DNA of 64,000 nt from positions 13,351-77,350 of IMG/VR virus record IMGVR_UViG_637000224_000001, one strand, 5' to 3'. A program made the translations under genes and the position numbers. The notes under the pieces were generated by a model. It worked only from the letters and a program-made list of their open reading frames with translations. It was not told where the DNA came from and did not search any database. Positions 1-64,000 of this stretch are shown piece by piece (within the stretch, counting starts at the first letter, position 1; each line of letters begins with the position of its first letter). This DNA comes from a virus (Duplodnaviria; Caudoviricetes).

Positions 1-339
1 CGAGCGCACCCACGGAGAGTCGTTGCGCAGCTCGACGTTGACTGTCGTCTCGTTGTCGATCGACGGAATGCCAGGAATGTACGACTGATCAACTGAACCG
101 GTTCGCCACTCCCACTTCACGTTTTGGAAATTCACGTTGCCGCTGGCATCGTTGATCGGCGTGTTGTCGAGGTATATGTCAGAAGCCGTCGGGGTGCCTT
201 CGAACTCGCCCTCTCCTACGGCGATGAGCAGCTTTGCCAAGTTGGTGGAGCGCAGGCTATCGGAGGCCTCGGTCGGCGACTTCGGACTGCTGCTGCCGCC
301 TTTTTCACCGCGGATATCGATCTTCAGTGCTGCGCCCAT
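1..339 (-). CDS. Tail tip / host specificity protein J, N-terminal part (runs off window)
   Basis: Manual translation MGAALKIDIRGEKGGSSSPKSPTEASDSLRSTNLAKLLIAVGEGEFEG...; follows gpI in lambda order; GGAG RBS. Confidence 0.85.
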   Translation of the reverse strand, partial: MGAALKIDIRGEKGGSSSPKSPTEASDSLRSTNLAKLLIAVGEGEFEGTPTASDIYLDNTPINDASGNVNFQNVKWEWRTGSVDQSYIPGIPSIDNETTVNVELRNDSPWVRS

Positions 340-354
340 GCTTTTCTCCAGGCA

Positions 355-380
355 TAAAAAAACCGCCTCGTGGGCGGTTT
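355..380 (-). terminator. Intrinsic terminator-like hairpin upstream of gpJ
   Basis: AAACCGCC-loop-GGCGGTTT stem followed by a T-run on the minus strand. Confidence 0.6.
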
Positions 381-394
381 GAAAGTGTTTATTT

Positions 395-1006
395 TTATAG
401 CGCGAGAGGCTCGGCGTAACTGACGTCCATCAAAATATCGCTTCCCTTTTCAAATAGCGCCTTTACAACCGACTTCTGATCCTCGTCTGCCGTCATATTG
501 AAGGTAAGCTGTTTGCCCCCTGGGGCTCTCATGGGAACTCCAAGGAGATTTCCGCTGCAGGAATATTCCAGCAGCGTGAAGCCTTCCCATAACATTCTCT
601 CAAGATCGTCCCATTGATGAAGCTCACGAAGATCATCAGACTTTGGAGCGTGCAGGTAATTACCTAGCCTTTCACCAATCGCACTCAGGCCCGGTGTCAC
701 AGGTGTGTACTTGCACAGAAGCAAAGGGAATCCGTCAGAGAATATCTTAATGTTAACCTCCTGCACGCATCCGGCAAATGCCCGCTCCACCTCTCTACCA
801 AGTGCAGCAATCTGCCATCCTTGTTTTTTTTTGGCCGTGACATCTTTTTGATGCTCAAGATACTCTCGATATCTTGACTCGATTCCGAACCTTAGTTCCA
901 ATGCACTGTAGAAATAGTATTCTGGCTTTTGTGCCCCTCTAGCGAAAAGCTTTTTACCTCTCACCAAATGATTCTTCGCGCCCCTAAAATAACTGTTCGC
1001 TTCCAT
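395..1006 (-). CDS. Moron, hypothetical protein, possibly HEPN-like helical fold
   Basis: 203 aa AT-rich ORF between gpI and gpJ; YSALELRFGIE and RLGNYLH segments. Confidence 0.6.
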   Translation of the reverse strand: MEANSYFRGAKNHLVRGKKLFARGAQKPEYYFYSALELRFGIESRYREYLEHQKDVTAKKKQGWQIAALGREVERAFAGCVQEVNIKIFSDGFPLLLCKYTPVTPGLSAIGERLGNYLHAPKSDDLRELHQWDDLERMLWEGFTLLEYSCSGNLLGVPMRAPGGKQLTFNMTADEDQKSVVKALFEKGSDILMDVSYAEPLAL

Positions 1007-1032
1007 GTTTTTCTCGAAAAGTCAAAGCTGTA

Positions 1033-1611
1033 TCATACCTTGTCTTCTGCGTAGATCGATGCAGAGATGATCGCCCCGCCCCAGCGCCGCTCACCGATAC
1101 AGATTGGGACAGGGTTGCCGCTGGCAGTGGTGTTCTTCGCACTGCCGAAGGCATAGGACGGCTGATTCTCTGGCGCTGCGCTCTGCTTGATACCTGCCGC
1201 TTGAGGGCTGAGCATCTGGATTACGCCGCCAGCCAGCAATGCAATGCCTGCGGGGGCCGTGGGGGCTCCGAAGAAGCTTGCTGCAATCAGGACAACGCCA
1301 AGGACAGTCTGTATCAGGCCTCCCCGCTTGCTGCCCTGCAGCACCGGCACAACCCTGACCTCGCGAGAACCTCCGAGTCCGAAGCCTTCCTCGCCGACGT
1401 TCTTGCCGTTGCGGAATATCGCGAAGCGCATGCCGAGTCGATCAAGTCGCCGGATCTCGTCAGCAAAGCCTTCCAGTGTCGCCTTCAGGGCTTTGAACAC
1501 CTCCCAGGTCTGGCCGGAGTCGATCTGCCTGCGGTGCACCCTGCCGAACTTGCGCGCCAGTGATCCGGATAGCTTGATCGTGGTCATGGGTGAGTAGTGA
1601 ATAGCTGCCAT
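1033..1611 (-). CDS. Tail assembly protein I (lambda gpI-like)
   Basis: Ubiquitin-like N-terminus IKLSGSLARKFGR, C-terminal GNPVPICIGERRWGGAIISA. Confidence 0.92.
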   Translation of the reverse strand: MAAIHYSPMTTIKLSGSLARKFGRVHRRQIDSGQTWEVFKALKATLEGFADEIRRLDRLGMRFAIFRNGKNVGEEGFGLGGSREVRVVPVLQGSKRGGLIQTVLGVVLIAASFFGAPTAPAGIALLAGGVIQMLSPQAAGIKQSAAPENQPSYAFGSAKNTTASGNPVPICIGERRWGGAIISASIYAEDKV

Positions 1612-1627
1612 GTGTTTCTCCGGACAT

Positions 1628-1651
1628 GAAAAAGCCGCCCGGAGGCGGCCT
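1628..1651 (-). terminator. Intrinsic terminator-like hairpin upstream of gpI
   Basis: GCCGCC-TCCG-GGCGGC then TTTT on the minus strand. Confidence 0.55.
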
Positions 1652-1667
1652 CATAGTTTGTTCGTCT

Positions 1668-1904
1668 TTAGGGTTTTCTGCCGTACTTGGCTTTGAAATC
1701 TGCTTCGAATTTTTCACAGGTTGGGACGACTATAGATAATGCTGCTGAGTTACCTGCGTGCTTACGCTCATCCTCACGGCAAAGCTCAATCGCTGTTTTG
1801 GCGCGTTCTTTTTCCATCCATTCCGGGTCGTTTTTAGCGGATGTGCCAATAACTAAGAGCGCTCCCAGTCCGATGAGAATGGCGAGGACAATTTTCCAGA
1901 TCAT
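1668..1904 (-). CDS. Small membrane-anchored hypothetical protein (moron)
   Basis: Start re-called at ATG 1904 (MIWKIVLAILIGLGALLVIG, N-terminal TM), 78 aa, two Cys. Confidence 0.7.
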   Translation of the reverse strand: MIWKIVLAILIGLGALLVIGTSAKNDPEWMEKERAKTAIELCREDERKHAGNSAALSIVVPTCEKFEADFKAKYGRKP

Positions 1905-2177
1905 GCATAGACCCCCTTTTAGATGGTCGCAATCTACCATCCCGAACAGGGCAGAAAAAGAAAAGGCACCAGAAGGTGCCCAATCGTTGCTGTGTTCGGC
2001 CATAACTTGCCGTACCTTACAGCGCCTCGCTTAGCCGCATCGAGCCGTGCCAAATCAAAGCGCATGATGGTTGCTCACCGTAATGCCGAATGACACCAAT
2101 CGGCATCCTGTGGGGGCTCGTCCTCTTGAATGTACAAAGGCCGGTACGACTCAGAAAGCGCGCTTCGTGGCGAGGCG

Positions 2178-2471
2178 TCATTTACGGAATACTGCCCAAA
2201 GCACGCCTATTACAATCAGAGCTGCAAAAACGTAAGAGCCGACGCCTGGCTTAGCGGCCGAGCCAGGGTCGTTTGGATTGGAGCGAGCCGTCTTATACAG
2301 TTTCGAGGTCGAAACACCCATACCTGGGATGCCCGCCGTGACCCGCGTTCCTTTCTTGCCAATATTAGTCGTAAATCCCTTACCGCCGATCGAGGTACTG
2401 ACCCCGCTTTTACTCACGTTGAGACGAACACCAGGAGCGATTTTGAAGCTTTTACGTATGCGCAGGGCCAT
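2178..2471 (-). CDS. DUF4236-type protein with C-terminal TM helix
   Basis: MALRIRKSFKIAPGVRLNVSKSGVSTSIGGKG signature. Confidence 0.8.
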   Translation of the reverse strand: MALRIRKSFKIAPGVRLNVSKSGVSTSIGGKGFTTNIGKKGTRVTAGIPGMGVSTSKLYKTARSNPNDPGSAAKPGVGSYVFAALIVIGVLWAVFRK

Positions 2472-2640
2472 GGATTCAGTTCCTTTGAATAACCAATATC
2501 ACGGAGCCACCATTATACGCTCGTTTTCGAGATCAGGAAGGCTGTCCACACATCCAGCGTGGATGGAATGCCAGTGGCGTCAAAACAGTTCGAGTAGTAG
2601 CGTCTTGCCTCGCTTGACGCTTACCCAACGAGTTCCACTT

Positions 2641-2943
2641 ATGAACGATCCAAAACAGGCTCTCGATAAAATAGAGGATCTCCTCAGCGCCGCACGCGGC
2701 ACTGACGATCTGTTTCAGCGTGCTGCGGCCTTCAGTGCGATATCCATCCTTGTGAAGAACTTGGATGACTATTTCAAAGAGCGTGCCCCATACGCTGGTG
2801 AAAATATTGAGCGTCTGCGCTCTCACGCATCGTCAATGCTCGGATACGACGTGACGCTTGGCCACAGCACAGAGCAGCATCACGTCTGGGCTCTATCTGC
2901 AATTTCGGCGCTGAGCGAAGCTCTCGACAAGCTCGGTAGATAA
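2641..2943 (+). CDS. Hypothetical protein (antisense moron)
   Basis: ATG 2641, MNDPKQALDKIEDLL..., 100 aa, opposite to tail operon. Confidence 0.6.
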   Translation: MNDPKQALDKIEDLLSAARGTDDLFQRAAAFSAISILVKNLDDYFKERAPYAGENIERLRSHASSMLGYDVTLGHSTEQHHVWALSAISALSEALDKLGR

Positions 2944-2972
2944 AGGATTTTCCGGTCACTGGCCCTGTCGCA

Positions 2973-3737
2973 TCACGTGGTCGAGTATGCTTCTTTGTGC
3001 CTGAGAATCAGGCGAGTCCTGTCCAGCCAAGGGCCGCCGAAGACGATTATCTCGCTGCGCCTGCCGTACAGGTGGTGCAGCAGGAAAGGGCCGGGGCCGA
3101 ATACCCCGCCTTCCTCACCGGTCAGCGAAGCGTCCCCGCCGAGATAGATGCCAGCGTGGTTCGGGTGCTTCGTCCGCCCTACCTCCATCACGATCATGTC
3201 GCCGCGCTGCGGCTGATCAACCCTGACGAACCCGGCCGCCTCGTAATTGGCTTCATACAGGCTTTCCGCATCCGCACTTTCCCACCATCCGTCTGTACGC
3301 TCAAATGCTTCGAACTCCAGGCCGAACTCGCGCTTGTACCAATCGGCGCAGACCTGCCAGCAGTCCCACGCACCATGCACGAACTGGCGTTTCAGAAGCG
3401 GTGTATTCCCACTCGGCACGATGGTGCGCAGGTCGCCTTCGGGCCAGCTGAGGATATGCCAGGGCAGTTCCGTCGCTTCGCACATCGCCAGGTCGCGAGG
3501 TGACGGCCTGCTGGTCGCGTCGGGGTGCGAGTGGACAACTCCGATGATGGCGCCCAGTTCTTCCGCCGCTGCGTAATCCTCGGGGCTGATGCGGAACTCT
3601 TCGTTTGGATCGGTCGCCGAGTTGGAGCAAGGAAAGTACTGCTGCTTTCGCCCCACGCTCAGGAGCAACCCGCAGCACTCGCGCGGGTACTCAGCCGCCG
3701 CATGCGTCTGCACGGCCGCCAAAATGTATTTCAGCAT
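2973..3737 (-). CDS. Tail assembly protein K (JAB/MPN + NlpC/P60)
   Basis: YPRECCG, HSHPD JAB motif; DCW and NHAGIYLG NlpC motifs. Confidence 0.93.
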   Translation of the reverse strand: MLKYILAAVQTHAAAEYPRECCGLLLSVGRKQQYFPCSNSATDPNEEFRISPEDYAAAEELGAIIGVVHSHPDATSRPSPRDLAMCEATELPWHILSWPEGDLRTIVPSGNTPLLKRQFVHGAWDCWQVCADWYKREFGLEFEAFERTDGWWESADAESLYEANYEAAGFVRVDQPQRGDMIVMEVGRTKHPNHAGIYLGGDASLTGEEGGVFGPGPFLLHHLYGRRSEIIVFGGPWLDRTRLILRHKEAYSTT

Positions 3738-3739
3738 GG

Positions 3740-4489
3740 TCAGCTCCGAGCGATCAGGGATACGGCGGGGAAACCGCCAAAGGGTACTTCGTTGCCAGCC
3801 CCGAAGCGCGGCGTGCAGCCGCGCGTCAGCGTGGCATCGCAGACATCAAGTTCAGGGTTATCGGTGGGCTGACCGTCCTTGTCGACGTATGGCCCGGTGT
3901 AGCCGCAGTTTGGCCCGCGATATCCACCAGTGAGGCACCAGTGACAAAGCGTGGTCATCTGCCGGCCAATCGATTCGCCGCCGACGTCGCCCGGGCTGGC
4001 CAGCTCCCAGCTGACCGTTTCACCGTCCTCATTGGTTTTCTGATCGAGATACCAGACCTCGATAGACTCCTGAGTAGGATCAGCGTCGGGGTTGCCGCCA
4101 GGAAAGTTCTCGGCGTCCAGGTACCTGCCGAGCGTATGGCGCATCGTAAGCTTGAACTCGAGCAGATCCTCGAATGCCAAACAGAGCGCCGTGATGCGCC
4201 CGTTGACGTTACCCACGGAAAGCGTGGGCCGGACTGCCGTACCGTCGCCATTCGCTTCAATGCCGTCAATCTGCATGGGCCAGGCCCCATACTCATTGCC
4301 TTGCCACCAGATTGATTTGGCGGGCAGCTGATCAGCCTCAAGGCCGGCTGCTATCAATTCAGCGGCAGTGTGCGGGATGGCATGACCGTGGAAGCGCAAA
4401 ATGTCTGCGCCGTAATCAGAGCCATCGAGCTCAAACAGCAATGCTTCGCTGCCTGGCTCAAGCGCCTGGATGTCAGCAATCAACGGCAT
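3740..4489 (-). CDS. Minor tail protein L
   Basis: C-terminal CHWC...CGY...CD...GC Fe-S Cys pattern and FGGFP. Confidence 0.93.
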   Translation of the reverse strand: MPLIADIQALEPGSEALLFELDGSDYGADILRFHGHAIPHTAAELIAAGLEADQLPAKSIWWQGNEYGAWPMQIDGIEANGDGTAVRPTLSVGNVNGRITALCLAFEDLLEFKLTMRHTLGRYLDAENFPGGNPDADPTQESIEVWYLDQKTNEDGETVSWELASPGDVGGESIGRQMTTLCHWCLTGGYRGPNCGYTGPYVDKDGQPTDNPELDVCDATLTRGCTPRFGAGNEVPFGGFPAVSLIARS

Positions 4490-4498
4490 GAGATGTCC

Positions 4499-4837
4499 TT
4501 AAGGGTGGAAGGCCCGGTCGAACGTGGCCGTCAATTTGAATACGTTGCCACCCATCGGGGTCGGCACTGGATTTTTGCAGGTGAACAGACCCAGCTGGCC
4601 GAGCGGTGTGGTCCAGAGGAACGCTTTCGCTCCGGCGTGCTTGTCGAGGAACTCCATAATCTTCAGAATCCTATCCTTCGTTCCGGTGAATGTGATCGGG
4701 TATGAGTCCTCCTTGTTATTCGGCCCGTCTCCGACGTCCTGCTTGTAGCCATTGCCGAACTGGGAGGTGCGCACCCGATAAGCGATATCGGGCGCGTCTC
4801 CGTGCTGGGTAGGCCAGGTAAAGGTTTCAATCGCCAT
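4499..4837 (-). CDS. Minor tail protein M
   Basis: FGNGYKQ, FLDKHAGAKAFLWTTP. Confidence 0.92.
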   Translation of the reverse strand: MAIETFTWPTQHGDAPDIAYRVRTSQFGNGYKQDVGDGPNNKEDSYPITFTGTKDRILKIMEFLDKHAGAKAFLWTTPLGQLGLFTCKNPVPTPMGGNVFKLTATFDRAFHP

Positions 4838-4839
4838 AA

Positions 4840-7800
4840 TTACCTGCCATTTGTGAGCCTCCAGATCGAACCACCAGGTTGCAGCGCGCGAGCGATTGCA
4901 GTCTCGGCCTCGGTTTTTGCCGCCTGCTGAATGCCCTTGCCGAGCTGAGTGGACGCTTCCTGCGTGCTTGAGCTGCCCGAATCGCCAGACGTCTGGACAG
5001 ATACCGAGACGGGGAAGTTGTAGGTGTTGCTTTCGCTACTGCCGCCTCCGCTCAGCGCGCGGACGCCAAGCTGGCCGCTGGGAGTGCGAGTGAGCGGCAT
5101 GATTGCCTCGTCGCCCGCCTCACCCATAACCCCAACTCCGCCGCCAGAGATGCCGAACGCTGTTGGCTTGCTGACGATGCTGTTGGTGAACGCCCCGCCG
5201 TTGGCGAACATCTGCACGCCGTTGGACCAGGCACCGCCTTTGGCCTGGGCCACTCCTGACCAGCCGCTCAATGCTGAGTTGCTGTAGCCTGCCGCGCTCG
5301 CGCCAGCGTTTGATGAGATAGCGCCTGCCGAGCCTGATGCAAGCCCGTTGCCGGTGCCGCCAGTAAAATAGCTGGTGGCAGCACCTACCAGACTGCTCAG
5401 CAGCGCTGAGCTTGCTTGACGGGTAGCAATCCTTGCCATGTCGGCCAAGATTGATTTGGTAAAGTCTGAAAACGACCCCTTGCCAGTTATCGCGAAGTTT
5501 GCGACCGAATCTTCCATGCTGCTGAACGCACTCGTGAACAGGCTCTTGGTCTGCCCGGCCACGTCCCTGGCCGATTCCAGATAGTTCTGGAAGGCCGATG
5601 ATGCGCCAGCACTCCAACTGCCCTGGGCAACGGTCATGTAGTCATAGCTGGCCTGGACCGCGTCGCGTAGATCCTGCTGATTTTTGTTGAGCGCAGCCAG
5701 CTTCAGGTTGTACTCGTCGAGGCTCATCCCCCGAGAGCCATCACCGTATTGGTTGGCCAGCTCGACCTTCTGCTGGTTAATCCGGTCATCTACGGAGTTC
5801 TGCTGGTCCGTCAGCCCACGCTGACGATCCCCCATGCCAAGAGAGGAAGCAGATCGCTGCCCCTGCTCGCGCAAGGTTTTTACCTGCTGCTCCAGTGCTG
5901 CGGTATAGGCAGCCACAGCCAAACGCTGTTTTTCGAGCCTGCCCTTTTCTGATGTGGCAAGAACTTCCTGTTCAGTCTCAGCTTTCTTCTGCGCCTCCAA
6001 CATCGAAGTTCGAGCGTCGGCGATCTTTTGGTCGAGCTGGATTCGCTGCTCAGCGCTGGTAGACGCCTTGCCCCTGAGCGTCTCAAGCGCATCAATTTCA
6101 ACCTGATAGGCAGAAGTGATATCGCCTTTCTGCTGATCTATGATTGCTGCACGCTGGCTGGCGTAAGACTCAGCGGAAATCAGCCCGGCTTTCTGCGACG
6201 CCTCCAACTCCTTCTGGATGCCGTCGTAATAACCGTTTATCGACTTGAGCTGATTTTGCGCTGTGTTGAACGCGGTCATATCCAATGCGGACGTAGGTTT
6301 CGCCGGATCCTTGAATTGATCGGCGATGTTGCTCTTTATCTTTGAAACGTTTTCCGGCTTGAGGCGATCGTCTGTCGGGTTGACCTTTCTAATCGCCTCC
6401 AGATTTCTCTCATATGCCTTGAGAGCCTCTGACCTTTTCTCCGCATTAGTCCTGGACGACTTTTCCAGCTCGTCGACCTTCGTCGCAGCAAGCACCGCGG
6501 CGCGCTGTGCGCTTTGTTGTTCACCAGTTTTCTTGGCCTCTCCTGCCTGAACGTCTCGAGCTTTCTCGAGAAGCTTAAGCCGATCCTGCAGCACCCTTGT
6601 GGATTCGCTTCCCTCAAACAGACCGGACAGCCAGCCTGTTTTCCGATCCTCAAGAATCTTTTTGGTGTTGGTTATTTGCTCGTCGAGACTTTGATCTCGC
6701 CCGACATCCCGCATCGCGTCCCAAGCAAGTTTCGCGTTGTCGCCTACTTTTTTCCAGCCAGCCTCAAGAATCCCAAGGTTCGCGGTTATTTGTTCGGTCC
6801 GGGTATTTGTCGCGTCGGCATACGACTTAAATGCCACCTCTGCTGCTGCCTGGGTCTGCCCTTGGCGCTCAAGCGCGGCAATCTGCGAATAGGTCGCCGC
6901 AGTCAGGTAGTTCAACTGCTCCGTGAACTCCAATGAGGCCTTCAGAGGCTCCTTGGCGAGCTTCTCGAAGTTCTTAACGGTCTCCGCAGTCGACTTCCCT
7001 GTCGCGTCTTCCATGTTGGCGGCGGCAGTAGCAATCATCTGAAAATACGATGCTGAGATCCGGGTCGACCCAGAAAGCAAGGTAAGGGTCTGCGAAGCTT
7101 CATTCACTGTCCCATTGGCGCTGGAAACAGCTCTCGCCATGTCGCTGAGCTGTCCAGCGGTTGTGCCTGCTGTGTTGCCTGTCATGATCAAGGCAGTGGT
7201 ATACGCGGTTGCCTCGCTGCTCCCCTGCTTATATGCCACCCCCAATGCAACGAGCGCGGCGGCTGCAGCTGCGGCACCTACGAGGACTGCACCAATACCA
7301 ACGCTAAGACCACCCCCTGCCGCCCTGAGCGCATCAGCTGCCTCTTTGGCGTTCTTGCCAGCGTCAGCTGCCGTGTTCGCCCCCTCCGCAAGGCTTCCGA
7401 TACCATCGCCCGCAGCCTCAGCACCTTCTGCAGCAGCCTTACCGCCGCTACCTACTGCTTGCAAGGCGTCACCAATCGAACCGATTCCACCGCCTATACC
7501 GAGAATGGATTTGATCTTTCCGCCGAGGACATCAATCGTCGGTCCAATACCACCGAACGAGTCTTTGATCTGCATACCTTGCTGGAGGAAAACCTGCAGC
7601 GGATTTTGCCCACCTATGAGGCTTGTGAAGATATCGCTGAACTGACTGGGCAACTGACGCAACGCAGCCTGAGTCTGTGCAGCTGATACGCCCGCGCTTT
7701 TGACGCTTTCACCGAACTCACCAAGCTTCTGACGGGACGCGTCAATCCGGGTGGAGTACTCCTTGAACGTATCGGCATCGATGAGCCCAGCGTTCTTGTA

Positions 7801-8325
7801 TTTCTGGAGCTGTGCCTGCTGCTCATCAAGTTTGCCGAGCGCTGTCAGCGTAGGGTTGATTTTACCCAGCAGCGCTTGAAGCCCTTCAGCCTCAACGCCG
7901 GTAGCAGCCGCTGCCTTCTTCGTGGATTCAGCAAGTTGGTCGGTCGACCCTACCAAGGCATCAGAATCAGCCTGCAATCGACGCCGAAGCGCTGCCAGGC
8001 TGCTGGCAGAAGAGCTTGAAGCGTCCACAGCCGCCGTGTTTCCGGTGACACTGGTTGTAAGGCGCTGGTAGTACTCGCTCGAATCCAGCGAAGCCTTGGC
8101 CATCGCTGTGAGGCGAGCGATCGCCTGATCCGTAGTTTCGTTGAGCTTCCCCTCGGCCGAGGACAGGCTCGACGCCGCAGTCGATGCTTTGTCGAAGCCC
8201 GAGGAAACCCCATCAGCGGCTTTCTCTGCCCGGCCGCCAGCGGCAGCCAGCTTGTCCAGATCGGTAGCGGCCTGCGCGGCATCGCCGGAATCAACCTTGA
8301 TCCCGAGTTCTGCAATGGTCGTCAT
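4840..8325 (-). CDS. Tail tape measure protein (lambda type)
   Basis: 1161 aa Ala-rich helical; LQQGMQIKDSFGG; C-terminal VMGEAGDEAIMPL. Confidence 0.95.
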   Translation of the reverse strand: MTTIAELGIKVDSGDAAQAATDLDKLAAAGGRAEKAADGVSSGFDKASTAASSLSSAEGKLNETTDQAIARLTAMAKASLDSSEYYQRLTTSVTGNTAAVDASSSSASSLAALRRRLQADSDALVGSTDQLAESTKKAAAATGVEAEGLQALLGKINPTLTALGKLDEQQAQLQKYKNAGLIDADTFKEYSTRIDASRQKLGEFGESVKSAGVSAAQTQAALRQLPSQFSDIFTSLIGGQNPLQVFLQQGMQIKDSFGGIGPTIDVLGGKIKSILGIGGGIGSIGDALQAVGSGGKAAAEGAEAAGDGIGSLAEGANTAADAGKNAKEAADALRAAGGGLSVGIGAVLVGAAAAAAALVALGVAYKQGSSEATAYTTALIMTGNTAGTTAGQLSDMARAVSSANGTVNEASQTLTLLSGSTRISASYFQMIATAAANMEDATGKSTAETVKNFEKLAKEPLKASLEFTEQLNYLTAATYSQIAALERQGQTQAAAEVAFKSYADATNTRTEQITANLGILEAGWKKVGDNAKLAWDAMRDVGRDQSLDEQITNTKKILEDRKTGWLSGLFEGSESTRVLQDRLKLLEKARDVQAGEAKKTGEQQSAQRAAVLAATKVDELEKSSRTNAEKRSEALKAYERNLEAIRKVNPTDDRLKPENVSKIKSNIADQFKDPAKPTSALDMTAFNTAQNQLKSINGYYDGIQKELEASQKAGLISAESYASQRAAIIDQQKGDITSAYQVEIDALETLRGKASTSAEQRIQLDQKIADARTSMLEAQKKAETEQEVLATSEKGRLEKQRLAVAAYTAALEQQVKTLREQGQRSASSLGMGDRQRGLTDQQNSVDDRINQQKVELANQYGDGSRGMSLDEYNLKLAALNKNQQDLRDAVQASYDYMTVAQGSWSAGASSAFQNYLESARDVAGQTKSLFTSAFSSMEDSVANFAITGKGSFSDFTKSILADMARIATRQASSALLSSLVGAATSYFTGGTGNGLASGSAGAISSNAGASAAGYSNSALSGWSGVAQAKGGAWSNGVQMFANGGAFTNSIVSKPTAFGISGGGVGVMGEAGDEAIMPLTRTPSGQLGVRALSGGGSSESNTYNFPVSVSVQTSGDSGSSSTQEASTQLGKGIQQAAKTEAETAIARALQPGGSIWRLTNGR

Positions 8326-8335
8326 GAGCGCTCCG

Positions 8336-8656
8336 TTATTTCGATTCGCTCATCACGAGCAATGCTTCGACTTCCAGTGTGCGGAGGTCGGGAAAGATGC
8401 CAGGTAGTTCGTGCCGTTTGATGCCCACCATGTGCGCCGTGGCGGGGATGGCGGAGTAATCAAGGCCTGAAGCGCCGCCCGGCCCGGTACGCCACTGAGT
8501 GGAGAGCGATTCGAACAGGCGAAACGCCTTCCATGAGTCGGGCCAGACCTCGACCTCTTCGACGGGAATGTCAGCCAGCGTCATGCCAAAAGCGGCGAGC
8601 TCCTGCTCCGACGGACCGGGCTCATACAGCGCCCGGGCCGCCGCCTTCAGTTTCCC
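8336..8656 (-). CDS. Tail assembly chaperone, -1 frameshift extension (gpGT-like)
   Basis: Frame reached by -1 slip at G GGA AAC reads GKLKAAARALYE...; WRTGPGGASGLDY. Confidence 0.85.
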   Translation of the reverse strand, partial: GKLKAAARALYEPGPSEQELAAFGMTLADIPVEEVEVWPDSWKAFRLFESLSTQWRTGPGGASGLDYSAIPATAHMVGIKRHELPGIFPDLRTLEVEALLVMSESK

Positions 8657-9030
8657 AGGCGTGCGGGGTCGTAGGCCGACTGGTATGCGTCGATGACTGC
8701 CTGAGGCGCGCCAACACAAGTGGTCACCAGCGCGGCAACGGCCTCGTCGGTGAACTTGTCGTCGAAGGACCAGCCGGTCACGACGTCCTTGATCTGCTCG
8801 ACCTGCAGAGCGATCTCGGAAGCGGTTACTTCCTGCCAGGTGATGCCGTCGTCGGTGTGCTTCGAGTTCAGCTCAGCACGAACCTTATTCCAGCGCCCGA
8901 ACATCTCGGCCAGCTCTGTGCGGTCCATATATTTGAATTCGAACTCCACCTTCACCGCGGCTTCGCCGATGCGGGGAATCATCACCGGCGCTTTGAACGT
9001 CGGGTTCTGGGCGATCTTGATCTTGGCCAT
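8647..9030 (-). CDS. Tail assembly chaperone (gpG-like)
   Basis: Between tail tube and tape measure; ends at slippery site before TGA. Confidence 0.88.
   Translation of the reverse strand: MAKIKIAQNPTFKAPVMIPRIGEAAVKVEFEFKYMDRTELAEMFGRWNKVRAELNSKHTDDGITWQEVTASEIALQVEQIKDVVTGWSFDDKFTDEAVAALVTTCVGAPQAVIDAYQSAYDPARLGN
8650..8656 (-). promoter_or_regulatory. -1 programmed frameshift slippery heptamer GGGAAAC
   Basis: CTG GGA AAC TGA on minus strand, X XXY YYZ phase, -1 frame open to 8336. Confidence 0.85.
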
Positions 9031-9033
9031 GGG

Positions 9034-9690
9034 TTACGCCACCAATGCCGAGTAACGGGTTGGACGACCGGCCAGTGACAAGGTCATCACGCGGGTCATC
9101 AGGTTGTTTCGGCCCAGCGTCGGCGTCGTGGTGATGGACACGTAAGCGTTGTAAACGATGCTGCTGCCGCCTGGCAGGTTCAAACGAAGCACGCGGGCCT
9201 GCTTGTCATCATCGGCAGCCTCCACCACAGCCACATAGGGAAGGTCTGGATCGTCCGCCACGGTAAAAGACATGCTGATCGGGTTTTTGGTGGTTGGCAT
9301 CTGACGATCATCGTCGTCGGCGAGGAAGCCAAAGGTCAGAAACTGCTGGTCACCACCACTGGTGTTTACCTCGGTGATTTGAGGCACCTCGACAAAGCTG
9401 GTCACCTTGCGCACTGAGCCGGTGCCTGAACCAGCCGGGTATGGCTGCAGATTGGTGGTGTTGATGTTTTCCAGCGCAAACGTCCCGCTCAGGCTTTTGG
9501 AAACGCGAGTGGCGCGATCATTCAGGCGAGTCCAGCCCGACGTTACGGCGATGATGTCACCGTCAGCCAGGCCGTGCGCAGCGGCGGTGGCAACAGCCGG
9601 ATTTGCATTGCTCAGTGCAGTTACCGGGATTGCCGCGCCATAGGCGGAGGCGATCTGAAGGGTTGCGCCGTTGGGGAGTCTGAAGCCCAT
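9034..9690 (-). CDS. Major tail tube protein
   Basis: MGFRLPNGATLQIA..., position after tail terminator. Confidence 0.88.
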   Translation of the reverse strand: MGFRLPNGATLQIASAYGAAIPVTALSNANPAVATAAAHGLADGDIIAVTSGWTRLNDRATRVSKSLSGTFALENINTTNLQPYPAGSGTGSVRKVTSFVEVPQITEVNTSGGDQQFLTFGFLADDDDRQMPTTKNPISMSFTVADDPDLPYVAVVEAADDDKQARVLRLNLPGGSSIVYNAYVSITTTPTLGRNNLMTRVMTLSLAGRPTRYSALVA

Positions 9691-9761
9691 GTTGGTTTTC
9701 CTCTGTGCAGAAATGACAAAACCCGCTCAATGGCGGGCTCTGGGTTTGCCCAATGGGCGAA

Positions 9762-10172
9762 TTAGTTGGTATCGGCGCGGTACTGAAACGAGGCAGAGAC
9801 TGTCAGCGTACTGTCACCGGTGATCGGCGGCCCGGGCTCAACTGGCGTGAGCACAAGCACCTCTAACGCGTCTTGCTTGAGCCTGAGATAGGCCGGGAAC
9901 AGAGCGGCAATGTCATCGACAAGGCCTTCAACTTCGCCAGTCCCATTGCCTGCTGGGGTGACAACGTTGACCTGGAACACGCCGGTATAGACGCGGTGAT
10001 CGCCCGACAAGGTGTCGGTACCGGTCCCAGCCGGAAGCATGAATGCTGCCAGATACGTTTCGTCTGTCTCTGGTGTGAAGCTGACGCCCTGATAGGCGAT
10101 CCTCAGGTTGCGCCCACCTGCCCACGTCGTGAGTCTCTGCTCGAACAGTGAGCGGATTATTTTGTGGCTCAT
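9762..10172 (-). CDS. Tail terminator / completion protein (DUF4128-like)
   Basis: YTGVFQVNVVTPAGNGT; synteny. Confidence 0.8.
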   Translation of the reverse strand: MSHKIIRSLFEQRLTTWAGGRNLRIAYQGVSFTPETDETYLAAFMLPAGTGTDTLSGDHRVYTGVFQVNVVTPAGNGTGEVEGLVDDIAALFPAYLRLKQDALEVLVLTPVEPGPPITGDSTLTVSASFQYRADTN

Positions 10173-10825
10173 ACCTGATGATTCCTGATGGCAGCCTCAA
10201 CAATCTGCTGGAAGCGCGCCACGGTGATTCGAACCATACCGCCCGGTGCCTGGGTCGAATGCCCAAATTCCAGCGGGATGGCGTACGGCAGGCTGTTGGT
10301 GATGTAGGCGACGTCGCCGGCGTGGAATTCCAGCACACCGTTGACGATGCGCGCCGTGGACTTGCTGCCAGTCGGGTCGACCTCTTCTGTAGTCGTGCCA
10401 TCTGGCGCGCCAATCCCGAACATCCAGTTGCCACGGAACCGGCCACCGACGTAATCCTGGCCAGCTACGAGTCCGTTGACGTTGAAGTTCTGGACACGCT
10501 CGGTCTTGGTCAACGGCTTGGCGTATTTCACGCCTCGCTTCAGCTTGCCGGACTTCGTGAAGTTCGACTCTGTCAGGTTGATGACCGTATTGCGCAGGGA
10601 AACCTTGAAGTCGTATTCGTCGGCTGCGCGGGTGTTGGCATCACGAAACGCCAGGTTGGCCGCCCATATCTCAGGATTGCCCACTGGAGACATCCGGATG
10701 ACGCTGCTGCCGATCTCGATGATTATCTCGCGAAGGCTGACATCAACCGCTTCCTTCGCCTGCTCGGCAAATCTGGCGAGGTCGAGAGCGAAGCTACCGG
10801 ACTGACCAGCGCCTGCGCGGCTCAT
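10169..10825 (-). CDS. HK97 gp10-like neck protein
   Basis: SPVG...GRFRGNW...LPYAIPLEFGHSTQAPGGMV. Confidence 0.8.
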   Translation of the reverse strand: MSRAGAGQSGSFALDLARFAEQAKEAVDVSLREIIIEIGSSVIRMSPVGNPEIWAANLAFRDANTRAADEYDFKVSLRNTVINLTESNFTKSGKLKRGVKYAKPLTKTERVQNFNVNGLVAGQDYVGGRFRGNWMFGIGAPDGTTTEEVDPTGSKSTARIVNGVLEFHAGDVAYITNSLPYAIPLEFGHSTQAPGGMVRITVARFQQIVEAAIRNHQV

Positions 10826-11190
10826 GAGCGCACCTGCAGCTCGTAGAGCAGTGGCGTGCCTGCCGGGTTGATCTCTTTCAGCGGTGGAATGATCGACCAG
10901 GTGCGACCCTGGACCACCACCTTGCTGAGCAGAGTCGGTGGCTGCTCAAGACCCTTCGCGGCAATCTTCAGCTTCTTGTCGCCCACCTTGATCAGGGTAT
11001 TGGTCTGAAACTCCTGACCGGTGAAGTCGAGCAGGATGCCTTGAGCTATTTGCTCGGTGACAGTTTCTTGAGAGGTGGTGCCGGTGGTTGGGTTGTAGCC
11101 GCCTTTGACAGCGTCGCGAATTGTAACTGGCTGACCGAACTCGGTAATTAGCTCAAGAGCCACAACGGCCATTTCGTCATAGAATTCCAA
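10822..11190 (-). CDS. Head closure / head-tail joining protein
   Basis: Start re-called at TTG 11190 after GGAG; FYDEMA..., LIKVGDKKL, LLYELQVRS; synteny. Confidence 0.75.
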   Translation of the reverse strand: MEFYDEMAVVALELITEFGQPVTIRDAVKGGYNPTTGTTSQETVTEQIAQGILLDFTGQEFQTNTLIKVGDKKLKIAAKGLEQPPTLLSKVVVQGRTWSIIPPLKEINPAGTPLLYELQVRS

Positions 11191-11220
11191 ATCTATCTCC
11201 AACACCTTGCAGGACGCAAA

Positions 11221-11520
11221 ATGAATAACTCACAAAAGGCCGCGTACATTCTTCGGTCTTTAGATCAATACCTACTGCAGGCCGGGAGAGAGGCTTATTA
11301 TCATGAGGTTCTGCGCTTAGCCATCAGCGTGGCTCTTGAGCAGACTCCAGATGAGCGGCACATTGAGGACGCGCAGCTTAGATGCTGTCCTTTTGGCGGC
11401 CCTCCAAGCCCAGTGGACGCTGCGGCGACGCAGCATCTTGCTGCGATGATCGCGGCGTCCTCCACTTGGCCTGAACAGCTTTTCTATAACTTAGATATGG
11501 GGAGGCTGTTGGGTTATTGA
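11221..11520 (+). CDS. Hypothetical protein (antisense moron in neck cluster)
   Basis: 99 aa ORF filling the gap between two minus-strand neck genes. Confidence 0.6.
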   Translation: MNNSQKAAYILRSLDQYLLQAGREAYYHEVLRLAISVALEQTPDERHIEDAQLRCCPFGGPPSPVDAAATQHLAAMIAASSTWPEQLFYNLDMGRLLGY

Positions 11521-11521
11521 G

Positions 11522-12022
11522 CTATGCCCTTACCGCAAAGAGGCCGCGCCTCTGCAGATAGTCCGCGAACTGCGTAGCGCTGGGCCTGTCCGGGGCAGCA
11601 GGCAGCAGTCGCTTGCTCGTGTTGCTGATGGTCGCGTATTCACGCTCTACCGCGCCGTCGACCTTTTCCTTCGTGACCGCGCCCTTGCGCTTGTCGATAG
11701 GATCAATGTCGTCGGCATGAATCTCTGCGGCCAGAGCCATCTGACCGTACTGAATGCGTGCCGGAAGGTAACGCTCCGGCTTGTTCTCACCATCCAGGCG
11801 AATCTCCCGGCGAGGCCAGGACAGTGCCTGATCGCCGGTGGATTTGCGCCCCTTCCAGGTCATGCCGTCCATCACCAAGGCGGCCCGGCGCAAAACAGCC
11901 TCTTGCGCAGCCTCTTCAGCGGGAATGGCCACGCCGAATTTCCCGGCGTAAATGACCAGTTCAGCGGCAGTGGCGTAGCTTTCAGCACCCGGTACGCCGG
12001 TGCCGTCCTCGATGATGAGCAT
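11522..12022 (-). CDS. Head-tail adaptor (DnaT-like annotated family)
   Basis: MLIIEDGTGVPGAESYAT..., QALSWPR. Confidence 0.78.
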   Translation of the reverse strand: MLIIEDGTGVPGAESYATAAELVIYAGKFGVAIPAEEAAQEAVLRRAALVMDGMTWKGRKSTGDQALSWPRREIRLDGENKPERYLPARIQYGQMALAAEIHADDIDPIDKRKGAVTKEKVDGAVEREYATISNTSKRLLPAAPDRPSATQFADYLQRRGLFAVRA

Positions 12023-12025
12023 GAC

Positions 12026-12487
12026 TTATTCCTTGGTTTCGTTCAGGCGATCTGCTTCGGCCTTGGCCTGAGCTTCATCACCAGCAAAGTCGCTGAATCG
12101 TACACCGTCGCGGGTGATGATGATCCACTGGTTATCTGCTTCCAGCTTGGGGATGTAGACCGGTTCTTCCTTGGTGCCATCCTTCTGGGTTCCGTTGGAC
12201 TCAGGCTTGGTTGGGCCTTTACCCGGCTTTGCAGGAGTTTTGTCAGCGGCCTTGGCCTTGCCTTTCACCGGCGTCTTGCGTGTCTCGATCTCCACGTCAA
12301 TCTCGACCGCCTTGTAGGCATCGACGATTTCCGGGTAATCGCCAACCACGGTGACCTTGGTCACGCCGCGCTCGACGTTCCGGAACAGATCCGGGTTGCG
12401 ATAGCGCTTGCTGGGATCGAAGTCGCCGCGCTGGTTGCTGTAAACGAGTTCCATGATGTTCTCCCTGGCGGCCATTTCTGACCGCAC
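12026..12487 (-). CDS. Hypothetical virion-associated protein
   Basis: Directly downstream of capsid gene; Lys/Pro-rich linker. Confidence 0.7.
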   Translation of the reverse strand: MRSEMAARENIMELVYSNQRGDFDPSKRYRNPDLFRNVERGVTKVTVVGDYPEIVDAYKAVEIDVEIETRKTPVKGKAKAADKTPAKPGKGPTKPESNGTQKDGTKEEPVYIPKLEADNQWIIITRDGVRFSDFAGDEAQAKAEADRLNETKE

Positions 12488-12499
12488 CTGTCGGATGGC

Positions 12500-13450
12500 T
12501 TAGGCAGCCGGAGTGAGTTCGATCATCACGCCTGCAGTGACCTTGTCGCTGGCAGAGTGCTTGACCCAGTTGGCGGACGAGCCGACAGCGGCGAGCGATG
12601 GGTTCGCACCACCGGCAGTTTCCTTCCAGCTGTAACCCAGAACATCGATGTTCACGACGCCTTCAGCGCGGTAGCCGATGGCGAGGTTTTCCTCATCGTT
12701 GACTTCGTAAGAGCGGAAGCCAGGCGCCTGGGATTCGGTGATGGTCACTGCGCTTGGCAGCAGGCCGAAGATCACGTCAACCGGAGCGGTATCGGTAACC
12801 AGTACCGGCTTGCCCAGAGTGCCTGGCAGGCCGCCGTAGATCACGACACCCGCCTCTTCGTACAGCTTGTTGGTGATCGCTTCGTCGACGATGTCGAAGT
12901 AAGCCGAAGAGTGCATGACCCACAGCGCGATACGGCCGAATTTGTCACCGAACTTGCGCATGCCGCGAGTCAGCGTCTTCTTGCCGTCTGTCTCGATGCT
13001 GGCCTCAACGACCATTGCTGGGTTGGAACCAATCGACGCGCGCAGTGCGGCTGTGGCGTACTGGACGAAGCCTTCCAGCGTGGCATCGGCAACGTCCTGG
13101 CCGATGATCTGGGAGAACTCGTCTACCGGGCGACCGCGACGCTTGAACGCCTCTTCGGTCGTCTGGTAAGGGCCGTACTTCCACGGAGCCTTGACGCCGA
13201 CTGCCTCACCGGCGCCGATTTTCTTGGCGACGACTTTGGCTTCGGAGTTGACGTCACGATGATCCAGCGAACCTGCCAGCTTGTAGAAGGCACGCTTGCG
13301 GAAGTCGCCTTCGATCAGCTCGTTGTCGAGGATGATTGCGCCGTTGGAGGACGCGTTGAAGATGTCCAGGTTGTCCTGAACACGCTCCAGATATGCGGTC
13401 TGAGCCTCATCGTTGTAGATGATCAGATCGCTGTTCACAGTTGTTGCCAT
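12500..13450 (-). CDS. Major capsid protein
   Basis: 316 aa after scaffold; MATTVNSDLIIYND..., IDVLGYSW, KVTAGV. Confidence 0.88.
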   Translation of the reverse strand: MATTVNSDLIIYNDEAQTAYLERVQDNLDIFNASSNGAIILDNELIEGDFRKRAFYKLAGSLDHRDVNSEAKVVAKKIGAGEAVGVKAPWKYGPYQTTEEAFKRRGRPVDEFSQIIGQDVADATLEGFVQYATAALRASIGSNPAMVVEASIETDGKKTLTRGMRKFGDKFGRIALWVMHSSAYFDIVDEAITNKLYEEAGVVIYGGLPGTLGKPVLVTDTAPVDVIFGLLPSAVTITESQAPGFRSYEVNDEENLAIGYRAEGVVNIDVLGYSWKETAGGANPSLAAVGSSANWVKHSASDKVTAGVMIELTPAA

Positions 13451-13462
13451 GGGTGAATCCCC

Positions 13463-14191
13463 TTACTTGGGCAAATTGAGGTATGCGGTTTGGCCGTGCT
13501 TGCGCTGGTAGTCGCGCTTTTGCGTGGCTGTCATTTCGGAGCGCTTCAGTGCAGCCTGGCCGCCACCCCCGCCCGGGGCATTCGTACCCGAGGCCCTTGG
13601 CCACAGGTGAGGAGCGCTTTCGCGCAAGGATTCCGCCCATTCGAGCGGGGTCAGAGGGGTCTTGCCGTCCTTGCCAAGGATGGTCTGGCCAGACTCATCA
13701 ACGGCGACCGCTTCGCCCTCCTCGTTCAGTGAGAACACGCCTTTGGCGCGCAGGATGATGTCGTCAGTTGCTTCAGGCAGCGCGCCGGCTTTGAGAGCTG
13801 CGCCGCGCACCGAGTCGCCCAGGACCTTGCCCTGAAACTTGGCGGCGAATGTTTCAGCCTTCGTCGCGCGCTCGCTGATTGCCTTCAACTGCTTTTCATA
13901 GTCACCGCGCAGACGCTCGGTGCGCTTGTTAAAAACCTCATCCACCTTGCCCTCTGTAAGCAGCTTGGTTTCCTCGTCCTGACCGGCGCGGCTCAGCAGC
14001 CCTTTGACGGCGTCGATGTCGATGCCCTCAAACTGGGTTTCGAACTGGGTCAGCTTGGTGGAGGTGTCTTTCAACTTGCCCAGCAGCTCGGTATTTTTGG
14101 TTTTCAGACCCGAAACGGATGCTTCAACGGCAGTCGCGATAGCGGCCTTGATTGCCGGGTTTTCCAGGTCGATTTCGTTTTCTTCTGCCAC
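13463..14191 (-). CDS. Capsid scaffolding protein
   Basis: Coiled-coil, C-terminal KRSEMTATQKRDYQRKHGQTAYLNLPK. Confidence 0.8.
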   Translation of the reverse strand: MAEENEIDLENPAIKAAIATAVEASVSGLKTKNTELLGKLKDTSTKLTQFETQFEGIDIDAVKGLLSRAGQDEETKLLTEGKVDEVFNKRTERLRGDYEKQLKAISERATKAETFAAKFQGKVLGDSVRGAALKAGALPEATDDIILRAKGVFSLNEEGEAVAVDESGQTILGKDGKTPLTPLEWAESLRESAPHLWPRASGTNAPGGGGGQAALKRSEMTATQKRDYQRKHGQTAYLNLPK

Positions 14192-14232
14192 GGTGATGCG
14201 CCCCTCGGGTTTGTAGGCCTACTTTGCAGGCA

Positions 14233-14256
14233 TAAAAAAACCCGCTCTTGCGGGTT
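14233..14256 (-). terminator. Intrinsic terminator-like hairpin upstream of scaffold
   Basis: AAACCCGC-TCTT-GCGGGTTT with T-run on minus strand. Confidence 0.55.
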
Positions 14257-14274
14257 TGGAAAATATAGAAAGCC

Positions 14275-14751
14275 TCAACCATAACGCAGTCTTAACTGAT
14301 TAAAATTATCTTTCGAATATGTTTTTCCGCTCGAAACCATATCTAAATACCTCTCAACCTCTAACAAGGCTTTTCGATTTTGGCGGGAGGCTTCTTTAAA
14401 CGCTTCCACAAATACTTTTGAATTGACTACTCCAACCTCTCCGACAAGCCTAACTATTTGATATTCCGTCATATAAGAATGACGAGCCCGGTAGATACCA
14501 GGAGTTTTCCCCAGAACGAAAGCCGCACCGATAAATTTTCGAAAATCAATAATCCTGCTCAAGTTTCTCAGGCGAATCACCTCGTTGAGAAAGGTATTTC
14601 GAGCTTCTTTGTACACGGTGCGCCTGAAGGACCCGCGTGCTCCTCGCTCTGGTAATACACGCAAAATATCTTCTATAACTTTATAAATATGTGGATCTAC
14701 CGGGAACGCTAGCATCACAATTTCCGTATCGTAAGTTTGTCGGCAACCCAA
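14275..14751 (-). CDS. Hypothetical protein (AT-rich moron in head cluster)
   Basis: 158 aa ORF between minor capsid and scaffold, visibly AT-rich. Confidence 0.55.
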   Translation of the reverse strand: MGCRQTYDTEIVMLAFPVDPHIYKVIEDILRVLPERGARGSFRRTVYKEARNTFLNEVIRLRNLSRIIDFRKFIGAAFVLGKTPGIYRARHSYMTEYQIVRLVGEVGVVNSKVFVEAFKEASRQNRKALLEVERYLDMVSSGKTYSKDNFNQLRLRYG

Positions 14752-14776
14752 ATTTAGTTTTTAGCCTCCAAAGGTG

Positions 14777-15865
14777 TCAATCTAATTTGGCTCGTTCGAA
14801 TGCCAGCGGCTCAAGCCTTTTCATCTGCTCCAGCGTCAGCGGCTTGAAGTTACGGTCTAGCTGGAGCTCCGCGAAGCGCTCTAGTGTTAGCCCGCCATCG
14901 CGGAATAGCCTGCCACGAGTCGGGCCAAGCGCCTGATCCTGAAACGCCGAAGGTTGGAGCTTCAGCCAATCGTAATAGCTCAGATCGGCCGCCACCTGGC
15001 CTCCGCCGTTCGGCCCCACCGAGGCGCGGGTAGCATCCTTGCTGAGGAACTTGGTCCATTTGGTCACAGGCACGAAGGTCGTCCGGCACCTGATATGAAA
15101 CGGTGGTCGCGGCCCAGAATCGACTGGAAAGCGGCGCTTATCCATCGACCTACAGGTCTGGGTGGTCTTGCTATCGAGGGTCGCGACGATCTCAATCTCA
15201 GCGACAACATCAGGATTGGCCTTGATCGTCTCCATCCGGGCCTGCGATGCCACATGCTGCACAGCCGTGTGCACTACTGCACTGGCATTGCGCTTGGTCG
15301 TCGCCAGTATCCCGTCGCTGTACCCCGCAGCCTTGGTGCCGCGAATCTTGAGGATGACCTGAAAGTTCGTCTGCCCTTCAAAGAATCCTTGCCTGATTGC
15401 ACCACTGACGCGCTCGCGCTCGGTAGTTGCCCAATCCTTGATGAATGGCTCCAGCAGCTTGCCGCCGCCGTTGTCGCGCACGCTGAGCGGGTTGTTGAGC
15501 ACCGCCGAGCGGATCGCGCGTGCTGGCGGGACCAATGCATCAAAGGTAACACCGACAGGCGCGGACCGGGATAGCACCGTTGCTTCGAACTGAGCCTCGT
15601 AGTTGGCCAGGTCGATCAGATCAAGATTCAGCGTCGTGGTATAGCGGTCGAAGATGCCGAGCAGAAGGCTGTCGACCTCGTCGAGCAGCTGGTTCAGCCG
15701 CTTGATGTTGTACTCACTCAGGTCGGCATTGGTGAGCTGCTCGCGCACCGCCCGGTCGATCTCTTTGAGGAAAGGAGCGAATTTCTCGACCTCACCAGCC
15801 TTCAGTTGCTCCAGGAACACCGAGTGCCGAATCGTGGCATCAAGTACCGCTTGGTTGACGGCCAT
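14777..15865 (-). CDS. Minor capsid / head morphogenesis protein (SPP1 gp7/MuF family)
   Basis: ATLDSKTTQTCRSMD, PPFHIRCRT. Confidence 0.9.
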   Translation of the reverse strand: MAVNQAVLDATIRHSVFLEQLKAGEVEKFAPFLKEIDRAVREQLTNADLSEYNIKRLNQLLDEVDSLLLGIFDRYTTTLNLDLIDLANYEAQFEATVLSRSAPVGVTFDALVPPARAIRSAVLNNPLSVRDNGGGKLLEPFIKDWATTERERVSGAIRQGFFEGQTNFQVILKIRGTKAAGYSDGILATTKRNASAVVHTAVQHVASQARMETIKANPDVVAEIEIVATLDSKTTQTCRSMDKRRFPVDSGPRPPFHIRCRTTFVPVTKWTKFLSKDATRASVGPNGGGQVAADLSYYDWLKLQPSAFQDQALGPTRGRLFRDGGLTLERFAELQLDRNFKPLTLEQMKRLEPLAFERAKLD

Positions 15866-17261
15866 CGTTTAAGTCCTCGTCATCATCCAGGCCGAGGTTG
15901 TCGGTCTGTTCCTGAAGCTCTCCGTCTATCTGCTTGTCGGTTCGCTCCGGTGCGATCAGTCCCAACTTGCGCAGGTATCCGCGCAGATCGGCCTTAGCGA
16001 AGCCACCGCTCTGCCATAGCTGCACAAGCGCGGTGATCATCTGAGGGTCAGCACTGAGCTCGACGAACTCTTGATTCACCAGATAAGCCGTCTTGCCGGT
16101 GACTCCCAGGAACTGAGCGCACCAACCCAGCGCCCGGGTGTAGGCCTCGTTCACGTTGGATACGCAGATTGCGAGCACCGACGTGGACGCCGACTGGTCG
16201 CCTCTCGACTCGGTAGCTGTTTTGGCCGTTATGGACGACACAACCATGCGCGCGCCCAGCTCGATCATCATCTGGTTCTTGTCGGCCATCGCCTCTTTCA
16301 CCAGCGTATTGGGCTGGGGTTGAGCAAAGGCGAAGGTTTCGCCAGCCGGCACAGGGATCGGCGCCCGGGAGCCTACGTAAACGCCTTCTTTGCGGGCCAT
16401 CTCAAGCCATTGGTCATCCACGCCGCTGATCCAAGGCTGAGCCTGGCCACACCAGAACACGCTGTCTTCGTAGTCCGCGCTGTTCCGGTAATGCCCGAGG
16501 TTGATCATCGCGATGTCGTAAAGCGGCGACTCGTCAATGCTTGGGTCGTTGTTCTGGGCGCCGATGAACGTGAAAGGGATCTCCTTGATACGTCCGCCCT
16601 TCCCCTTTGGCATGTACTCCTCAACCACCTCAAGAGGGCCACCGCCGCGCGGGCCTTTACGACGCCAGACGCGACAGACGTACAGTCCAGCCTCGTCCAG
16701 GGCCAGCTCGCGAAACTGCTCCGTGCACTTCAGCCCAAACCCATCTGGCTCTTCGTTCATCTCACGCAGGACGACCATGATCAGGACGTTGTGGCCGTCC
16801 ACCATGCCGGTGCGCCAGTTGATGACGTCTTCAGCCGTGTAAGTGAGGATGACCGAATGCCCGCCGATACCGCTGTCTTCGTGAAAGTCCACGAAAAGAC
16901 CATGACGACCGGCCTCCAAGACCTTCTCAAGGGAGCCCTGCGACTGCTGATAGATGCTCACGCCTGCGCCGTTGGCATTGTCCTGCAGGTACTCAAGGTT
17001 CTTGGGAACCGTCAGCGTGGGGTCTTTGTGGAACGCCAAACCAATCAGCCCGTTTCGGGTGTGGCCGGTGGCGTTCTTGAACACCGCGCGCTCGCGGTAC
17101 GCATTGTTGCGCTCGACGTTCTCTTCTGACTTGTCGTGCCGGTTGATGTAAGGCAGGCGGTCAACAACACGGTGCTGGCCAGCACAGACGTCGCGCACAG
17201 TCAGCCAGCGATCCAACGCCTCGATGTATTCGGGCCGTTTGAAGGAAACGTCGTTGTTCAT
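15840..17261 (-). CDS. Portal protein (DUF4055-type)
   Basis: 473 aa directly after terminase; YRERAVFKNATG, IPFTFIGA, NLGHYRNSADYE. Confidence 0.88.
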   Translation of the reverse strand: MNNDVSFKRPEYIEALDRWLTVRDVCAGQHRVVDRLPYINRHDKSEENVERNNAYRERAVFKNATGHTRNGLIGLAFHKDPTLTVPKNLEYLQDNANGAGVSIYQQSQGSLEKVLEAGRHGLFVDFHEDSGIGGHSVILTYTAEDVINWRTGMVDGHNVLIMVVLREMNEEPDGFGLKCTEQFRELALDEAGLYVCRVWRRKGPRGGGPLEVVEEYMPKGKGGRIKEIPFTFIGAQNNDPSIDESPLYDIAMINLGHYRNSADYEDSVFWCGQAQPWISGVDDQWLEMARKEGVYVGSRAPIPVPAGETFAFAQPQPNTLVKEAMADKNQMMIELGARMVVSSITAKTATESRGDQSASTSVLAICVSNVNEAYTRALGWCAQFLGVTGKTAYLVNQEFVELSADPQMITALVQLWQSGGFAKADLRGYLRKLGLIAPERTDKQIDGELQEQTDNLGLDDDEDLNDGRQPSGT

Positions 17262-18559
17262 CGGGCGTATCCCAGGTTTAGAGAGGTGACCGGTTTTATG
17301 ATCGGGTACTCGCGATGGATGAAATAACCGCCGCCATCGTTCGCGTGGTCGTTGCCTTGTGATTTGTCGGGTTCGCCATTGGCCGCCCAGACCTGCTGCT
17401 CAAGGCCATCGGCATATGTCGGGCAGGTGAAAGGGTTGACCAGGTATCGGCGCTCGCCCTGCGCGTTGCAAAACATCGCGTTCATGGCGTTGATTCGATC
17501 CTTCACCGGAGGGTTGGCCGCAGGTGCGATCACTGTGAAACCGGCCTGTTTGAGCATGGCGATATCCGTGACGCTGGCATTGACTGACTTACGCGAGTCA
17601 CCGGAGGCGTCTGGGTAAACCCTGATTTCGCAGGACTTGATGTATTTATCGCCATCGTGGCGCCAGTAGCGTTCCTTGATGCGCCGGATCATGTCGGGCG
17701 TGTCGTAGCCGTCCATGAACTCGTCCACGGCTCGGGGAAGGCCCTTGTCACGCTTCACATGCGTGATCGCTGCCATCTTGCCGACGTTGAAGTCCATGCC
17801 GATGAACAGAGGCTCACCGGCCTGCACCGTGTCGAAACACTGGTTCAGCTTGCGGTCATACGCGTGGTAGATCGACCCAGACGTCAGGTTGACGAATTGG
17901 CCGTTCAGGTACGCCCTGATCAATTGCTCGGGGTATGACTCCATCAGCGACGGGATGTAGTCGTCCGGCAGGTTCAGCTCGTTGTCGAAGGTGCTGGCCT
18001 GGATGAGCCCATACATCTCTTTGAGCGCCGGCTTGTCACGCAGCTGCTTCACGAACTGCAGGAAGACGAACTTGAAGCCTTCCGGTGTCGTGGTGACGTC
18101 CACGCCGTTCTTCAGCCCGGGCAGGTTGTAACGCATTCGCGCGATGATCTTGCGCCAGGCCTGCTGCGCCTTGATTGAGGTCAGAACGTCCAGCTCATCG
18201 ACGAGGGCGTGTCCGACCTTGAAGCCGACAATGGTCTGTGGCTTCTCCATCGAGCGACAGATCACGGTGCCGCGATACTGTCGACCGCTGTAGATGTGAA
18301 CCTCATGGTTCGCCTGATTGATCTTTGTCTTCAGGCCCCACTCGTAGGCCACCTCTTCCATCGTTGGATAAAAGATGTCCCTGATCTGCGGGTAAGTCGG
18401 TGCAAAGTAACCAGCGTTGACGCCAGGCCACTCCATGAAGTGCTTGCTCAGCGCCGAGCAGCCGACCCACGTCTTACCGGAGCCGAACCCGGCAACGAAT
18501 GCACGAAACTTGTGGGGCAGCAGCAGGAACTTCGATTGCGGAACGTTAAGGCTCGGCAT
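17258..18559 (-). CDS. Terminase large subunit
   Basis: Walker A GFGSGKT, Walker B LVDE, TTTPEG, nuclease DFN and DHANDG. Confidence 0.95.
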   Translation of the reverse strand: MPSLNVPQSKFLLLPHKFRAFVAGFGSGKTWVGCSALSKHFMEWPGVNAGYFAPTYPQIRDIFYPTMEEVAYEWGLKTKINQANHEVHIYSGRQYRGTVICRSMEKPQTIVGFKVGHALVDELDVLTSIKAQQAWRKIIARMRYNLPGLKNGVDVTTTPEGFKFVFLQFVKQLRDKPALKEMYGLIQASTFDNELNLPDDYIPSLMESYPEQLIRAYLNGQFVNLTSGSIYHAYDRKLNQCFDTVQAGEPLFIGMDFNVGKMAAITHVKRDKGLPRAVDEFMDGYDTPDMIRRIKERYWRHDGDKYIKSCEIRVYPDASGDSRKSVNASVTDIAMLKQAGFTVIAPAANPPVKDRINAMNAMFCNAQGERRYLVNPFTCPTYADGLEQQVWAANGEPDKSQGNDHANDGGGYFIHREYPIIKPVTSLNLGYAR

Positions 18560-19007
18560 CAGGCTTCCTCGCGTCCACTACATCGACCTGGATGCGAGTC
18601 GGAATTGCTGGCTCGTCTCCCGCCTCATCCTTGCGGTGGCGGTTGACGTACATATCGCCTGATTCTTTGGCAGCCTGTTCCAGCACCTGAAGGGCCAGCG
18701 CCAGGTTGCGCATGCCCTCTGCCTTCTCAACGATCCTGCCGAGGGCACGCAGACGATAGGCCCGGTTGGCGATCGGAATCTCTGCCGTGTCTTCTCGGAA
18801 ACGCTTGCGTGTGTCGTGAAACAGTGTCACCCATCTGGCCGCAAGGGTTGCCCCAGCACGTTTGGTTGGGTCGTGCGACTCACACTGTTGGCGGGATATC
18901 TCAATGCTGAATTCTTGCTTGACCTGCTCTACGACTTGCGAGGGAGTGTCGAAGCAAGCCAACGCCTGAACGATGAAGCTCTTCACCTCATGCTTCAGGG
19001 CTGCCAT
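18546..19007 (-). CDS. Terminase small subunit (DUF2280-type)
   Basis: FIVQALACFDTPSQV, YDPTK-like HDPTK, IPIANRAYRL. Confidence 0.85.
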   Translation of the reverse strand: MAALKHEVKSFIVQALACFDTPSQVVEQVKQEFSIEISRQQCESHDPTKRAGATLAARWVTLFHDTRKRFREDTAEIPIANRAYRLRALGRIVEKAEGMRNLALALQVLEQAAKESGDMYVNRHRKDEAGDEPAIPTRIQVDVVDARKPDAEP

Positions 19008-19038
19008 AGGTTGGATTCCGTCTAATGCCTGTCAAATT

Positions 19039-19662
19039 TCAGGCCGACTTGAGCAGACAGGTTCCGCAGGCCCTCGATATATTCAATTTACCTACCTCAG
19101 CAGGCTTGTTTGCAGCGTCGACCAGCAGCTGGACGTCTGGGCTTGCCCCATAGCGACGCACCACACCAACGAACTCCTCGACGTCGTGGCCGCGCATCTC
19201 AAGCTTCGGTAATCCGTCTTGCGTGAACTTGGGTGCGCCGTACTGATCGGTTGCCTGGGCGATGTGGTAGAGCTCATGCTCAACCAGTGCGCAGAAGTCT
19301 GCATCGCTGCACTGTGAGCAGTAATCGGCGGCCAAGGTGATGATGTAGCTCGGTACGTAGCCGAACCAGTCACGCATCTGCTGTTCCATGCGGGCCTTCT
19401 GCCAACCGCCTGCGCGGAAGGCGACGTGCTCAGCCTGCCCCAGCACTGTGCGACCCTGTTTTGTGAATGCAGATGAGGCCCACATGATGCAGATGTCGGC
19501 ATCGATCAGATGGGCGTGGTCTTCATTGTGAATGCTGCCGGTGTCGGCAATGATCTCGTTTTGAATCCATCCCCATACCTCCTTGGCTGGCACCAGGCGC
19601 ATGAAGACGTCTGCCTCGTCAGACAGCTTGAGCGACTCAACTGGGGGCGCTGGCCTGTTCAT
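19039..19662 (-). CDS. Putative phage metallopeptidase
   Basis: HELYH (HExxH) and HDVEEF motifs. Confidence 0.82.
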   Translation of the reverse strand: MNRPAPPVESLKLSDEADVFMRLVPAKEVWGWIQNEIIADTGSIHNEDHAHLIDADICIMWASSAFTKQGRTVLGQAEHVAFRAGGWQKARMEQQMRDWFGYVPSYIITLAADYCSQCSDADFCALVEHELYHIAQATDQYGAPKFTQDGLPKLEMRGHDVEEFVGVVRRYGASPDVQLLVDAANKPAEVGKLNISRACGTCLLKSA

Positions 19663-19702
19663 GCTGCCTCCCAGTAGAGTTGCTTAATCATTGACTAACC
19701 TG

Positions 19703-20212
19703 TCAGGTAGTGGGTGTTGCTGTGGGAGCGTAACCAGGGTCTTTAGCGATAGCGTAGAGAGCGGATAACGCTATCGTCGTCAAACCGTTTTTTTGCTTCT
19801 GGGGAGAGCGATCATGCAAGCTTAGAATCTGAACTTCGCGATCGTCCGAAAGCACCTGCCCATCCTGGCTAACCAAGACCGCCCAGACCGGGCGATAAAT
19901 TGCTGCGCCATTATCGATGATAACGAGTTTCTCAAATATGTAGCGAGCTTGTATTTTTCCTTCGGCCAATCGTACCGCGATTACAGCTCTCGCTTTGCCG
20001 AACGGTGAGTCAATGTCAGCACCAAGACCATCCTTGCTGAGAGTGAGCTTCAGTCCCCAGGTATCTTGGGGATAGGATTCTTCCAGGTATTCGCTCAGCA
20101 TAGCGTTAAACTGATCGGCATATTTCCTAACACCCGCAGCCTCACTATTCGCGTATCTAACCTGATCGAATTCGCTTTCCAATATTTGTGAAAAAATCAT
20201 AGCCACCTCCAT
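19703..20212 (-). CDS. Hypothetical protein (moron)
   Basis: 169 aa ORF, no recognised motif. Confidence 0.6.
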   Translation of the reverse strand: MEVAMIFSQILESEFDQVRYANSEAAGVRKYADQFNAMLSEYLEESYPQDTWGLKLTLSKDGLGADIDSPFGKARAVIAVRLAEGKIQARYIFEKLVIIDNGAAIYRPVWAVLVSQDGQVLSDDREVQILSLHDRSPQKQKNGLTTIALSALYAIAKDPGYAPTATPTT

Positions 20213-20247
20213 TTGATGAAGGCTGAGTATGCGTTTAACAAAACCTC

Positions 20248-20697
20248 CTAGGTAGTGGTCTTTTCGCCAGTATTTAAAATGACCAGCAGTCTGACCTGGC
20301 CGCCGGTTCCTGTGTCCCGTTTTAGAGCCATCTCGACAGCTTCACCGGCAGTCGCCCCCATATCCATAGCTGTTAGCGCATGATCTGCACCACTGCCAAT
20401 GGCATACGTGCCTTTGCAGTCAACCGGGCACTTCCAGAATCCAGAATCGGTATCAGCGCCTATGTACCAAAGCCTTTCGCTATCGAACACAATCGCAGCC
20501 GCTTCAAGGTTGCGCGTCACGGAAGCTCCGAACCATGCGCTCTGCAAATCCTCGAAATCTAAGGTCTTACCGCTCATCACGAACTTGACACCCTTAACCT
20601 CATGACATTTTTCGTAATCGTCATAGGTGATCGTGTTTCCGGTGGTGATCTGCGAGTCATAGGCGATCACGCCGTCTTTGTAGGCGATGGTCGTCAT
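20248..20697 (-). CDS. Ntn-hydrolase, HslV/proteasome beta-like protease
   Basis: N-terminal M-TTIAY, DSQ, IGSGA (GSG), DTGTGG. Confidence 0.78.
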   Translation of the reverse strand: MTTIAYKDGVIAYDSQITTGNTITYDDYEKCHEVKGVKFVMSGKTLDFEDLQSAWFGASVTRNLEAAAIVFDSERLWYIGADTDSGFWKCPVDCKGTYAIGSGADHALTAMDMGATAGEAVEMALKRDTGTGGQVRLLVILNTGEKTTT

Positions 20698-20827
20698 GCG
20701 TTACTCCGCTGTGCAGCAATACCAGATCGACGGGGCATAGGCAGGGTGACCGCCTGACCGGACCGCAAGGGTTGAAAGACAAAATAAGATTGTTTATAAG
20801 ATTGGATCCAAATACGAGGATCTACCT

Positions 20828-21097
20828 ATGAAACCAGGCTTCGAAATAGGAATTTTGAGCGTCGCCCTTCCACTGGCTTTCTGCCTCTTGTATCTAGCCG
20901 GTCGCCAATTGCGGACGTTTGCCGCTTGGGCCGACAACACTGATCGCCCCAAAGAACGAGCCAAGGCCTACCTGGTCATGCTCGCTATTTTGGGCTTCGT
21001 CGCCGGGAGCATGATGCAGCCCCTTTACGACCGAACCAGCGATTGCTCGGCAGTAGGCCAAGCTCTAATTCCATGCCTCTTCAATAGCGCACACTGA
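20828..21097 (+). CDS. Small two-TM membrane protein (antisense moron)
   Basis: Two hydrophobic stretches in 89 aa. Confidence 0.6.
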   Translation: MKPGFEIGILSVALPLAFCLLYLAGRQLRTFAAWADNTDRPKERAKAYLVMLAILGFVAGSMMQPLYDRTSDCSAVGQALIPCLFNSAH

Positions 21098-21170
21098 CTA
21101 GGTAGCCCGATTGGCCCCTTACTACCGATCGGGCTGTATAGCCCTGTCCACCATCAGAGCCTGTCGACCA

Positions 21171-21401
21171 TCAGCTAAACGGGTCGGCAGGCTTGGCGAT
21201 CGAACGCACAAACCACATGAAGCCCTGCTGGAGATTGGTTTTGGCCAGAGCCAGAATGCGAGGGTCAACGCCTTCAATTTGGCCGATCTGCTTGAACAGT
21301 TCGCCGGTATCGGCCTCCAATGCCTTGATCGAATTCATGCCATCGATCTCCGACTGGCTCAGGTCGCGATAGCCGGTGATTTTCTTGTGCTGGTTATCCA
21401 T
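21171..21401 (-). CDS. acb2: Acb2-like anti-CBASS cyclic nucleotide sponge
   Basis: MDNQHKKITGYRDLSQSEIDGMNSIK... and KTNLQQGFMWFVRSIAKP match Acb2 as I recall it; Y11 and K26 present. Confidence 0.85.
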   Translation of the reverse strand: MDNQHKKITGYRDLSQSEIDGMNSIKALEADTGELFKQIGQIEGVDPRILALAKTNLQQGFMWFVRSIAKPADPFS

Positions 21402-21547
21402 GATCTTTCCTCTGTCGTTCGCGCCACGAAATGGCAGTGCCTGAAGTTGTGGAGCGCTACCGTGGTGCCAGAGTTTCTACGCAGCGCTTGAAATGATGGC
21501 CGTTAGCCGGTATTAGTGGCGACTTTTAAAGCAAGGTAGCTAACGTA

Positions 21548-21997
21548 ATGCCGTTTACACGCACCCGCATCACTGCAGTATCAATCCTCGCATCTTTGGT
21601 TCTCAGCGGCTGCGCCACGCAACCTCAGGAAACGTGGACAAACCAAGGCCCTTCCAAGATCGTCACTGAAAATGGGCGATATGTCTGCTATACAGATGCG
21701 CAGATCGTTGACGGCAAACGTACGCGCTTCAATTTATGCGCGACTCCCTCGTCAGGGCTGATTAGTGCTAATGGGCCGCAGATTTGGGTAGGGGCTGGCT
21801 ACCGGAGGCCATTCAAGTACCCCCTTAACGAAGCCATTAATGGAACCGTAGTGCCGCTTGAAGACGTGGATAACGTGCAGCTTAAATGCGAATCGTTGAA
21901 GAAGGTTGCTGGGGGCTCGACTCCCGAGACGTTCTGTAAGGTCACTCTTAAAGATAGAGTGCTCGTAAGCGCTCAGATAGTTTTCGAAGGAATGTAA
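21548..21997 (+). CDS. Lipoprotein (antisense moron)
   Basis: Lipobox LSGC after hydrophobic signal. Confidence 0.7.
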   Translation: MPFTRTRITAVSILASLVLSGCATQPQETWTNQGPSKIVTENGRYVCYTDAQIVDGKRTRFNLCATPSSGLISANGPQIWVGAGYRRPFKYPLNEAINGTVVPLEDVDNVQLKCESLKKVAGGSTPETFCKVTLKDRVLVSAQIVFEGM

Positions 21998-22032
21998 GGA
22001 TGTCTGCGCGCCATGCTTTTTAGTTTGGCGCG

Positions 22033-22371
22033 TTAGGGCGTCTGCCGCTCTACCGCCTCGTTGACTTTATCGGCGGCCTTGCTGGCCACCTCTGCCGCTT
22101 CCGTCGCCTTGCCCGCAGCACCCTCAACCTTTACGGCTGCTTCGGTCGCGGTCTTGGCCAGCTTGTTCAGGCGCATGTCGCGCTGAATGGTGGCCTCGTC
22201 GTAACCCCGGCGTACTTCCGCGACCTGGGTGGTGTACCAGCTCGACAGTCGCCACTCGGCAACCTGAAAGCCCAGCATTGCACCACCGGCCAGCAACAGA
22301 ATGGCGATCAGCCAAACCTCTACACGCCTCCACCAGTGGCGGGCGACGAAGTTGATAGCACATCTGTCCAT
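22033..22371 (-). CDS. Membrane-anchored phage protein (lysis-position cluster)
   Basis: N-terminal TM plus coiled-coil; coupled to upstream gene. Confidence 0.65.
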   Translation of the reverse strand: MDRCAINFVARHWWRRVEVWLIAILLLAGGAMLGFQVAEWRLSSWYTTQVAEVRRGYDEATIQRDMRLNKLAKTATEAAVKVEGAAGKATEAAEVASKAADKVNEAVERQTP

Positions 22372-22742
22372 CAGTTCATTCCTCCGAGCTTGGTGCGCAG
22401 ACGAGCGATCTCAGCGCTTTGAGTAGTGACCTTGTCAGTGAGCTGGGCCACCTGGCTGGTCAGGGCTTCGATCTTCCCTTCCATCCGGCCCACGGCGGCA
22501 GCCAGCTCATTGCGTTCTTTGGCGAACTGGTCCGCCCGAGACTCGGCTTCTTTGCGGGCCACGCGCTCAGAGTCGAGCAGTTCATTGAGCCGTCGGACGG
22601 TGCCGATATCGGCGTTGTCCATGGCGCGGTCGGTCGCATCCCGGGAGAGGAATTTCCTCAACCACAGGAAGCCACCCAGCAGGATTGTGCCCGTACCGCC
22701 CAGCCAGGTAGCTGTGCCTGGGCCGAGGTCGGTTGGGTCCAT
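22371..22742 (-). CDS. Putative holin-position membrane protein
   Basis: Start re-called at ATG 22742 (MDPTDLGPG); one TM then coiled-coil; first late gene after Q-like. Confidence 0.55.
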   Translation of the reverse strand: MDPTDLGPGTATWLGGTGTILLGGFLWLRKFLSRDATDRAMDNADIGTVRRLNELLDSERVARKEAESRADQFAKERNELAAAVGRMEGKIEALTSQVAQLTDKVTTQSAEIARLRTKLGGMN

Positions 22743-22911
22743 CTTTACTCCGGAAATAAAAAACTCTCCAGAATGGAGAGCATCAGAAAGCACGCAGATA
22801 TCTAACGCCGTGCTCCACCACCAAACATCTGTACTGTACGAGCCAGTAATCTAGCCCAATAATATGAGGAATATCACGAAATGGTATCTAACTAAACTTT
22901 AGGGGTGAGGG

Positions 22912-23268
22912 ATGGACAACCGAAACAAATCTGGTCTTGATGACATCAAAACCCTGTTCGATGGTGTTAAGAACTTAGCGCTTTGCGCGGCGCTTGCAGT
23001 GGGGCTAAAAGAGTTCCAAGCGCCGATGGAAAACCTCGGCATGAGCTACCAAGCCCGACAAATGATAAACACCAGCGGAATGTTGGTTGCGAGCGGTTTT
23101 ACAACGCTCGCTATAGTCTGGCTGTGTTTTAGCTTTAAGGAAAAACCTGCTTGGCCGATTATGTTTAGACTCAGCCTAATTGCTCTTGGCACTGTAACTC
23201 TGATTGTGATGGCGATAATCATCGCTTCAGCGACGGAGTCTATCCCTAGCTTTTTCCTATTTTTATAA
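22912..23268 (+). CDS. Three-TM membrane protein (antisense moron)
   Basis: Hydrophobic segments, AT-rich. Confidence 0.6.
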   Translation: MDNRNKSGLDDIKTLFDGVKNLALCAALAVGLKEFQAPMENLGMSYQARQMINTSGMLVASGFTTLAIVWLCFSFKEKPAWPIMFRLSLIALGTVTLIVMAIIIASATESIPSFFLFL

Positions 23269-23288
23269 AGCTCGCCATTCAATCATCC

Positions 23289-23320
23289 ATAAAAAAGCCC
23301 GACAACAAGGTCGGGCTTTC
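23289..23320. terminator. Bidirectional terminator-like hairpin
   Basis: AAAAAAGCCCGAC-AACAAG-GTCGGGCTTT between convergent genes. Confidence 0.6.
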
Positions 23321-23393
23321 AGTGCTTCCTGAGCGAGTTGCCGTAGGCAAAATACTCAATATGGCAAAATAATGCCCTCAGCCGCACGGGAAG

Positions 23394-23975
23394 TCAAGCC
23401 GCTTCTCTAATCTCGTAAATCACCGCTCCAATTGGGCTCAAAGCCATGCGATCCAGGTCCTCGCAGCAATCGAATGAAAGACGCACGAAGCACTCCCAAT
23501 CCCGGTCCCAGTTGCACGATTCCAGCCTCACGCCGAACTCGCCCATCAGCCACGAACGGAAAGCCTCTGGCTTGATCAGAGGATCGTCATTAGCCGACTG
23601 CCCGCCCTGATGCATGTAGCGATACCGGCGCATTACGCCCTTCACCACGTACTCCAGCTTCTCCCTCTTGCCGGCCGTCATGCGCTTCGACTTCGACATA
23701 ACCATGCCAAACACAACGCCTTCTGCCGCTTCGTTGATGTCGTCGTCACGGTTAGCTGAATACATGTACTCGCCGAACACCCGTACTTGCGGGTGAAGTT
23801 TGGCGATCGCCGATTGGATGTGCCCGGCCAAGGCGCTATGCATCGCGTGGTTTGCTGTTGGCCCTCGCTCCGTGCCCTGCACCACCACGCCGAGCTGAAC
23901 GACGTCAGAGGACTGGCCAGGTGCTGGAATGTAGGTGCAGTCATGCCACGCCTGACGTGCCGAGTGGATTTTCAT
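23394..23975 (-). CDS. Putative late antiterminator (Q position)
   Basis: Last gene of the nin region, before late genes; function from synteny only. Confidence 0.55.
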   Translation of the reverse strand: MKIHSARQAWHDCTYIPAPGQSSDVVQLGVVVQGTERGPTANHAMHSALAGHIQSAIAKLHPQVRVFGEYMYSANRDDDINEAAEGVVFGMVMSKSKRMTAGKREKLEYVVKGVMRRYRYMHQGGQSANDDPLIKPEAFRSWLMGEFGVRLESCNWDRDWECFVRLSFDCCEDLDRMALSPIGAVIYEIREAA

Positions 23976-24574
23976 GCTGCTTGCCCCTTTTTCAATTCTT
24001 TTGTCAGTGCCCGGTACTTGCCTGTCAGGGCTTTCAATTCTTCGATGGTGTACTTCTGAGGCTCATGAGGGCCTTCGAGCCATTCCACGTTGGCGATGCC
24101 GATGCGGCGCACCAGCTCAGCGCGGTAATTCACCAGGTCGCCAGACTTGTGTGTGTTGCACGGCGCGCACTGTCGCCATACGTTGAGCGGTTCGAATCTG
24201 AGGGCCGGGTGACCACCGACGGACCGATAGTGCCCGGCGTGCCACTGGCCGTTGTGATGCCGTCCGCAGCTCACGCATGGCTCGCCCATGTCGCGGTGAC
24301 GAACCCACTCGTTGAAAGCCTGCTGGGTATCCTTCATGTGGTCGCTGCGAGACTTCAGCTTCTCCTTGCGAGCCCTGAGCTCAGACCGCTCGCGCTGCGC
24401 AATAGCCTTGCGCGCCCGATCCTGATTCGCCGGAGCGATAGCCAAACCGCATGCCCAGCCACAGACTTTCTGGCCAAGTTGAGCAGGCACAAACTGGATA
24501 CCGCATGCCGGATTGTCGCAGGTCTTCTTTTTGCGCTCCTTGATGGTCTTGAGCATCAGTAACGCCCTCCCCAC
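23972..24574 (-). CDS. ninG: NinG/Rap family recombination endonuclease
   Basis: CVSCG, WHAGHYRSVG, QCAPCN, GDLVNYR. Confidence 0.9.
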   Translation of the reverse strand: MGRALLMLKTIKERKKKTCDNPACGIQFVPAQLGQKVCGWACGLAIAPANQDRARKAIAQRERSELRARKEKLKSRSDHMKDTQQAFNEWVRHRDMGEPCVSCGRHHNGQWHAGHYRSVGGHPALRFEPLNVWRQCAPCNTHKSGDLVNYRAELVRRIGIANVEWLEGPHEPQKYTIEELKALTGKYRALTKELKKGQAA

Positions 24575-24990
24575 CTGTCCGGCTCGGTCCAGCGGACGCC
24601 GCGCTCAGCGCCGAACGCATGGATGACCTCGAACAGATCGCTAAACCACTTGGCCGACTGCTTACGGGTCGAGGTGGCCATGACGACGAATCCGCCATCG
24701 AGCCCAGGTTCTGCACGCTGCTTCTCGACCGAGGCGCTGAACAGGCACTTCCAGTCCTCATCAGTGAGCTTCTTGCCGTACCACTCAACCTGCTCGGATA
24801 CGTCGCGGAGCATTGCCCACATCTTGCGGTTGAGGACGTCAGGACGCTTCTCGTCTTTGATGACCACTACCTTCGGCTTGGTCAGGTCGATGGCGTGCAG
24901 TGCGCCGTATAGGCGATTGAGGTCTCGAGTACTGCGAATAGCGAACTCAGTCATGGCGCGCCTCCAAGAACGAATACCCACCTCGCCCAT
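24556..24990 (-). CDS. ninB: NinB/Orf family recombination protein
   Basis: NRKMWAMLRDVSEQVEWYG, EDWKCLF, STRKQS. Confidence 0.88.
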   Translation of the reverse strand: MGEVGIRSWRRAMTEFAIRSTRDLNRLYGALHAIDLTKPKVVVIKDEKRPDVLNRKMWAMLRDVSEQVEWYGKKLTDEDWKCLFSASVEKQRAEPGLDGGFVVMATSTRKQSAKWFSDLFEVIHAFGAERGVRWTEPDRWGGRY

Positions 24991-25044
24991 TGGGCAGAAC
25001 TGTTGTGGTGTTGAGCAGGGTTCGGAGTTGCTCCCAGGTGCGGA

Positions 25045-25326
25045 TCATTCCGTCACCTTCACGCCAGCGGACTCAATGGCTTCGCGGCAATCTTTGATTG
25101 CGTGGAATGCCTCTCCTGGATCGTCATACCCGTAGTGGTCCGGCAGCTTAATAACCAGCGCCTCGCGGGAGGCCTGCCAGCCGGCTTCGAAATCAGAAAG
25201 GCTGACTCGCTCAAGCACTTGGCGAACGCGAGCCCCTTCACCGCCGCCGATCATGGCTGTCGCGATCCGGCTCTTGTGTGCCTCAAATGCTGCGAGCAGC
25301 TCACCACGGTTCTTGTCGTTGCTCAT
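25045..25326 (-). CDS. Hypothetical protein
   Basis: Coupled ORF in replication-nin operon. Confidence 0.6.
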   Translation of the reverse strand: MSNDKNRGELLAAFEAHKSRIATAMIGGGEGARVRQVLERVSLSDFEAGWQASREALVIKLPDHYGYDDPGEAFHAIKDCREAIESAGVKVTE

Positions 25327-26129
25327 TGCCCCGCCCTCCTCAATTCCAGTTCCTCAGCCTGCCGCTGAAGCAGCGCGAGGCGGTCTGCCAAATCATTGGC
25401 AGCCTTGATCTTCAATTCGTGCCTGCGCTTGGCCGAGGCCTTGCTCATTTCGCGCATGCTGTCTCTCACCGCCTGAAGCTTTTCGCGAACGTCCGGGCTT
25501 GGGTTGGCAACCTGGCCGGTGATCAAGCCAGCAATGGCCTGGCCGTCCTGCGTGATGGGTACCACGTTCAAATCGGCCAGGTACAACTGCCCGCGCTCTT
25601 GCGGGATGCGCTGCATCTGCACGGCTTTGGTGATGGCCTCGACTCGGCGATTGGCGTCGAAGCCGACTGAAACGCGCCAGCTGACGCCCTTTTGATCATT
25701 GCGGGCTTGGCTCACCAGTCGTTCGTATGCGCTGATGAAGGCCATGCGTGCGCCGATCTTGTCTCCGGCATCCAGGACGGGTTTTGCGGCAGCCAGAGCG
25801 AGGTGGATCTCGTCGGTAAGCACGACAGTCTCGTACTCGTCGTTGGTGGTCATGGCGATAGCCCACGCCTCGTCCTTGCCCGGGCGGCCGTCAGAAGACT
25901 GCACGCGCTGAAGGATGTCAGCCATTGCCAACTTTCCCTTCACTTCGAAACGGCATGCCTTCAGAGCGGCTTTGACGATCGGCACCGAGTAAGCACTCAG
26001 GTCTTCAGCCATGATCGCTGCCGTGCCGGGATTCATTTCCTGACCCATGGCTTCAGCGGTTGCGCAGATGGCGGCCGCCAGTCCTGCGACCTGCTGATCG
26101 TTCATTTCAGAGGTATTCATTGCGGTCAC
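25323..26129 (-). CDS. Replication accessory protein (P position)
   Basis: Directly downstream of initiator; DGRPGKDEAW motif. Confidence 0.65.
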   Translation of the reverse strand: MTAMNTSEMNDQQVAGLAAAICATAEAMGQEMNPGTAAIMAEDLSAYSVPIVKAALKACRFEVKGKLAMADILQRVQSSDGRPGKDEAWAIAMTTNDEYETVVLTDEIHLALAAAKPVLDAGDKIGARMAFISAYERLVSQARNDQKGVSWRVSVGFDANRRVEAITKAVQMQRIPQERGQLYLADLNVVPITQDGQAIAGLITGQVANPSPDVREKLQAVRDSMREMSKASAKRRHELKIKAANDLADRLALLQRQAEELELRRAGQ

Positions 26130-27084
26130 CTGCTTGGCGTTTGGCCAGAACCATCTGGGCGGCCTGCTCCGCTGCGGATAGATTCGCCTCGGTCCTTTCC
26201 ATCTGGCGCGCAGTTGTGCCGTTGACGCGCTGACCGGTTACCCACTGGGTGTGATAACTCTCTGCGTTTGCCAGCAGCTCGTTGAGGCTGTGGCATTTGC
26301 GCAGGACGGCGGCATCGCTGGTCTTCAGGAAGTGGGCAGCTACGTGGTGAGCGACATCAGCGCCGAGACGGTCGACCAGTTGGCCGAGCTGACCGCCGAC
26401 CTTCGCATTCCAAACCGGCCAGGCGCTGTAACGCTTGCGGTAGGCCATGGCGTAGTTCGCCCAGACCTTGAAGGTTTTGCAGGTCCTATCTTTCGGTCCA
26501 GGCATGTCGGCGGGAATCTCAACCCGTGGCGTGTCGGCGCGATCGTCAACCACAGCCAAACCGCAGGACTGACCCGGCTCGCCGGGAGGGTCTTGCAAGT
26601 CCTGACTTGTACCCTGATTGGTATCCTGATTACTTGTATCCTGATTTGTCGGAGATTTTTCCGACCCTTGCCCGGATTTTTTTCCGACCTTGATCGGATT
26701 TTTTTCCGAGGTAGCTCGGATTTTTTTCCGAACCTTGCCGTCTGGTAGGGTCGGATATTTTTCCGACCCATCGAGCTTCTGATTCCACTCGACGGCCTTC
26801 GCTGTCAGACGAAAAAGTGTGATATTTGAAGTGCTGGAAAGCTCAATCAAACCGGCGTCCTCCAAAGCTTTCAGCATGCGGTAAGCGGTATCAGGCTTGT
26901 CAGTGAGTAGCGGAAGCTCCTCGATGATCTTCGCCTTGCTCAGCGCGAAGAAAATCCCGCCATCGGTCTTGATTGGCTTGGTCCAGCTGGGGCACCCATA
27001 GACGAAGGCAAACAGCAAGGCCTGCTGAGAATTCAGCCCCCACTCCAACGCCTTCACCTGATTGATCGTGACGGTGTACTGCAT
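26107..27084 (-). CDS. Replication initiator (O-like)
   Basis: N-terminal wHTH-like region; internal iteron array. Confidence 0.82.
   Translation of the reverse strand: MQYTVTINQVKALEWGLNSQQALLFAFVYGCPSWTKPIKTDGGIFFALSKAKIIEELPLLTDKPDTAYRMLKALEDAGLIELSSTSNITLFRLTAKAVEWNQKLDGSEKYPTLPDGKVRKKIRATSEKNPIKVGKKSGQGSEKSPTNQDTSNQDTNQGTSQDLQDPPGEPGQSCGLAVVDDRADTPRVEIPADMPGPKDRTCKTFKVWANYAMAYRKRYSAWPVWNAKVGGQLGQLVDRLGADVAHHVAAHFLKTSDAAVLRKCHSLNELLANAESYHTQWVTGQRVNGTTARQMERTEANLSAAEQAAQMVLAKRQAGDRNEYL
26649..26766. repeat. Replication origin iterons, 5 x 16 bp YCGGA-N6-TCCGA
   Basis: Copies at 26649, 26672, 26694, 26716, 26751, inside the initiator gene as in lambda ori. Confidence 0.85.
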
Positions 27085-27117
27085 CTCAGGACTTCCCGAC
27101 CTTTTTGGTCCGGCTCA

Positions 27118-27540
27118 TCAGGCAGCCTTCAGCGATTCGCGAAGCACTTGAAGCGCGTCGATCGCTTCTTGAATGGCTTTGTCACCCTGGGCTTTCTCGT
27201 GCTGGCTGATGTGGTTGTCGATAGTGGCGTCGTAGACCAGGCGCTTTACGTCACCCGACTCGGCGGCGAGATGTGCCAAGGCCGCAAGCAGAGGTTTAGG
27301 CGCTGGCCGCAGGCGTGCAACGACATCGCAACCGAACTCGTCAGCAAGGGCCTTCAGCGGCCGCAAATCATTCGTGTGCAGCAGAATCCCGAACAGGTGC
27401 TCAATTGTCAGGTGATGAGCATCGTTATCTGGGTTGGCTCGCTGGAGAAGGCTCACGTGAGCAACCCCCATTTTCGCTGCCAAGCTCTTGGCCTCGTTTT
27501 CGAGCACTGCGCTCTGGCAGGACCGCAAGAAATTTTCCAT
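27118..27540 (-). CDS. CII-like regulatory protein
   Basis: LLQRANPDNDAHHLT motif; follows cro. Confidence 0.7.
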   Translation of the reverse strand: MENFLRSCQSAVLENEAKSLAAKMGVAHVSLLQRANPDNDAHHLTIEHLFGILLHTNDLRPLKALADEFGCDVVARLRPAPKPLLAALAHLAAESGDVKRLVYDATIDNHISQHEKAQGDKAIQEAIDALQVLRESLKAA

Positions 27541-27638
27541 TCGTAAAGCCTCAGATTTGTTTCAGTGGTGGCGAACTGCGTGGTGCAGCAGAATCCGACT
27601 CGCGCTCTGGTCACGGCTCAGCCGTTGGTTGACTTGAG

Positions 27639-27848
27639 TTACGCGGCTGATTTTCTAGGCTGAGCAGCACAGAGCTGACGGGCAGTTATCTGTCCACCAG
27701 TGAGCTCTTCAGCCAAAAATGCTTTGTTCGCACCCATGGCGTGCGTGCCGTTGAACCAATAGGAAACGGCGGCCTGGGATACGCCCAGTGCTGCGGCGGT
27801 CTTTGCTTGCCCGCCAAGGAACTCGACGAGCTTTTCAATGGGGGTCAT
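27639..27848 (-). CDS. cro: Cro-like HTH repressor
   Basis: GGQAKTAAALGVSQAAVSYW HTH, divergent from cI. Confidence 0.88.
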   Translation of the reverse strand: MTPIEKLVEFLGGQAKTAAALGVSQAAVSYWFNGTHAMGANKAFLAEELTGGQITARQLCAAQPRKSAA

Positions 27849-27862
27849 AGCGTCAACTCCTG

Positions 27863-27923
27863 ATAAGCATGCTTATATCGTATTGATAAGAAGGCTTATT
27901 TGCAAGCATATAAGGGACCTTAT
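27863..27923. promoter_or_regulatory. OR operators, 3 x ATAAG-N4-CTTAT
   Basis: 27863-27876, 27886-27899, 27910-27923 between cro and cI. Confidence 0.88.
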
Positions 27924-27935
27924 AAGTTGCTATGC

Positions 27936-28586
27936 ATGACTACACTCGCCCAAAGACTGAAACTCGCTCGAGCGCACGCCAAGATCACCCAGCGAAAGCT
28001 GGCGGAGCTCGCGGGCGTAGAGCAGCCCGCTATATCCCAAATGGAAAGCGGAAAGACGCTCAAGTCCGCGCATCTCGTCGCGCTGGCCAAGGCTTGCGGC
28101 GTGAATGCTGACTGGCTTGCCACCGGTACTGGTCAAATGGCCAGCGAGCAGTCAAACGTGGAGATAGTCGAACAGCCCTCGCGCATGTACCGCTACCCTG
28201 TAGTGAGCTGGGTCGCAGCTGGCGAGTGGTCGGAAGCGGTTGAGCCTTATGCGCCAGGTGCTGCTGATGAGTACGACGTGTCTGACTACAAGGCCAAGGG
28301 CCCGGCGTTTTGGCTGATGGTTAAAGGGGACTCGATGACGGCACCTACTGCCCCTTCGATTCCAGAGGGCTCACAGATACTCGTAGACACCCGGGCAGAA
28401 GTACTCCCAGGCAAGCTGGTGATCGCGAAGCTGGGCGGCAGCAACGAGGCGACTTTCAAGAAGCTGGTAGAAGATGGCGGCGTCAGATACCTGAAGCCCC
28501 TGAACTCTGCCTATCCGACCGTGCAGTGCTCGGATGACTGCAGGATCATCGGCGTGGTGGTCAGGTCGCTGACTAAATTTGCATGA
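27936..28586 (+). CDS. cI: CI repressor (HTH + S24 peptidase)
   Basis: Start re-called at ATG 27936; HTH, VAAG cleavage site, GDSM and TFKKL. Confidence 0.95.
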   Translation: MTTLAQRLKLARAHAKITQRKLAELAGVEQPAISQMESGKTLKSAHLVALAKACGVNADWLATGTGQMASEQSNVEIVEQPSRMYRYPVVSWVAAGEWSEAVEPYAPGAADEYDVSDYKAKGPAFWLMVKGDSMTAPTAPSIPEGSQILVDTRAEVLPGKLVIAKLGGSNEATFKKLVEDGGVRYLKPLNSAYPTVQCSDDCRIIGVVVRSLTKFA

Positions 28587-28598
28587 AAGCCGAGTCAT

Positions 28599-28871
28599 AT
28601 GGCCCGGCGGGAATTCGTAGGGGTACCAGTCATGGGATTGACGAAGCCGAATCAACAATTGGCACGCGACCTACAGGGCCTCGCCTCTGACTTGAAGTGG
28701 TCGGCCGTGGAGTTGCTGCGGATCGTCGAGCGATTGAGCCTTGCGGGTAACGAGCCTGATGCCCAGGCCATCCTGAAGATGATCATTTTGTTCCAGGCCG
28801 ACGAGGACAAGCTGGCTGGGTATGTAGATGAGGTTAGGCAAGGACGGATTGTACGGGAACGATCTGAGTAG
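28599..28871 (+). CDS. Hypothetical protein
   Basis: 90 aa ORF downstream of cI. Confidence 0.55.
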   Translation: MARREFVGVPVMGLTKPNQQLARDLQGLASDLKWSAVELLRIVERLSLAGNEPDAQAILKMIILFQADEDKLAGYVDEVRQGRIVRERSE

Positions 28872-28905
28872 CCGGGTCATCTGGCCCATCATTATGGAAT
28901 GTGAA

Positions 28906-29214
28906 ATGAATGTCTTTAGAGTCGCGGTCCTGATAGTCGTTTCCCTTATTGTCTCAAGCTGCGCCAGCAAGCCAGAAACTGAATACGAAAAAAAAATCGA
29001 AGCGATCCCAATGCCAGCGACGGAAGCCGAGAGAGCTGAGCAATGTCAGGCGGTTCAGGATCTCGCAAGATCAGCCTTTATTGAAGACGTGCTTCACGAC
29101 GCCCAGCGCACAGACCCAGGCCCTGGCTTCCCGGTTTACGATGAGTCGGTGTATCCAGCTCTCATGCGACGCCATCATGCAATGAATTGCCCTAGCTTTA
29201 ATTTGCTAAAGTGA
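28906..29214 (+). CDS. Lipoprotein
   Basis: Start ATG 28906, lipobox VSSC. Confidence 0.65.
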   Translation: MNVFRVAVLIVVSLIVSSCASKPETEYEKKIEAIPMPATEAERAEQCQAVQDLARSAFIEDVLHDAQRTDPGPGFPVYDESVYPALMRRHHAMNCPSFNLLK

Positions 29215-29426
29215 TGAGCGAATGGCGAGAACAGGGTTTCCGGAGCAAGGCCGGGGCCATTGCCTGGCTGGCGCTACTTATGGTTATTGGCGCCTCCGAC
29301 TCGGCTTGGCTGAGCGGAGGCTCATCCGGCCGCAAGCGGGTCTACAGTCCGGGTTTCGTCGTATTGTGCGTTTTCGTGGCTGTGGTTGAGCTGATAGCAC
29401 TGAATCACTTCTATGGTATGCGGTGA
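29211..29426 (+). CDS. Small two-TM membrane protein
   Basis: Coupled to lipoprotein, hydrophobic. Confidence 0.5.
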   Translation: MMSEWREQGFRSKAGAIAWLALLMVIGASDSAWLSGGSSGRKRVYSPGFVVLCVFVAVVELIALNHFYGMR

Positions 29427-29517
29427 GGTGAAGGCCGGGCAGATTGTGCGGGAAAAGGTTTGAGTAGGCAGCAAGATGTAATTGGGAGGCCCCTAGCGGT
29501 AAACCTCCCAGCGCCTC

Positions 29518-30552
29518 TTATGCGTCGATAAGCAGCTCGTCGTACTCACCGGCCGCCAAAGCATCCTCGTCGTATTTGTAGCCGAGCGATTCGATCTTCA
29601 GGCGCTTCTTATACAGCCCAAGCTCTTGCCGGGCATGACTTAGAGCCTCTTCCTTGATGTAATCCTCGTACCCACTGAATACCGGGTAGTCGTTAAATAT
29701 CAGCAGAGCATCAAGCTTTTCATGAAGCGAACTCATGGTCATAGGACGCTTAGTAAGGGCGGTGCTTTCGGCATAAAGCATGAACTGCTCCGAGAGCAAA
29801 TGGAGACGATACAGCTCTTCATTATTTAGGTAGTTCTTACCTGTCTTCGCTTCTTCCGCCGTGGGGTTTGTGCCCTTTATAGCTAGCATGCCCATATTTT
29901 CTAAATGGTGGTCCGCGCGATCAAGAATCAGCTTTGAGCTGGTCATGCCTGTGACTGCGTGGTGGAATTTGTCTTGCAACAAGGCGTAAAAGCTCCTTAC
30001 CTCCTTGGAGTTTGGGTCATAATCTGATGCGCAAATCTTGAAGCATTCTCTAACCTTGGCGTATACCTGCTTCTCTTCGGACCGGAGCGCCCGAACTGCG
30101 GCGGCCAGTTTGTTCAGCTTTTCAGGAGACTCACGCAGAGCCTTCTCGTTGATTACATACCCTTGCTCGATGTAGGTTCGCAGAGCCTGCGTAGCCCATT
30201 GCCGGAACGCAACAGCATTTTTGGCGTTGACTCGATAACCGACCGAGAGAATAGCATCCAGATTGTAGTGTTTTATGCTACGTTCGACGAAGCGGCCGCC
30301 CTCCCTTCGAACTACCGAGAAATCCTCGGTAGTTGCCTTTTCATCCAGCTCCCCAACAGCAAATATGTTTTTTAGGTGAAGTCCGACATTGTCTGCTGTG
30401 GTCTCAAACAGGTCTGCCATGTTTTGGGCGGTTGCCCACATTGCTTGCTGTCCAGGCTCGAACCTAAGCTTTACATTTGATCCATCGCGCACGAAAGAAA
30501 TTGTATTTTCGGCTGCCGCATCCTTACTACCAACATCTGCATCCTTTGACAT
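29518..30552 (-). CDS. RhuM-family protein
   Basis: Start re-called at ATG 30552; MADLF...LHLKNIF...YNLDAILSVGYRVN...FRQWAT. Confidence 0.85.
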   Translation of the reverse strand: MSKDADVGSKDAAAENTISFVRDGSNVKLRFEPGQQAMWATAQNMADLFETTADNVGLHLKNIFAVGELDEKATTEDFSVVRREGGRFVERSIKHYNLDAILSVGYRVNAKNAVAFRQWATQALRTYIEQGYVINEKALRESPEKLNKLAAAVRALRSEEKQVYAKVRECFKICASDYDPNSKEVRSFYALLQDKFHHAVTGMTSSKLILDRADHHLENMGMLAIKGTNPTAEEAKTGKNYLNNEELYRLHLLSEQFMLYAESTALTKRPMTMSSLHEKLDALLIFNDYPVFSGYEDYIKEEALSHARQELGLYKKRLKIESLGYKYDEDALAAGEYDELLIDA

Positions 30553-30653
30553 CTCATACCCTCGGTACGCTAGGCCGGGTTCGGCGAGGTGCCAGTTTGC
30601 CACCAAATGGACCGCCATGCCCGCTACCGTCCCTAGCGCCGGGCTTTTTCGTT

Positions 30654-30926
30654 CTACCCCTTGCACGCCCTCTGCTGCTGATCAGACGCAAGCCGTCTCA
30701 GCCTCATCTCCCCTTTCACCTCAAGTACGAGCCCGACGATATCCCGGATCGTAACCAGTGCAGCAGTATCGATGCCTGTGACGGTGAACGCCTCCGCCTC
30801 GCTGCTCGTGTCGAACACCTGGATCGTCATTGACGCGTCAGGCGCGATCACGCACACGCACTTCATTGGCAAAAACGCTGCCTCTATGCAAGGCCTCAGA
30901 TCCATTTGGGAATTCATTCGGTCCAT
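30654..30926 (-). CDS. DUF1652-like small protein
   Basis: IEAAFLPMKCVC...MTIQV. Confidence 0.6.
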   Translation of the reverse strand: MDRMNSQMDLRPCIEAAFLPMKCVCVIAPDASMTIQVFDTSSEAEAFTVTGIDTAALVTIRDIVGLVLEVKGEMRLRRLASDQQQRACKG

Positions 30927-31067
30927 CCTGGTTGCAAGCCAGGAGAATTCCTGAGGCCTACGTTGCGCCGAGTGTAGTTGGGATATTGGATAGTGCTGGC
31001 GTTATGCCCGATCCACCCTAAATGACCTCCTGGCCCTCGCGCAGCCCGCCCTTCCTGATCCGACCTG

Positions 31068-31091
31068 ACCCGCCACTGAGCGGGGTTTTTT
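31068..31091 (+). terminator. Intrinsic terminator-like hairpin before PL
   Basis: ACCCGC-CACTGA-GCGGG followed by T7. Confidence 0.55.
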
Positions 31092-31109
31092 ATAGACTCG
31101 AAAAATAAT

Positions 31110-31148
31110 ATAAGCATGCTTATTGACCAGAAAGATAAGTGGGCTTAT
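31110..31148. promoter_or_regulatory. OL operators, 2 x ATAAG-N4-CTTAT (PL region)
   Basis: ATAAGCATGCTTAT 31110-31123 identical to the OR copy at 27863; ATAAGTGGGCTTAT 31135-31148; TTGACC adjacent. Confidence 0.85.
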
Positions 31149-31519
31149 ATTTTGCTCATCGAGACGCGAAACAGCCCCTCAACAGGCCCAGCGGATCGAT
31201 CCGCTCTTTAACAGCCCGCGCAACAAGCAACAGACCGCATTGCCTCTACCGGCGACCGGCGATCAGACAGCCCCGAAAGGCTGCCCACGACAGGGAGAAC
31301 TCTGTACGGCTGACGATGGCGAAACGCCAGAACCGAGTGAATGACCTGGCAAGCAATGCGCCCCGCGAATCCCAGCGGCAGAAGGGAGAGACAACTACCG
31401 CTTACGCAGCAAGCCGCGACCGACGCCAGTAGCGGGTCGCGGTGCAACACCGGATTTCACTGGCTGGCCTTGGCGACAGGGCCAGACGGGAAATCACCAT
31501 ATCCAGCAAGGAGCATCAA

Positions 31520-32299
31520 ATGACCGAGCAAACCCTTCAGCAACTGCTGGCCGAGCGCGTCAGCACCTACGCCCTATCAGATCGCCCTCGCGAGCTGATC
31601 GATGAAGGCATCGACAAGATGTTTAAAAGTGTCGTCGAGGATGCTTTCAGGTCCTACGGCACCATCGGTGAGTCAATCAAAGCGGCGGTAAAAGAAGCCT
31701 TTCCGGCAAATGTCACCGACATGTTCGAGCTTCAACGCTACAACGCTTTGATCGCCAATGCATTGCGCGAGCGCTGGGAGGCTGCCGGTATGGAGTCGGC
31801 AATCATGAAACAGGCCGACGCATCCATCACCGAGGTTCTGACCGGTGACGGCCTGCTCACAGGTGAGATTTCGCTCAAGGATTTACTCGAAGCGTTCATT
31901 GATGAGCACAAGGAAGAGGCCGCTGAAGAGCGGTGGAGCGCGCCTGAGATTCGCATCACTGAAGATGACAGCCATTCTCGCAAGTTCTACCACGTTTACT
32001 TCGACGCGCAGCCCGAGGGTGGCAACCGGTACAGCTTCAGCAATGAACGACGCGGCGATTACGGCCTGAAGCACAACCTGCATGTCATGGTTGAGGGCGA
32101 GCGGGAGACTGGCGACCGCTGGAGGCCGAAGGTTGAATTCGGGAAGGTATACAGCGCCCAGCTCGACGAAAAGAAAATCTCGGTGAAGATGGAACTGCGC
32201 ACGAAATGGGAGCGGATTCTTGCTTCGCTTTATTTTGGCGATGCCGTCCTGTTGATCGATTGCGAGGAAAGCGATTTCTCGTACGGCTTCGACGACTGA
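31520..32299 (+). CDS. Hypothetical early protein
   Basis: AAGGAG RBS, ATG 31520, 259 aa. Confidence 0.75.
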   Translation: MTEQTLQQLLAERVSTYALSDRPRELIDEGIDKMFKSVVEDAFRSYGTIGESIKAAVKEAFPANVTDMFELQRYNALIANALRERWEAAGMESAIMKQADASITEVLTGDGLLTGEISLKDLLEAFIDEHKEEAAEERWSAPEIRITEDDSHSRKFYHVYFDAQPEGGNRYSFSNERRGDYGLKHNLHVMVEGERETGDRWRPKVEFGKVYSAQLDEKKISVKMELRTKWERILASLYFGDAVLLIDCEESDFSYGFDD

Positions 32300-32359
32300 A
32301 CAACCAGCGCCAGCGTCAGCCTGACGAAAACTGCCCGATCCCTGTCATAGCGCCAGGCT

Positions 32360-32490
32360 GCATCGGAGTGTGATCTGCAGCGGAGCAAGGCACCTGACTC
32401 GTAATCAGGCGAGCCACTGAGCACCGTCGACATAGCGCGGCGGCAGGCAATGCCAGAGGTGACGACCTCGCGTAGATCACACCCCGATGC
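32360..32490 (+). ncRNA. Candidate structured RNA element
   Basis: 19-bp closing stem GCATCGGAGTGTGATCTGC / GTAGATCACACCCCGATGC enclosing hairpins; 5' arm recurs at about 48761-48818. Confidence 0.45.
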
Positions 32491-32830
32491 GGATGAGTAC
32501 ATACCGCGAAAGCGGCCCCCTGCGTCAACCCTTGGGAATCAACACGGCGGTGCAAGTCCGCGCTGGAGACGTAACCAGCAAAGCAGATGCGGCGTTGAAA
32601 GCTGGGTTGAACGCTTCGGCGGCCCTGGAGAAACGCGGTTAAAAGGCACCAGCTTTGGCTGATTGCTCCTCCGAGCGGTCGTGCCGAAAGGCTCCGCTCT
32701 CGCCGGATTCGCGCCCGGCCATCTGCCCCCCTCCATCCCGCGAACCTCTCCGACTGAACCCTCTCCGGTGCCTGTATGGCCTATATCCGTTCTTGAGTGT
32801 TCAGTCGAAGAGGTTCACTGCTCAAGGAGC

Positions 32831-33130
32831 ATGAAGATCATGGCTCGAACCAAATACACAGTTGAAAAGGTTCTGTATTTCGCCAATCAGAAAAGCGCGC
32901 TCCACGTCGGACCGAACGAAGAGAAGATCGATTCGGACCTATACCGGACGGTTCAAGCTCTCGTTGAGAAAGGCGACATTCACCTGTGTGGGACAGACGA
33001 CTCTGGCGAGTATTTCAAAACCACCAAGTCAGGCGAAATTCATCTTCTGAAATTGCAGATCGCATGGCGCAAATCTCATCAGAAAGACGTCGCCGACCAC
33101 CAGGCGGCACTTACCTTGCTCACCGCATAG
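32831..33130 (+). CDS. Hypothetical protein
   Basis: AAGGAG RBS, ATG 32831, 99 aa. Confidence 0.65.
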   Translation: MKIMARTKYTVEKVLYFANQKSALHVGPNEEKIDSDLYRTVQALVEKGDIHLCGTDDSGEYFKTTKSGEIHLLKLQIAWRKSHQKDVADHQAALTLLTA

Positions 33131-33150
33131 CCCAGCCCCTGGAGACGACC

Positions 33151-33558
33151 ATGAACGCAGCAGCAAAGGTGTTGCCTCTTGCGGGCGCGTCAGTAAAGCA
33201 ACTGACGCCCGCCGAACGATTTTGGGTTGCCAACAGTGCGCACGCTCTGCTCCACGGAGACGACATCAAGTTCAAGCGACGCCTGCAGGAGCCCCAAGGC
33301 GTCACGTTCGAACGCTTCCTGATTGCTGTCGATGAGTTCGCCATGGAGAAGCTCGGCGCATCTGGTGCGAGCCAGTCAGCGCTGGGGCGACTGGTCTACA
33401 TGGCCAAGTTCGGTTCGCCCGCCTGCGCCAGAGAGGCCGCAGACGCCGTGTTGAACTGCCCCAACCCCAAAGACGCTCTGTTCGAAATCGCAGAGGGACT
33501 TTTGCGGCCTTTGGCGGCAGACGGAGTGATCGCCCAGCGCGAGGATGGAGAACTGTGA
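33151..33558 (+). CDS. Hypothetical phage protein
   Basis: GGAG RBS, ATG 33151. Confidence 0.7.
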   Translation: MNAAAKVLPLAGASVKQLTPAERFWVANSAHALLHGDDIKFKRRLQEPQGVTFERFLIAVDEFAMEKLGASGASQSALGRLVYMAKFGSPACAREAADAVLNCPNPKDALFEIAEGLLRPLAADGVIAQREDGEL

Positions 33559-33746
33559 GCCCGCACATCCTGATCGACGAGGCGCTCGAAACCCTCAAGC
33601 ACCCCGCCAGCACACGCGGCGAGGTTGTTCTGGTCCAGCGCATGATCACCAAGATGATGACCGACGAGCTCATCACCCTTGAAGAGTTTTCCCACTACTG
33701 CAGTCGCCTGCTGAGGCACTGCCAACAGCGCAAGGAGGCGGCATGA
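33555..33746 (+). CDS. Hypothetical phage protein
   Basis: Coupled GTGA start, 63 aa. Confidence 0.65.
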   Translation: MSPHILIDEALETLKHPASTRGEVVLVQRMITKMMTDELITLEEFSHYCSRLLRHCQQRKEAA

Positions 33747-33913
33747 GCCAGCCAATCGTTAAATCCCTCATCGATGAGCAACTTGACGAGGTGAAAGCCC
33801 GCGCCCAGGTTCGGGGAACGATCACCTATCCAGTCGGCATGCGAGTTGCTGACCTGCCCTACCCGATCAAAGCTGACTGGCTCAAGCGTCGGCCGGTGGG
33901 TGCACGGTTATGA
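33743..33913 (+). CDS. Small hypothetical protein (56 aa)
   Basis: Manual translation MSQPIVKSLIDEQLDE...; GGAGG RBS, ATGA coupling. Confidence 0.6.
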   Translation: MSQPIVKSLIDEQLDEVKARAQVRGTITYPVGMRVADLPYPIKADWLKRRPVGARL

Positions 33914-34026
33914 CCCGCAAGCAACGTCAGTTGCGCATCTACACCTGGCGAGGCTCATTCGTCGCTCTGGCCCTCGCAACCGCTTGGATGCTTGCCAGCG
34001 CCTACGCATCGCACATCACTCAGTAA
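33910..34026 (+). CDS. Small TM peptide (38 aa)
   Basis: Manual translation MTRKQRQLRIYTWRGSFVALALATAWMLASAYASHITQ, ATGA coupling. Confidence 0.55.
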   Translation: MTRKQRQLRIYTWRGSFVALALATAWMLASAYASHITQ

Positions 34027-34075
34027 GCCCATTTTTATCCAATCGCAGCGCCCGCATGGAGCGCGAGGATTTCCT

Positions 34076-34963
34076 ATGTCCGCAAGAAACGTTGCGTCCG
34101 TATCGCACGATCAAAATTTGCATGTGCTTCCGCATGCGGCCACCTCGACCAGCGCCTTGGTCCTAGACGGCGACAGCCTGGACAAGATGATGCGCCTGGC
34201 CGAGGTCATGGCGACCGGGCGAGCAACTCTGCCGAAGCACTTCAACGGCAACTCCGCCGATTGCCTGGCCGTCGTCATGCAGGCCATGCAGTGGAGGATG
34301 AACCCGTTTGCCGTCGCACAGAAAACCCATCTGGTGAATGGCGTGCTCGGTTACGAGGCGCAGCTGGTCAACGCCGTGATTACAACCTGCGCACCTGTCG
34401 TGGATCGCTTGCACTACGAGTGGTACGGCAACTGGGAAAAGGTCATCGGCAAGTTTGTGATCAAAAACAGCGACAAGGGTGAGTACCGGCAGCCAGGCTG
34501 GAAGCTTGCCGACGAGGAAGGCCTGGGCGTGAAGGTTTGGGCGACATTCCGCGGAGAAGACGAGCCCAGGGTGTTGGAGCTGCTACTGGCCCAGGCGCGT
34601 ACACGCAACAGCACGCTCTGGGCCGACGATCCTCGCCAGCAGCTCGCGTACCTGGCAACCAAACGCTGGTCCCGCCTCTACTGCCCGGACGTGATTCTGG
34701 GGGTTTACAGCCCAGATGAGCTGGAGGAAAGCACCCCTCGGTACCGTGATGTTTCCCCACAGCCGGAGCAGCAAGGGTCCGAGCTTCCCGCCTACGAGGA
34801 CGAAAAGTTCAAAACGATGTTTCCCAAATGGCAGGAGGGAATCGACACCGGAAAGACCGACACCGAAAGCCTGATCGCCTTCTTGGAATCGAAATACACC
34901 CTCAGTGCCGATCAGATCGACCGAATCAACCAGATGGCTCCTATCGCCGGAGAAACCGCATGA
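34076..34963 (+). CDS. recT: RecT-family ssDNA annealing protein
   Basis: Start ATG 34076; DCLAVVMQAMQWRMNPFAVAQKTHLVNGVLGYEAQLV, GVYSPDEL. Confidence 0.88.
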   Translation: MSARNVASVSHDQNLHVLPHAATSTSALVLDGDSLDKMMRLAEVMATGRATLPKHFNGNSADCLAVVMQAMQWRMNPFAVAQKTHLVNGVLGYEAQLVNAVITTCAPVVDRLHYEWYGNWEKVIGKFVIKNSDKGEYRQPGWKLADEEGLGVKVWATFRGEDEPRVLELLLAQARTRNSTLWADDPRQQLAYLATKRWSRLYCPDVILGVYSPDELEESTPRYRDVSPQPEQQGSELPAYEDEKFKTMFPKWQEGIDTGKTDTESLIAFLESKYTLSADQIDRINQMAPIAGETA

Positions 34964-36621
34964 AGACGCATAAAGTCACCCAGGGCAGTGCCGAATGGCA
35001 CGCGCTCCGCGCCAACTATCGCACCGCGTCTGAAGCACCGGTTATGATGGGCGCATCCAAGCAGATGAAGCGCACCGAGCTGCTTCATGCCAAGAAGACC
35101 GGGCTCGACCGGGACATTTCGTGGTGGGTCCAGAAGTACTTGTTCGACAAGGGTCACGAAGCCGAAGCGCTGGCGCGACCAATTCTCGAAGGTCGAATCG
35201 GCGAAGACCTGTTCCCGGTTGTGGGCACCGAAGGTGACCTGCTGGCCTCCCTCGACGGCTGCACAATGATGGGCGAGATCGTTTTCGAGCACAAAATGTG
35301 GAACGAGCAGCTCGCCGCCGACGTGCGTGCGGGCGATCTGGATGCGCATTACTACTGGCAGCTGGAGCAGCAACTGCTGGTGTCAGGTGCTGAGAAAGTG
35401 ATTTTCGTTTGCTCGGACGGGACCGAAGACAACTTCGTCTCGATGGAGTACTTCCCGGTGAACGGTCGGGCGGCGAAACTGGTCGCCGGCTGGAAACAGT
35501 TCGAAGTCGACCTTGAAGCGTATGAGCCAACTGAGGCCGTGGTGGAGGCAGTTGGGAAGACTCCGGACGCGCTGCCAGCGCTGCGCATCGAAGTAACCGG
35601 AATGGTCACTGCGAGCAACCTGGAGCAGTTCAAGGCCCATTCGCTGGCCGTGTTTTCGGCGATCAACACTGACCTGCAGACCGACCAGCACTTCGCTGAT
35701 GCAGAGAAAACAGTGAAGTGGTGTGGCGAGGTCGAGGAGCGCCTGGAAGCAGCCAAGCAACATGCGCTGAGCCAGACGGAAACCATCGACGCCCTCTTCC
35801 GCACCATCGACGAAATATCGGAGCAGGCCCGTCGCAAACGGCTTGAGCTGGACAAACTGGTGAAAGCTCGCAAGGTGGCCATTCGCGAAGAGATCGTTCT
35901 GAAAGCGAAAGCAGCGCTGCGTGATCATCTGGACAAGATCAACACCTCGTTCGGCGGCAAGGTGCGGCTGCCGGAGATCCCCGCGGACTTCGCCGGCGCG
36001 ATCAAAGGCAAAAAAAATATCGCCAGTCTGCGTGACGCCGCCGACTCTGAACTGGCCCGGGCCAAGATCGAGGCCAGCCAGATCGGCGACGGTATCCGCG
36101 CCAACTTGGAAAGCTTGCGCTCGCTCGCCGTGGATCATGCGTTTCTGTTCAACGATGCTCAGCAGATCGTGCTCAAGAACAATGACGACCTGGTGGCCCT
36201 CATCAAGGTGCGGATCAACGAGCACAAGCAGGCCGAGGAAGCGAAAGAGCTGGCGCAGCGTGAACGTATTCGTGCTGAAGAATCAGCGAAGCTTGCGGCT
36301 GCCGCCGAAGCGGAACAAGTTGCCGAAGCGGAAAAGGCAACAGCCAACGCGCCCGCGCCGCAAGCTGCTGAGGCATCCAAACCAGTCGAACAACCAGCTC
36401 CGAGAATGTCGGCCGTCACCCCATCTGCGAAGGTGCCGCCCAAGCCTACAAAGCTCGAAGCGAACGTCACCGACCTTCATGCGCTGGTAAAAGCCGTCTA
36501 CGAAGGTCGTGCGCCGATATCGGTCCTCACAGTGAACTGGGGCGCGCTGGACGACCTTGTCCACATTCAAGGCGCTGACTTCCAAATGGACGGAGTAACC
36601 ATCACGCAGGTGGCAGCATGA
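34960..36621 (+). CDS. YqaJ-like (lambda Exo family) exonuclease with long coiled-coil C-terminus
   Basis: Start ATG 34960; QGSAEW...TASE, GHEAE, LASLDG, EHK, YYWQLEQQL. Confidence 0.9.
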   Translation: MKTHKVTQGSAEWHALRANYRTASEAPVMMGASKQMKRTELLHAKKTGLDRDISWWVQKYLFDKGHEAEALARPILEGRIGEDLFPVVGTEGDLLASLDGCTMMGEIVFEHKMWNEQLAADVRAGDLDAHYYWQLEQQLLVSGAEKVIFVCSDGTEDNFVSMEYFPVNGRAAKLVAGWKQFEVDLEAYEPTEAVVEAVGKTPDALPALRIEVTGMVTASNLEQFKAHSLAVFSAINTDLQTDQHFADAEKTVKWCGEVEERLEAAKQHALSQTETIDALFRTIDEISEQARRKRLELDKLVKARKVAIREEIVLKAKAALRDHLDKINTSFGGKVRLPEIPADFAGAIKGKKNIASLRDAADSELARAKIEASQIGDGIRANLESLRSLAVDHAFLFNDAQQIVLKNNDDLVALIKVRINEHKQAEEAKELAQRERIRAEESAKLAAAAEAEQVAEAEKATANAPAPQAAEASKPVEQPAPRMSAVTPSAKVPPKPTKLEANVTDLHALVKAVYEGRAPISVLTVNWGALDDLVHIQGADFQMDGVTITQVAA

Positions 36622-36980
36622 TGACTACCGAGCTGAGCGCCATCCTGCGCAACAGTGCCAAATCATCCGAGCTGGCCGCCGCGGTTAGAGAATTCCAGCG
36701 CAGCGGTGGCACGGTATGCGACCTTGGCTCATGCAGGATCGCGCCCCGCCCACCTCGTAAAGAGCCGCCGCCCCGGCAGACACGTTACAACGGTGCGGAT
36801 CACCGGAAATATGTCGAGGAAGAGGAAGACCTGAAACTGCTTGAGCGCATCAAGGCGATGCGCGATCTGGGCGTCAGCCACTTCCAGGCCGAGAAGCAGA
36901 CCGGGATCAATCGAACCACCATCAGGCGGATCGTTCAGAAGTACGGCATGGACTACCCCAGCAGCAGCCGGGCGAAATGA
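36618..36980 (+). CDS. Hypothetical protein with C-terminal HTH
   Basis: GVSHFQAEKQTGINRTTIRRI; paralog at 63016. Confidence 0.7.
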   Translation: MMTTELSAILRNSAKSSELAAAVREFQRSGGTVCDLGSCRIAPRPPRKEPPPRQTRYNGADHRKYVEEEEDLKLLERIKAMRDLGVSHFQAEKQTGINRTTIRRIVQKYGMDYPSSSRAK

Positions 36981-37061
36981 AGCGCCTGCAAATGCGCGTC
37001 CGCCACGGCAGACGCCAGCAACACATTCACTTGCCGCCCAGCGGCTACACGGAGCTGATAA

Positions 37062-37445
37062 ATGGCCCTGACCCAGAAACAGCGGGACGAGAGGACGGCG
37101 CTCAAGCGGCAGAAGGCCGGGGAAGAGGAATTGCGGCTCAGGGTGCGGCCCGGAACGAAGCAGGCCCTGAGTGAGCTGATGGAGTGGGCAGGCATCGAGG
37201 AGCAGGGAGAGGCGCTGACCCTGATGATTCACCACCTGCATGCGCTGGGGCCTGGCGGCGCGCTGCCCATGCTTGAGGTTCCGCGCCACGAAATCACAGT
37301 GTCGAATATCGTGGCGTTGGAGTTTCACCGCAAGAGCATGCTGATGATTCATCAGGATCCGGGGTGTGAAATCATTTCGCCAGCAATGGAAGCAAATCGC
37401 CTTTGTAGCGATGCACATTCAATGCTCCATGATGGCGAACATTGA
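37062..37445 (+). CDS. Hypothetical phage protein
   Basis: Paralog at 63457 (EELR.RVRPG, PRHEI). Confidence 0.7.
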   Translation: MALTQKQRDERTALKRQKAGEEELRLRVRPGTKQALSELMEWAGIEEQGEALTLMIHHLHALGPGGALPMLEVPRHEITVSNIVALEFHRKSMLMIHQDPGCEIISPAMEANRLCSDAHSMLHDGEH

Positions 37446-37665
37446 TACAGCCCGCTGGTACCATAAATATCCGTCCTTTCTCATTAAAGAGACCACCTTC
37501 GATCAGAGATCTAAGCGTCTTTTCATCAATGCCCTCAAATGATTTGTTATCGGCCTCAAGTGTGAAGCTAAAGAGCCCTTTCTTCGGCCCTCTCTGAAAC
37601 TTGTATGGATGGCAGACCAAGCCAGCCTCGTTGAGGCCGATCACATCCTCAATGACTTCAAGCAT
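37372..37665 (-). CDS. Antisense cargo, hypothetical protein
   Basis: 97 aa, preceded by leftward promoter-like element at 37699-37727. Confidence 0.6.
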   Translation of the reverse strand: MLEVIEDVIGLNEAGLVCHPYKFQRGPKKGLFSFTLEADNKSFEGIDEKTLRSLIEGGLFNEKGRIFMVPAGCINVRHHGALNVHRYKGDLLPLLAK

Positions 37666-37972
37666 TTTTAAATCCTCAAGACCCCATGCCGGTCACCCGT
37701 AATACCCCATCCCCAGCCAATTTGCCACCGCCGGATACGGAGACGGCGAATGCAATGGAGATTGACATCAAGTTCGAAGAAAGCGTCATCACAAAGTTGT
37801 TGATATCTGGCGCCCTCTACCTAGATCCCGTAACGTTTTACTTTAAGGCTTCAATCGTCTTAAATGGACGACTGAGTATGCCTCGGCTAAAAGTTGCAGT
37901 CACCGGCCAAGATGACGGCTAGCACGCGCGACAAAAGAGCTGAGTGCTTGCTATAAATCAGCCAAATCTATA

Positions 37973-38755
37973 TCAACGTTTAAAGTCTGGTATGACGAGC
38001 CTATAATGCCGATCATGCATTTTAGCCTTATAAAGTTCGACGCGCGCATTCCACTTCTTATTGAATGCCTTTACAGCATTTTTAAGCAACTTAAGATGAG
38101 CATCAGATATATTCACCCCTGCAATGACACTTTTTAGAATTCTAGGCTCAAATTCTTGAGCACTAGCACCGTTAACAAAATCAATTACGCGCTCTTCCTC
38201 TTCATAACTCCACTCCGTACTTTTTGCCATGAATATCTTTTCTACTTCGTCCTCCATACGGTCAGACCACATATTAACTGTAGGTCTTTCAGTACTATAC
38301 CGTACAGGAAAAGAGACCAGATGAGAGTCATCTCTAGAACTTTTATCACGCGGAAGCCAATCTTGCTGAAAAAATTCTACAACGAACCCCGTATGATGCT
38401 TAGCATAGTGGGCCCACATCAACACATGCCAAGGAGACCTCGACAATGAAAGAACGCCCACATTTCTCATTGATTTAGCTTGAAAGGTTCCATCTTTAAA
38501 TGCGGACTCAATCCGATTCAGCCCCTCCTGTTTTCTCTTGATTTTATCTGCGGGACTACCCGATCCATCTGCAAACCTAAATAGATCAGGACGACTCTTG
38601 ATCGGATCCCGATTTGTCACGTAGCAGGGATTACAATCGAAAGGGTCGTTGAAAGCAGATGGCGCTGAAAACTTTATTTTATTTTCAGTTAATATTTTCA
38701 AAACATTCAACTCTTCGTCGAATGCTACATACTTATATAAATATTTACCTGACAC
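37973..38755 (-). CDS. DUF2971-family protein (cargo)
   Basis: LYKY, FNDPFD, LSLS, LMWAHYAKHHTG, VRY, KSTEWSYEEEER. Confidence 0.85.
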   Translation of the reverse strand: MSGKYLYKYVAFDEELNVLKILTENKIKFSAPSAFNDPFDCNPCYVTNRDPIKSRPDLFRFADGSGSPADKIKRKQEGLNRIESAFKDGTFQAKSMRNVGVLSLSRSPWHVLMWAHYAKHHTGFVVEFFQQDWLPRDKSSRDDSHLVSFPVRYSTERPTVNMWSDRMEDEVEKIFMAKSTEWSYEEEERVIDFVNGASAQEFEPRILKSVIAGVNISDAHLKLLKNAVKAFNKKWNARVELYKAKMHDRHYRLVIPDFKR

Positions 38756-38851
38756 GCTCCAGCCTCCTGACGTTGATCTCCTGATTTAAACGTACATCCA
38801 GTCAAATTGCCACTATCCGATTCGACTTGTGGCGCAAACTTGGAATTCGAT

Positions 38852-39973
38852 ATGAGCCAGCTCCACCAGATACTGGTAGGCGACTGCATCGACATGATGC
38901 GCACGCTGCCAGATGAAAGCGTGCATACGTGCGTGACCAGTCCGCCCTACTACGGTCTGCGTGACTACGGCGTCGAGGGCCAGATCGGCCTGGAGGAAAC
39001 CCCTGCCGAGTTCATCGCTCGGTTGGTCGACGTGTTCCGCGAAGTGCGCAGGGTGCTACGCGCTGACGGCACGATCTGGGTGAACATGGGAGACAGCTAC
39101 GCCGGCAGCTGGGGCTCCCAAGGCAGGCCCCAAGGCGATGGCCAGATGTCCGGGCGTAGCGTTACGTCTGCTCGGCAGATCAATGAGCACCCCAGCTTCA
39201 AATCCGGTACCGGTGTACGCGGACGCGAGATGAGCATGAAGCCCAAGGATTTAATGGGCATGCCCTGGCGCCTGGCATTCGCCCTGCAGAACGACGGCTG
39301 GTATCTGCGGCAGGACATCATCTGGAACAAACCGAACCCGATGCCTGAGAGCGTGCGGGACCGGTGCACCAAGTCGCATGAATACATCTTCCTGCTGAGC
39401 AAATCGAAGAAGTACTACTTCGACCAGACGGCCATTCTCGAACCTTGTTCCCCGAACACCCATGCCCGTCTGTCTCAGGACGTTCAAGCGCAGATCGGCA
39501 GCGAGCGCGCCAACGGCGGAGCTAAGAGCAACGGCAACATGAAGGCGACTACGCGGAAGTCAAACGGTGTGGGCTGGGGTCACGGCACAGACGCCGACGA
39601 CCGCCAGCGCGGTAGGGTCAAAGACAACGAGTCAATGAACTCAGCCTTGGCGATCATGCCAACCGAGCGGAACAAGCGCAGCGTTTGGACTGTGGCCACA
39701 CACAGCTTCAAGGGCGCCCACTTCGCCACCTTCCCGCCCGACCTGATCAGGCCCTGCATCCTTGCCGGTGCGCCGCGCGGTGGCGTGGTCCTGGACCCAT
39801 TCGGCGGTGCCGGTACCACATCGCTGGTTTCGATGCAGGAAGGACGACGCTCAGTCATCTGCGAGCTGAACCCAGAATATGCGGCACTCGCCCGCGCCCG
39901 GATAGACGCAGCTTGGCTGGATGGCGCTGCTCAGATGGACGTGTTTCGGGACTCGGTACACGGGGCGGGATAG
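38852..39973 (+). CDS. DNA methyltransferase, N4-C/N6-A (beta class)
   Basis: Start ATG 38852; SPPYY, HFATFP, VLDPFGGAGTT. Confidence 0.93.
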   Translation: MSQLHQILVGDCIDMMRTLPDESVHTCVTSPPYYGLRDYGVEGQIGLEETPAEFIARLVDVFREVRRVLRADGTIWVNMGDSYAGSWGSQGRPQGDGQMSGRSVTSARQINEHPSFKSGTGVRGREMSMKPKDLMGMPWRLAFALQNDGWYLRQDIIWNKPNPMPESVRDRCTKSHEYIFLLSKSKKYYFDQTAILEPCSPNTHARLSQDVQAQIGSERANGGAKSNGNMKATTRKSNGVGWGHGTDADDRQRGRVKDNESMNSALAIMPTERNKRSVWTVATHSFKGAHFATFPPDLIRPCILAGAPRGGVVLDPFGGAGTTSLVSMQEGRRSVICELNPEYAALARARIDAAWLDGAAQMDVFRDSVHGAG

Positions 39974-39980
39974 CTGATTG

Positions 39981-40628
39981 TCACCATTTTCCATCACGGT
40001 TTCTAACCATTGCGAAAGATTTGAATGCCGGTCTTACTTTATAGCACTCGATCTTAGATAAGTTGTGGCCCAAAATATCTTGTATTTCCTTGCGACTGAT
40101 ATCTGAAGCAAAACCAACTACGACTTCAGCAAGGCAGATGCTGTCGCTAAATGACTCAAAATAAAGACCTGACTCTGGATCGGGTTTTCCTAGAGAGCCG
40201 AACAAACGAACTTCCTCTTCGTATCTCCAGTGGTCAAATTTCGTGAGAAATGCCTCCTCGACCCTCTGGTCTACTTTCTCTGAGTCCCAAGGACGATCTG
40301 GTCTGAAGTCGAGACGCTCGGAGACATAGTTTACAGCTGTAACGAACTTGTCGGGAATATCAAATCCCAAGCATATTCCGTTGTGCCTACCTGCGTAGTG
40401 TGCCCACTGAACCGGGCTGCTCATTGCTCGACTAAAACAGATCATGCCAGCTTCGGCAGCCGTAGACTTTTTGAATGACCCCATGCGTTTACGAAGTTCA
40501 CGATTATCTAGAGAGTGACAGAACAGCTCAAAGGGATCATTTACCGAGTCAAAAGTGGAAACTTTCAACCTGTTTTTTTCGAGAGCTTCGAGTCCGTATT
40601 TTTTGTTGAGGAAGTGATAGCAACGCAT
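39981..40628 (-). CDS. DUF2971-family protein (cargo)
   Basis: YHF, NDPFE, ICFS, QWAHYAGRHNGICLGF, VNY, KFDHWRYEEEVR. Confidence 0.85.
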   Translation of the reverse strand: MRCYHFLNKKYGLEALEKNRLKVSTFDSVNDPFELFCHSLDNRELRKRMGSFKKSTAAEAGMICFSRAMSSPVQWAHYAGRHNGICLGFDIPDKFVTAVNYVSERLDFRPDRPWDSEKVDQRVEEAFLTKFDHWRYEEEVRLFGSLGKPDPESGLYFESFSDSICLAEVVVGFASDISRKEIQDILGHNLSKIECYKVRPAFKSFAMVRNRDGKW

Positions 40629-40668
40629 TTCAAACTCTCCTGACTAAAAATATTGTCCTTTACAGACT

Positions 40669-40707
40669 AATACCCCACTTCAACGGCTCACGCCACCCCG
40701 GCGAGGA
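40669..40707 (+). repeat. Leader repeat family A (copies 40669, 41572, 55245)
   Basis: AATACCCCACTTCAACGGCTCACGCCACCCCGGCGAGGA; 38/39 identical at 55245-55283; degenerate at 41572-41609. Confidence 0.9.
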
Positions 40708-40713
40708 ATCTCC

Positions 40714-41571
40714 ATGTCTCCCTACAAAATGTCCGGGACGACGGTTGTCAGCTTTTCCGGTGGCCGGACCAGCGCTTACATGCTGCGCCAGGTGCTGGAC
40801 GCCAACGATGATCTGGACGATCTGATCGTCACGTTCGCCAACACCGGCAAGGAACACCCCGCCACCCTCGACTTTGTGAACGAGTGCTCACGGCGCTGGC
40901 AGGTGCCCATTATCTGGCTGGAGTATCGCGACGATGATCAAGGCTTCGCCATTGTCACCTACGAAACCGCCAGCCGCGACGGCGAGCCGTTCGAGGCTCT
41001 TATCCGCAAGCGCAGCTATCTGCCCAACCCGGTCACACGGTTCTGCACCATTGACCTCAAAATCAGGGTGATCCACAAATATCTGCGGATGGTTGGATGC
41101 TCCACTGAGGAAACCCCGGTCGACATGATGACCGGCATCAGGGCAGACGAGCCACGGCGCGTGGCGAAGATCCGGCACCGCAAGACCACGACAGAGAGCA
41201 AGCACGCGACGATGGTGATGCCGCTCGCAGATGCCGGTGTCGGAGTGCAGCAGATCGGAGAGTTCTGGAAGGCTCAGCCGTTTGATCTGGAACTACCGAC
41301 GATCAATGGCCGCACCCTGGAAGGCAACTGCGACCTGTGCTTTCTCAAAGGTGCAAAGCAGGTCTACTCAATCATCGCCAGTGACCGGAGCAAGGCCGAC
41401 TGGTGGGCTCGGATGGAGCGCACCGCGACCCAGAGTAGCGCCGCCACAACTGACGGCGCGCTGTTCCGTTTCGACCGACCGAGCTATCAGCAGATGCTCG
41501 ATTACTCGGACACCCAGTTCGATATGTTCGCCGACCACGACGAAGCCATAGCCTGCTTCTGCGGCGACTGA
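40714..41571 (+). CDS. PAPS-reductase family protein
   Basis: SFSGGRTS, FANTGKE, RFCT, GIRADE, GNCDLCFLK, C-terminal CFC. Confidence 0.88.
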   Translation: MSPYKMSGTTVVSFSGGRTSAYMLRQVLDANDDLDDLIVTFANTGKEHPATLDFVNECSRRWQVPIIWLEYRDDDQGFAIVTYETASRDGEPFEALIRKRSYLPNPVTRFCTIDLKIRVIHKYLRMVGCSTEETPVDMMTGIRADEPRRVAKIRHRKTTTESKHATMVMPLADAGVGVQQIGEFWKAQPFDLELPTINGRTLEGNCDLCFLKGAKQVYSIIASDRSKADWWARMERTATQSSAATTDGALFRFDRPSYQQMLDYSDTQFDMFADHDEAIACFCGD

Positions 41572-41615
41572 CCCCAAACTTCAACAACTTCACGCCGCCT
41601 CGGCGAGGATGAACT

Positions 41616-43670
41616 ATGTCCGCTCAACAGAAGAAACACCCCTTCGATTTTAAAACCCAGTACGGCCTTGGCTTCAATCCGCAAGACGATGAGATCGTTG
41701 TGGACTTCTTCTGCGGTGGCGGCGGCGCCGGTACCGGGCTGGAAATGGGCCTTGGGCGCACCGTCAGCGTAGCCAAGAATCACAGCCCGGCAGCGATCAG
41801 CATGCACACCGTGAATCACCCAGGTGCGAAGCACTTCACGACAGATGTATTCGACGGCGATCCGGATACCGAATGCGGAGGCAAGGCCGTGGGCTGGTTC
41901 CACATGAGCCCGGATTGCACCCACCACAGCCAGGCCGCTGGCGGGCAGCCGCGCAAGCGTGAGATCCGCAACCTGTCTTGGATCGGCTTGAAGTGGGGTG
42001 GCAAGAAGAGACCCCGCGTCATCAGCCTGGAGAACGTAAAGCAGATCCTGCAATGGGGGCCGCTGGTGGCAAAGCGTTGCAAGTCGACCGGGCGGGTCGT
42101 GAAGCTGGGCGGCGGCATTGCCGCACCTGGTGAGGTTGTGCCGGTCGATCAGCAGTTTCTGGTGCCAGACCCTGGGCGGCGCGGCCAGACGTGGGCGGTG
42201 TTCGTGGCCGAGTTGGAGCGCCTGGGCTATGTGGTCGAGTGGCGCGTGATCCGAGCGTGCGATTTCGGTGCGCCCACCAGCCGGGAACGCCTGTTCATGA
42301 TTGCCCGCTGCGACGAACAGCCGATCGTGTGGCCAGAGCCGACCCACGCCAAGCGCCCGGCCAAAGGCCAGAAGCCTTGGAGGACAGCCGCCGAGTGCAT
42401 AGACTTCACCGAGTTGGGCAAAAGCATATTCGGACGCAAGAAAGACCTGGCGCCGGCCACCTTGCGGCGAGTGGCCAAGGGCATGAAGAAGTTCGTCATC
42501 GACAACCCGGCCCCGTTCATTGTCCCGATTGCGAACTGGTCGGGCGAGACGGTGCAATCGGCCAAAGAGCCGCTGCGCACGGTGACTTCATATCCAAAAG
42601 GCGGCGCTTTCTCGGTCGTCAGCCCAGTCATTGCGCCGGCGACCCACCAGTGCAGCGATCGCATCAACGATCCGTTGGAGCCATTGCCGACAGTTACTTG
42701 CGCCAACCGTGGCGAGCTGACGCTGATCAGCCCTACCCTGATCCAGTCTGGCTACGGCGAGCGCGAAGGCCAACAGCCCCGTGTGCCAGGAATCGATCAG
42801 CCGCTGGGCACCGTTGTTGCTGGCGGCGTCAAACACGCGCTTGCCGCTGCGCACTTGGTGAAGTTCCGGTTTGACGATTCGGGCAAAGCGCTTGATGAGC
42901 CTCTGCCAACTATCACCAGCGGCGGCAACTACCAGCGGCCTGCTGGTGCAGCCCACGCGATGGGAGTGTCTACGGTGTTCATGGCTCAGATGAACGGTGG
43001 CTTCAACACGACGCACGCCAAGGGCGTCGACGAGCCAATGACGACGGTCACCAACACCGGAAGCCAGCAGCAACTGGTGGCCGCAAGCCTGGTGCACCTA
43101 CGCGGCAACTGTAATGCGCGGGACCCCGCCGATCCGCTGCACACCATTAGCGCCGGCGGCCAGCACCACGGCATGGTGACAGCGTTCATGGAGCGGCAGT
43201 TCGGTGCCAGCGTCGGTCAGTCGCTTGAAGAGCCTGCGCCCACCGTCACGGCCGGAGGCGGAGGTAAAAGCTCTGTCGTATCGCTCAGACTCTCCCCAGA
43301 GCATGAGGAAGGCGCACTGCGCGTCGCCGCGTTCCTGATCAGCTATTACGGGACCGAGAACGTCAGCAGCGCGGGCGAACCAGCGCCCACGATCACGACC
43401 AAGGATCGCTTGGCGCTGGTCACCGTCATGGTCAAGGGCACTCCCTACGTGATCGTCGACATCTGCCTGCGGATGCTCAAGCCGTCAGAGCTGTACAAGG
43501 CTCAGGGCTTCCCCGCCGACTACGTCATCACCCACGGCGCCGACGGCAAACCGTTCACTAAAACTCAGCAGGTTCACATGTGCGGCAACAGCGTGAGCCC
43601 GCCGCCGATGGCAGCCTTGGCCAAGGCTAATGACCCTTGGCGGGCAACCATGGCAGCTTTAGCAGCCTGA
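41616..43670 (+). CDS. C5 cytosine DNA methyltransferase with repeat-containing variable region
   Basis: DFFCGGGG (I), SPDC (IV), ENV (VI), RERLF (VIII), QGF and GNSV (IX/X). Confidence 0.93.
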   Translation: MSAQQKKHPFDFKTQYGLGFNPQDDEIVVDFFCGGGGAGTGLEMGLGRTVSVAKNHSPAAISMHTVNHPGAKHFTTDVFDGDPDTECGGKAVGWFHMSPDCTHHSQAAGGQPRKREIRNLSWIGLKWGGKKRPRVISLENVKQILQWGPLVAKRCKSTGRVVKLGGGIAAPGEVVPVDQQFLVPDPGRRGQTWAVFVAELERLGYVVEWRVIRACDFGAPTSRERLFMIARCDEQPIVWPEPTHAKRPAKGQKPWRTAAECIDFTELGKSIFGRKKDLAPATLRRVAKGMKKFVIDNPAPFIVPIANWSGETVQSAKEPLRTVTSYPKGGAFSVVSPVIAPATHQCSDRINDPLEPLPTVTCANRGELTLISPTLIQSGYGEREGQQPRVPGIDQPLGTVVAGGVKHALAAAHLVKFRFDDSGKALDEPLPTITSGGNYQRPAGAAHAMGVSTVFMAQMNGGFNTTHAKGVDEPMTTVTNTGSQQQLVAASLVHLRGNCNARDPADPLHTISAGGQHHGMVTAFMERQFGASVGQSLEEPAPTVTAGGGGKSSVVSLRLSPEHEEGALRVAAFLISYYGTENVSSAGEPAPTITTKDRLALVTVMVKGTPYVIVDICLRMLKPSELYKAQGFPADYVITHGADGKPFTKTQQVHMCGNSVSPPPMAALAKANDPWRATMAALAA

Positions 43671-43676
43671 GATACT

Positions 43677-43928
43677 TTACTCAGGTGTGGCGTATAGATG
43701 GCTAACACACGTACCGCAAACAGATCGCCCAAGCACGGCCGCTTTCGCTCTAGCGGTCTCCTCGGCAAGACAGCTCAGATTAATGGTCGATGTTTCATCA
43801 AATTTGGCTTTATTGCAGATCGAAGATTTTCGCGTAGAACACTCTCTTGGATCTGTACTGGTGAGCGTACCTTCGAATATATGGTGCTCGTTAGTTTCAT
43901 TTCGCTTCCGTATTGAGTAAGTGATCAT
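43677..43928 (-). CDS. Antisense cargo, small Cys-containing protein
   Basis: 83 aa, CGTC, tail-to-tail with the MTase. Confidence 0.6.
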   Translation of the reverse strand: MITYSIRKRNETNEHHIFEGTLTSTDPRECSTRKSSICNKAKFDETSTINLSCLAEETARAKAAVLGRSVCGTCVSHLYATPE

Positions 43929-44041
43929 TCCATAACCTCCACTAATAATGGCATTGCGCCAGTCTCGATAATGCCACTACCAAACGGTTATTCATACCCC
44001 TCCCAAACAACCTGAGCCCCTAGTGAGGCAAGGACAAACTC

Positions 44042-44356
44042 ATGCCCGAAGAAACGTTGATAGGTCCCGTCGAAGTCACCCGCGACGAGGACGGCTACTG
44101 GTATCACCCAGGCGTTCCGGATTTCGATGAAGACCATGCGGCCTACAAAGCCTGGCTTGATGCTCAGCAACTGAAGGTGGTCGGCTGGCACATGGACTCC
44201 GACCTTGAGTCGCCCCCCTACTGGGAAGAAGGCGCAGCCAACTGCCTCGGCTGGGAACCTGAAACACCCACTGCACCCGGCTGGTTTCTTCTGGGCATCT
44301 TCGATACGGACGACGGCCCATACGTGCAGTGGGCGCAGCGGCTGGTGACGCCATGA
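44042..44356 (+). CDS. Hypothetical phage protein
   Basis: AGGA RBS; VTRDEDGYWYHP. Confidence 0.7.
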   Translation: MPEETLIGPVEVTRDEDGYWYHPGVPDFDEDHAAYKAWLDAQQLKVVGWHMDSDLESPPYWEEGAANCLGWEPETPTAPGWFLLGIFDTDDGPYVQWAQRLVTP

Positions 44357-44997
44357 GCCAGGTCAAGGAAAGACCGATCCTGTTCAGCGCGCCGATGGTG
44401 CGCGCCATCCTGTCCGGCCAGAAGACAGTCACGCGGCGCGTGCTTAAGGTTCAGCCGCACATTGATGCGAGCGGTAATTTCTGCGTAGGTGGGGCCAACT
44501 ACGGGCAAGACATTTACGGCAAACCTGTGACAAACCACTTTGTCAGCAGTGACTGCCCGTACGGCCAACCCGGCGACCGTCTATGGGTGCGAGAGGCCTG
44601 GCAGGCTGATGCGCAGGTCAATGAGGTAGCGCCGCGAGAGCTGAGCCATGGTGAGCCGATCCGCTACCCGGCAGATGGTGCCTCAAGGCGAACGGGATGC
44701 TCGATGATCACGCCGGGTAAAACTCGGCCATCCATCCACATGCCGCGCTGGGCCAGCCGCATCCTGCTGGAGATCACCGCCGTGCGGGTCGAGCGCCTGC
44801 AAGAAATTTCCCGCAGCGACATCCGGGCGGAAGGATTGGAATGCCCGCCAGAACTGGCGAGCGACGACGTATCGCCGAATTATCGCGACTGGTATCCCGC
44901 CGCGTGGTGGGAGCTGTGGGAATCAATCAACGGGGCCGACTCTTGGAATAGCAACCCTTGGGTCTGGGTCGTCGAGTTCAAGCGCGTGAAGACCTGA
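44353..44997 (+). CDS. ASCH/PUA-like phage protein
   Basis: Start ATG 44353; ILFSAPMVRAILSGQKTVTRR, GDRLWVRE, PSIHMPRWASRI, NPWVWVVEF. Confidence 0.75.
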   Translation: MSQVKERPILFSAPMVRAILSGQKTVTRRVLKVQPHIDASGNFCVGGANYGQDIYGKPVTNHFVSSDCPYGQPGDRLWVREAWQADAQVNEVAPRELSHGEPIRYPADGASRRTGCSMITPGKTRPSIHMPRWASRILLEITAVRVERLQEISRSDIRAEGLECPPELASDDVSPNYRDWYPAAWWELWESINGADSWNSNPWVWVVEFKRVKT

Positions 44998-44999
44998 GC

Positions 45000-45212
45000 C
45001 TACCGCACTATGAATATCAGCTCTCCCCTGTCAGTCATCGCCATGCCGTACTTGAGCCGGCCCAGGTACTGCTGGTGCATTGAGTAGACCCGGTCATCGA
45101 TGATTCTGAAAATCATCGTTGTCTCAGACCAGATATTGCCGTCCACCGCCCGCCTGCCGAGCCTGGCATTGCGCGGGCCGTAAACCTCATCCGCCGTTGT
45201 GGTGCATTCCAT
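45000..45212 (-). CDS. Small conserved antisense protein
   Basis: Paralog at 58307. Confidence 0.7.
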   Translation of the reverse strand: MECTTTADEVYGPRNARLGRRAVDGNIWSETTMIFRIIDDRVYSMHQQYLGRLKYGMAMTDRGELIFIVR

Positions 45213-45330
45213 GACCTCTCCTTGGTGGTGTACCAGCTCCTGCTGGCTGCGTGGACCATAGCAGTGATCAGAGGCAGCTGCCTGATATCCCCTTCCCTAC
45301 AGAGCCTGCCGGCGATCGGCGGGCGGAGAT

Positions 45331-45798
45331 GTGCGCATGAGCAAAGCACCTATTGAGCCCCAGGACTACCTGTACGGCGTCAAGGTAGTCCAGATCGAAG
45401 ACCTTCGGGTAGCGCGCGGGCTGACTCGCCGGCCAGCATCTGCCTGCAAGCACAAGAAACTGGTTTACGACCACAACGAGCGGCGCGTCTGGTGCAGCGA
45501 CTGCGAGGCGGAGGTCGAGGCCTTTGACGCGTTTTTGGGGTTGGTCGAGGTGTTCAGCGCCGGAATGAACAACCTCGCGCGGCGCCGCAGCGAATTGGAT
45601 GAGGCGGAAAAATTCCAAATCCGTAGCCGGGCAGCCAAGGTAATGGACGACGCCTGGCGCAGCACAAAACTGGCCCCGCTTTGCCCGCACTGCAATACCG
45701 CGATCCTGCCCGAAGACGTAGCGGGCGGAATCGCCAAAACATCCAAAGCCCTGGTGAGTGCCGCACGTAAACGCCAAGGCCAAAAAAAACCGACTTAA
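45331..45798 (+). CDS. Hypothetical Zn-binding protein
   Basis: CKH, CSDC, CPHC; paralog at 58638. Confidence 0.75.
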   Translation: MRMSKAPIEPQDYLYGVKVVQIEDLRVARGLTRRPASACKHKKLVYDHNERRVWCSDCEAEVEAFDAFLGLVEVFSAGMNNLARRRSELDEAEKFQIRSRAAKVMDDAWRSTKLAPLCPHCNTAILPEDVAGGIAKTSKALVSAARKRQGQKKPT

Positions 45799-45878
45799 CC
45801 CCTTCCGCCGCCCAGCGCGGCCCACACTCATTTCAATATCTAACAATGGCGGTCCTGAGCGGGCTGCAGGAGCTACTT

Positions 45879-46094
45879 ATGGACGAAATTCACTTTCTGT
45901 CGCACGAAGAGGTGTGCACCCTAACCGGTGCCAAAACGAAAGCCGGGCAAATAGCCGTGTTAAAGCGAAACGGGATTCGGCACACGATCAAAAGAAGTGG
46001 TTGGCCGTGCGTCATAGCATCGGCGCTGACTGGCGAAGCCGTGACCACCACGACTTCAGGCAAACCTAAATGGCAGCCACGGCTGGTGGGATAA
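45879..46094 (+). CDS. Excisionase-like (DUF4224)
   Basis: Start ATG 45879; FLSHEEVCTLTG...Q...L...GI...G.P; abuts int. Confidence 0.8.
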   Translation: MDEIHFLSHEEVCTLTGAKTKAGQIAVLKRNGIRHTIKRSGWPCVIASALTGEAVTTTTSGKPKWQPRLVG

Positions 46095-47129
46095 ATGGGA
46101 AGGAAGCCGATTAATCCCGACAGCGTCACACGCCTCAGAAAGCGTAAACAGCGCAGCGGGGTCGTCTATTACTACTATGACATCGGAGGCTCACCGCGAA
46201 AGGAAATCCCACTCGGCTCGGACTATGGCATGGCGATCGTCGAGTACGCCAAGCTGGAGAAGAGCCGAACATCCTCGGCTCTCGTACAGCAGGTGCTGAC
46301 CTTCGCGTATGTCGCGCAGAAGTACATGATCGAGGTCGTGCCGACCAAAAGCCCGGCAACGCAGAAAGACAACGCCAGGGAGCTGAAGCAGCTTCTGAAG
46401 TTCTTCGACGATCCGCCAGCACCGCTGGAAGCGATCGAACCTCAACACGTCGTGCAGTACCTGCGCCAGCGCGGGAAGACTGCCCCTGTACGAGCAAACC
46501 GGGAGAAGGCGCTACTGAGTGCTATCTGGAATTTTGCGAGGAGCGCCGGCTACACAGCGCTGGCCAACCCATGCGCGGGCGTAAAGGGTCACAAGGAAGT
46601 TGGGCGAGACCATTACATCGAGGACGAGATGTTTGCTCTGGTTTACGGCCATGCGGAGCAACCTCTACGCGATGCTCTGGATCTGTTCTACCTGACCGGA
46701 CAGCGGATTGCGGACACGCTGAAAATGGACGAGCGCGATATACGCGACGGCCGGCTATGGGTTCAGCAAGGTAAGACGAATGCAAAAAGGAGGATTGAAA
46801 TTACAGGTGAGCTGAAGGTGGTCATTGACCGCATTATGACCAGAAAGGAAGGACACAGGATCCGCACCTCCAGGCTGATCGTCATGGATAACGGCCAGCC
46901 CATGACGAGCAGTATGTTGCGGGGAAGATTTGACGCGGCACGCGAGGCGGCCGGTGTGGAGAAGGGAGAATTTCAGATGCGAGACCTGCGAGCGAAAGCC
47001 GGCACGGATAAAGCTGAATCGAGCGGCGATATCCTTCAAGCCCGCGATCAGCTCGGGCACACCACCGTGGTGATGACCGAGAACTACATCCGCAAAAGGA
47101 TCGGGAAAAAGGTCACTCCAACCAAGTGA
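46095..47129 (+). CDS. int: Tyrosine integrase 1
   Basis: TGQR, QGKT, RDLR, LGH, ENY catalytic elements; next to att. Confidence 0.95.
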   Translation: MGRKPINPDSVTRLRKRKQRSGVVYYYYDIGGSPRKEIPLGSDYGMAIVEYAKLEKSRTSSALVQQVLTFAYVAQKYMIEVVPTKSPATQKDNARELKQLLKFFDDPPAPLEAIEPQHVVQYLRQRGKTAPVRANREKALLSAIWNFARSAGYTALANPCAGVKGHKEVGRDHYIEDEMFALVYGHAEQPLRDALDLFYLTGQRIADTLKMDERDIRDGRLWVQQGKTNAKRRIEITGELKVVIDRIMTRKEGHRIRTSRLIVMDNGQPMTSSMLRGRFDAAREAAGVEKGEFQMRDLRAKAGTDKAESSGDILQARDQLGHTTVVMTENYIRKRIGKKVTPTK

Positions 47130-47244
47130 ATTCTGCACCGCAATTATTTTTACCCCCTTGAATTTAAAGGGCTGCAAGGCAGGTAATTAACGTGTCATGC
47201 GGTGCAGGATTATTGCTAACCATCTGTTTATAAAGGATGAATTC

Positions 47245-47303
47245 ACGGACTTAAAATCCCTCGTCCTTTGGACGTGCCGGTTCGACCCCGGCTCGGGGCA
47301 CCA
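47245..47303 (+). repeat. att core: displaced 3' fragment of tRNA-Leu(TAA)
   Basis: ACGGACTTAAAATCC...GGTTCGACCCC...GGGGCACCA; anticodon arm, T-arm and CCA present, 5' half absent; repeated at 60552. Confidence 0.92.
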
Positions 47304-47308
47304 TTTAA

Positions 47309-47321
47309 AATCAAGGGCTTA
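47309..47321 (+). promoter_or_regulatory. IHF-site consensus in att arm
   Basis: AATCAAGGGCTTA matches WATCAA-N4-TTR. Confidence 0.6.
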
Positions 47322-47349
47322 CGCGCTTTATGTGCGTAGGCCCTTTTTG
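47312..47349 (+). terminator. Terminator-like hairpin after tRNA fragment
   Basis: GGGCTTAC...GTAGGCCC then TTTTT; covarying copy at about 60620-60658. Confidence 0.6.
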
Positions 47350-47485
47350 TTTAAGTTGCCGCAATTTTATATTCTTGCCGCAATTCTTTTTCGGATCCAT
47401 GCCCGCATTCCGCCGAAGAACGCCACTCCCCAAATCTGAAAGACTCAACCGCTGTATGCCATACAGAAATTGAGAATTACTCATC

Positions 47486-47605
47486 ATGAACATCGACTAC
47501 ACCGAAGGCTGGCCGTTCTGCCCTACGGAGGAGCAGATGCTCAAGCAACACGCTCATCTGGTATTGGAAAAAAACAGGCTATTGCGCGATGAGGTAGACC
47601 GATAG
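47486..47605 (+). pseudogene. Truncated SOS-type phage end gene
   Basis: MNIDYTEGWPFCPTEEQMLKQH...DR*; TAG where the 60793 paralog has TAT. Confidence 0.7.
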
Positions 47606-47661
47606 CTGCCCGCCGCCATGTTGCCAAGCAGCTCGACGCACTGCGCCTCACCATAGTAAGC

Positions 47662-48681
47662 ATGGTCACGGCAAGCAACCTTGAACAGTTCAAGGCCCAT
47701 TCGCTGGCCGTGTTTTCGGCGATCAACACTGACCTGCAGACCGACCAGCATTTCGCTGACGCAGAGAAAACAGTGAAGTGGTGCGGCGAGGTCGAGGAGC
47801 GCCTGGAAGCAGCCAAGCAGCACGCGCTGAGCCAGACGGAAACCATCGATGCCCTCTTCCGCACCATCGACGAAATATCGGAGCAGGCCCGTCGCAAGCG
47901 CCTTGAGCTGGACAAGCTGGTGAAAGCTCGCAAGGTGGCCATTCGCGACGAGATCGTCCTCAAAGCGAAAGCAGCGCTGCGTGATCACTTGGACAAGATC
48001 AACACCTCGTTCGGCGGCAAGGTACGGCTGCCGGAGATCCCCGCGGACTTCGTCGGCGCGATCAAAGGCAAAAAAAATATCGCCAGTCTGCGTGACGCCT
48101 CCGACTCTGAACTGGCCCGGGCCAAGATCGAGGCCAGCCAGATCGGCGACGGCATCCGCACCAACCTGGAGAGCTTGCACACCCTCGCCGTGGATCATCC
48201 GTTTCTGTTCAACGATGCTCAGCAGATCGTGCTCAAGAACAATGACGACCTGGTCGCCCTCATCAAGGTGCGGATCAACGAGCACAAGCAGGCCGAGGAA
48301 GCGAAAGAGCTGGAGCAGCGTGAACGTATTCGTGCTGAAGAATCAGCGAAGCTTGCGGCTGCGGCCGAAGCAGAGCGAGTCTCTGAAGCTGAAAAAGCGA
48401 AAGCCAGCGCGCCTGCGCAGCAAGCTGCTGATGCACCCAAACCAGTCGAACAACCAGCTCCGAGAATGTCGGCCGTCGCCCCATCTGCGAAGGTGCCGCC
48501 CAAGCCGACAAAGCTCGAAGCGAACGTCACCGGCCTTCATGCGCTGGTGAAAGCCGTTTACGAAGGTCGGGCGCCGATATCGGTCCTCACAGTGAACTGG
48601 GGCGCGCTGGACGACCTTGTCCATATTCAAGGCGCTGACTTCCAAATGGACGGAGTAACCATCACGCAGGTGGCAGCGTGA
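47662..48681 (+). pseudogene. 5'-truncated YqaJ paralog (coiled-coil half only, frame open)
   Basis: Near identical to 35602-36621; nuclease domain deleted. Confidence 0.85.
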
Positions 48682-48907
48682 TCAACCTGGAGCTGAGTAC
48701 AGCTCGGCAAAACCGAGAACGGTCTGCCTCAATCGATGCGGCCGTTGCTGCCTTCCCCGCCTGACGAAAACTGCCCGACCCCTGTTATAGCGCCAAGGCT
48801 GCATCGGAGAGTGATCTGAACGCCCGCAAGTGAGTGTGTCAGAGGACAGAACGGAGCCTTCTAACTTGAGACGACCGTAGCGGAATGATTAAATAGTACA
48901 TAGCCTT

Positions 48908-49354
48908 TTGCCATGGAGATATCTGTTGAAGCAGTACCGCGGGTTGATCGTTTTTTTCATAACAGTGGTCTCGGTCTTTGCTTTGCTCCAGGTCTGGCAT
49001 GCGCGCGTAGCTCCGGAAGAAGCAAAGCTGGAGCGCGAACGGAAGCTAACAAGTATGGCCAAGTACTTTGATATAGGTACTCCCAAAATGCTCGACGACT
49101 CAGTCCGCCTAGACTCAGTAAAATACGAAGAAGGAACGATGCGGATCTCTTACACACTTACAAAACGGGCGAAAAGTGAAATCGACTCTGAAGAGTTTAC
49201 GAAGCAAGCAAGAGACCGGACCATAGAGCCGTCCTGCAATGAAAAAGGCTTAGGCCCATTTGTGAGGTCAGGGCTCATCATAAATTACAAATTCAATGAC
49301 TCAAGCGATTCACCTATCAGCGAATTTCAGATAGAAAAGTCCGACTGTCTATAA
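48908..49354 (+). CDS. Membrane-anchored periplasmic protein (PA3611/GspS-like)
   Basis: N-terminal TM; PKMLDDSVRLDSV, CN...G...Y.F.D pattern. Confidence 0.65.
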   Translation: MPWRYLLKQYRGLIVFFITVVSVFALLQVWHARVAPEEAKLERERKLTSMAKYFDIGTPKMLDDSVRLDSVKYEEGTMRISYTLTKRAKSEIDSEEFTKQARDRTIEPSCNEKGLGPFVRSGLIINYKFNDSSDSPISEFQIEKSDCL

Positions 49355-49597
49355 AAGCCAGCACCTGAAGCCCGCCTCCCGCGGGCTTTCTTATGCCTTG
49401 CGCACCCGCTGTGCCATCAGCGCTATTAACCATAACTGTTTCGACACCATCAATGGCCACCGCCATTGTCGTGGACCGTCATAAGTGTCCCCTCTTCCAT
49501 AATCAAAACGACCGCACCGGCAGGTGCCAGGCCAGTCTCACGGCTGGGTTTGGTCACCCGTGCCTCGCATCTGGCCAATGCGGTCAAGGAGCCTCAT

Positions 49598-49983
49598 ATG
49601 CATCAGACAATCAGCCAATCAGACAATCAGACAATCAGCCAATCAGCCAATCAGCCAATCAGCCAGCGTCGTGCAACCTCGAAGGCCTGCGCCAACGCTG
49701 CCCCCTTTCCACTGCCGAGTTTTACGACAAGGTCGGCCGCAAGAACCCGGCAGCTCTGCCGCGCTTCACGGTCGTGCCGAACGGCAATAACGAGTTCGGC
49801 ATCGTCGAGCGCTCGACCGGCAATGTACGTGGCGTGCATCGAGGCCACAGCGCGACGTGCAAAGCCGCTGATCAACTGGAAGCCCAGCCTGTACGTCAGC
49901 GGTCGTTCGCCACTCACATGCTGCGCTGGACTGCTGCGATCGCCACCGGCCTGGCGCTGTTCGCGCTGTACGGTGCCAGCTGA
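49598..49983 (+). pseudogene. Phage gene frameshifted by an 8-bp tandem repeat
   Basis: AAGGAG-ATG 49598 is out of frame with the coding frame ending TGA 49983. Confidence 0.7.
49604..49665 (+). repeat. 8-bp tandem repeat CAG(A/C)CAAT x7 plus partial
   Basis: cagacaat cagccaat cagacaat cagacaat cagccaat cagccaat cagccaat cagcca. Confidence 0.95.
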
Positions 49984-50609
49984 TGATCAGTCCAGAGCTG
50001 AGCACGATTCAGCGCAACAAAGAGCGGTCCGCCATCCTTGAGGCTGAGGTGGCTGCGTTTCTCAAGCGCGGCGGCGTGATCGGGACGCTCAAAGGCTTCC
50101 CGGTCAGACCGGAGCCGAAGCCATACGGCCGCATGATCGCGCCAAGTGCTCCCCAGCCCGCACCACGACGCCGCACAAAGGAGGCTATGCGCGCCGCCGC
50201 CCCTCGAGACGCCATCCAAGACCGCTGCCACGCTCGGACTGAACAGGTGGAAGTCGTCCGCAAGCTGGCCGAGACGATGACGATCACCGATGTCATGCGC
50301 GAAACCGGCCTGAGCATCTACAGGCTTCGGAAAATGGCCCGCGTGCATGGCTTCGAATACAAAGCGTTCAGCCCGGCTTCCAACCTCATTCCGTACCAAC
50401 ACGATCCGGTGGCCGACGCATTGAACGTGGGCCGGATCAAAGCCGCCCGCGACCGCGGTATATCGCGGAAGGCAGCCGTCGTTGAGCTGGGACTGAGTAA
50501 CACGATGATCAATCGGCTGATCCGTGATTTCAAAATCGATTATCCGCTGGAAGGACCAAGCCGAAAGTTAGGCGCGTGCTCTGACGCTCCAATCCTGAAG
50601 AATATCTAA
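49983..50609 (+). CDS. Hypothetical protein with two HTH-like segments
   Basis: N-terminus similar to 36618; TITDVMRETGLS, ISRKAAVVELGLS. Confidence 0.7.
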   Translation: MISPELSTIQRNKERSAILEAEVAAFLKRGGVIGTLKGFPVRPEPKPYGRMIAPSAPQPAPRRRTKEAMRAAAPRDAIQDRCHARTEQVEVVRKLAETMTITDVMRETGLSIYRLRKMARVHGFEYKAFSPASNLIPYQHDPVADALNVGRIKAARDRGISRKAAVVELGLSNTMINRLIRDFKIDYPLEGPSRKLGACSDAPILKNI

Positions 50610-50612
50610 TAT

Positions 50613-51578
50613 TCAGCGTATCACGGGATAATAGCTGCCTTTTTTATCAGGCCCTTTAAAAAAGCGAGTTTTGACGTTAAACATCAAATCCACAGTATCG
50701 ATTTCAGACGGCTCAATTACTCGATTAGCGACAATTTTAAAAGCGTGAGGGACGTTCTCTGCTTGTATGCTGGTAACTCTTGTTACTCCGGGTATCAGTG
50801 ACAAGAAATTTTGAATCTCCGAAGGCTTTTCATAAGTATCCTTTACATATATAAGATACCCAATAGACTCCGTGACATTGACTATATCGTTTGAATTATT
50901 AATTGGAGACCCAAATCCCCTAACCTTGAGATCACTGATGAATGATTCAATGTAATCCAGCTTCTTAATCAGAAAGGTCTGAGCATCATCGGGCTCTACC
51001 GACTCTCTTAACACCCTGGTTTTTGTGACTCTGTAGACCGGATTATCAGGCTCTCCATTCAGCATGGCCGCACTTATAGCAGCTTCTAGCTTAGGGGCAA
51101 GGTCAACCGCACCGAACATGTCATTTTGGAAGAATACTGTTCTCTCATCTGATATATCAAACGGCAGCCTAGTACCTGCCTCAGCTAAAACCACTATAGG
51201 TAGCCCTACACAATGCCGCACCGCTAGCTCATACATGACATTCGGGTTTAGCTCACTGAGATTAGCAATCACCAACTCGTCATATACAACGTGCTCTATA
51301 ACCTGACGCGTTATTGAGCCGGGGCTGGCAATCTCATGAGCTACAAATGTCTGAAAGCCTAGCTTATCTAGAACCGGTCGCATTACAGCGCTGATCAGGC
51401 CGTCAGCGGCTCGCCGTGTCGTTGATGTGTCCGAACCTATGGGGGTGACAATGAAACATCTTTTAGGAGCGCTGTCCTTCAGAGCTTCAACCTCTTCCTT
51501 CGCTGCCTGTGTTGCATTCTGTCTAGCCACGCGACATCTCCTAGCCCAAGAGCTTTCCCTATTCGCGGTAGAAAACAC
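50613..51578 (-). CDS. Nucleoside 2-deoxyribosyltransferase/hydrolase-like cargo protein
   Basis: CFIVTPI, VIANLSELNPNVMYELAVRH, LPFDI; start uncertain. Confidence 0.75.
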   Translation of the reverse strand: MFSTANRESSWARRCRVARQNATQAAKEEVEALKDSAPKRCFIVTPIGSDTSTTRRAADGLISAVMRPVLDKLGFQTFVAHEIASPGSITRQVIEHVVYDELVIANLSELNPNVMYELAVRHCVGLPIVVLAEAGTRLPFDISDERTVFFQNDMFGAVDLAPKLEAAISAAMLNGEPDNPVYRVTKTRVLRESVEPDDAQTFLIKKLDYIESFISDLKVRGFGSPINNSNDIVNVTESIGYLIYVKDTYEKPSEIQNFLSLIPGVTRVTSIQAENVPHAFKIVANRVIEPSEIDTVDLMFNVKTRFFKGPDKKGSYYPVIR

Positions 51579-51751
51579 GAAAATCGAGCGTATTACCAGA
51601 GCGAATTTGAAGATTACGTTTGGACATTGCGTACCTGTTCTAGGGCAATGTCTAACAAAAGTGGAGCTTTGCTACAGCCAAGAGCCGATTAACGCCGCAG
51701 CTACCCTCAAATACATCCGCCAATTGAAATCAAGTCCCCGGAGAAATATTC

Positions 51752-52099
51752 ATGTCGAAGCCTACAGACACCAGTGAATTCCTCAACGAACTGAATGGCG
51801 GGGCTTTCGCCAGCCAGATCGGCCACGCCCTTTCCGAAGTTGCCGCCGGTGTCGTCGACCACGGCAAAGCCGGGAAGGTGGTCATCACCCTGGACTTCTC
51901 CCAGATCGGCGAGTCCAGCCAGGTGAAGATCAAACACAAGCTCGATTACAAGGTGCCGACCAAGCGAGGCACCCGCAGCGAGAACACCAGCCTCGACACG
52001 CCAATGCACGTTGGCTCCGGCGGCAACATCACGCTATTCGCCGAAAAGCACGACCAGCTGTTCACGCGTGACGATGCGCCAATCCCACGCCGCGACTGA
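51752..52099 (+). CDS. Conserved phage protein (partner of DUF2303)
   Basis: FLNELNGGAFASQIGHALSEVA. Confidence 0.75.
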   Translation: MSKPTDTSEFLNELNGGAFASQIGHALSEVAAGVVDHGKAGKVVITLDFSQIGESSQVKIKHKLDYKVPTKRGTRSENTSLDTPMHVGSGGNITLFAEKHDQLFTRDDAPIPRRD

Positions 52100-52128
52100 T
52101 CACCACCCCACCAAGCGAGACTTGAAAT

Positions 52129-52941
52129 ATGTCCCTCACGAAAGAAGCTATTCAACTGATCATCGATGACGCGCTGATCGCCCAAGGCAAAGAGCTGGGC
52201 ACCGTTACGCCCACCATCGTGCTGCCCGAAGGCGCGAAGGTCGTGAACCTTGAGCAATTCGGCGCAGGCCGCAGTCGCTTCCGTGGCACGTTCTCCACCA
52301 ACTCCCTGGTGGACTTCGCCAAGTACGTGTCCGACCGCGCAGTCGCAGACGCAAAAGGCTTCATCAATCAGGACGACATGACCTGCTCGGTGCTGTTCAA
52401 CCTGGGCAACGAGGAAGTGCCAGGCCACGCAGACGACCGCGCCGTGCTGAAACTCAAGCCCACCGCCGCCTATCAGGCCGTGCAGGCAATCAGTGGCCGG
52501 GCCATGTCGCAGAAGGATATGAGTGACTGGATTGAAGACTGGCACAGCACCCTGTCGGCGGTCGGTGATGAGCTGCAGAACATCCCGCTGGCCAAAGCCA
52601 TCGCCGCCGTGCGCACGATCACGGTCAAGGCATCGTCGGAAAGCGATCACACCGTCAGCGAGACGCGCGCCAGCCGCAGCGCAATGGATGCCATTGAGGC
52701 GACCAGCAAAGAAACGCTGCCAACGTCGCCGATCTTCTCGGCCATTCCATTTGAAGGCCTGCAGACGCGCGAAATCATCCTGCGAATCTCAGTCATCACG
52801 AGCGGCGCACAGCCGGTGCTGAAGCTGCGCTGGGTTGGCGAGGACGTGCAGCGCGAAGAGATCGCTCAAGAGTTCAAGTCGGTGCTCGAAGCGAAGGTGG
52901 GCGATGCCGCTCAGCTGGCGCTGGGTAGCTTCTCAGCCTGA
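52129..52941 (+). CDS. DUF2303 / YfdQ family protein
   Basis: RSRFRGTFSTNSLVDF, GHADDRAVL, MSQKDMSDWIEDW. Confidence 0.82.
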   Translation: MSLTKEAIQLIIDDALIAQGKELGTVTPTIVLPEGAKVVNLEQFGAGRSRFRGTFSTNSLVDFAKYVSDRAVADAKGFINQDDMTCSVLFNLGNEEVPGHADDRAVLKLKPTAAYQAVQAISGRAMSQKDMSDWIEDWHSTLSAVGDELQNIPLAKAIAAVRTITVKASSESDHTVSETRASRSAMDAIEATSKETLPTSPIFSAIPFEGLQTREIILRISVITSGAQPVLKLRWVGEDVQREEIAQEFKSVLEAKVGDAAQLALGSFSA

Positions 52942-53045
52942 TGCATAAGGTTCCGCGCCACGAAATCACGGTTTCACCGGCTGTGGCGCGGAATTTGGAG
53001 CGGGCGTTTCAGCGAGAATATCTTCGAATCAGTCTCGAAGGCTAA

Positions 53046-53636
53046 TCACTTCTTCGAGCCGACGGCGAGAGCAAGCAGTAATGCCGCCCCGTTATCGGAA
53101 TCGCTAAAGTCTCCGGCCCCTTTACCAGTCATTGTGATTTCCCCACGACCAGGCATTGCATCAATGAGCGAACAGAAAAGATCAATGATCGAATCCAGCA
53201 GTTCTGGAAGGTCGTTCTGCTCAATGTTATGCACGTAATTTTCGTCTCCGAAAACCGCCAGCCTATCGTGATGTGCTATCAACTTGTTCCGAAATCCCTT
53301 AATTCCCAGATCCCGAACCCTATCCTCAATGTCGATACAATCCTGTAACAGTTCGTCGCTGAAGTGGTCGCTGTATTTGGTCTTTAGGTGAGCAAAGGAA
53401 AAGTTCTCCCGATTCATAGATTCGGGAGGATCGAACATTGCGCAGAGCCGGGTAACCACGCTCACAAAGACACACCTCCTAATAACGGACAATGTATCCG
53501 GAAATGTATCGTTTGCTACTGCTACCGAACTTTCATCACAAAACATCTGCTCGTACAAAACAGCCTCTCGCCTGATTTCTGTTGCGAATGACAGGAACAA
53601 TGCGATATCCGTAGCGGCGTTTCGAATGTCGAACAT
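53046..53636 (-). CDS. HEPN-like (AbiU2-type) cargo protein
   Basis: LCAMFD...NFSF and RNKLIAH (Rx4-6H). Confidence 0.75.
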   Translation of the reverse strand: MFDIRNAATDIALFLSFATEIRREAVLYEQMFCDESSVAVANDTFPDTLSVIRRCVFVSVVTRLCAMFDPPESMNRENFSFAHLKTKYSDHFSDELLQDCIDIEDRVRDLGIKGFRNKLIAHHDRLAVFGDENYVHNIEQNDLPELLDSIIDLFCSLIDAMPGRGEITMTGKGAGDFSDSDNGAALLLALAVGSKK

Positions 53637-53741
53637 GACTACTCCTTTGATCCGGCTCCATGCCGGTCATCATCTATAGCTCACCCCCAACCAATTTGCC
53701 ACCACCAGACACGGAGGGCGGCGCACGCATGGAGAAACACC

Positions 53742-54350
53742 ATGAGCCAGTTCTACCTGCAGGACAGCCGAAGCTACGTTGGCGACGGCCTGACGTTCTG
53801 GGCGCTGGGCGGCGGTTATACGACCAACTTGGACAAAGCTGAGCTGTTCACCGCAGAGCAGGCAACCAAACACCGCGACACCGATATCCCGTGGCCGAAA
53901 GCCTATATCGACGAGCGCGCGCATCTGGGCGTCGATCATCAGTACATCAGCAAGACCGACTCGGCAGCACAGCCGAGTGAGGGATGCCAGTGCGTTTTGC
54001 AGATACAGCAGCAATGGAACGGCAACGACATTTTGTTTGCCAAGTGGCCCATCAGCGGCACTGACCGGCTTGAGCGCGCGCACCGGGTGACCCTCGAAGC
54101 GGCTATCGCTATCGGCGACGATGAGCTGACCATCTGGCCGCTGGACTACATCGTCGCGCGCGCCCGGCGCCTGGTGCATCGGCAAGATGTAGACCTCAAG
54201 CAGGCTCTGCGCGGCACCGGCATCACGCCGCCAAAGCCACACCGCATCCGCAAGCAGATATTCAACTGTCAGGGCTGCGGACGCTTCATCGCAGTCAGCG
54301 AATGCTACTTGTCCGATTACCAAAATTGCGGCGCGGACAACCACCCTTAA
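53742..54350 (+). CDS. Hypothetical phage protein
   Basis: GGAG RBS; FYLQDSRSYVGDGLTFW, CQGCG. Confidence 0.7.
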   Translation: MSQFYLQDSRSYVGDGLTFWALGGGYTTNLDKAELFTAEQATKHRDTDIPWPKAYIDERAHLGVDHQYISKTDSAAQPSEGCQCVLQIQQQWNGNDILFAKWPISGTDRLERAHRVTLEAAIAIGDDELTIWPLDYIVARARRLVHRQDVDLKQALRGTGITPPKPHRIRKQIFNCQGCGRFIAVSECYLSDYQNCGADNHP

Positions 54351-54426
54351 CACCCACCCTTACCTATTGCGCTGAACACCACGCCAGGCGGGCGGCGGCC
54401 TGAAATAGCCAAATCCCAAGACTGTT

Positions 54427-55206
54427 TTACTTCACGCGCGTCACATATTTAGCAGCTTCCGGGCAGTGAATTACTAAAGGCTGGGCATCTTCCTCTGGGT
54501 CTTTAAACCAAAGGAATCGGTATTCGCACTGGCTTGCATATTTATCCGGAGGCTTCACAAAGCCTATAGGGCCTGGCATCGGTTGCATTCCGGTTGTAAA
54601 TCGCTCCTTATAAATTATGCTCCGGTGCCCAGCACGCAAGCTGCCTAGCTGAACGCAAAGACACCTAGTAACAGCATTGAAAAATCCCTCTACATCTTCG
54701 ATCTTTACGCAGTAGTTACCAAAGGTATTTTCCAAATCGTCTGATTCAAAGCCTATTGTTGTGCACAGCACGTAGGCATGACGTAGAACAGCAGTAGCTA
54801 ATTTTACGTTTAATGAGGTCTGCTTAACGTGAGGGGCGATATAAATACCTAACCTCGCTGCCATGCTTACAAACTCGGGATCATCCCCGTCACCAGTTAT
54901 AGTAGATCCGGTTGAATAGAAGTCATGCCCCTCGTGAGGATCACCTTGCAGCGGATCTTCATATTGCCGACACTTCTCTAGCGTGCTTATATAAATAGCG
55001 CCTTGAACAAAAGCATCGGCGAATTTTTCGTCATCAAAATAGCGATAAACTGATTGAACTCTGGAAGCAATCGATTCTGAAAAATCAACGTTACCTATCA
55101 GTTTATTTTTATTAGAAGCTTTATGTTTCACTCCTGCCTTTTCAACATGCTTCCGACCCGATAATGCCTTGGCTTTTGTGTTCCACCATTGCCCCTTGCG
55201 TCCCAT
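54427..55206 (-). CDS. Cargo protein, divergent DUF2971-like
   Basis: Start re-called at ATG 55206 (GGAGGT RBS); VYRY, EDP, VLCT, IIY, FVKP..KYASQCEYRF. Confidence 0.65.
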   Translation of the reverse strand: MGRKGQWWNTKAKALSGRKHVEKAGVKHKASNKNKLIGNVDFSESIASRVQSVYRYFDDEKFADAFVQGAIYISTLEKCRQYEDPLQGDPHEGHDFYSTGSTITGDGDDPEFVSMAARLGIYIAPHVKQTSLNVKLATAVLRHAYVLCTTIGFESDDLENTFGNYCVKIEDVEGFFNAVTRCLCVQLGSLRAGHRSIIYKERFTTGMQPMPGPIGFVKPPDKYASQCEYRFLWFKDPEEDAQPLVIHCPEAAKYVTRVK

Positions 55207-55289
55207 CTGTACCTCCTTTTCGGCCAAATACCGGGAAGCACACCAATACCCCACTTCAACGACTCACGCCACCCCGGCGAGGATGAACT

Positions 55290-57422
55290 ATGTCCGCTCA
55301 CCAGAAGAAACACCCCTTCGATTTTAAAACCCAGTACAGCCTTGGCTTCAATCCGCAAGACGATGAGATCGTTGTGGACTTCTTCTGCGGTGGCGGCGGC
55401 GCCGGTACCGGGCTGGAGATGGGCCTTGGGCGCACCGTCAGCGTGGCCAAGAATCACAGCCCGGCAGCGATCAGCATGCACACCGTGAATCACCCGGGTG
55501 CGAAGCACTTCACGACCGATGTATTCGACGGCGATCCGGATACCGAATGCGGAGGCAAGGCCGTGGGCTGGTTCCACATGAGCCCGGATTGCACCCACCA
55601 CAGCCAGGCCGCTGGCGGGCAGCCACGCAAGCGCGAGATCCGCAACCTGTCGTGGATCGGCTTGAAGTGGGCAGGCAAGAAGAAACCCCGCGTCATCAGC
55701 CTGGAGAACGTAAAGCAGATCCTGCAATGGGGCCCGCTGGTGGCCAAGCGTTGCAAGTCGACCGGGCGGGTCGTGAAGCTGGGCGGCGGCATTGCTGCAC
55801 CTGGTGAAGTTGTGCCAGTCGATCAGCAGTTTCTGGTGCCAGACCCTGCCAGGCGCGGCCAGACGTGGGCGGTGTTCGTGGCCGAACTGGAGCGCCTGGG
55901 CTATGCCGTCGAGTGGCGTGTGATCCGAGCGTGCGACTTCGGCGCGCCTACCAGCCGGGAACGCCTGTTCATGATTGCCCGCTGCGACGGACAGCCGATC
56001 GTGTGGCCAGAGCCGACCCACGCCAAGCGCCCCGCCAAAGGCCAGAAGCCTTGGAGGACAGCCGCCGAGTGCATCGACTTCACCGACATGGGCAAAAGCA
56101 TATTCGGACGCAAGAAAGACCTGGCGCCGGCCACCCTGCGCCGGGTCGCCAAGGGCATGAAGAAGTTCGTCATCGACAACCCGGCCCCCTTCATTGTCCC
56201 GATCGCGAACTGGTCGGGCGAGACCGTGCAATCGGCCAACGAGCCGCTGCGCACGGTGACTTCATATCCCAAAGGCGGCGCTTTCTCGGTCGTCAGCCCA
56301 GTCATTGCGCCAGCGACCCACCAAGGCAGCGATCGCATCAACGATCCACTTGAGCCGCTGCCAACGGTGACGTGCGCCAACCGGGGCGAACTGACGCTGA
56401 TCAGCCCGACCCTGATCCAGTCTGGCTACGGTGAGCGCGAAGGCCAACAGCCTCGCGTGCCGGGTATCGATCAGCCATTAGGGACGGTCGTTGCCGGTGG
56501 CGTTAAGCATGCGCTCACAAGCTCGATTCTGGTGGGCGCTGGCGGGCCAGTTTATTCAGGAAAGCCAGTAGCGGCAGATCAGCCGGTGGGCACGTTGATG
56601 ACTCAGAATCACAGAGCAGTGGCCACTGCATTCATGGCTCAGATGAACGGTGGCTTCAACACCACCCACGCCAAAGGCGCTGACGAGCCCATGACGACGA
56701 TCACCAATACTGGCAGCCAGCAGCAGCTGGTGACCGCGACTCTGATCACCAACACAACGGGCCACGGACCGACGAGCCTGGAAAGTCCGGTACCGACCCT
56801 GACAACTGGTCAGCACCACGCTCTTGTGGCCGCAAACCTGGTGCACCTGCGCGGCAACTGTGACGCGCTGGACACCGCCGATCCGCTGCACACCATCAGC
56901 GCGGGCGGCCAGCACCATGGACTGGTCACCGCGTTCATGGAAAGGCAGTTCGGTGCCAGCGTCGGTCAGCCTCTGGATGAGCCAGCACCTACCGTTACAG
57001 CAGGTGGCGGCGGTAAAAGCTCTGTCGTATCTCTCAAGCTCTCCCCTGAGCATGAGGAAGGTGCACTGCGCGTCGCCGCATTCTTGATCAGTTACTACGG
57101 GACCGAGAACGTCAGCGGTGCAGGTGAACCGGCACCAACGATCACGACCAAGGATCGCTTGGCGCTGGTCACCGTCATGGTCAAGGGCACGCCCTACGTG
57201 ATCGTCGACATCTGCCTGCGGATGCTCAAGCCGTCCGAGCTGTACAAGGCTCAGGGCTTCCCCGCTGACTACGTCATCACCCACGGCGCAGACGGCAAGC
57301 CATTCACCAAAACCCAGCAGGTGCACATGTGCGGCAACAGCGTCAGTCCTCCGCCGATGGCAGCGCTCGCTCGGGCCAATGATCCATGGCGCGTGTCTGA
57401 ACACCAGGCCGCCGCGGCGTAA
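55290..57422 (+). CDS. C5 cytosine DNA methyltransferase, paralog 2
   Basis: Same motifs as 41616; swapped repeat units in variable region. Confidence 0.93.
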   Translation: MSAHQKKHPFDFKTQYSLGFNPQDDEIVVDFFCGGGGAGTGLEMGLGRTVSVAKNHSPAAISMHTVNHPGAKHFTTDVFDGDPDTECGGKAVGWFHMSPDCTHHSQAAGGQPRKREIRNLSWIGLKWAGKKKPRVISLENVKQILQWGPLVAKRCKSTGRVVKLGGGIAAPGEVVPVDQQFLVPDPARRGQTWAVFVAELERLGYAVEWRVIRACDFGAPTSRERLFMIARCDGQPIVWPEPTHAKRPAKGQKPWRTAAECIDFTDMGKSIFGRKKDLAPATLRRVAKGMKKFVIDNPAPFIVPIANWSGETVQSANEPLRTVTSYPKGGAFSVVSPVIAPATHQGSDRINDPLEPLPTVTCANRGELTLISPTLIQSGYGEREGQQPRVPGIDQPLGTVVAGGVKHALTSSILVGAGGPVYSGKPVAADQPVGTLMTQNHRAVATAFMAQMNGGFNTTHAKGADEPMTTITNTGSQQQLVTATLITNTTGHGPTSLESPVPTLTTGQHHALVAANLVHLRGNCDALDTADPLHTISAGGQHHGLVTAFMERQFGASVGQPLDEPAPTVTAGGGGKSSVVSLKLSPEHEEGALRVAAFLISYYGTENVSGAGEPAPTITTKDRLALVTVMVKGTPYVIVDICLRMLKPSELYKAQGFPADYVITHGADGKPFTKTQQVHMCGNSVSPPPMAALARANDPWRVSEHQAAAA

Positions 57423-57477
57423 CAGGCAATAAGCGGATAAACAGCTAAGTACGTTGCAGGCTTATCCCGGGCTGGTT

Positions 57478-57969
57478 TTATTCTTCGCCAGTTGTTTCCG
57501 AAGAGCTTATGCCATACATCTTAAATATCTCGTATTCCGCAATAACGGGATGCAATGACGGGAACCTCAGTAACCACTGGCCGAACATAATCGTGAATAT
57601 CTTGTGAAGTTCAATAGACTCGGATGCAACGCGCATACAAATCTCTTTTATATGCTCGCGGCCTCCTTGCGCAGACCAGTCGGTTTCAACCAAGCGATGA
57701 ACGACCATGTGCCGCTCCTCAATATAGCGAAGAATTCTATCTTCGAGCCCGCTAACTTCTGCCGCGCCAGAAATCTCTTTCAACAGTGCCTTCACCGGTT
57801 GTTTGAATGCCCTACGCGGACTGATGGAAACAACGTCCTCAATCGTAACTACGTCAGCTTGCTTTATTGCGTGGCGTGCGGCCAAGACGAACATCTTTTC
57901 GAACGCCTGCGAACTTAATACCGCCACACCAACAGCCTCACACAATGTTTCATCTAGGATCGCTTCCAC
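57478..57969 (-). CDS. HEPN-like cargo protein
   Basis: G.AVLSSQAFE N-terminal helix and ERHMVVH (Rx4H). Confidence 0.6.
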   Translation of the reverse strand: MEAILDETLCEAVGVAVLSSQAFEKMFVLAARHAIKQADVVTIEDVVSISPRRAFKQPVKALLKEISGAAEVSGLEDRILRYIEERHMVVHRLVETDWSAQGGREHIKEICMRVASESIELHKIFTIMFGQWLLRFPSLHPVIAEYEIFKMYGISSSETTGEE

Positions 57970-58089
57970 ACTGAGCTCCTTGGCTCTACTCGCCGTAAAA
58001 AAAAGATCACTATATACCTAACGCGCCTTATTCCAGCCCTTCCCCTTCTATCCACATGCCTGCCGGTGATCGGCGGGCGAGGAAAAGTC

Positions 58090-58314
58090 ATGACCGAAAG
58101 AATTCCTTGCTCGGAATACGACGCATCAAGCGATCGCTGCCAGAGCGGATTTCCTGTACTGCATTCCATATGCCGCGGCATGCCCAGCGGATGCCACTCA
58201 TGTGGCGCACCAGGAACCATGCCGATGTGCTTGCGCGAAGACCTCCCGCCTCACTTGATGTGCGATGACGGCATGCCGCTCGGCTGGCCTGAGAAATCAC
58301 TACGCCCTACATGA
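58090..58314 (+). CDS. Small Cys-rich protein
   Basis: Start ATG 58090 after GAGG; seven Cys in 74 aa. Confidence 0.55.
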   Translation: MTERIPCSEYDASSDRCQSGFPVLHSICRGMPSGCHSCGAPGTMPMCLREDLPPHLMCDDGMPLGWPEKSLRPT

Positions 58315-58540
58315 TCGTGAAAATCAGCTCCCCTCTGTCGGTCATGGCCATGCCGTACTTGAGCCGGCCCAGGTACTGCTCGTGCATTGAGTAGACCCGG
58401 TCATCGATGATTCTGAAAATGAGGGTCCTGCCCGACCATATGTTGCCGTCAGCGCCGCGCTGACCCAGCTTGGCGTTATACGGCCCGTAAACCTCGTTCG
58501 TGGCTGTGGTGCATTCCATGACCTCTCCTTGGTGCTGCAC
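58307..58540 (-). CDS. Paralog of 45000 antisense protein
   Basis: IFRIIDDRVYSMH.QYLGRLKYGMAMTDRGELIF shared. Confidence 0.7.
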   Translation of the reverse strand: MQHQGEVMECTTATNEVYGPYNAKLGQRGADGNIWSGRTLIFRIIDDRVYSMHEQYLGRLKYGMAMTDRGELIFTIM

Positions 58541-58637
58541 CAGCTCCTGCTGGCTGCGTGGACCATCGCAGTGATCAGGAGCGCCTGCCGGATATCCCCT
58601 TCCCTACAGAGCCTGCCGGTGATCGACGGGCGGAGAT

Positions 58638-59105
58638 GTGCGCATGAGCAAAGCACCTATTGAGCCCCAGGACTACCTGTACGGCGTCAAGGTAGTTCAG
58701 ATCGAAGACCTTCGGGTAGCGCGCGGGCTGACTCGCCGGCCAGCATCAGCCTGCAAGCACAAGAAACTGGTTTACGACCACAACGAGCGGCGCGTCTGGT
58801 GCAGCGACTGCGAGGCGGAGGTCGAGGCCTTTGACGCGTTTTTGGGGTTGGTCGAGGTGTTCAGCGCCGGAATGAACAACCTCGCGCGGCGCCGCAGCGA
58901 ATTGGATGAGGCGGAAAAATTCCAGATCCGTAGCCGGGCAGCCAAGGTAATGGACGACGCCTGGCGCAGCACAAAACTGGCCCCGCTTTGCCCGCACTGC
59001 AATACCGCGATCCTGCCCGAAGACGTAGCGGGCGGAGTCGCCAAAACATCCAAAGCCCTGGTGAGTGCCGCACGTAAACGCCAAGGCCAGAAAAAACCGA
59101 TTTAA
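58638..59105 (+). CDS. Zn-binding protein, paralog of 45331
   Basis: Near identical translation. Confidence 0.75.
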   Translation: MRMSKAPIEPQDYLYGVKVVQIEDLRVARGLTRRPASACKHKKLVYDHNERRVWCSDCEAEVEAFDAFLGLVEVFSAGMNNLARRRSELDEAEKFQIRSRAAKVMDDAWRSTKLAPLCPHCNTAILPEDVAGGVAKTSKALVSAARKRQGQKKPI

Positions 59106-59185
59106 CCCCTTCCGCCGCCCAGCGCGGCCCACACTCATTTCAATATCTAACAATGGCGGTCCTGAGCGGGCTGCAGGAGCTACTT

Positions 59186-59401
59186 ATGGACGAAATTCAC
59201 TTTCTGTCCCATGAAGAGGTATGCACTCTAACCGGTGCCAAAACAAAAGCCGGGCAAATAACGGTGTTAAAGCGAAACGGGATTCGGCACACGATCAAAA
59301 GAAGTGGTTGGCCGTGCGTCATAGCATCGGCGCTGACTGGCGAAGCCGTGACCACCACGACTTCAGGCAGACCTAAATGGCAGCCACGGCTGGTGGGATA
59401 A
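59186..59401 (+). CDS. Excisionase-like (DUF4224), copy 2
   Basis: Near identical to 45879. Confidence 0.8.
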   Translation: MDEIHFLSHEEVCTLTGAKTKAGQITVLKRNGIRHTIKRSGWPCVIASALTGEAVTTTTSGRPKWQPRLVG

Positions 59402-60436
59402 ATGGGAAGGAAGCCGATTAATCCCGACATCGTCACACGCCTCAGAAAGCGTAAACAGCGCAGCGGGGTCGTCTATTACTACTATGACATCGGAGGTTCA
59501 CCGCGAAAGGAAATCCCACTGGGCTCTGACTATGGCATGGCGATCGTCGAGTACGCCAAGCTGGAGAAGAGCCGAACATCATCGGCTCTCGTACAGCAGG
59601 TGCTGACCTTCGCGTATGTCGCGGAGAAGTACATGATAGAGGTCGTGCCGACCAAAAGCCCGGCAACGCAGAAAGACAACGCCAGGGAGCTGAAGCAGCT
59701 TCTGAAGTTCTTCGACGATCCGCCAGCACCGCTGGAAGCGATCGAACCTCAACACGTCGTGCAGTACCTGCGCCAGCGCGGCAAGACTGCCCCTGTACGA
59801 GCAAACAGAGAGAAAGCGCTACTGAGTGCTATCTGGAATTTTGCAATGAGCGCCGGCTACACGGCGCTGGCCAACCCGTGCGCGGGCGTCAAGGGTCACA
59901 AGGAAGTTGGGCGAGACCATTACATCGAGGACGAAATGTTTGCTCTGGTTTACAGCCACGCAGAACAGCCGTTGCGCGATGCTCTGGACCTATTCTATCT
60001 GACCGGGCAACGGATCGCGGACACGCTGAAAATGGATGAGCGCGATATACGCGACGGCCGGCTATGGGTTCAGCAAGGCAAGACGAATGCAAAAAGGAGG
60101 ATTGAAATTACAGGTGAGCTGAAGGTGGTCATTGACCGCATTATGACCAGAAAGGAAGGACACAGGATCCGGACCTCCAGGCTGATCGTTATGGATAACG
60201 GCCAGCCCATGACGAGCAGTATGTTGCGGGAAAGATTTGACGCGGCACGCGAGGCGGCCGGTGTGGAGAAGGGAGAATTTCAGATGCGAGACCTGCGAGC
60301 GAAAGCCGGCACGGATAAGGCTGAGTCGAGCGGCGATATCCTTCAAGCTCGCGATCAGCTCGGGCACACCACCGTGGTGATGACCGAGAACTACATCCGC
60401 AAAAGGATCGGGAAAAAGGTCACTCCAACCAAGTGA
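59402..60436 (+). CDS. int: Tyrosine integrase 2
   Basis: 344 aa, intact, about five substitutions versus integrase 1. Confidence 0.95.
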   Translation: MGRKPINPDIVTRLRKRKQRSGVVYYYYDIGGSPRKEIPLGSDYGMAIVEYAKLEKSRTSSALVQQVLTFAYVAEKYMIEVVPTKSPATQKDNARELKQLLKFFDDPPAPLEAIEPQHVVQYLRQRGKTAPVRANREKALLSAIWNFAMSAGYTALANPCAGVKGHKEVGRDHYIEDEMFALVYSHAEQPLRDALDLFYLTGQRIADTLKMDERDIRDGRLWVQQGKTNAKRRIEITGELKVVIDRIMTRKEGHRIRTSRLIVMDNGQPMTSSMLRERFDAAREAAGVEKGEFQMRDLRAKAGTDKAESSGDILQARDQLGHTTVVMTENYIRKRIGKKVTPTK

Positions 60437-60551
60437 ATTCTGCACCGCAATTACTTTTACCCCCTTGAATTTAAAGGGCTGCAAGGCAGGTAATTAACGT
60501 GTCATGCGGTGCAGGATTACTGCTAACCAGCTGTTTATAAAGGATAAATTT

Positions 60552-60610
60552 ACGGACTTAAAATCCCTCTTCCTTTGGACGTGCCGGTTCGACCCCGGCT
60601 CGGGGCACCA
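60552..60610 (+). repeat. att core: second tRNA-Leu(TAA) 3' fragment
   Basis: 58/59 identical to 47245-47303. Confidence 0.92.
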
Positions 60611-60757
60611 CATATATAAAGGGCTTACCGGGCATTTTGCCGGGTAGGCCCTTTTTGTTTTGGTTCGCAAAACAGTCATGGTGCGCAATTCCTAAAAAAT
60701 GCCTTCTCCGGCGTCCTGCCGACGAACACCACTCCCCAAATCTGAAAGACTCAAATA

Positions 60758-60773
60758 CTGTATTTTTATACAG
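60758..60773. promoter_or_regulatory. LexA (SOS) box
   Basis: CTGTATTTTTATACAG = CTGT-N8-ACAG; homologous site at 47452 is one base short. Confidence 0.85.
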
Positions 60774-60792
60774 AATTTGAGGATCCCCCATC

Positions 60793-60981
60793 ATGAACAT
60801 CGACTACGCCGAAGACTGGCCGTTCTGCCCCACGGAGGAGCAGATGCTTAAACAGCACGCTCACCTGGTGGCGGAAGAAAACAGACTGCTGCGCGACGAG
60901 GTCGACCGATATCGCAAACGTCACGAAGCTCATCGACATGCACAGCTGATGCGGCGCTCGAGCGTGACAAGCTCCGAATAA
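60793..60981 (+). pseudogene. SOS-type phage end gene, 3' end probably deleted
   Basis: MNIDYAEDWPFCPTEEQMLKQHAH...; paralog of 47486. Confidence 0.6.
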
Positions 60982-61013
60982 AGCTGAGAGACGCGGACAG
61001 CCGGATATCTGAT

Positions 61014-61115
61014 CCTTGACCGTCGAGTCCTGCGGCACGCCTGCAGCCAGGTACAGGCCCATGCGCGAAGTGATTACGGTTTTACTCAGGTCAATCGTGC
61101 CGCGCTGCGTTTCCA
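61014..61115 (-). repeat. Tail-gene fragment duplicated at 61881-61991
   Basis: Both encode ET.RGTIDL..TVITSRMGLYLAAGVPQDSTV on the minus strand. Confidence 0.8.
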
Positions 61116-61128
61116 TGCGGCGCACTCT

Positions 61129-61342
61129 AAACAACCGCAAGTTTCCTGGAGACTTCAGAGCACCATCTCTTACAGGATGGTTTCCGCCGCACCTCCGATG
61201 GACACGAAGCATTGGTGGCTTCATCGCACGAGCAACACCCGTTATAGGATGGTCATATACTGCATACGAGCTTGGCAAAATAGGTTACGTAACGGTGAAC
61301 GCCTACAACGCTATCGTAGATGAACAAGATCAGGTTTTTTAA
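61129..61342 (+). pseudogene. 3' fragment of STM2901-like gene
   Basis: KFP...PSLTGW...IGGFIARATPVIGW...YNAIV resembles the STM2901 C-terminus as I recall it; no start. Confidence 0.5.
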
Positions 61343-61344
61343 AA

Positions 61345-61770
61345 ATGGATAGAAGCCATCTAAACCATGAGGTAGTTGACTATCTCGTAGAGAGAATCTA
61401 CTTTTATGTTGGATTTGGCCGAAAAGCATTCGAGACTCTCAGCCTCGCTACAAGAGTCAGTTGGGATCTAGGGCTTGACGGTGACGACGCAAGTGACTTT
61501 ATGCAAGATTTTTTCGAACACTTTGGCGTTGACCCCGGTGACTACGACCACTATCGTTACTTCAAGACAGAAGGGACTGACATTTTCGTATTCTTCAGAT
61601 CTAAAGATCGGCGCGCAAAGACTGTAATGACATTAGGCATGCTGTATAACGCAGCCCAAACCAAGGCATGGGACTGCGAAACTCTTGAAAAGATTAACTT
61701 TAGCACTTTACCAATTTATAACTGTACCGAAGAAATTCCTATTGAGGGTTTTAGCATAAACACCAGGTGA
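61345..61770 (+). CDS. DUF1493-family protein
   Basis: DLGLDGDDASDFMQDFFEHFGVD, YFKTEG, TLGMLY. Confidence 0.72.
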   Translation: MDRSHLNHEVVDYLVERIYFYVGFGRKAFETLSLATRVSWDLGLDGDDASDFMQDFFEHFGVDPGDYDHYRYFKTEGTDIFVFFRSKDRRAKTVMTLGMLYNAAQTKAWDCETLEKINFSTLPIYNCTEEIPIEGFSINTR

Positions 61771-61859
61771 TATTTATATTAAAGGATGGCTGAGCAGAAG
61801 CATACATGACTGAGCTCGTTCAAAAGCGCTCCTCATGCTCGGTATAAATATTTAAACCT

Positions 61860-62225
61860 TGCGAATCCCGAACCGTGCGGCCTTGACCGTCGAGACCGTC
61901 GAGTCCTGCGGCACGCCTGCAGCCAGGTACAGGCCCATGCGCGAGGTAATTACGGTTTCACTCAGGTCAATCGTGCCGCGCGGTGTTTCCAACGCCCCGG
62001 AAAAGCTGGCCGACATGGTGAAAGGCTCTTGGTACTTGCCATCGACCGATAGTAGAACGTGGACGAAGCACCGCTGACCGTCTTGGTGATGGTCAACTCA
62101 GCCTCTCAAGCCAGAATGCCGCACGACGAACCAATGATTTCCACCGCCGACACCATTTCGATAATGTCGCCGGCCGCCAGGTTGGCCTGCACCACGTTGG
62201 CCGTGGGTTGCATGTAGATGTAGCA
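61860..62225 (-). pseudogene. Fragment of tail-associated protein C-terminus (possibly SGNH-hydrolase tail family)
   Basis: LAAGDIIEMVSAVEIIGSS...KYQEPFTM...GTIDL; interrupted. Confidence 0.5.
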
Positions 62226-62228
62226 GCA

Positions 62229-63018
62229 CGCGCTGATCCAGACGGAAACCATCGATGTCCTCTTCCGCAGGTGAAAGCTCGCAAGGTGGCCATTCGCGAA
62301 GAGATCGTTCTGAAAGCGAAAGCAGCGCTGCGTGATCACCTGGACAACATCAACACCTCGTTCGGCGGCAAGGTGCGGCTGCTGGAGATCCCCGCAGACT
62401 TCGCCGGCGCGATCAAAGGCAAAAAAAATATCGCCAGTCTGCGTGACGCCGCCGACTCTGAACTGGCCCGGGCCAAGATCGAGGCCAGCCAGATCGGTGA
62501 CGGCATCCGCGCCAACCTGGAAAGCTTGCGCTCGCTCGCCGTGGATCATCCGTTTCTGTTCAACGATGCTCAGCAGATCGTGCTCAAGAACAATGATGAC
62601 CTGGTAGCCCTCATCAAGGTGCGGATCAACGAGCACAAACAGGCCGAGGAAGCGAAAGAGCTGGCGCAGCGTGAACGTATTCGTGCTGAAGAATCAGCGA
62701 AGCTTGCGGCTGCCGCCGAAGCGGAACAAGTTGCCGAAGCGGAAAAGGCAAAAGCCAACGCGCCCGCGCCGCAAGCTGCTGAGGCACCCAAACCAGTCGA
62801 ACAACCAGCTCCGAGAATGTCGGCCGTCGCCCCATCTACGAAGGTGCCGCCCAAGCCGACAAAGCTCGAAGCGAACGTCACCGACCTTCATGCGCTGGTG
62901 AAGGTCGGGCGCCGATATCGGTCCTCACAGTGAACTGGGGCGCGCTGGACGACCTGGTCCATATTCAAGGCGCTGATTTCCAAATGGACGGAGTAACCAT
63001 CACGCAGGTGACAGCATG
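62229..63018 (+). pseudogene. Third YqaJ fragment with internal deletions and frameshift
   Basis: Matches 35765-36621; 13-bp deletion at GAA microhomology near 62900. Confidence 0.85.
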
Positions 63019-63375
63019 ATGACCACCGAACTAAGTACCGTCCAGGCCAACCGCGCAAAGTCGTCCGAGCTGTCCGAGGCCTTAAACGAGTTCCAGCGCA
63101 GCGGTGGAACGGTGCGCGACATGGGGTCGTTTCAGGTCGCGCCCCGCCCACCGCGTAAAGAGTCACCACCCCGCAAGCCCCGCTACAACGGCGCGGATCA
63201 CCGGAAGTATGTCGAGGGGGAAAAGGATCTGGCGTTACTCAAGCGTATCGAGGCGATGCGCGGCCTGGGCGTCAGCCATTTCAAGGCCGAGAAGCTGACC
63301 GGGATCAACCGCACCGTCATCAAGCGAATCGTTCAGCAGTACAGCGTGGACTACCCCAGCAGCCGGGCGAAATGA
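63016..63375 (+). CDS. HTH protein, paralog of 36618
   Basis: MMTTELS...EFQRSGGTV...GVSHF.AEK.TGINRT. Confidence 0.75.
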   Translation: MMTTELSTVQANRAKSSELSEALNEFQRSGGTVRDMGSFQVAPRPPRKESPPRKPRYNGADHRKYVEGEKDLALLKRIEAMRGLGVSHFKAEKLTGINRTVIKRIVQQYSVDYPSSRAK

Positions 63376-63456
63376 AGCGCCTGCAAATGCGCGTCCGCCA
63401 CGGCAGAAGCCAGCATCACATTCACTTGCCGCCCAGCGGCTTACAGGAGCGGTTTA

Positions 63457-63810
63457 ATGGCGATGGATCAAAAAGAGCGATCAGCCAAGACGGCGCTGAA
63501 GCGGAAACTGGTCGCCGAGAAAGAGCTGCGCCACCGGGTTAGGCCTGGCATTGAGCAGGCCCTGAATCGGGTTCGCCAGCGCGGCAAGATGCCCATCGTC
63601 AGCGAGGTCTTGCAGATAGCGATCATGAAGATGGATTTGATGGATGATGAAGAGCTTGATGCCTTTCTGACTTATCCGCGCCACGAAATCGTAGTTAGCG
63701 AATCCGTGGCGCGGGCAATCTACGACGCGGGCGTCAGGAACATCCTGAGCGCCGACCAAGACGAATCAGACGAGGTCATCTCACCGCTCGCCATCAATTG
63801 CTGCGACTGA
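63457..63810 (+). CDS. Hypothetical phage protein, paralog of 37062
   Basis: ELRHRVRPG, YPRHEIVVSE. Confidence 0.7.
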   Translation: MAMDQKERSAKTALKRKLVAEKELRHRVRPGIEQALNRVRQRGKMPIVSEVLQIAIMKMDLMDDEELDAFLTYPRHEIVVSESVARAIYDAGVRNILSADQDESDEVISPLAINCCD

Positions 63811-64000
63811 GCTGAACGTTCTGGCTGATGCAATTGATGTTAGTCACCGTGCCCATGAAAGCATTCATCTGCACAGAGCACTTTTCAATATTCAGGCCGT
63901 TTCTGCCATCGCTTGAGATGTTGGTCACGTAAGGCCCTGCGGTTGAACAGCCAGCCAACACGGCTACGGCGGCAAATAAAGCAAAAATCGACTTCTTCAA
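63794..64000 (-). CDS. Small lipoprotein (antisense cargo)
   Basis: Lipobox LAGC; start at window edge. Confidence 0.7.
   Translation of the reverse strand: MKKSIFALFAAVAVLAGCSTAGPYVTNISSDGRNGLNIEKCSVQMNAFMGTVTNINCISQNVQLSRSN

Follow-up and report, generated by a model that had tools for sequence, protein, structure and literature searches.

The window, a 64,000-nucleotide stretch of viral DNA, consists of tandem lambda-like Pseudomonas prophages in which backwards-facing accessory genes (hereafter cargo) lie amid rightward genes. Given the position of the CI-like repressor, the layout identifies the plus-strand genes from 27900..28586 to int as the early-left (PL-type) operon. The only recombinases seen in the window were tyrosine integrases of the prophages (46095-47129 and 59402-60436), and the ATG at 38852 is the most likely start of the N6 methylase. 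The features discussed below are as follows.

27900..28586, plus strand: CI-like repressor (phrog_4 transcriptional repressor, E 1e-57)
37372..37665, minus strand: cargo of 97 aa, GC 0.47, from the ORF list, with a GAGGA Shine-Dalgarno sequence before its ATG
37682..37768, minus strand: module copy 1, homologous family D13
37973..38755, minus strand: cargo of 260 aa, DUF2971 (PF11185, E 5e-6) / PADLOC PDC-S31 (E 5e-45)
38784..38812, minus strand: TGGCAA/TTAAAT pair, a site of the original prediction, with a remnant of a right module only
39981..40628, minus strand: cargo of 215 aa, DUF2971 / PDC-S31 (Pfam, PADLOC)
40663..40718, minus strand: module copy 2, homologous family D14
41572..41615, plus strand: type II right module alone, with CGGCGT instead of TGGCGT, without TAT and without antisense cargo
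41616..43670, plus strand: C5 DNA methyltransferase (Pfam PF00145)
53046..53636, minus strand: cargo of 196 aa, HEPN AbiU2 (Pfam PF18734, E 7e-11)
53652..53741, minus strand: module copy 3, complete, homologue of copy 1 (D13)
54427..55206, minus strand: cargo of 259 aa, matching phrog_13198
55219..55289, minus strand: module copy 4, homologue of copy 2 (D14)
57478..57969, minus strand: cargo of 163 aa with no family match, whose leader is not a module copy
58007..58035, minus strand: TGGAAT/TAGTGA, the weak sixth pair of the original prediction

The original prediction held that conserved minus-strand promoter hexamers, fixed in the phage backbone, drive interchangeable antisense genes in the manner of an integron promoter. 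The observation behind it was partly confirmed and its interpretation partly supported. All six hexamer pairs were present at the minus-strand coordinates given for them, with spacers of 17 nt; each '-10' lay ahead of a leftward start codon, at a measured distance of 28-38 nt and with a Shine-Dalgarno sequence in every case; and the leftward ORFs of the window were AT-rich as claimed (GC 0.41-0.48, compared with ~0.60 for the backbone). The sites are not separate, however, because those at 37.7 and 53.7 kb, and those at 40.7 and 55.2 kb, are homologous repeat copies. Sequence comparison indicates that these four are real copies, complete or truncated, of one modular intergenic element. Along the minus strand, its parts are G.TGGC, 17 nt, TGGGGTAT, 6-9 nt, a 5-bp GC hairpin (CCGGC-N5-GCCGG), AAGGAG and the ATG of the cargo, the whole unit spanning ~70 nt. 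Copy 3 has its hairpin at 53652-53666, its -10 (TATAGA) at 53678-53673 and its -35 (TGGCAA) at 53701-53696, and its type I right module reaches the ATG at 53742. In copy 1 (-10 TATTAC, 37704-37699; -35 TGGCAA, 37727-37722), the left module is cut within the hairpin (37684-37709) and fused to a type I right module. Copies 2 and 4 carry type II right modules, which lead into a PAPS-reductase-like gene and reach the ATG of a C5 methylase at 55290, respectively. The left module of copy 2 is the ATACCCCA core only, with the hairpin absent (-10 TATTAG, 40672-40667; -35 TGGCGT, 40695-40690), and copy 4 has a weak hairpin (55219-55235; -10 TATTGG, 55248-55243; -35 TGGCGT, 55271-55266).

The two remaining sites do not behave as conserved elements. 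In relatives with homologues of the neighbouring genes, homology stops short of the hexamers at both 38.8 and 58.0 kb. The 38.8 kb leader retains only an 11-nt remnant of the type I right module (CAAATTGCCAC), and at 58.0 kb a better -10 (TATAGT), read directly from the sequence, precedes the quoted TAGTGA by 2 nt. The leader at 41572, offered as a control lacking the -10, indeed has no TAT, but TGGC is absent from it too; this right module directly adjoins the stop of the PAPS-reductase-like gene.

As predicted, homologous slots hold different cargo, a 97-aa ORF in one copy versus HEPN AbiU2 in the other, and DUF2971 versus a 259-aa ORF. The last had been described as DUF2971-like, but it matched nothing in Pfam or PADLOC and aligned with the DUF2971 protein at a BLASTP E value of only 0.18. 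The 97-aa cargo had zero matches in Pfam, PADLOC and PHROG. By family, the window cargo comprises two PDC-S31 (DUF2971) genes, one HEPN AbiU2, one TIR-like and four without a match, so that some of it appears to be defence-like. Downstream of the window cargo genes, no terminator was predicted, and a scan of the sequence upstream of them found no better sigma-70-like site. In some relatives, a GC hairpin lies between the convergent genes.

We used the C5 DNA methyltransferase at 41616..43670 as an anchor for collecting 80 related Pseudomonas loci, in which methylase identity is only 63-87%, and took a second sample of viral contigs chosen by an exact 22-mer of the module. The neighbour of the C5 methylase differs among the 80 loci. 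These loci and the window together yielded 43 module copies, and the viral contigs 123. In 36/43 and 93/123 copies, respectively (~80%), an antisense ORF, preceded by a Shine-Dalgarno sequence, starts near the hairpin, at a distance of 11-29 nt from it in the genome set. The leaders, aligned across relatives, bear out the prediction of a conserved leader with variable antisense cargo: 50 ORFs fell into 32 clusters in one set, and 93 ORFs from the viral contigs into 60 unrelated clusters. Annotation is mostly absent, with any Pfam match found for 1/41 and ~7/86 of the relatives' cargo genes. We observed directly the geometry of the module, its spread and the diversity of its cargo.

Similarity between loci is confined to a leader of ~60-90 nt, and conservation is higher in the module than in the genes that flank it. 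Spacing within it varies by indels (gaps of 9, 10, 11 and 12 nt) that are not multiples of three, indicating that it is non-coding, and one hairpin copy carries the compensatory double change CCGAC/GTCGG. On the minus strand, G.TGGC and TGGGGTAT alone carry high information, making the motif bipartite. The predicted conservation of the hexamer pair held for its spacing but not for the hexamers as drawn. The 17-nt distance between TGGC and the TAT hexamer occurs in 38/41 genome-locus copies and 115/123 viral copies and is kept across right-hand partners of differing spacer (TTGCCA, ACGCCA, CTGCCA and GCGCCA on the plus strand), whereas TGGC and TGGGGTAT form the conserved core. The strongest conservation is at TGGGG immediately upstream of TAT, which a -10 hexamer does not predict and which speaks against a promoter.

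Nor is the slot fixed in the backbone. The module stands before at least five rightward gene families, or before none, and the early-left operon of locus L009 has three full copies and one partial copy, the maximum per operon. Judged by this distribution, the module is portable, and it occurs also without cargo.

Promoter likeness is poor. Against TTGACA/TATAAT, the six pairs match at 2-3/6 plus 2-4/6 positions (5-7/12 in total), which is at chance level; on each strand of the window, equally weak pairs turn up every 52-311 nt. The -35 hexamers TGGCAA and TGGCGT score 3/6 and 2/6, and the consensus over 43 copies is G.TGGC rather than TTG. The -10 of the module copies is TATNNN, with the A at -11 present; at -7, every listed copy has C, G or A. 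A lenient sigma-70 scan passed none of the six window pairs and no module copy, and it found no plus-strand promoter-like site at the module. The pattern TGGC[AG][AT]-N17-T[AT][AT][AT], which was defined post hoc, has six minus-strand matches and one plus-strand match, where ~2.6 are expected on both strands. The 17-nt spacer of the window copies does fall within the sigma-70 range of 16-18 bp. A sigma-54 promoter (TGGCAC-N5-TTGCW, GG-N10-GC) was rejected, as the TTTG/GTTG after TGGC is one position out of register and the GC at -12 is absent. The principle of promoter-driven cargo has a parallel in relatives: at the same methylase slot, an alternative leader with a canonical CGGACA-N17-TATAGT/TATATT stands before singletons as well as several clusters of cargo, and its copy in locus L006 passes the sigma-70 scan.

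Taken together, the module looks like a portable promoter-plus-leader, and our verdict from these comparisons is that the antisense AT-rich genes are probably morons with a common promoter/leader-like module. Our joint best explanation, to which we give a probability of about 0.5, is that they are morons in the early-left operon and that the ~70-nt portable unit serves the cargo as an expression adaptor of its own. AT-rich accessory genes, several of them defence-like, would have been inserted among the early-left genes of lambda-like Pseudomonas prophages. A leftward promoter, weak or factor-assisted, would use TGGCNN as its -35 and TATNNN as its -10. Because the hairpin begins 6-9 nt after the -10, the usual start ~7 nt downstream would coincide with the first hairpin bases, so that transcription may begin at the hairpin or just before it and yield an mRNA with a stabilizing 5'-terminal stem-loop. 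A strong ribosome-binding site would be supplied within the adaptor. The cargo ORFs may be exchanged by ordinary homologous recombination between the module and conserved rightward genes, and not by site-specific capture. It is by inference that we assign promoter activity and a start site to the module, and lysogen expression and any role in defence to the cargo.

One alternative, which we consider rather unlikely, is that the module serves the rightward operon as an intercistronic hairpin with a translation-initiation or processing leader and doubles as a linker for mosaic recombination, with the cargo transcribed from elsewhere (leftward read-through or weak promoters inside neighbouring genes). 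At least five rightward gene families have their Shine-Dalgarno sequences and start codons in the right-hand parts, which favours this alternative, as does the poor match of TGGC...TAT to a promoter. Intact modules without an antisense ORF (7/43 genome-set and 30/123 viral copies), several of them directly after a rightward stop (L009 at 9934, L011, L024 and L046), fit it as well and speak against the adaptor reading. However, ~80% of copies adjoin an antisense start, AAGGAG belongs to the conserved block, and many copies retain the part from the Shine-Dalgarno sequence to TGGC even though the rightward start is lost. On the plus strand, RNAalifold gave no covariation-supported structure (-5.1 kcal/mol, covariation term +0.13), and a promoter-like site is likewise absent there. 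The end points of homology favour the adaptor reading in both samples. Thirteen genome-locus copies with cargo and without a rightward start are cut 1-7 nt past GCCA, and TGGC is kept in 13/13; among 25 comparable viral copies, 17 end points fall 3-13 nt past the -35 hexamer and none inside it. Loss of TGGC from cargo-less genome copies (kept in 1/4, versus 13/13) was not replicated in the viral contigs (8/10 versus 20/25). Clustering of end points past GCCA is equally compatible with a recombination hotspot, as are the CCGGCGAGGATC direct repeats that flank an inserted cargo cassette in L011, and both can be counted for the linker.

It is less probable still that TGGC...TGGGGTAT is the binding site of a phage or host regulator and not a promoter core, for example an activator site, or an operator or 'stoperator' through which the lysogen silences or insulates its early-left operon. 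The motif, which may resemble the stoperators of mycobacteriophages, is asymmetric and intergenic, with 46/48 pattern matches on the operon's own strand and up to three full copies plus a partial one per operon, as in L009; it is kept with or without cargo; and its conserved bases differ from those critical for sigma-70. An operator, however, would not need a tight geometry relative to the hairpin, the Shine-Dalgarno sequence and the antisense ATG, and we found no candidate binding protein. Finally, the hexamers could be meaningless and the leader similarity a product of recent common ancestry and hitch-hiking neutral sequence, since pairs this weak are common by chance, the viral contigs were picked by an exact 22-mer and copies related by descent are not independent counts, but this is very unlikely for a module that is conserved block-wise with fixed spacing, exceeds the genes on either side in conservation and accompanies dozens of unrelated genes at loci with such divergent methylases.

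The preferred reading, morons with an expression adaptor, can be set beside known systems. The moron concept comes from the lambdoid phages HK97 and HK022 (Juhala et al. 2000, ref. 39 in PMC10884400). Morons are extra genes of deviant composition between conserved phage genes; they are presumed to be expressed by the prophage and in many cases provide exclusion or defence. A classical moron is complete in itself, with promoter, gene and terminator, and its sequences are its own. Here, too, AT-rich cargo is inserted among phage genes and varies among relatives; by contrast, scores of unrelated genes carry a common module, lie antisense to the operon and have no predicted terminator. The tab gene of Pseudomonas phage JBD26 likewise is a minus-strand defence gene inside a plus-strand operon, prophage-expressed from its own promoter, but it is one family at one locus between terminase genes, paired with anti-Tab (PMC10884400). 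The genes described here occupy early-left operon slots, are highly diverse and have no identified partner gene. The exclusion gene sieB of phages lambda and P22 is another early-left gene that a control region of its own keeps active in the lysogen; it represents one family instead of a slot with changing content. The integron comparison (Pc/attC) captures the recurring expression signal and the interchangeable ORFs, but does not extend to mechanism: the 3' junctions of 35 cargo ORFs have no common sequence that could be an attC-like boundary and often overlap the stop of the convergent gene, each ORF has its own module, no IntI was identified alongside the prophage integrases, and the exchange looks like homologous or mosaic recombination. 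In prophage and satellite defence hotspots of the P2/P4 type, cargo that varies and is partly defence-like occupies a fixed position between conserved flanks, as in the slot upstream of the C5 methylase; the difference is that the constant part here, beyond conserved flanks, is a ~70-nt portable non-coding module that moves between positions.

A more specific form of the adaptor reading, which we hold only tentatively, is a dedicated mobile expression adaptor with a non-canonical bipartite promoter (TGGC-N19-GGGGTAT) that uses a host or phage factor, a stabilizing 5'-terminal hairpin and a consensus ribosome-binding site, shuttled by recombination among Pseudomonas lambdoid prophages. If this is true, the adaptor would mark a large and almost wholly uncharacterized pool of small lysogen-expressed proteins, of at least 60 families, and would provide a sequence handle for finding new exclusion or defence genes.

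The window comes from a 77-kb IMG/VR provirus record and contains lambda-like Pseudomonas prophage material. An early-left operon on the plus strand runs from a CI-like repressor gene (27900-28586) to a tyrosine integrase gene (46095-47129), and includes genes for a YqaJ-type exonuclease, an N6/N4 methylase, a PAPS-reductase-like protein and a C5 methylase. A second element of 13 kb (47.2-60.4 kb) ends in an integrase gene (59402-60436), after which a third element starts. Eight antisense ORFs lie between the plus-strand genes, with a GC content of 0.41-0.48 versus about 0.60:

37372-37665, minus strand, 97 aa, without a family match
37973-38755, minus strand, DUF2971 / PADLOC PDC-S31
39981-40628, minus strand, DUF2971 / PADLOC PDC-S31
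43677-43928, minus strand, 83 aa, without a family match
50613-51578, minus strand, 321 aa, N-terminal TIR-like region (PADLOC TIR effector model, E 7e-10; phrog_10872, E 6e-59)
53046-53636, minus strand, HEPN AbiU2
54427-55206, minus strand, phrog_13198 only
57478-57969, minus strand, 163 aa, without a family match

The original prediction was that six leaders, at 37.7, 38.8, 40.7, 53.7, 55.2 and 58.0 kb, carry minus-strand promoter-like hexamer pairs that drive these leftward cargo genes. The observation was partly confirmed and its interpretation partly supported. All six pairs were found at the predicted positions with a spacer of 17 nt, and a leftward start codon with a Shine-Dalgarno sequence lies 28-38 nt beyond every pair. 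Their likeness to sigma-70 promoters did not hold up: the pairs match at only 2-3 of 6 plus 2-4 of 6 positions, equally weak pairs occur once per 52-311 nt per strand in the window, and none of the six passed a lenient consensus sigma-70 scan of it. Because the 37.7/53.7 and 40.7/55.2 sites are homologous repeat copies, the five stronger pairs do not amount to five independent cases. Homology with related loci starts within the N6 methylase gene, leaving out the 38.8-kb hexamers, and at 58.0 kb it starts just past the proposed -35. At this last site (58007-58035, minus strand), moving 2 nt upstream from the predicted TAGTGA gives a better -10, TATAGT, and eight consecutive T follow; the 163-aa cargo may be served by a different promoter of its own. 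The ORF at 54427-55206 had been called DUF2971-like, and similarity of its protein to DUF2971 was undetectable.

Aligning the leaders of 80 Pseudomonas loci fetched around C5 methylase homologues revealed a modular intergenic element. On the plus strand, the left module reads TGATCCGGCTCCATGCCGG TCACCCGTA ATACCCCA, that is, a 5-bp GC hairpin and then ATACCCCA. Right modules are of two types: type I contains AAATTGCCACCACCGG and continues through CACGGAGGGCGGCG, ending in a Shine-Dalgarno sequence and ATG, and type II consists of TATCAACGAATCACGCCAGCCGGCGAGGA followed by ATG and lies ahead of the C5 methylase or PAPS-reductase-like gene. The left module can also be joined to other sequence. A prophage carries up to three full copies and one partial copy (related locus L009), conservation is higher in the module than in the flanking genes on both sides, and at least five different plus-strand gene families occur downstream of right modules. 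The predicted hexamers are split between the two parts, the -10 falling within the left module and the -35 within the right one. Across 43 copies, from these loci and the window, only G.TGGC and TGGGGTAT carry high information on the minus strand, and the distance from TGGC to the TAT hexamer is 17 nt in nearly all.

An antisense ORF starts near the hairpin in 36 of the 43 copies, with AAGGAG forming part of the conserved block; the remaining seven lie directly after a plus-strand stop codon (TGA within TGATCCGG) or lack a clear neighbour. We also collected viral copies with an exact 22-mer of the left module, which matched more than 120 viral contigs at least; among the matches listed, an antisense ORF adjoins 93 of 123 copies, and the ORFs beside the module form 60 BLAST clusters. 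Scanning 86 distinct proteins of this viral set gave about 7 Pfam and about 18 PHROG matches, all of unknown function. At the C5-methylase slot, 41 of the 80 loci had antisense ORF calls; pooled with the window's own ORFs (50 ORFs in total), these form 32 clusters. The prediction that the adjacent antisense gene would vary across Pseudomonas prophages is thus borne out in both sets. No sequence is common to the 3' junctions of 35 cargo ORFs, which often overlap the stop of a convergent gene. The TIR-like ORF has no module copy in its leader.

We consider it about an even chance (roughly 0.5) that the module is a portable promoter/5'-leader unit which antisense morons share. Consistent with this, conservation is bipartite and the spacing fixed. 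The TAT block lies 6-9 nt from the hairpin, so a transcript with a normal start would begin with the hairpin, and the sigma-70 scan found no better candidate upstream of the window cargo. Where a copy has cargo but lacks a plus-strand gene start, the module breaks off shortly after GCCA, leaving TGGC intact in 13 of 13 such genome-locus copies; among the viral matches listed, 17 of 25 end points fall 3-13 nt past the hexamer and none inside it. Against a promoter, the fit to sigma-70 is poor: the putative -10 varies in its last three bases, and no copy of the 43 has T at -7. Peak conservation is at TGGGG, which a -10 element does not explain, and cargo-less intact modules exist. TGGC was kept in 1 of 4 cargo-less versus 13 of 13 cargo-bearing copies in the genome set, but in 8 of 10 versus 20 of 25 among the viral matches listed; as the apparent decay was not replicated in viral contigs, we dropped relaxed constraint as evidence. 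Sigma-54, sigma-32, AlgU and CII-type readings were rejected by eye because their register or half-sites do not fit.

The main rival explanation, which we regard as rather unlikely, would make the module an intergenic leader of the plus strand that doubles as a recombination linker, with cargo simply landing next to it. The cargo-less intact modules, some directly after plus-strand stop codons, would fit it, and the clustering of end points could come from a recombination hotspot, as could the direct repeats of CCGGCGAGGATC on both flanks of a cassette inserted in related locus L011. However, RNAalifold on the plus strand returned only a small hairpin, without covariation support. An Rfam scan of the whole window gave no family matches, and G-U versus A-C hairpin pairs, used as a strand test, gave two cases for the plus strand and one for the minus strand and do not tell the strands apart. 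The proposed integron-like arrangement is not borne out, as there is no attC, each cargo comes with a separate module copy, and exchange resembles homologous recombination.

About 17 of the 80 loci carry a different leader of 47-57 bp at the same C5-methylase slot (leftward, L006:9950-10010; likewise L011, L019, L026, L067 and others). Its minus strand reads CGGACA, 17 nt, TATAGT or TATATT, a short 5' UTR and the cargo ATG, with the -35 overlapping the methylase start codon. In L006 this leader passes the sigma-70 scan, and it is conserved across several clusters and singletons of unrelated antisense cargo; therefore, a canonical leader-promoter for interchangeable cargo exists in this phage group. 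Judged by sequence, the window module is its putative non-canonical counterpart.

Two further details concern the 37.7-kb site. In the phrog_5439 gene (37062-37445, plus strand), similarity to the family is limited to residues 1-101 of 127, and the last part of the gene shares 74 nt with the 3' end of the 97-aa antisense ORF; the gene's original end looks as if replaced by cargo insertion (37365-37445). A 78-aa plus-strand ORF (37686-37922) starts at an ATG inside the module hairpin loop and is probably not a gene; we rejected a leader peptide here because spacing indels of 1-3 nt between copies break the frame. In element 2, the equivalent position leads into a 202-aa phrog_2457 gene (53742-54350), which has no full-length counterpart in element 1.

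Twenty RNA-seq runs from five studies contain the stretch as unstranded Logan contigs. In four runs, contigs span 36.96-38.86 kb and 39.0-40.86 kb, bridging the 37.7-kb leader, and their right ends (38550-38856 and 40521-40863) scatter either side of the predicted starts. Such contigs give no start, strand or level, and therefore speak neither for nor against the promoter; nor can genes be ranked by how depth differs between cargo and methylase segments. The two lowest-coverage runs have their highest word depth (133-692) over the 3' half of the C5 methylase gene and the 83-aa ORF, only a hint of a strong transcript around 42200-43930, as depth is flat per unstranded contig.

The antisense cargo genes are morons. 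Among experimentally studied systems the nearest is the tab gene of Pseudomonas phage JBD26, which lies on the minus strand within a phage operon and has a promoter of its own (PMC10884400); here, by contrast, many unrelated genes have one portable leader in common. We found no account of the module in a limited literature collection. A cultured lambdoid phage of P. protegens, Pseudomonas phage PseuP_222 (OP626800.1), carries a full module at 53228-53335, flanked by a plus-strand gene and by a minus-strand gene annotated as hypothetical, and is a possible experimental system. If the module drives expression, unrelated accessory genes of one phage lineage would use a standard expression unit rather than each its own, which would bear on phage mosaic assembly and the spread of defence genes, and the module would be a simple sequence tag for prophage genes switched on in the lysogen. 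If it does not, these are ordinary antisense morons adjoining a conserved intergenic leader. The genes beside the module are mostly small and unannotated, and its main value is as a handle on this large pool of uncharacterised prophage genes.
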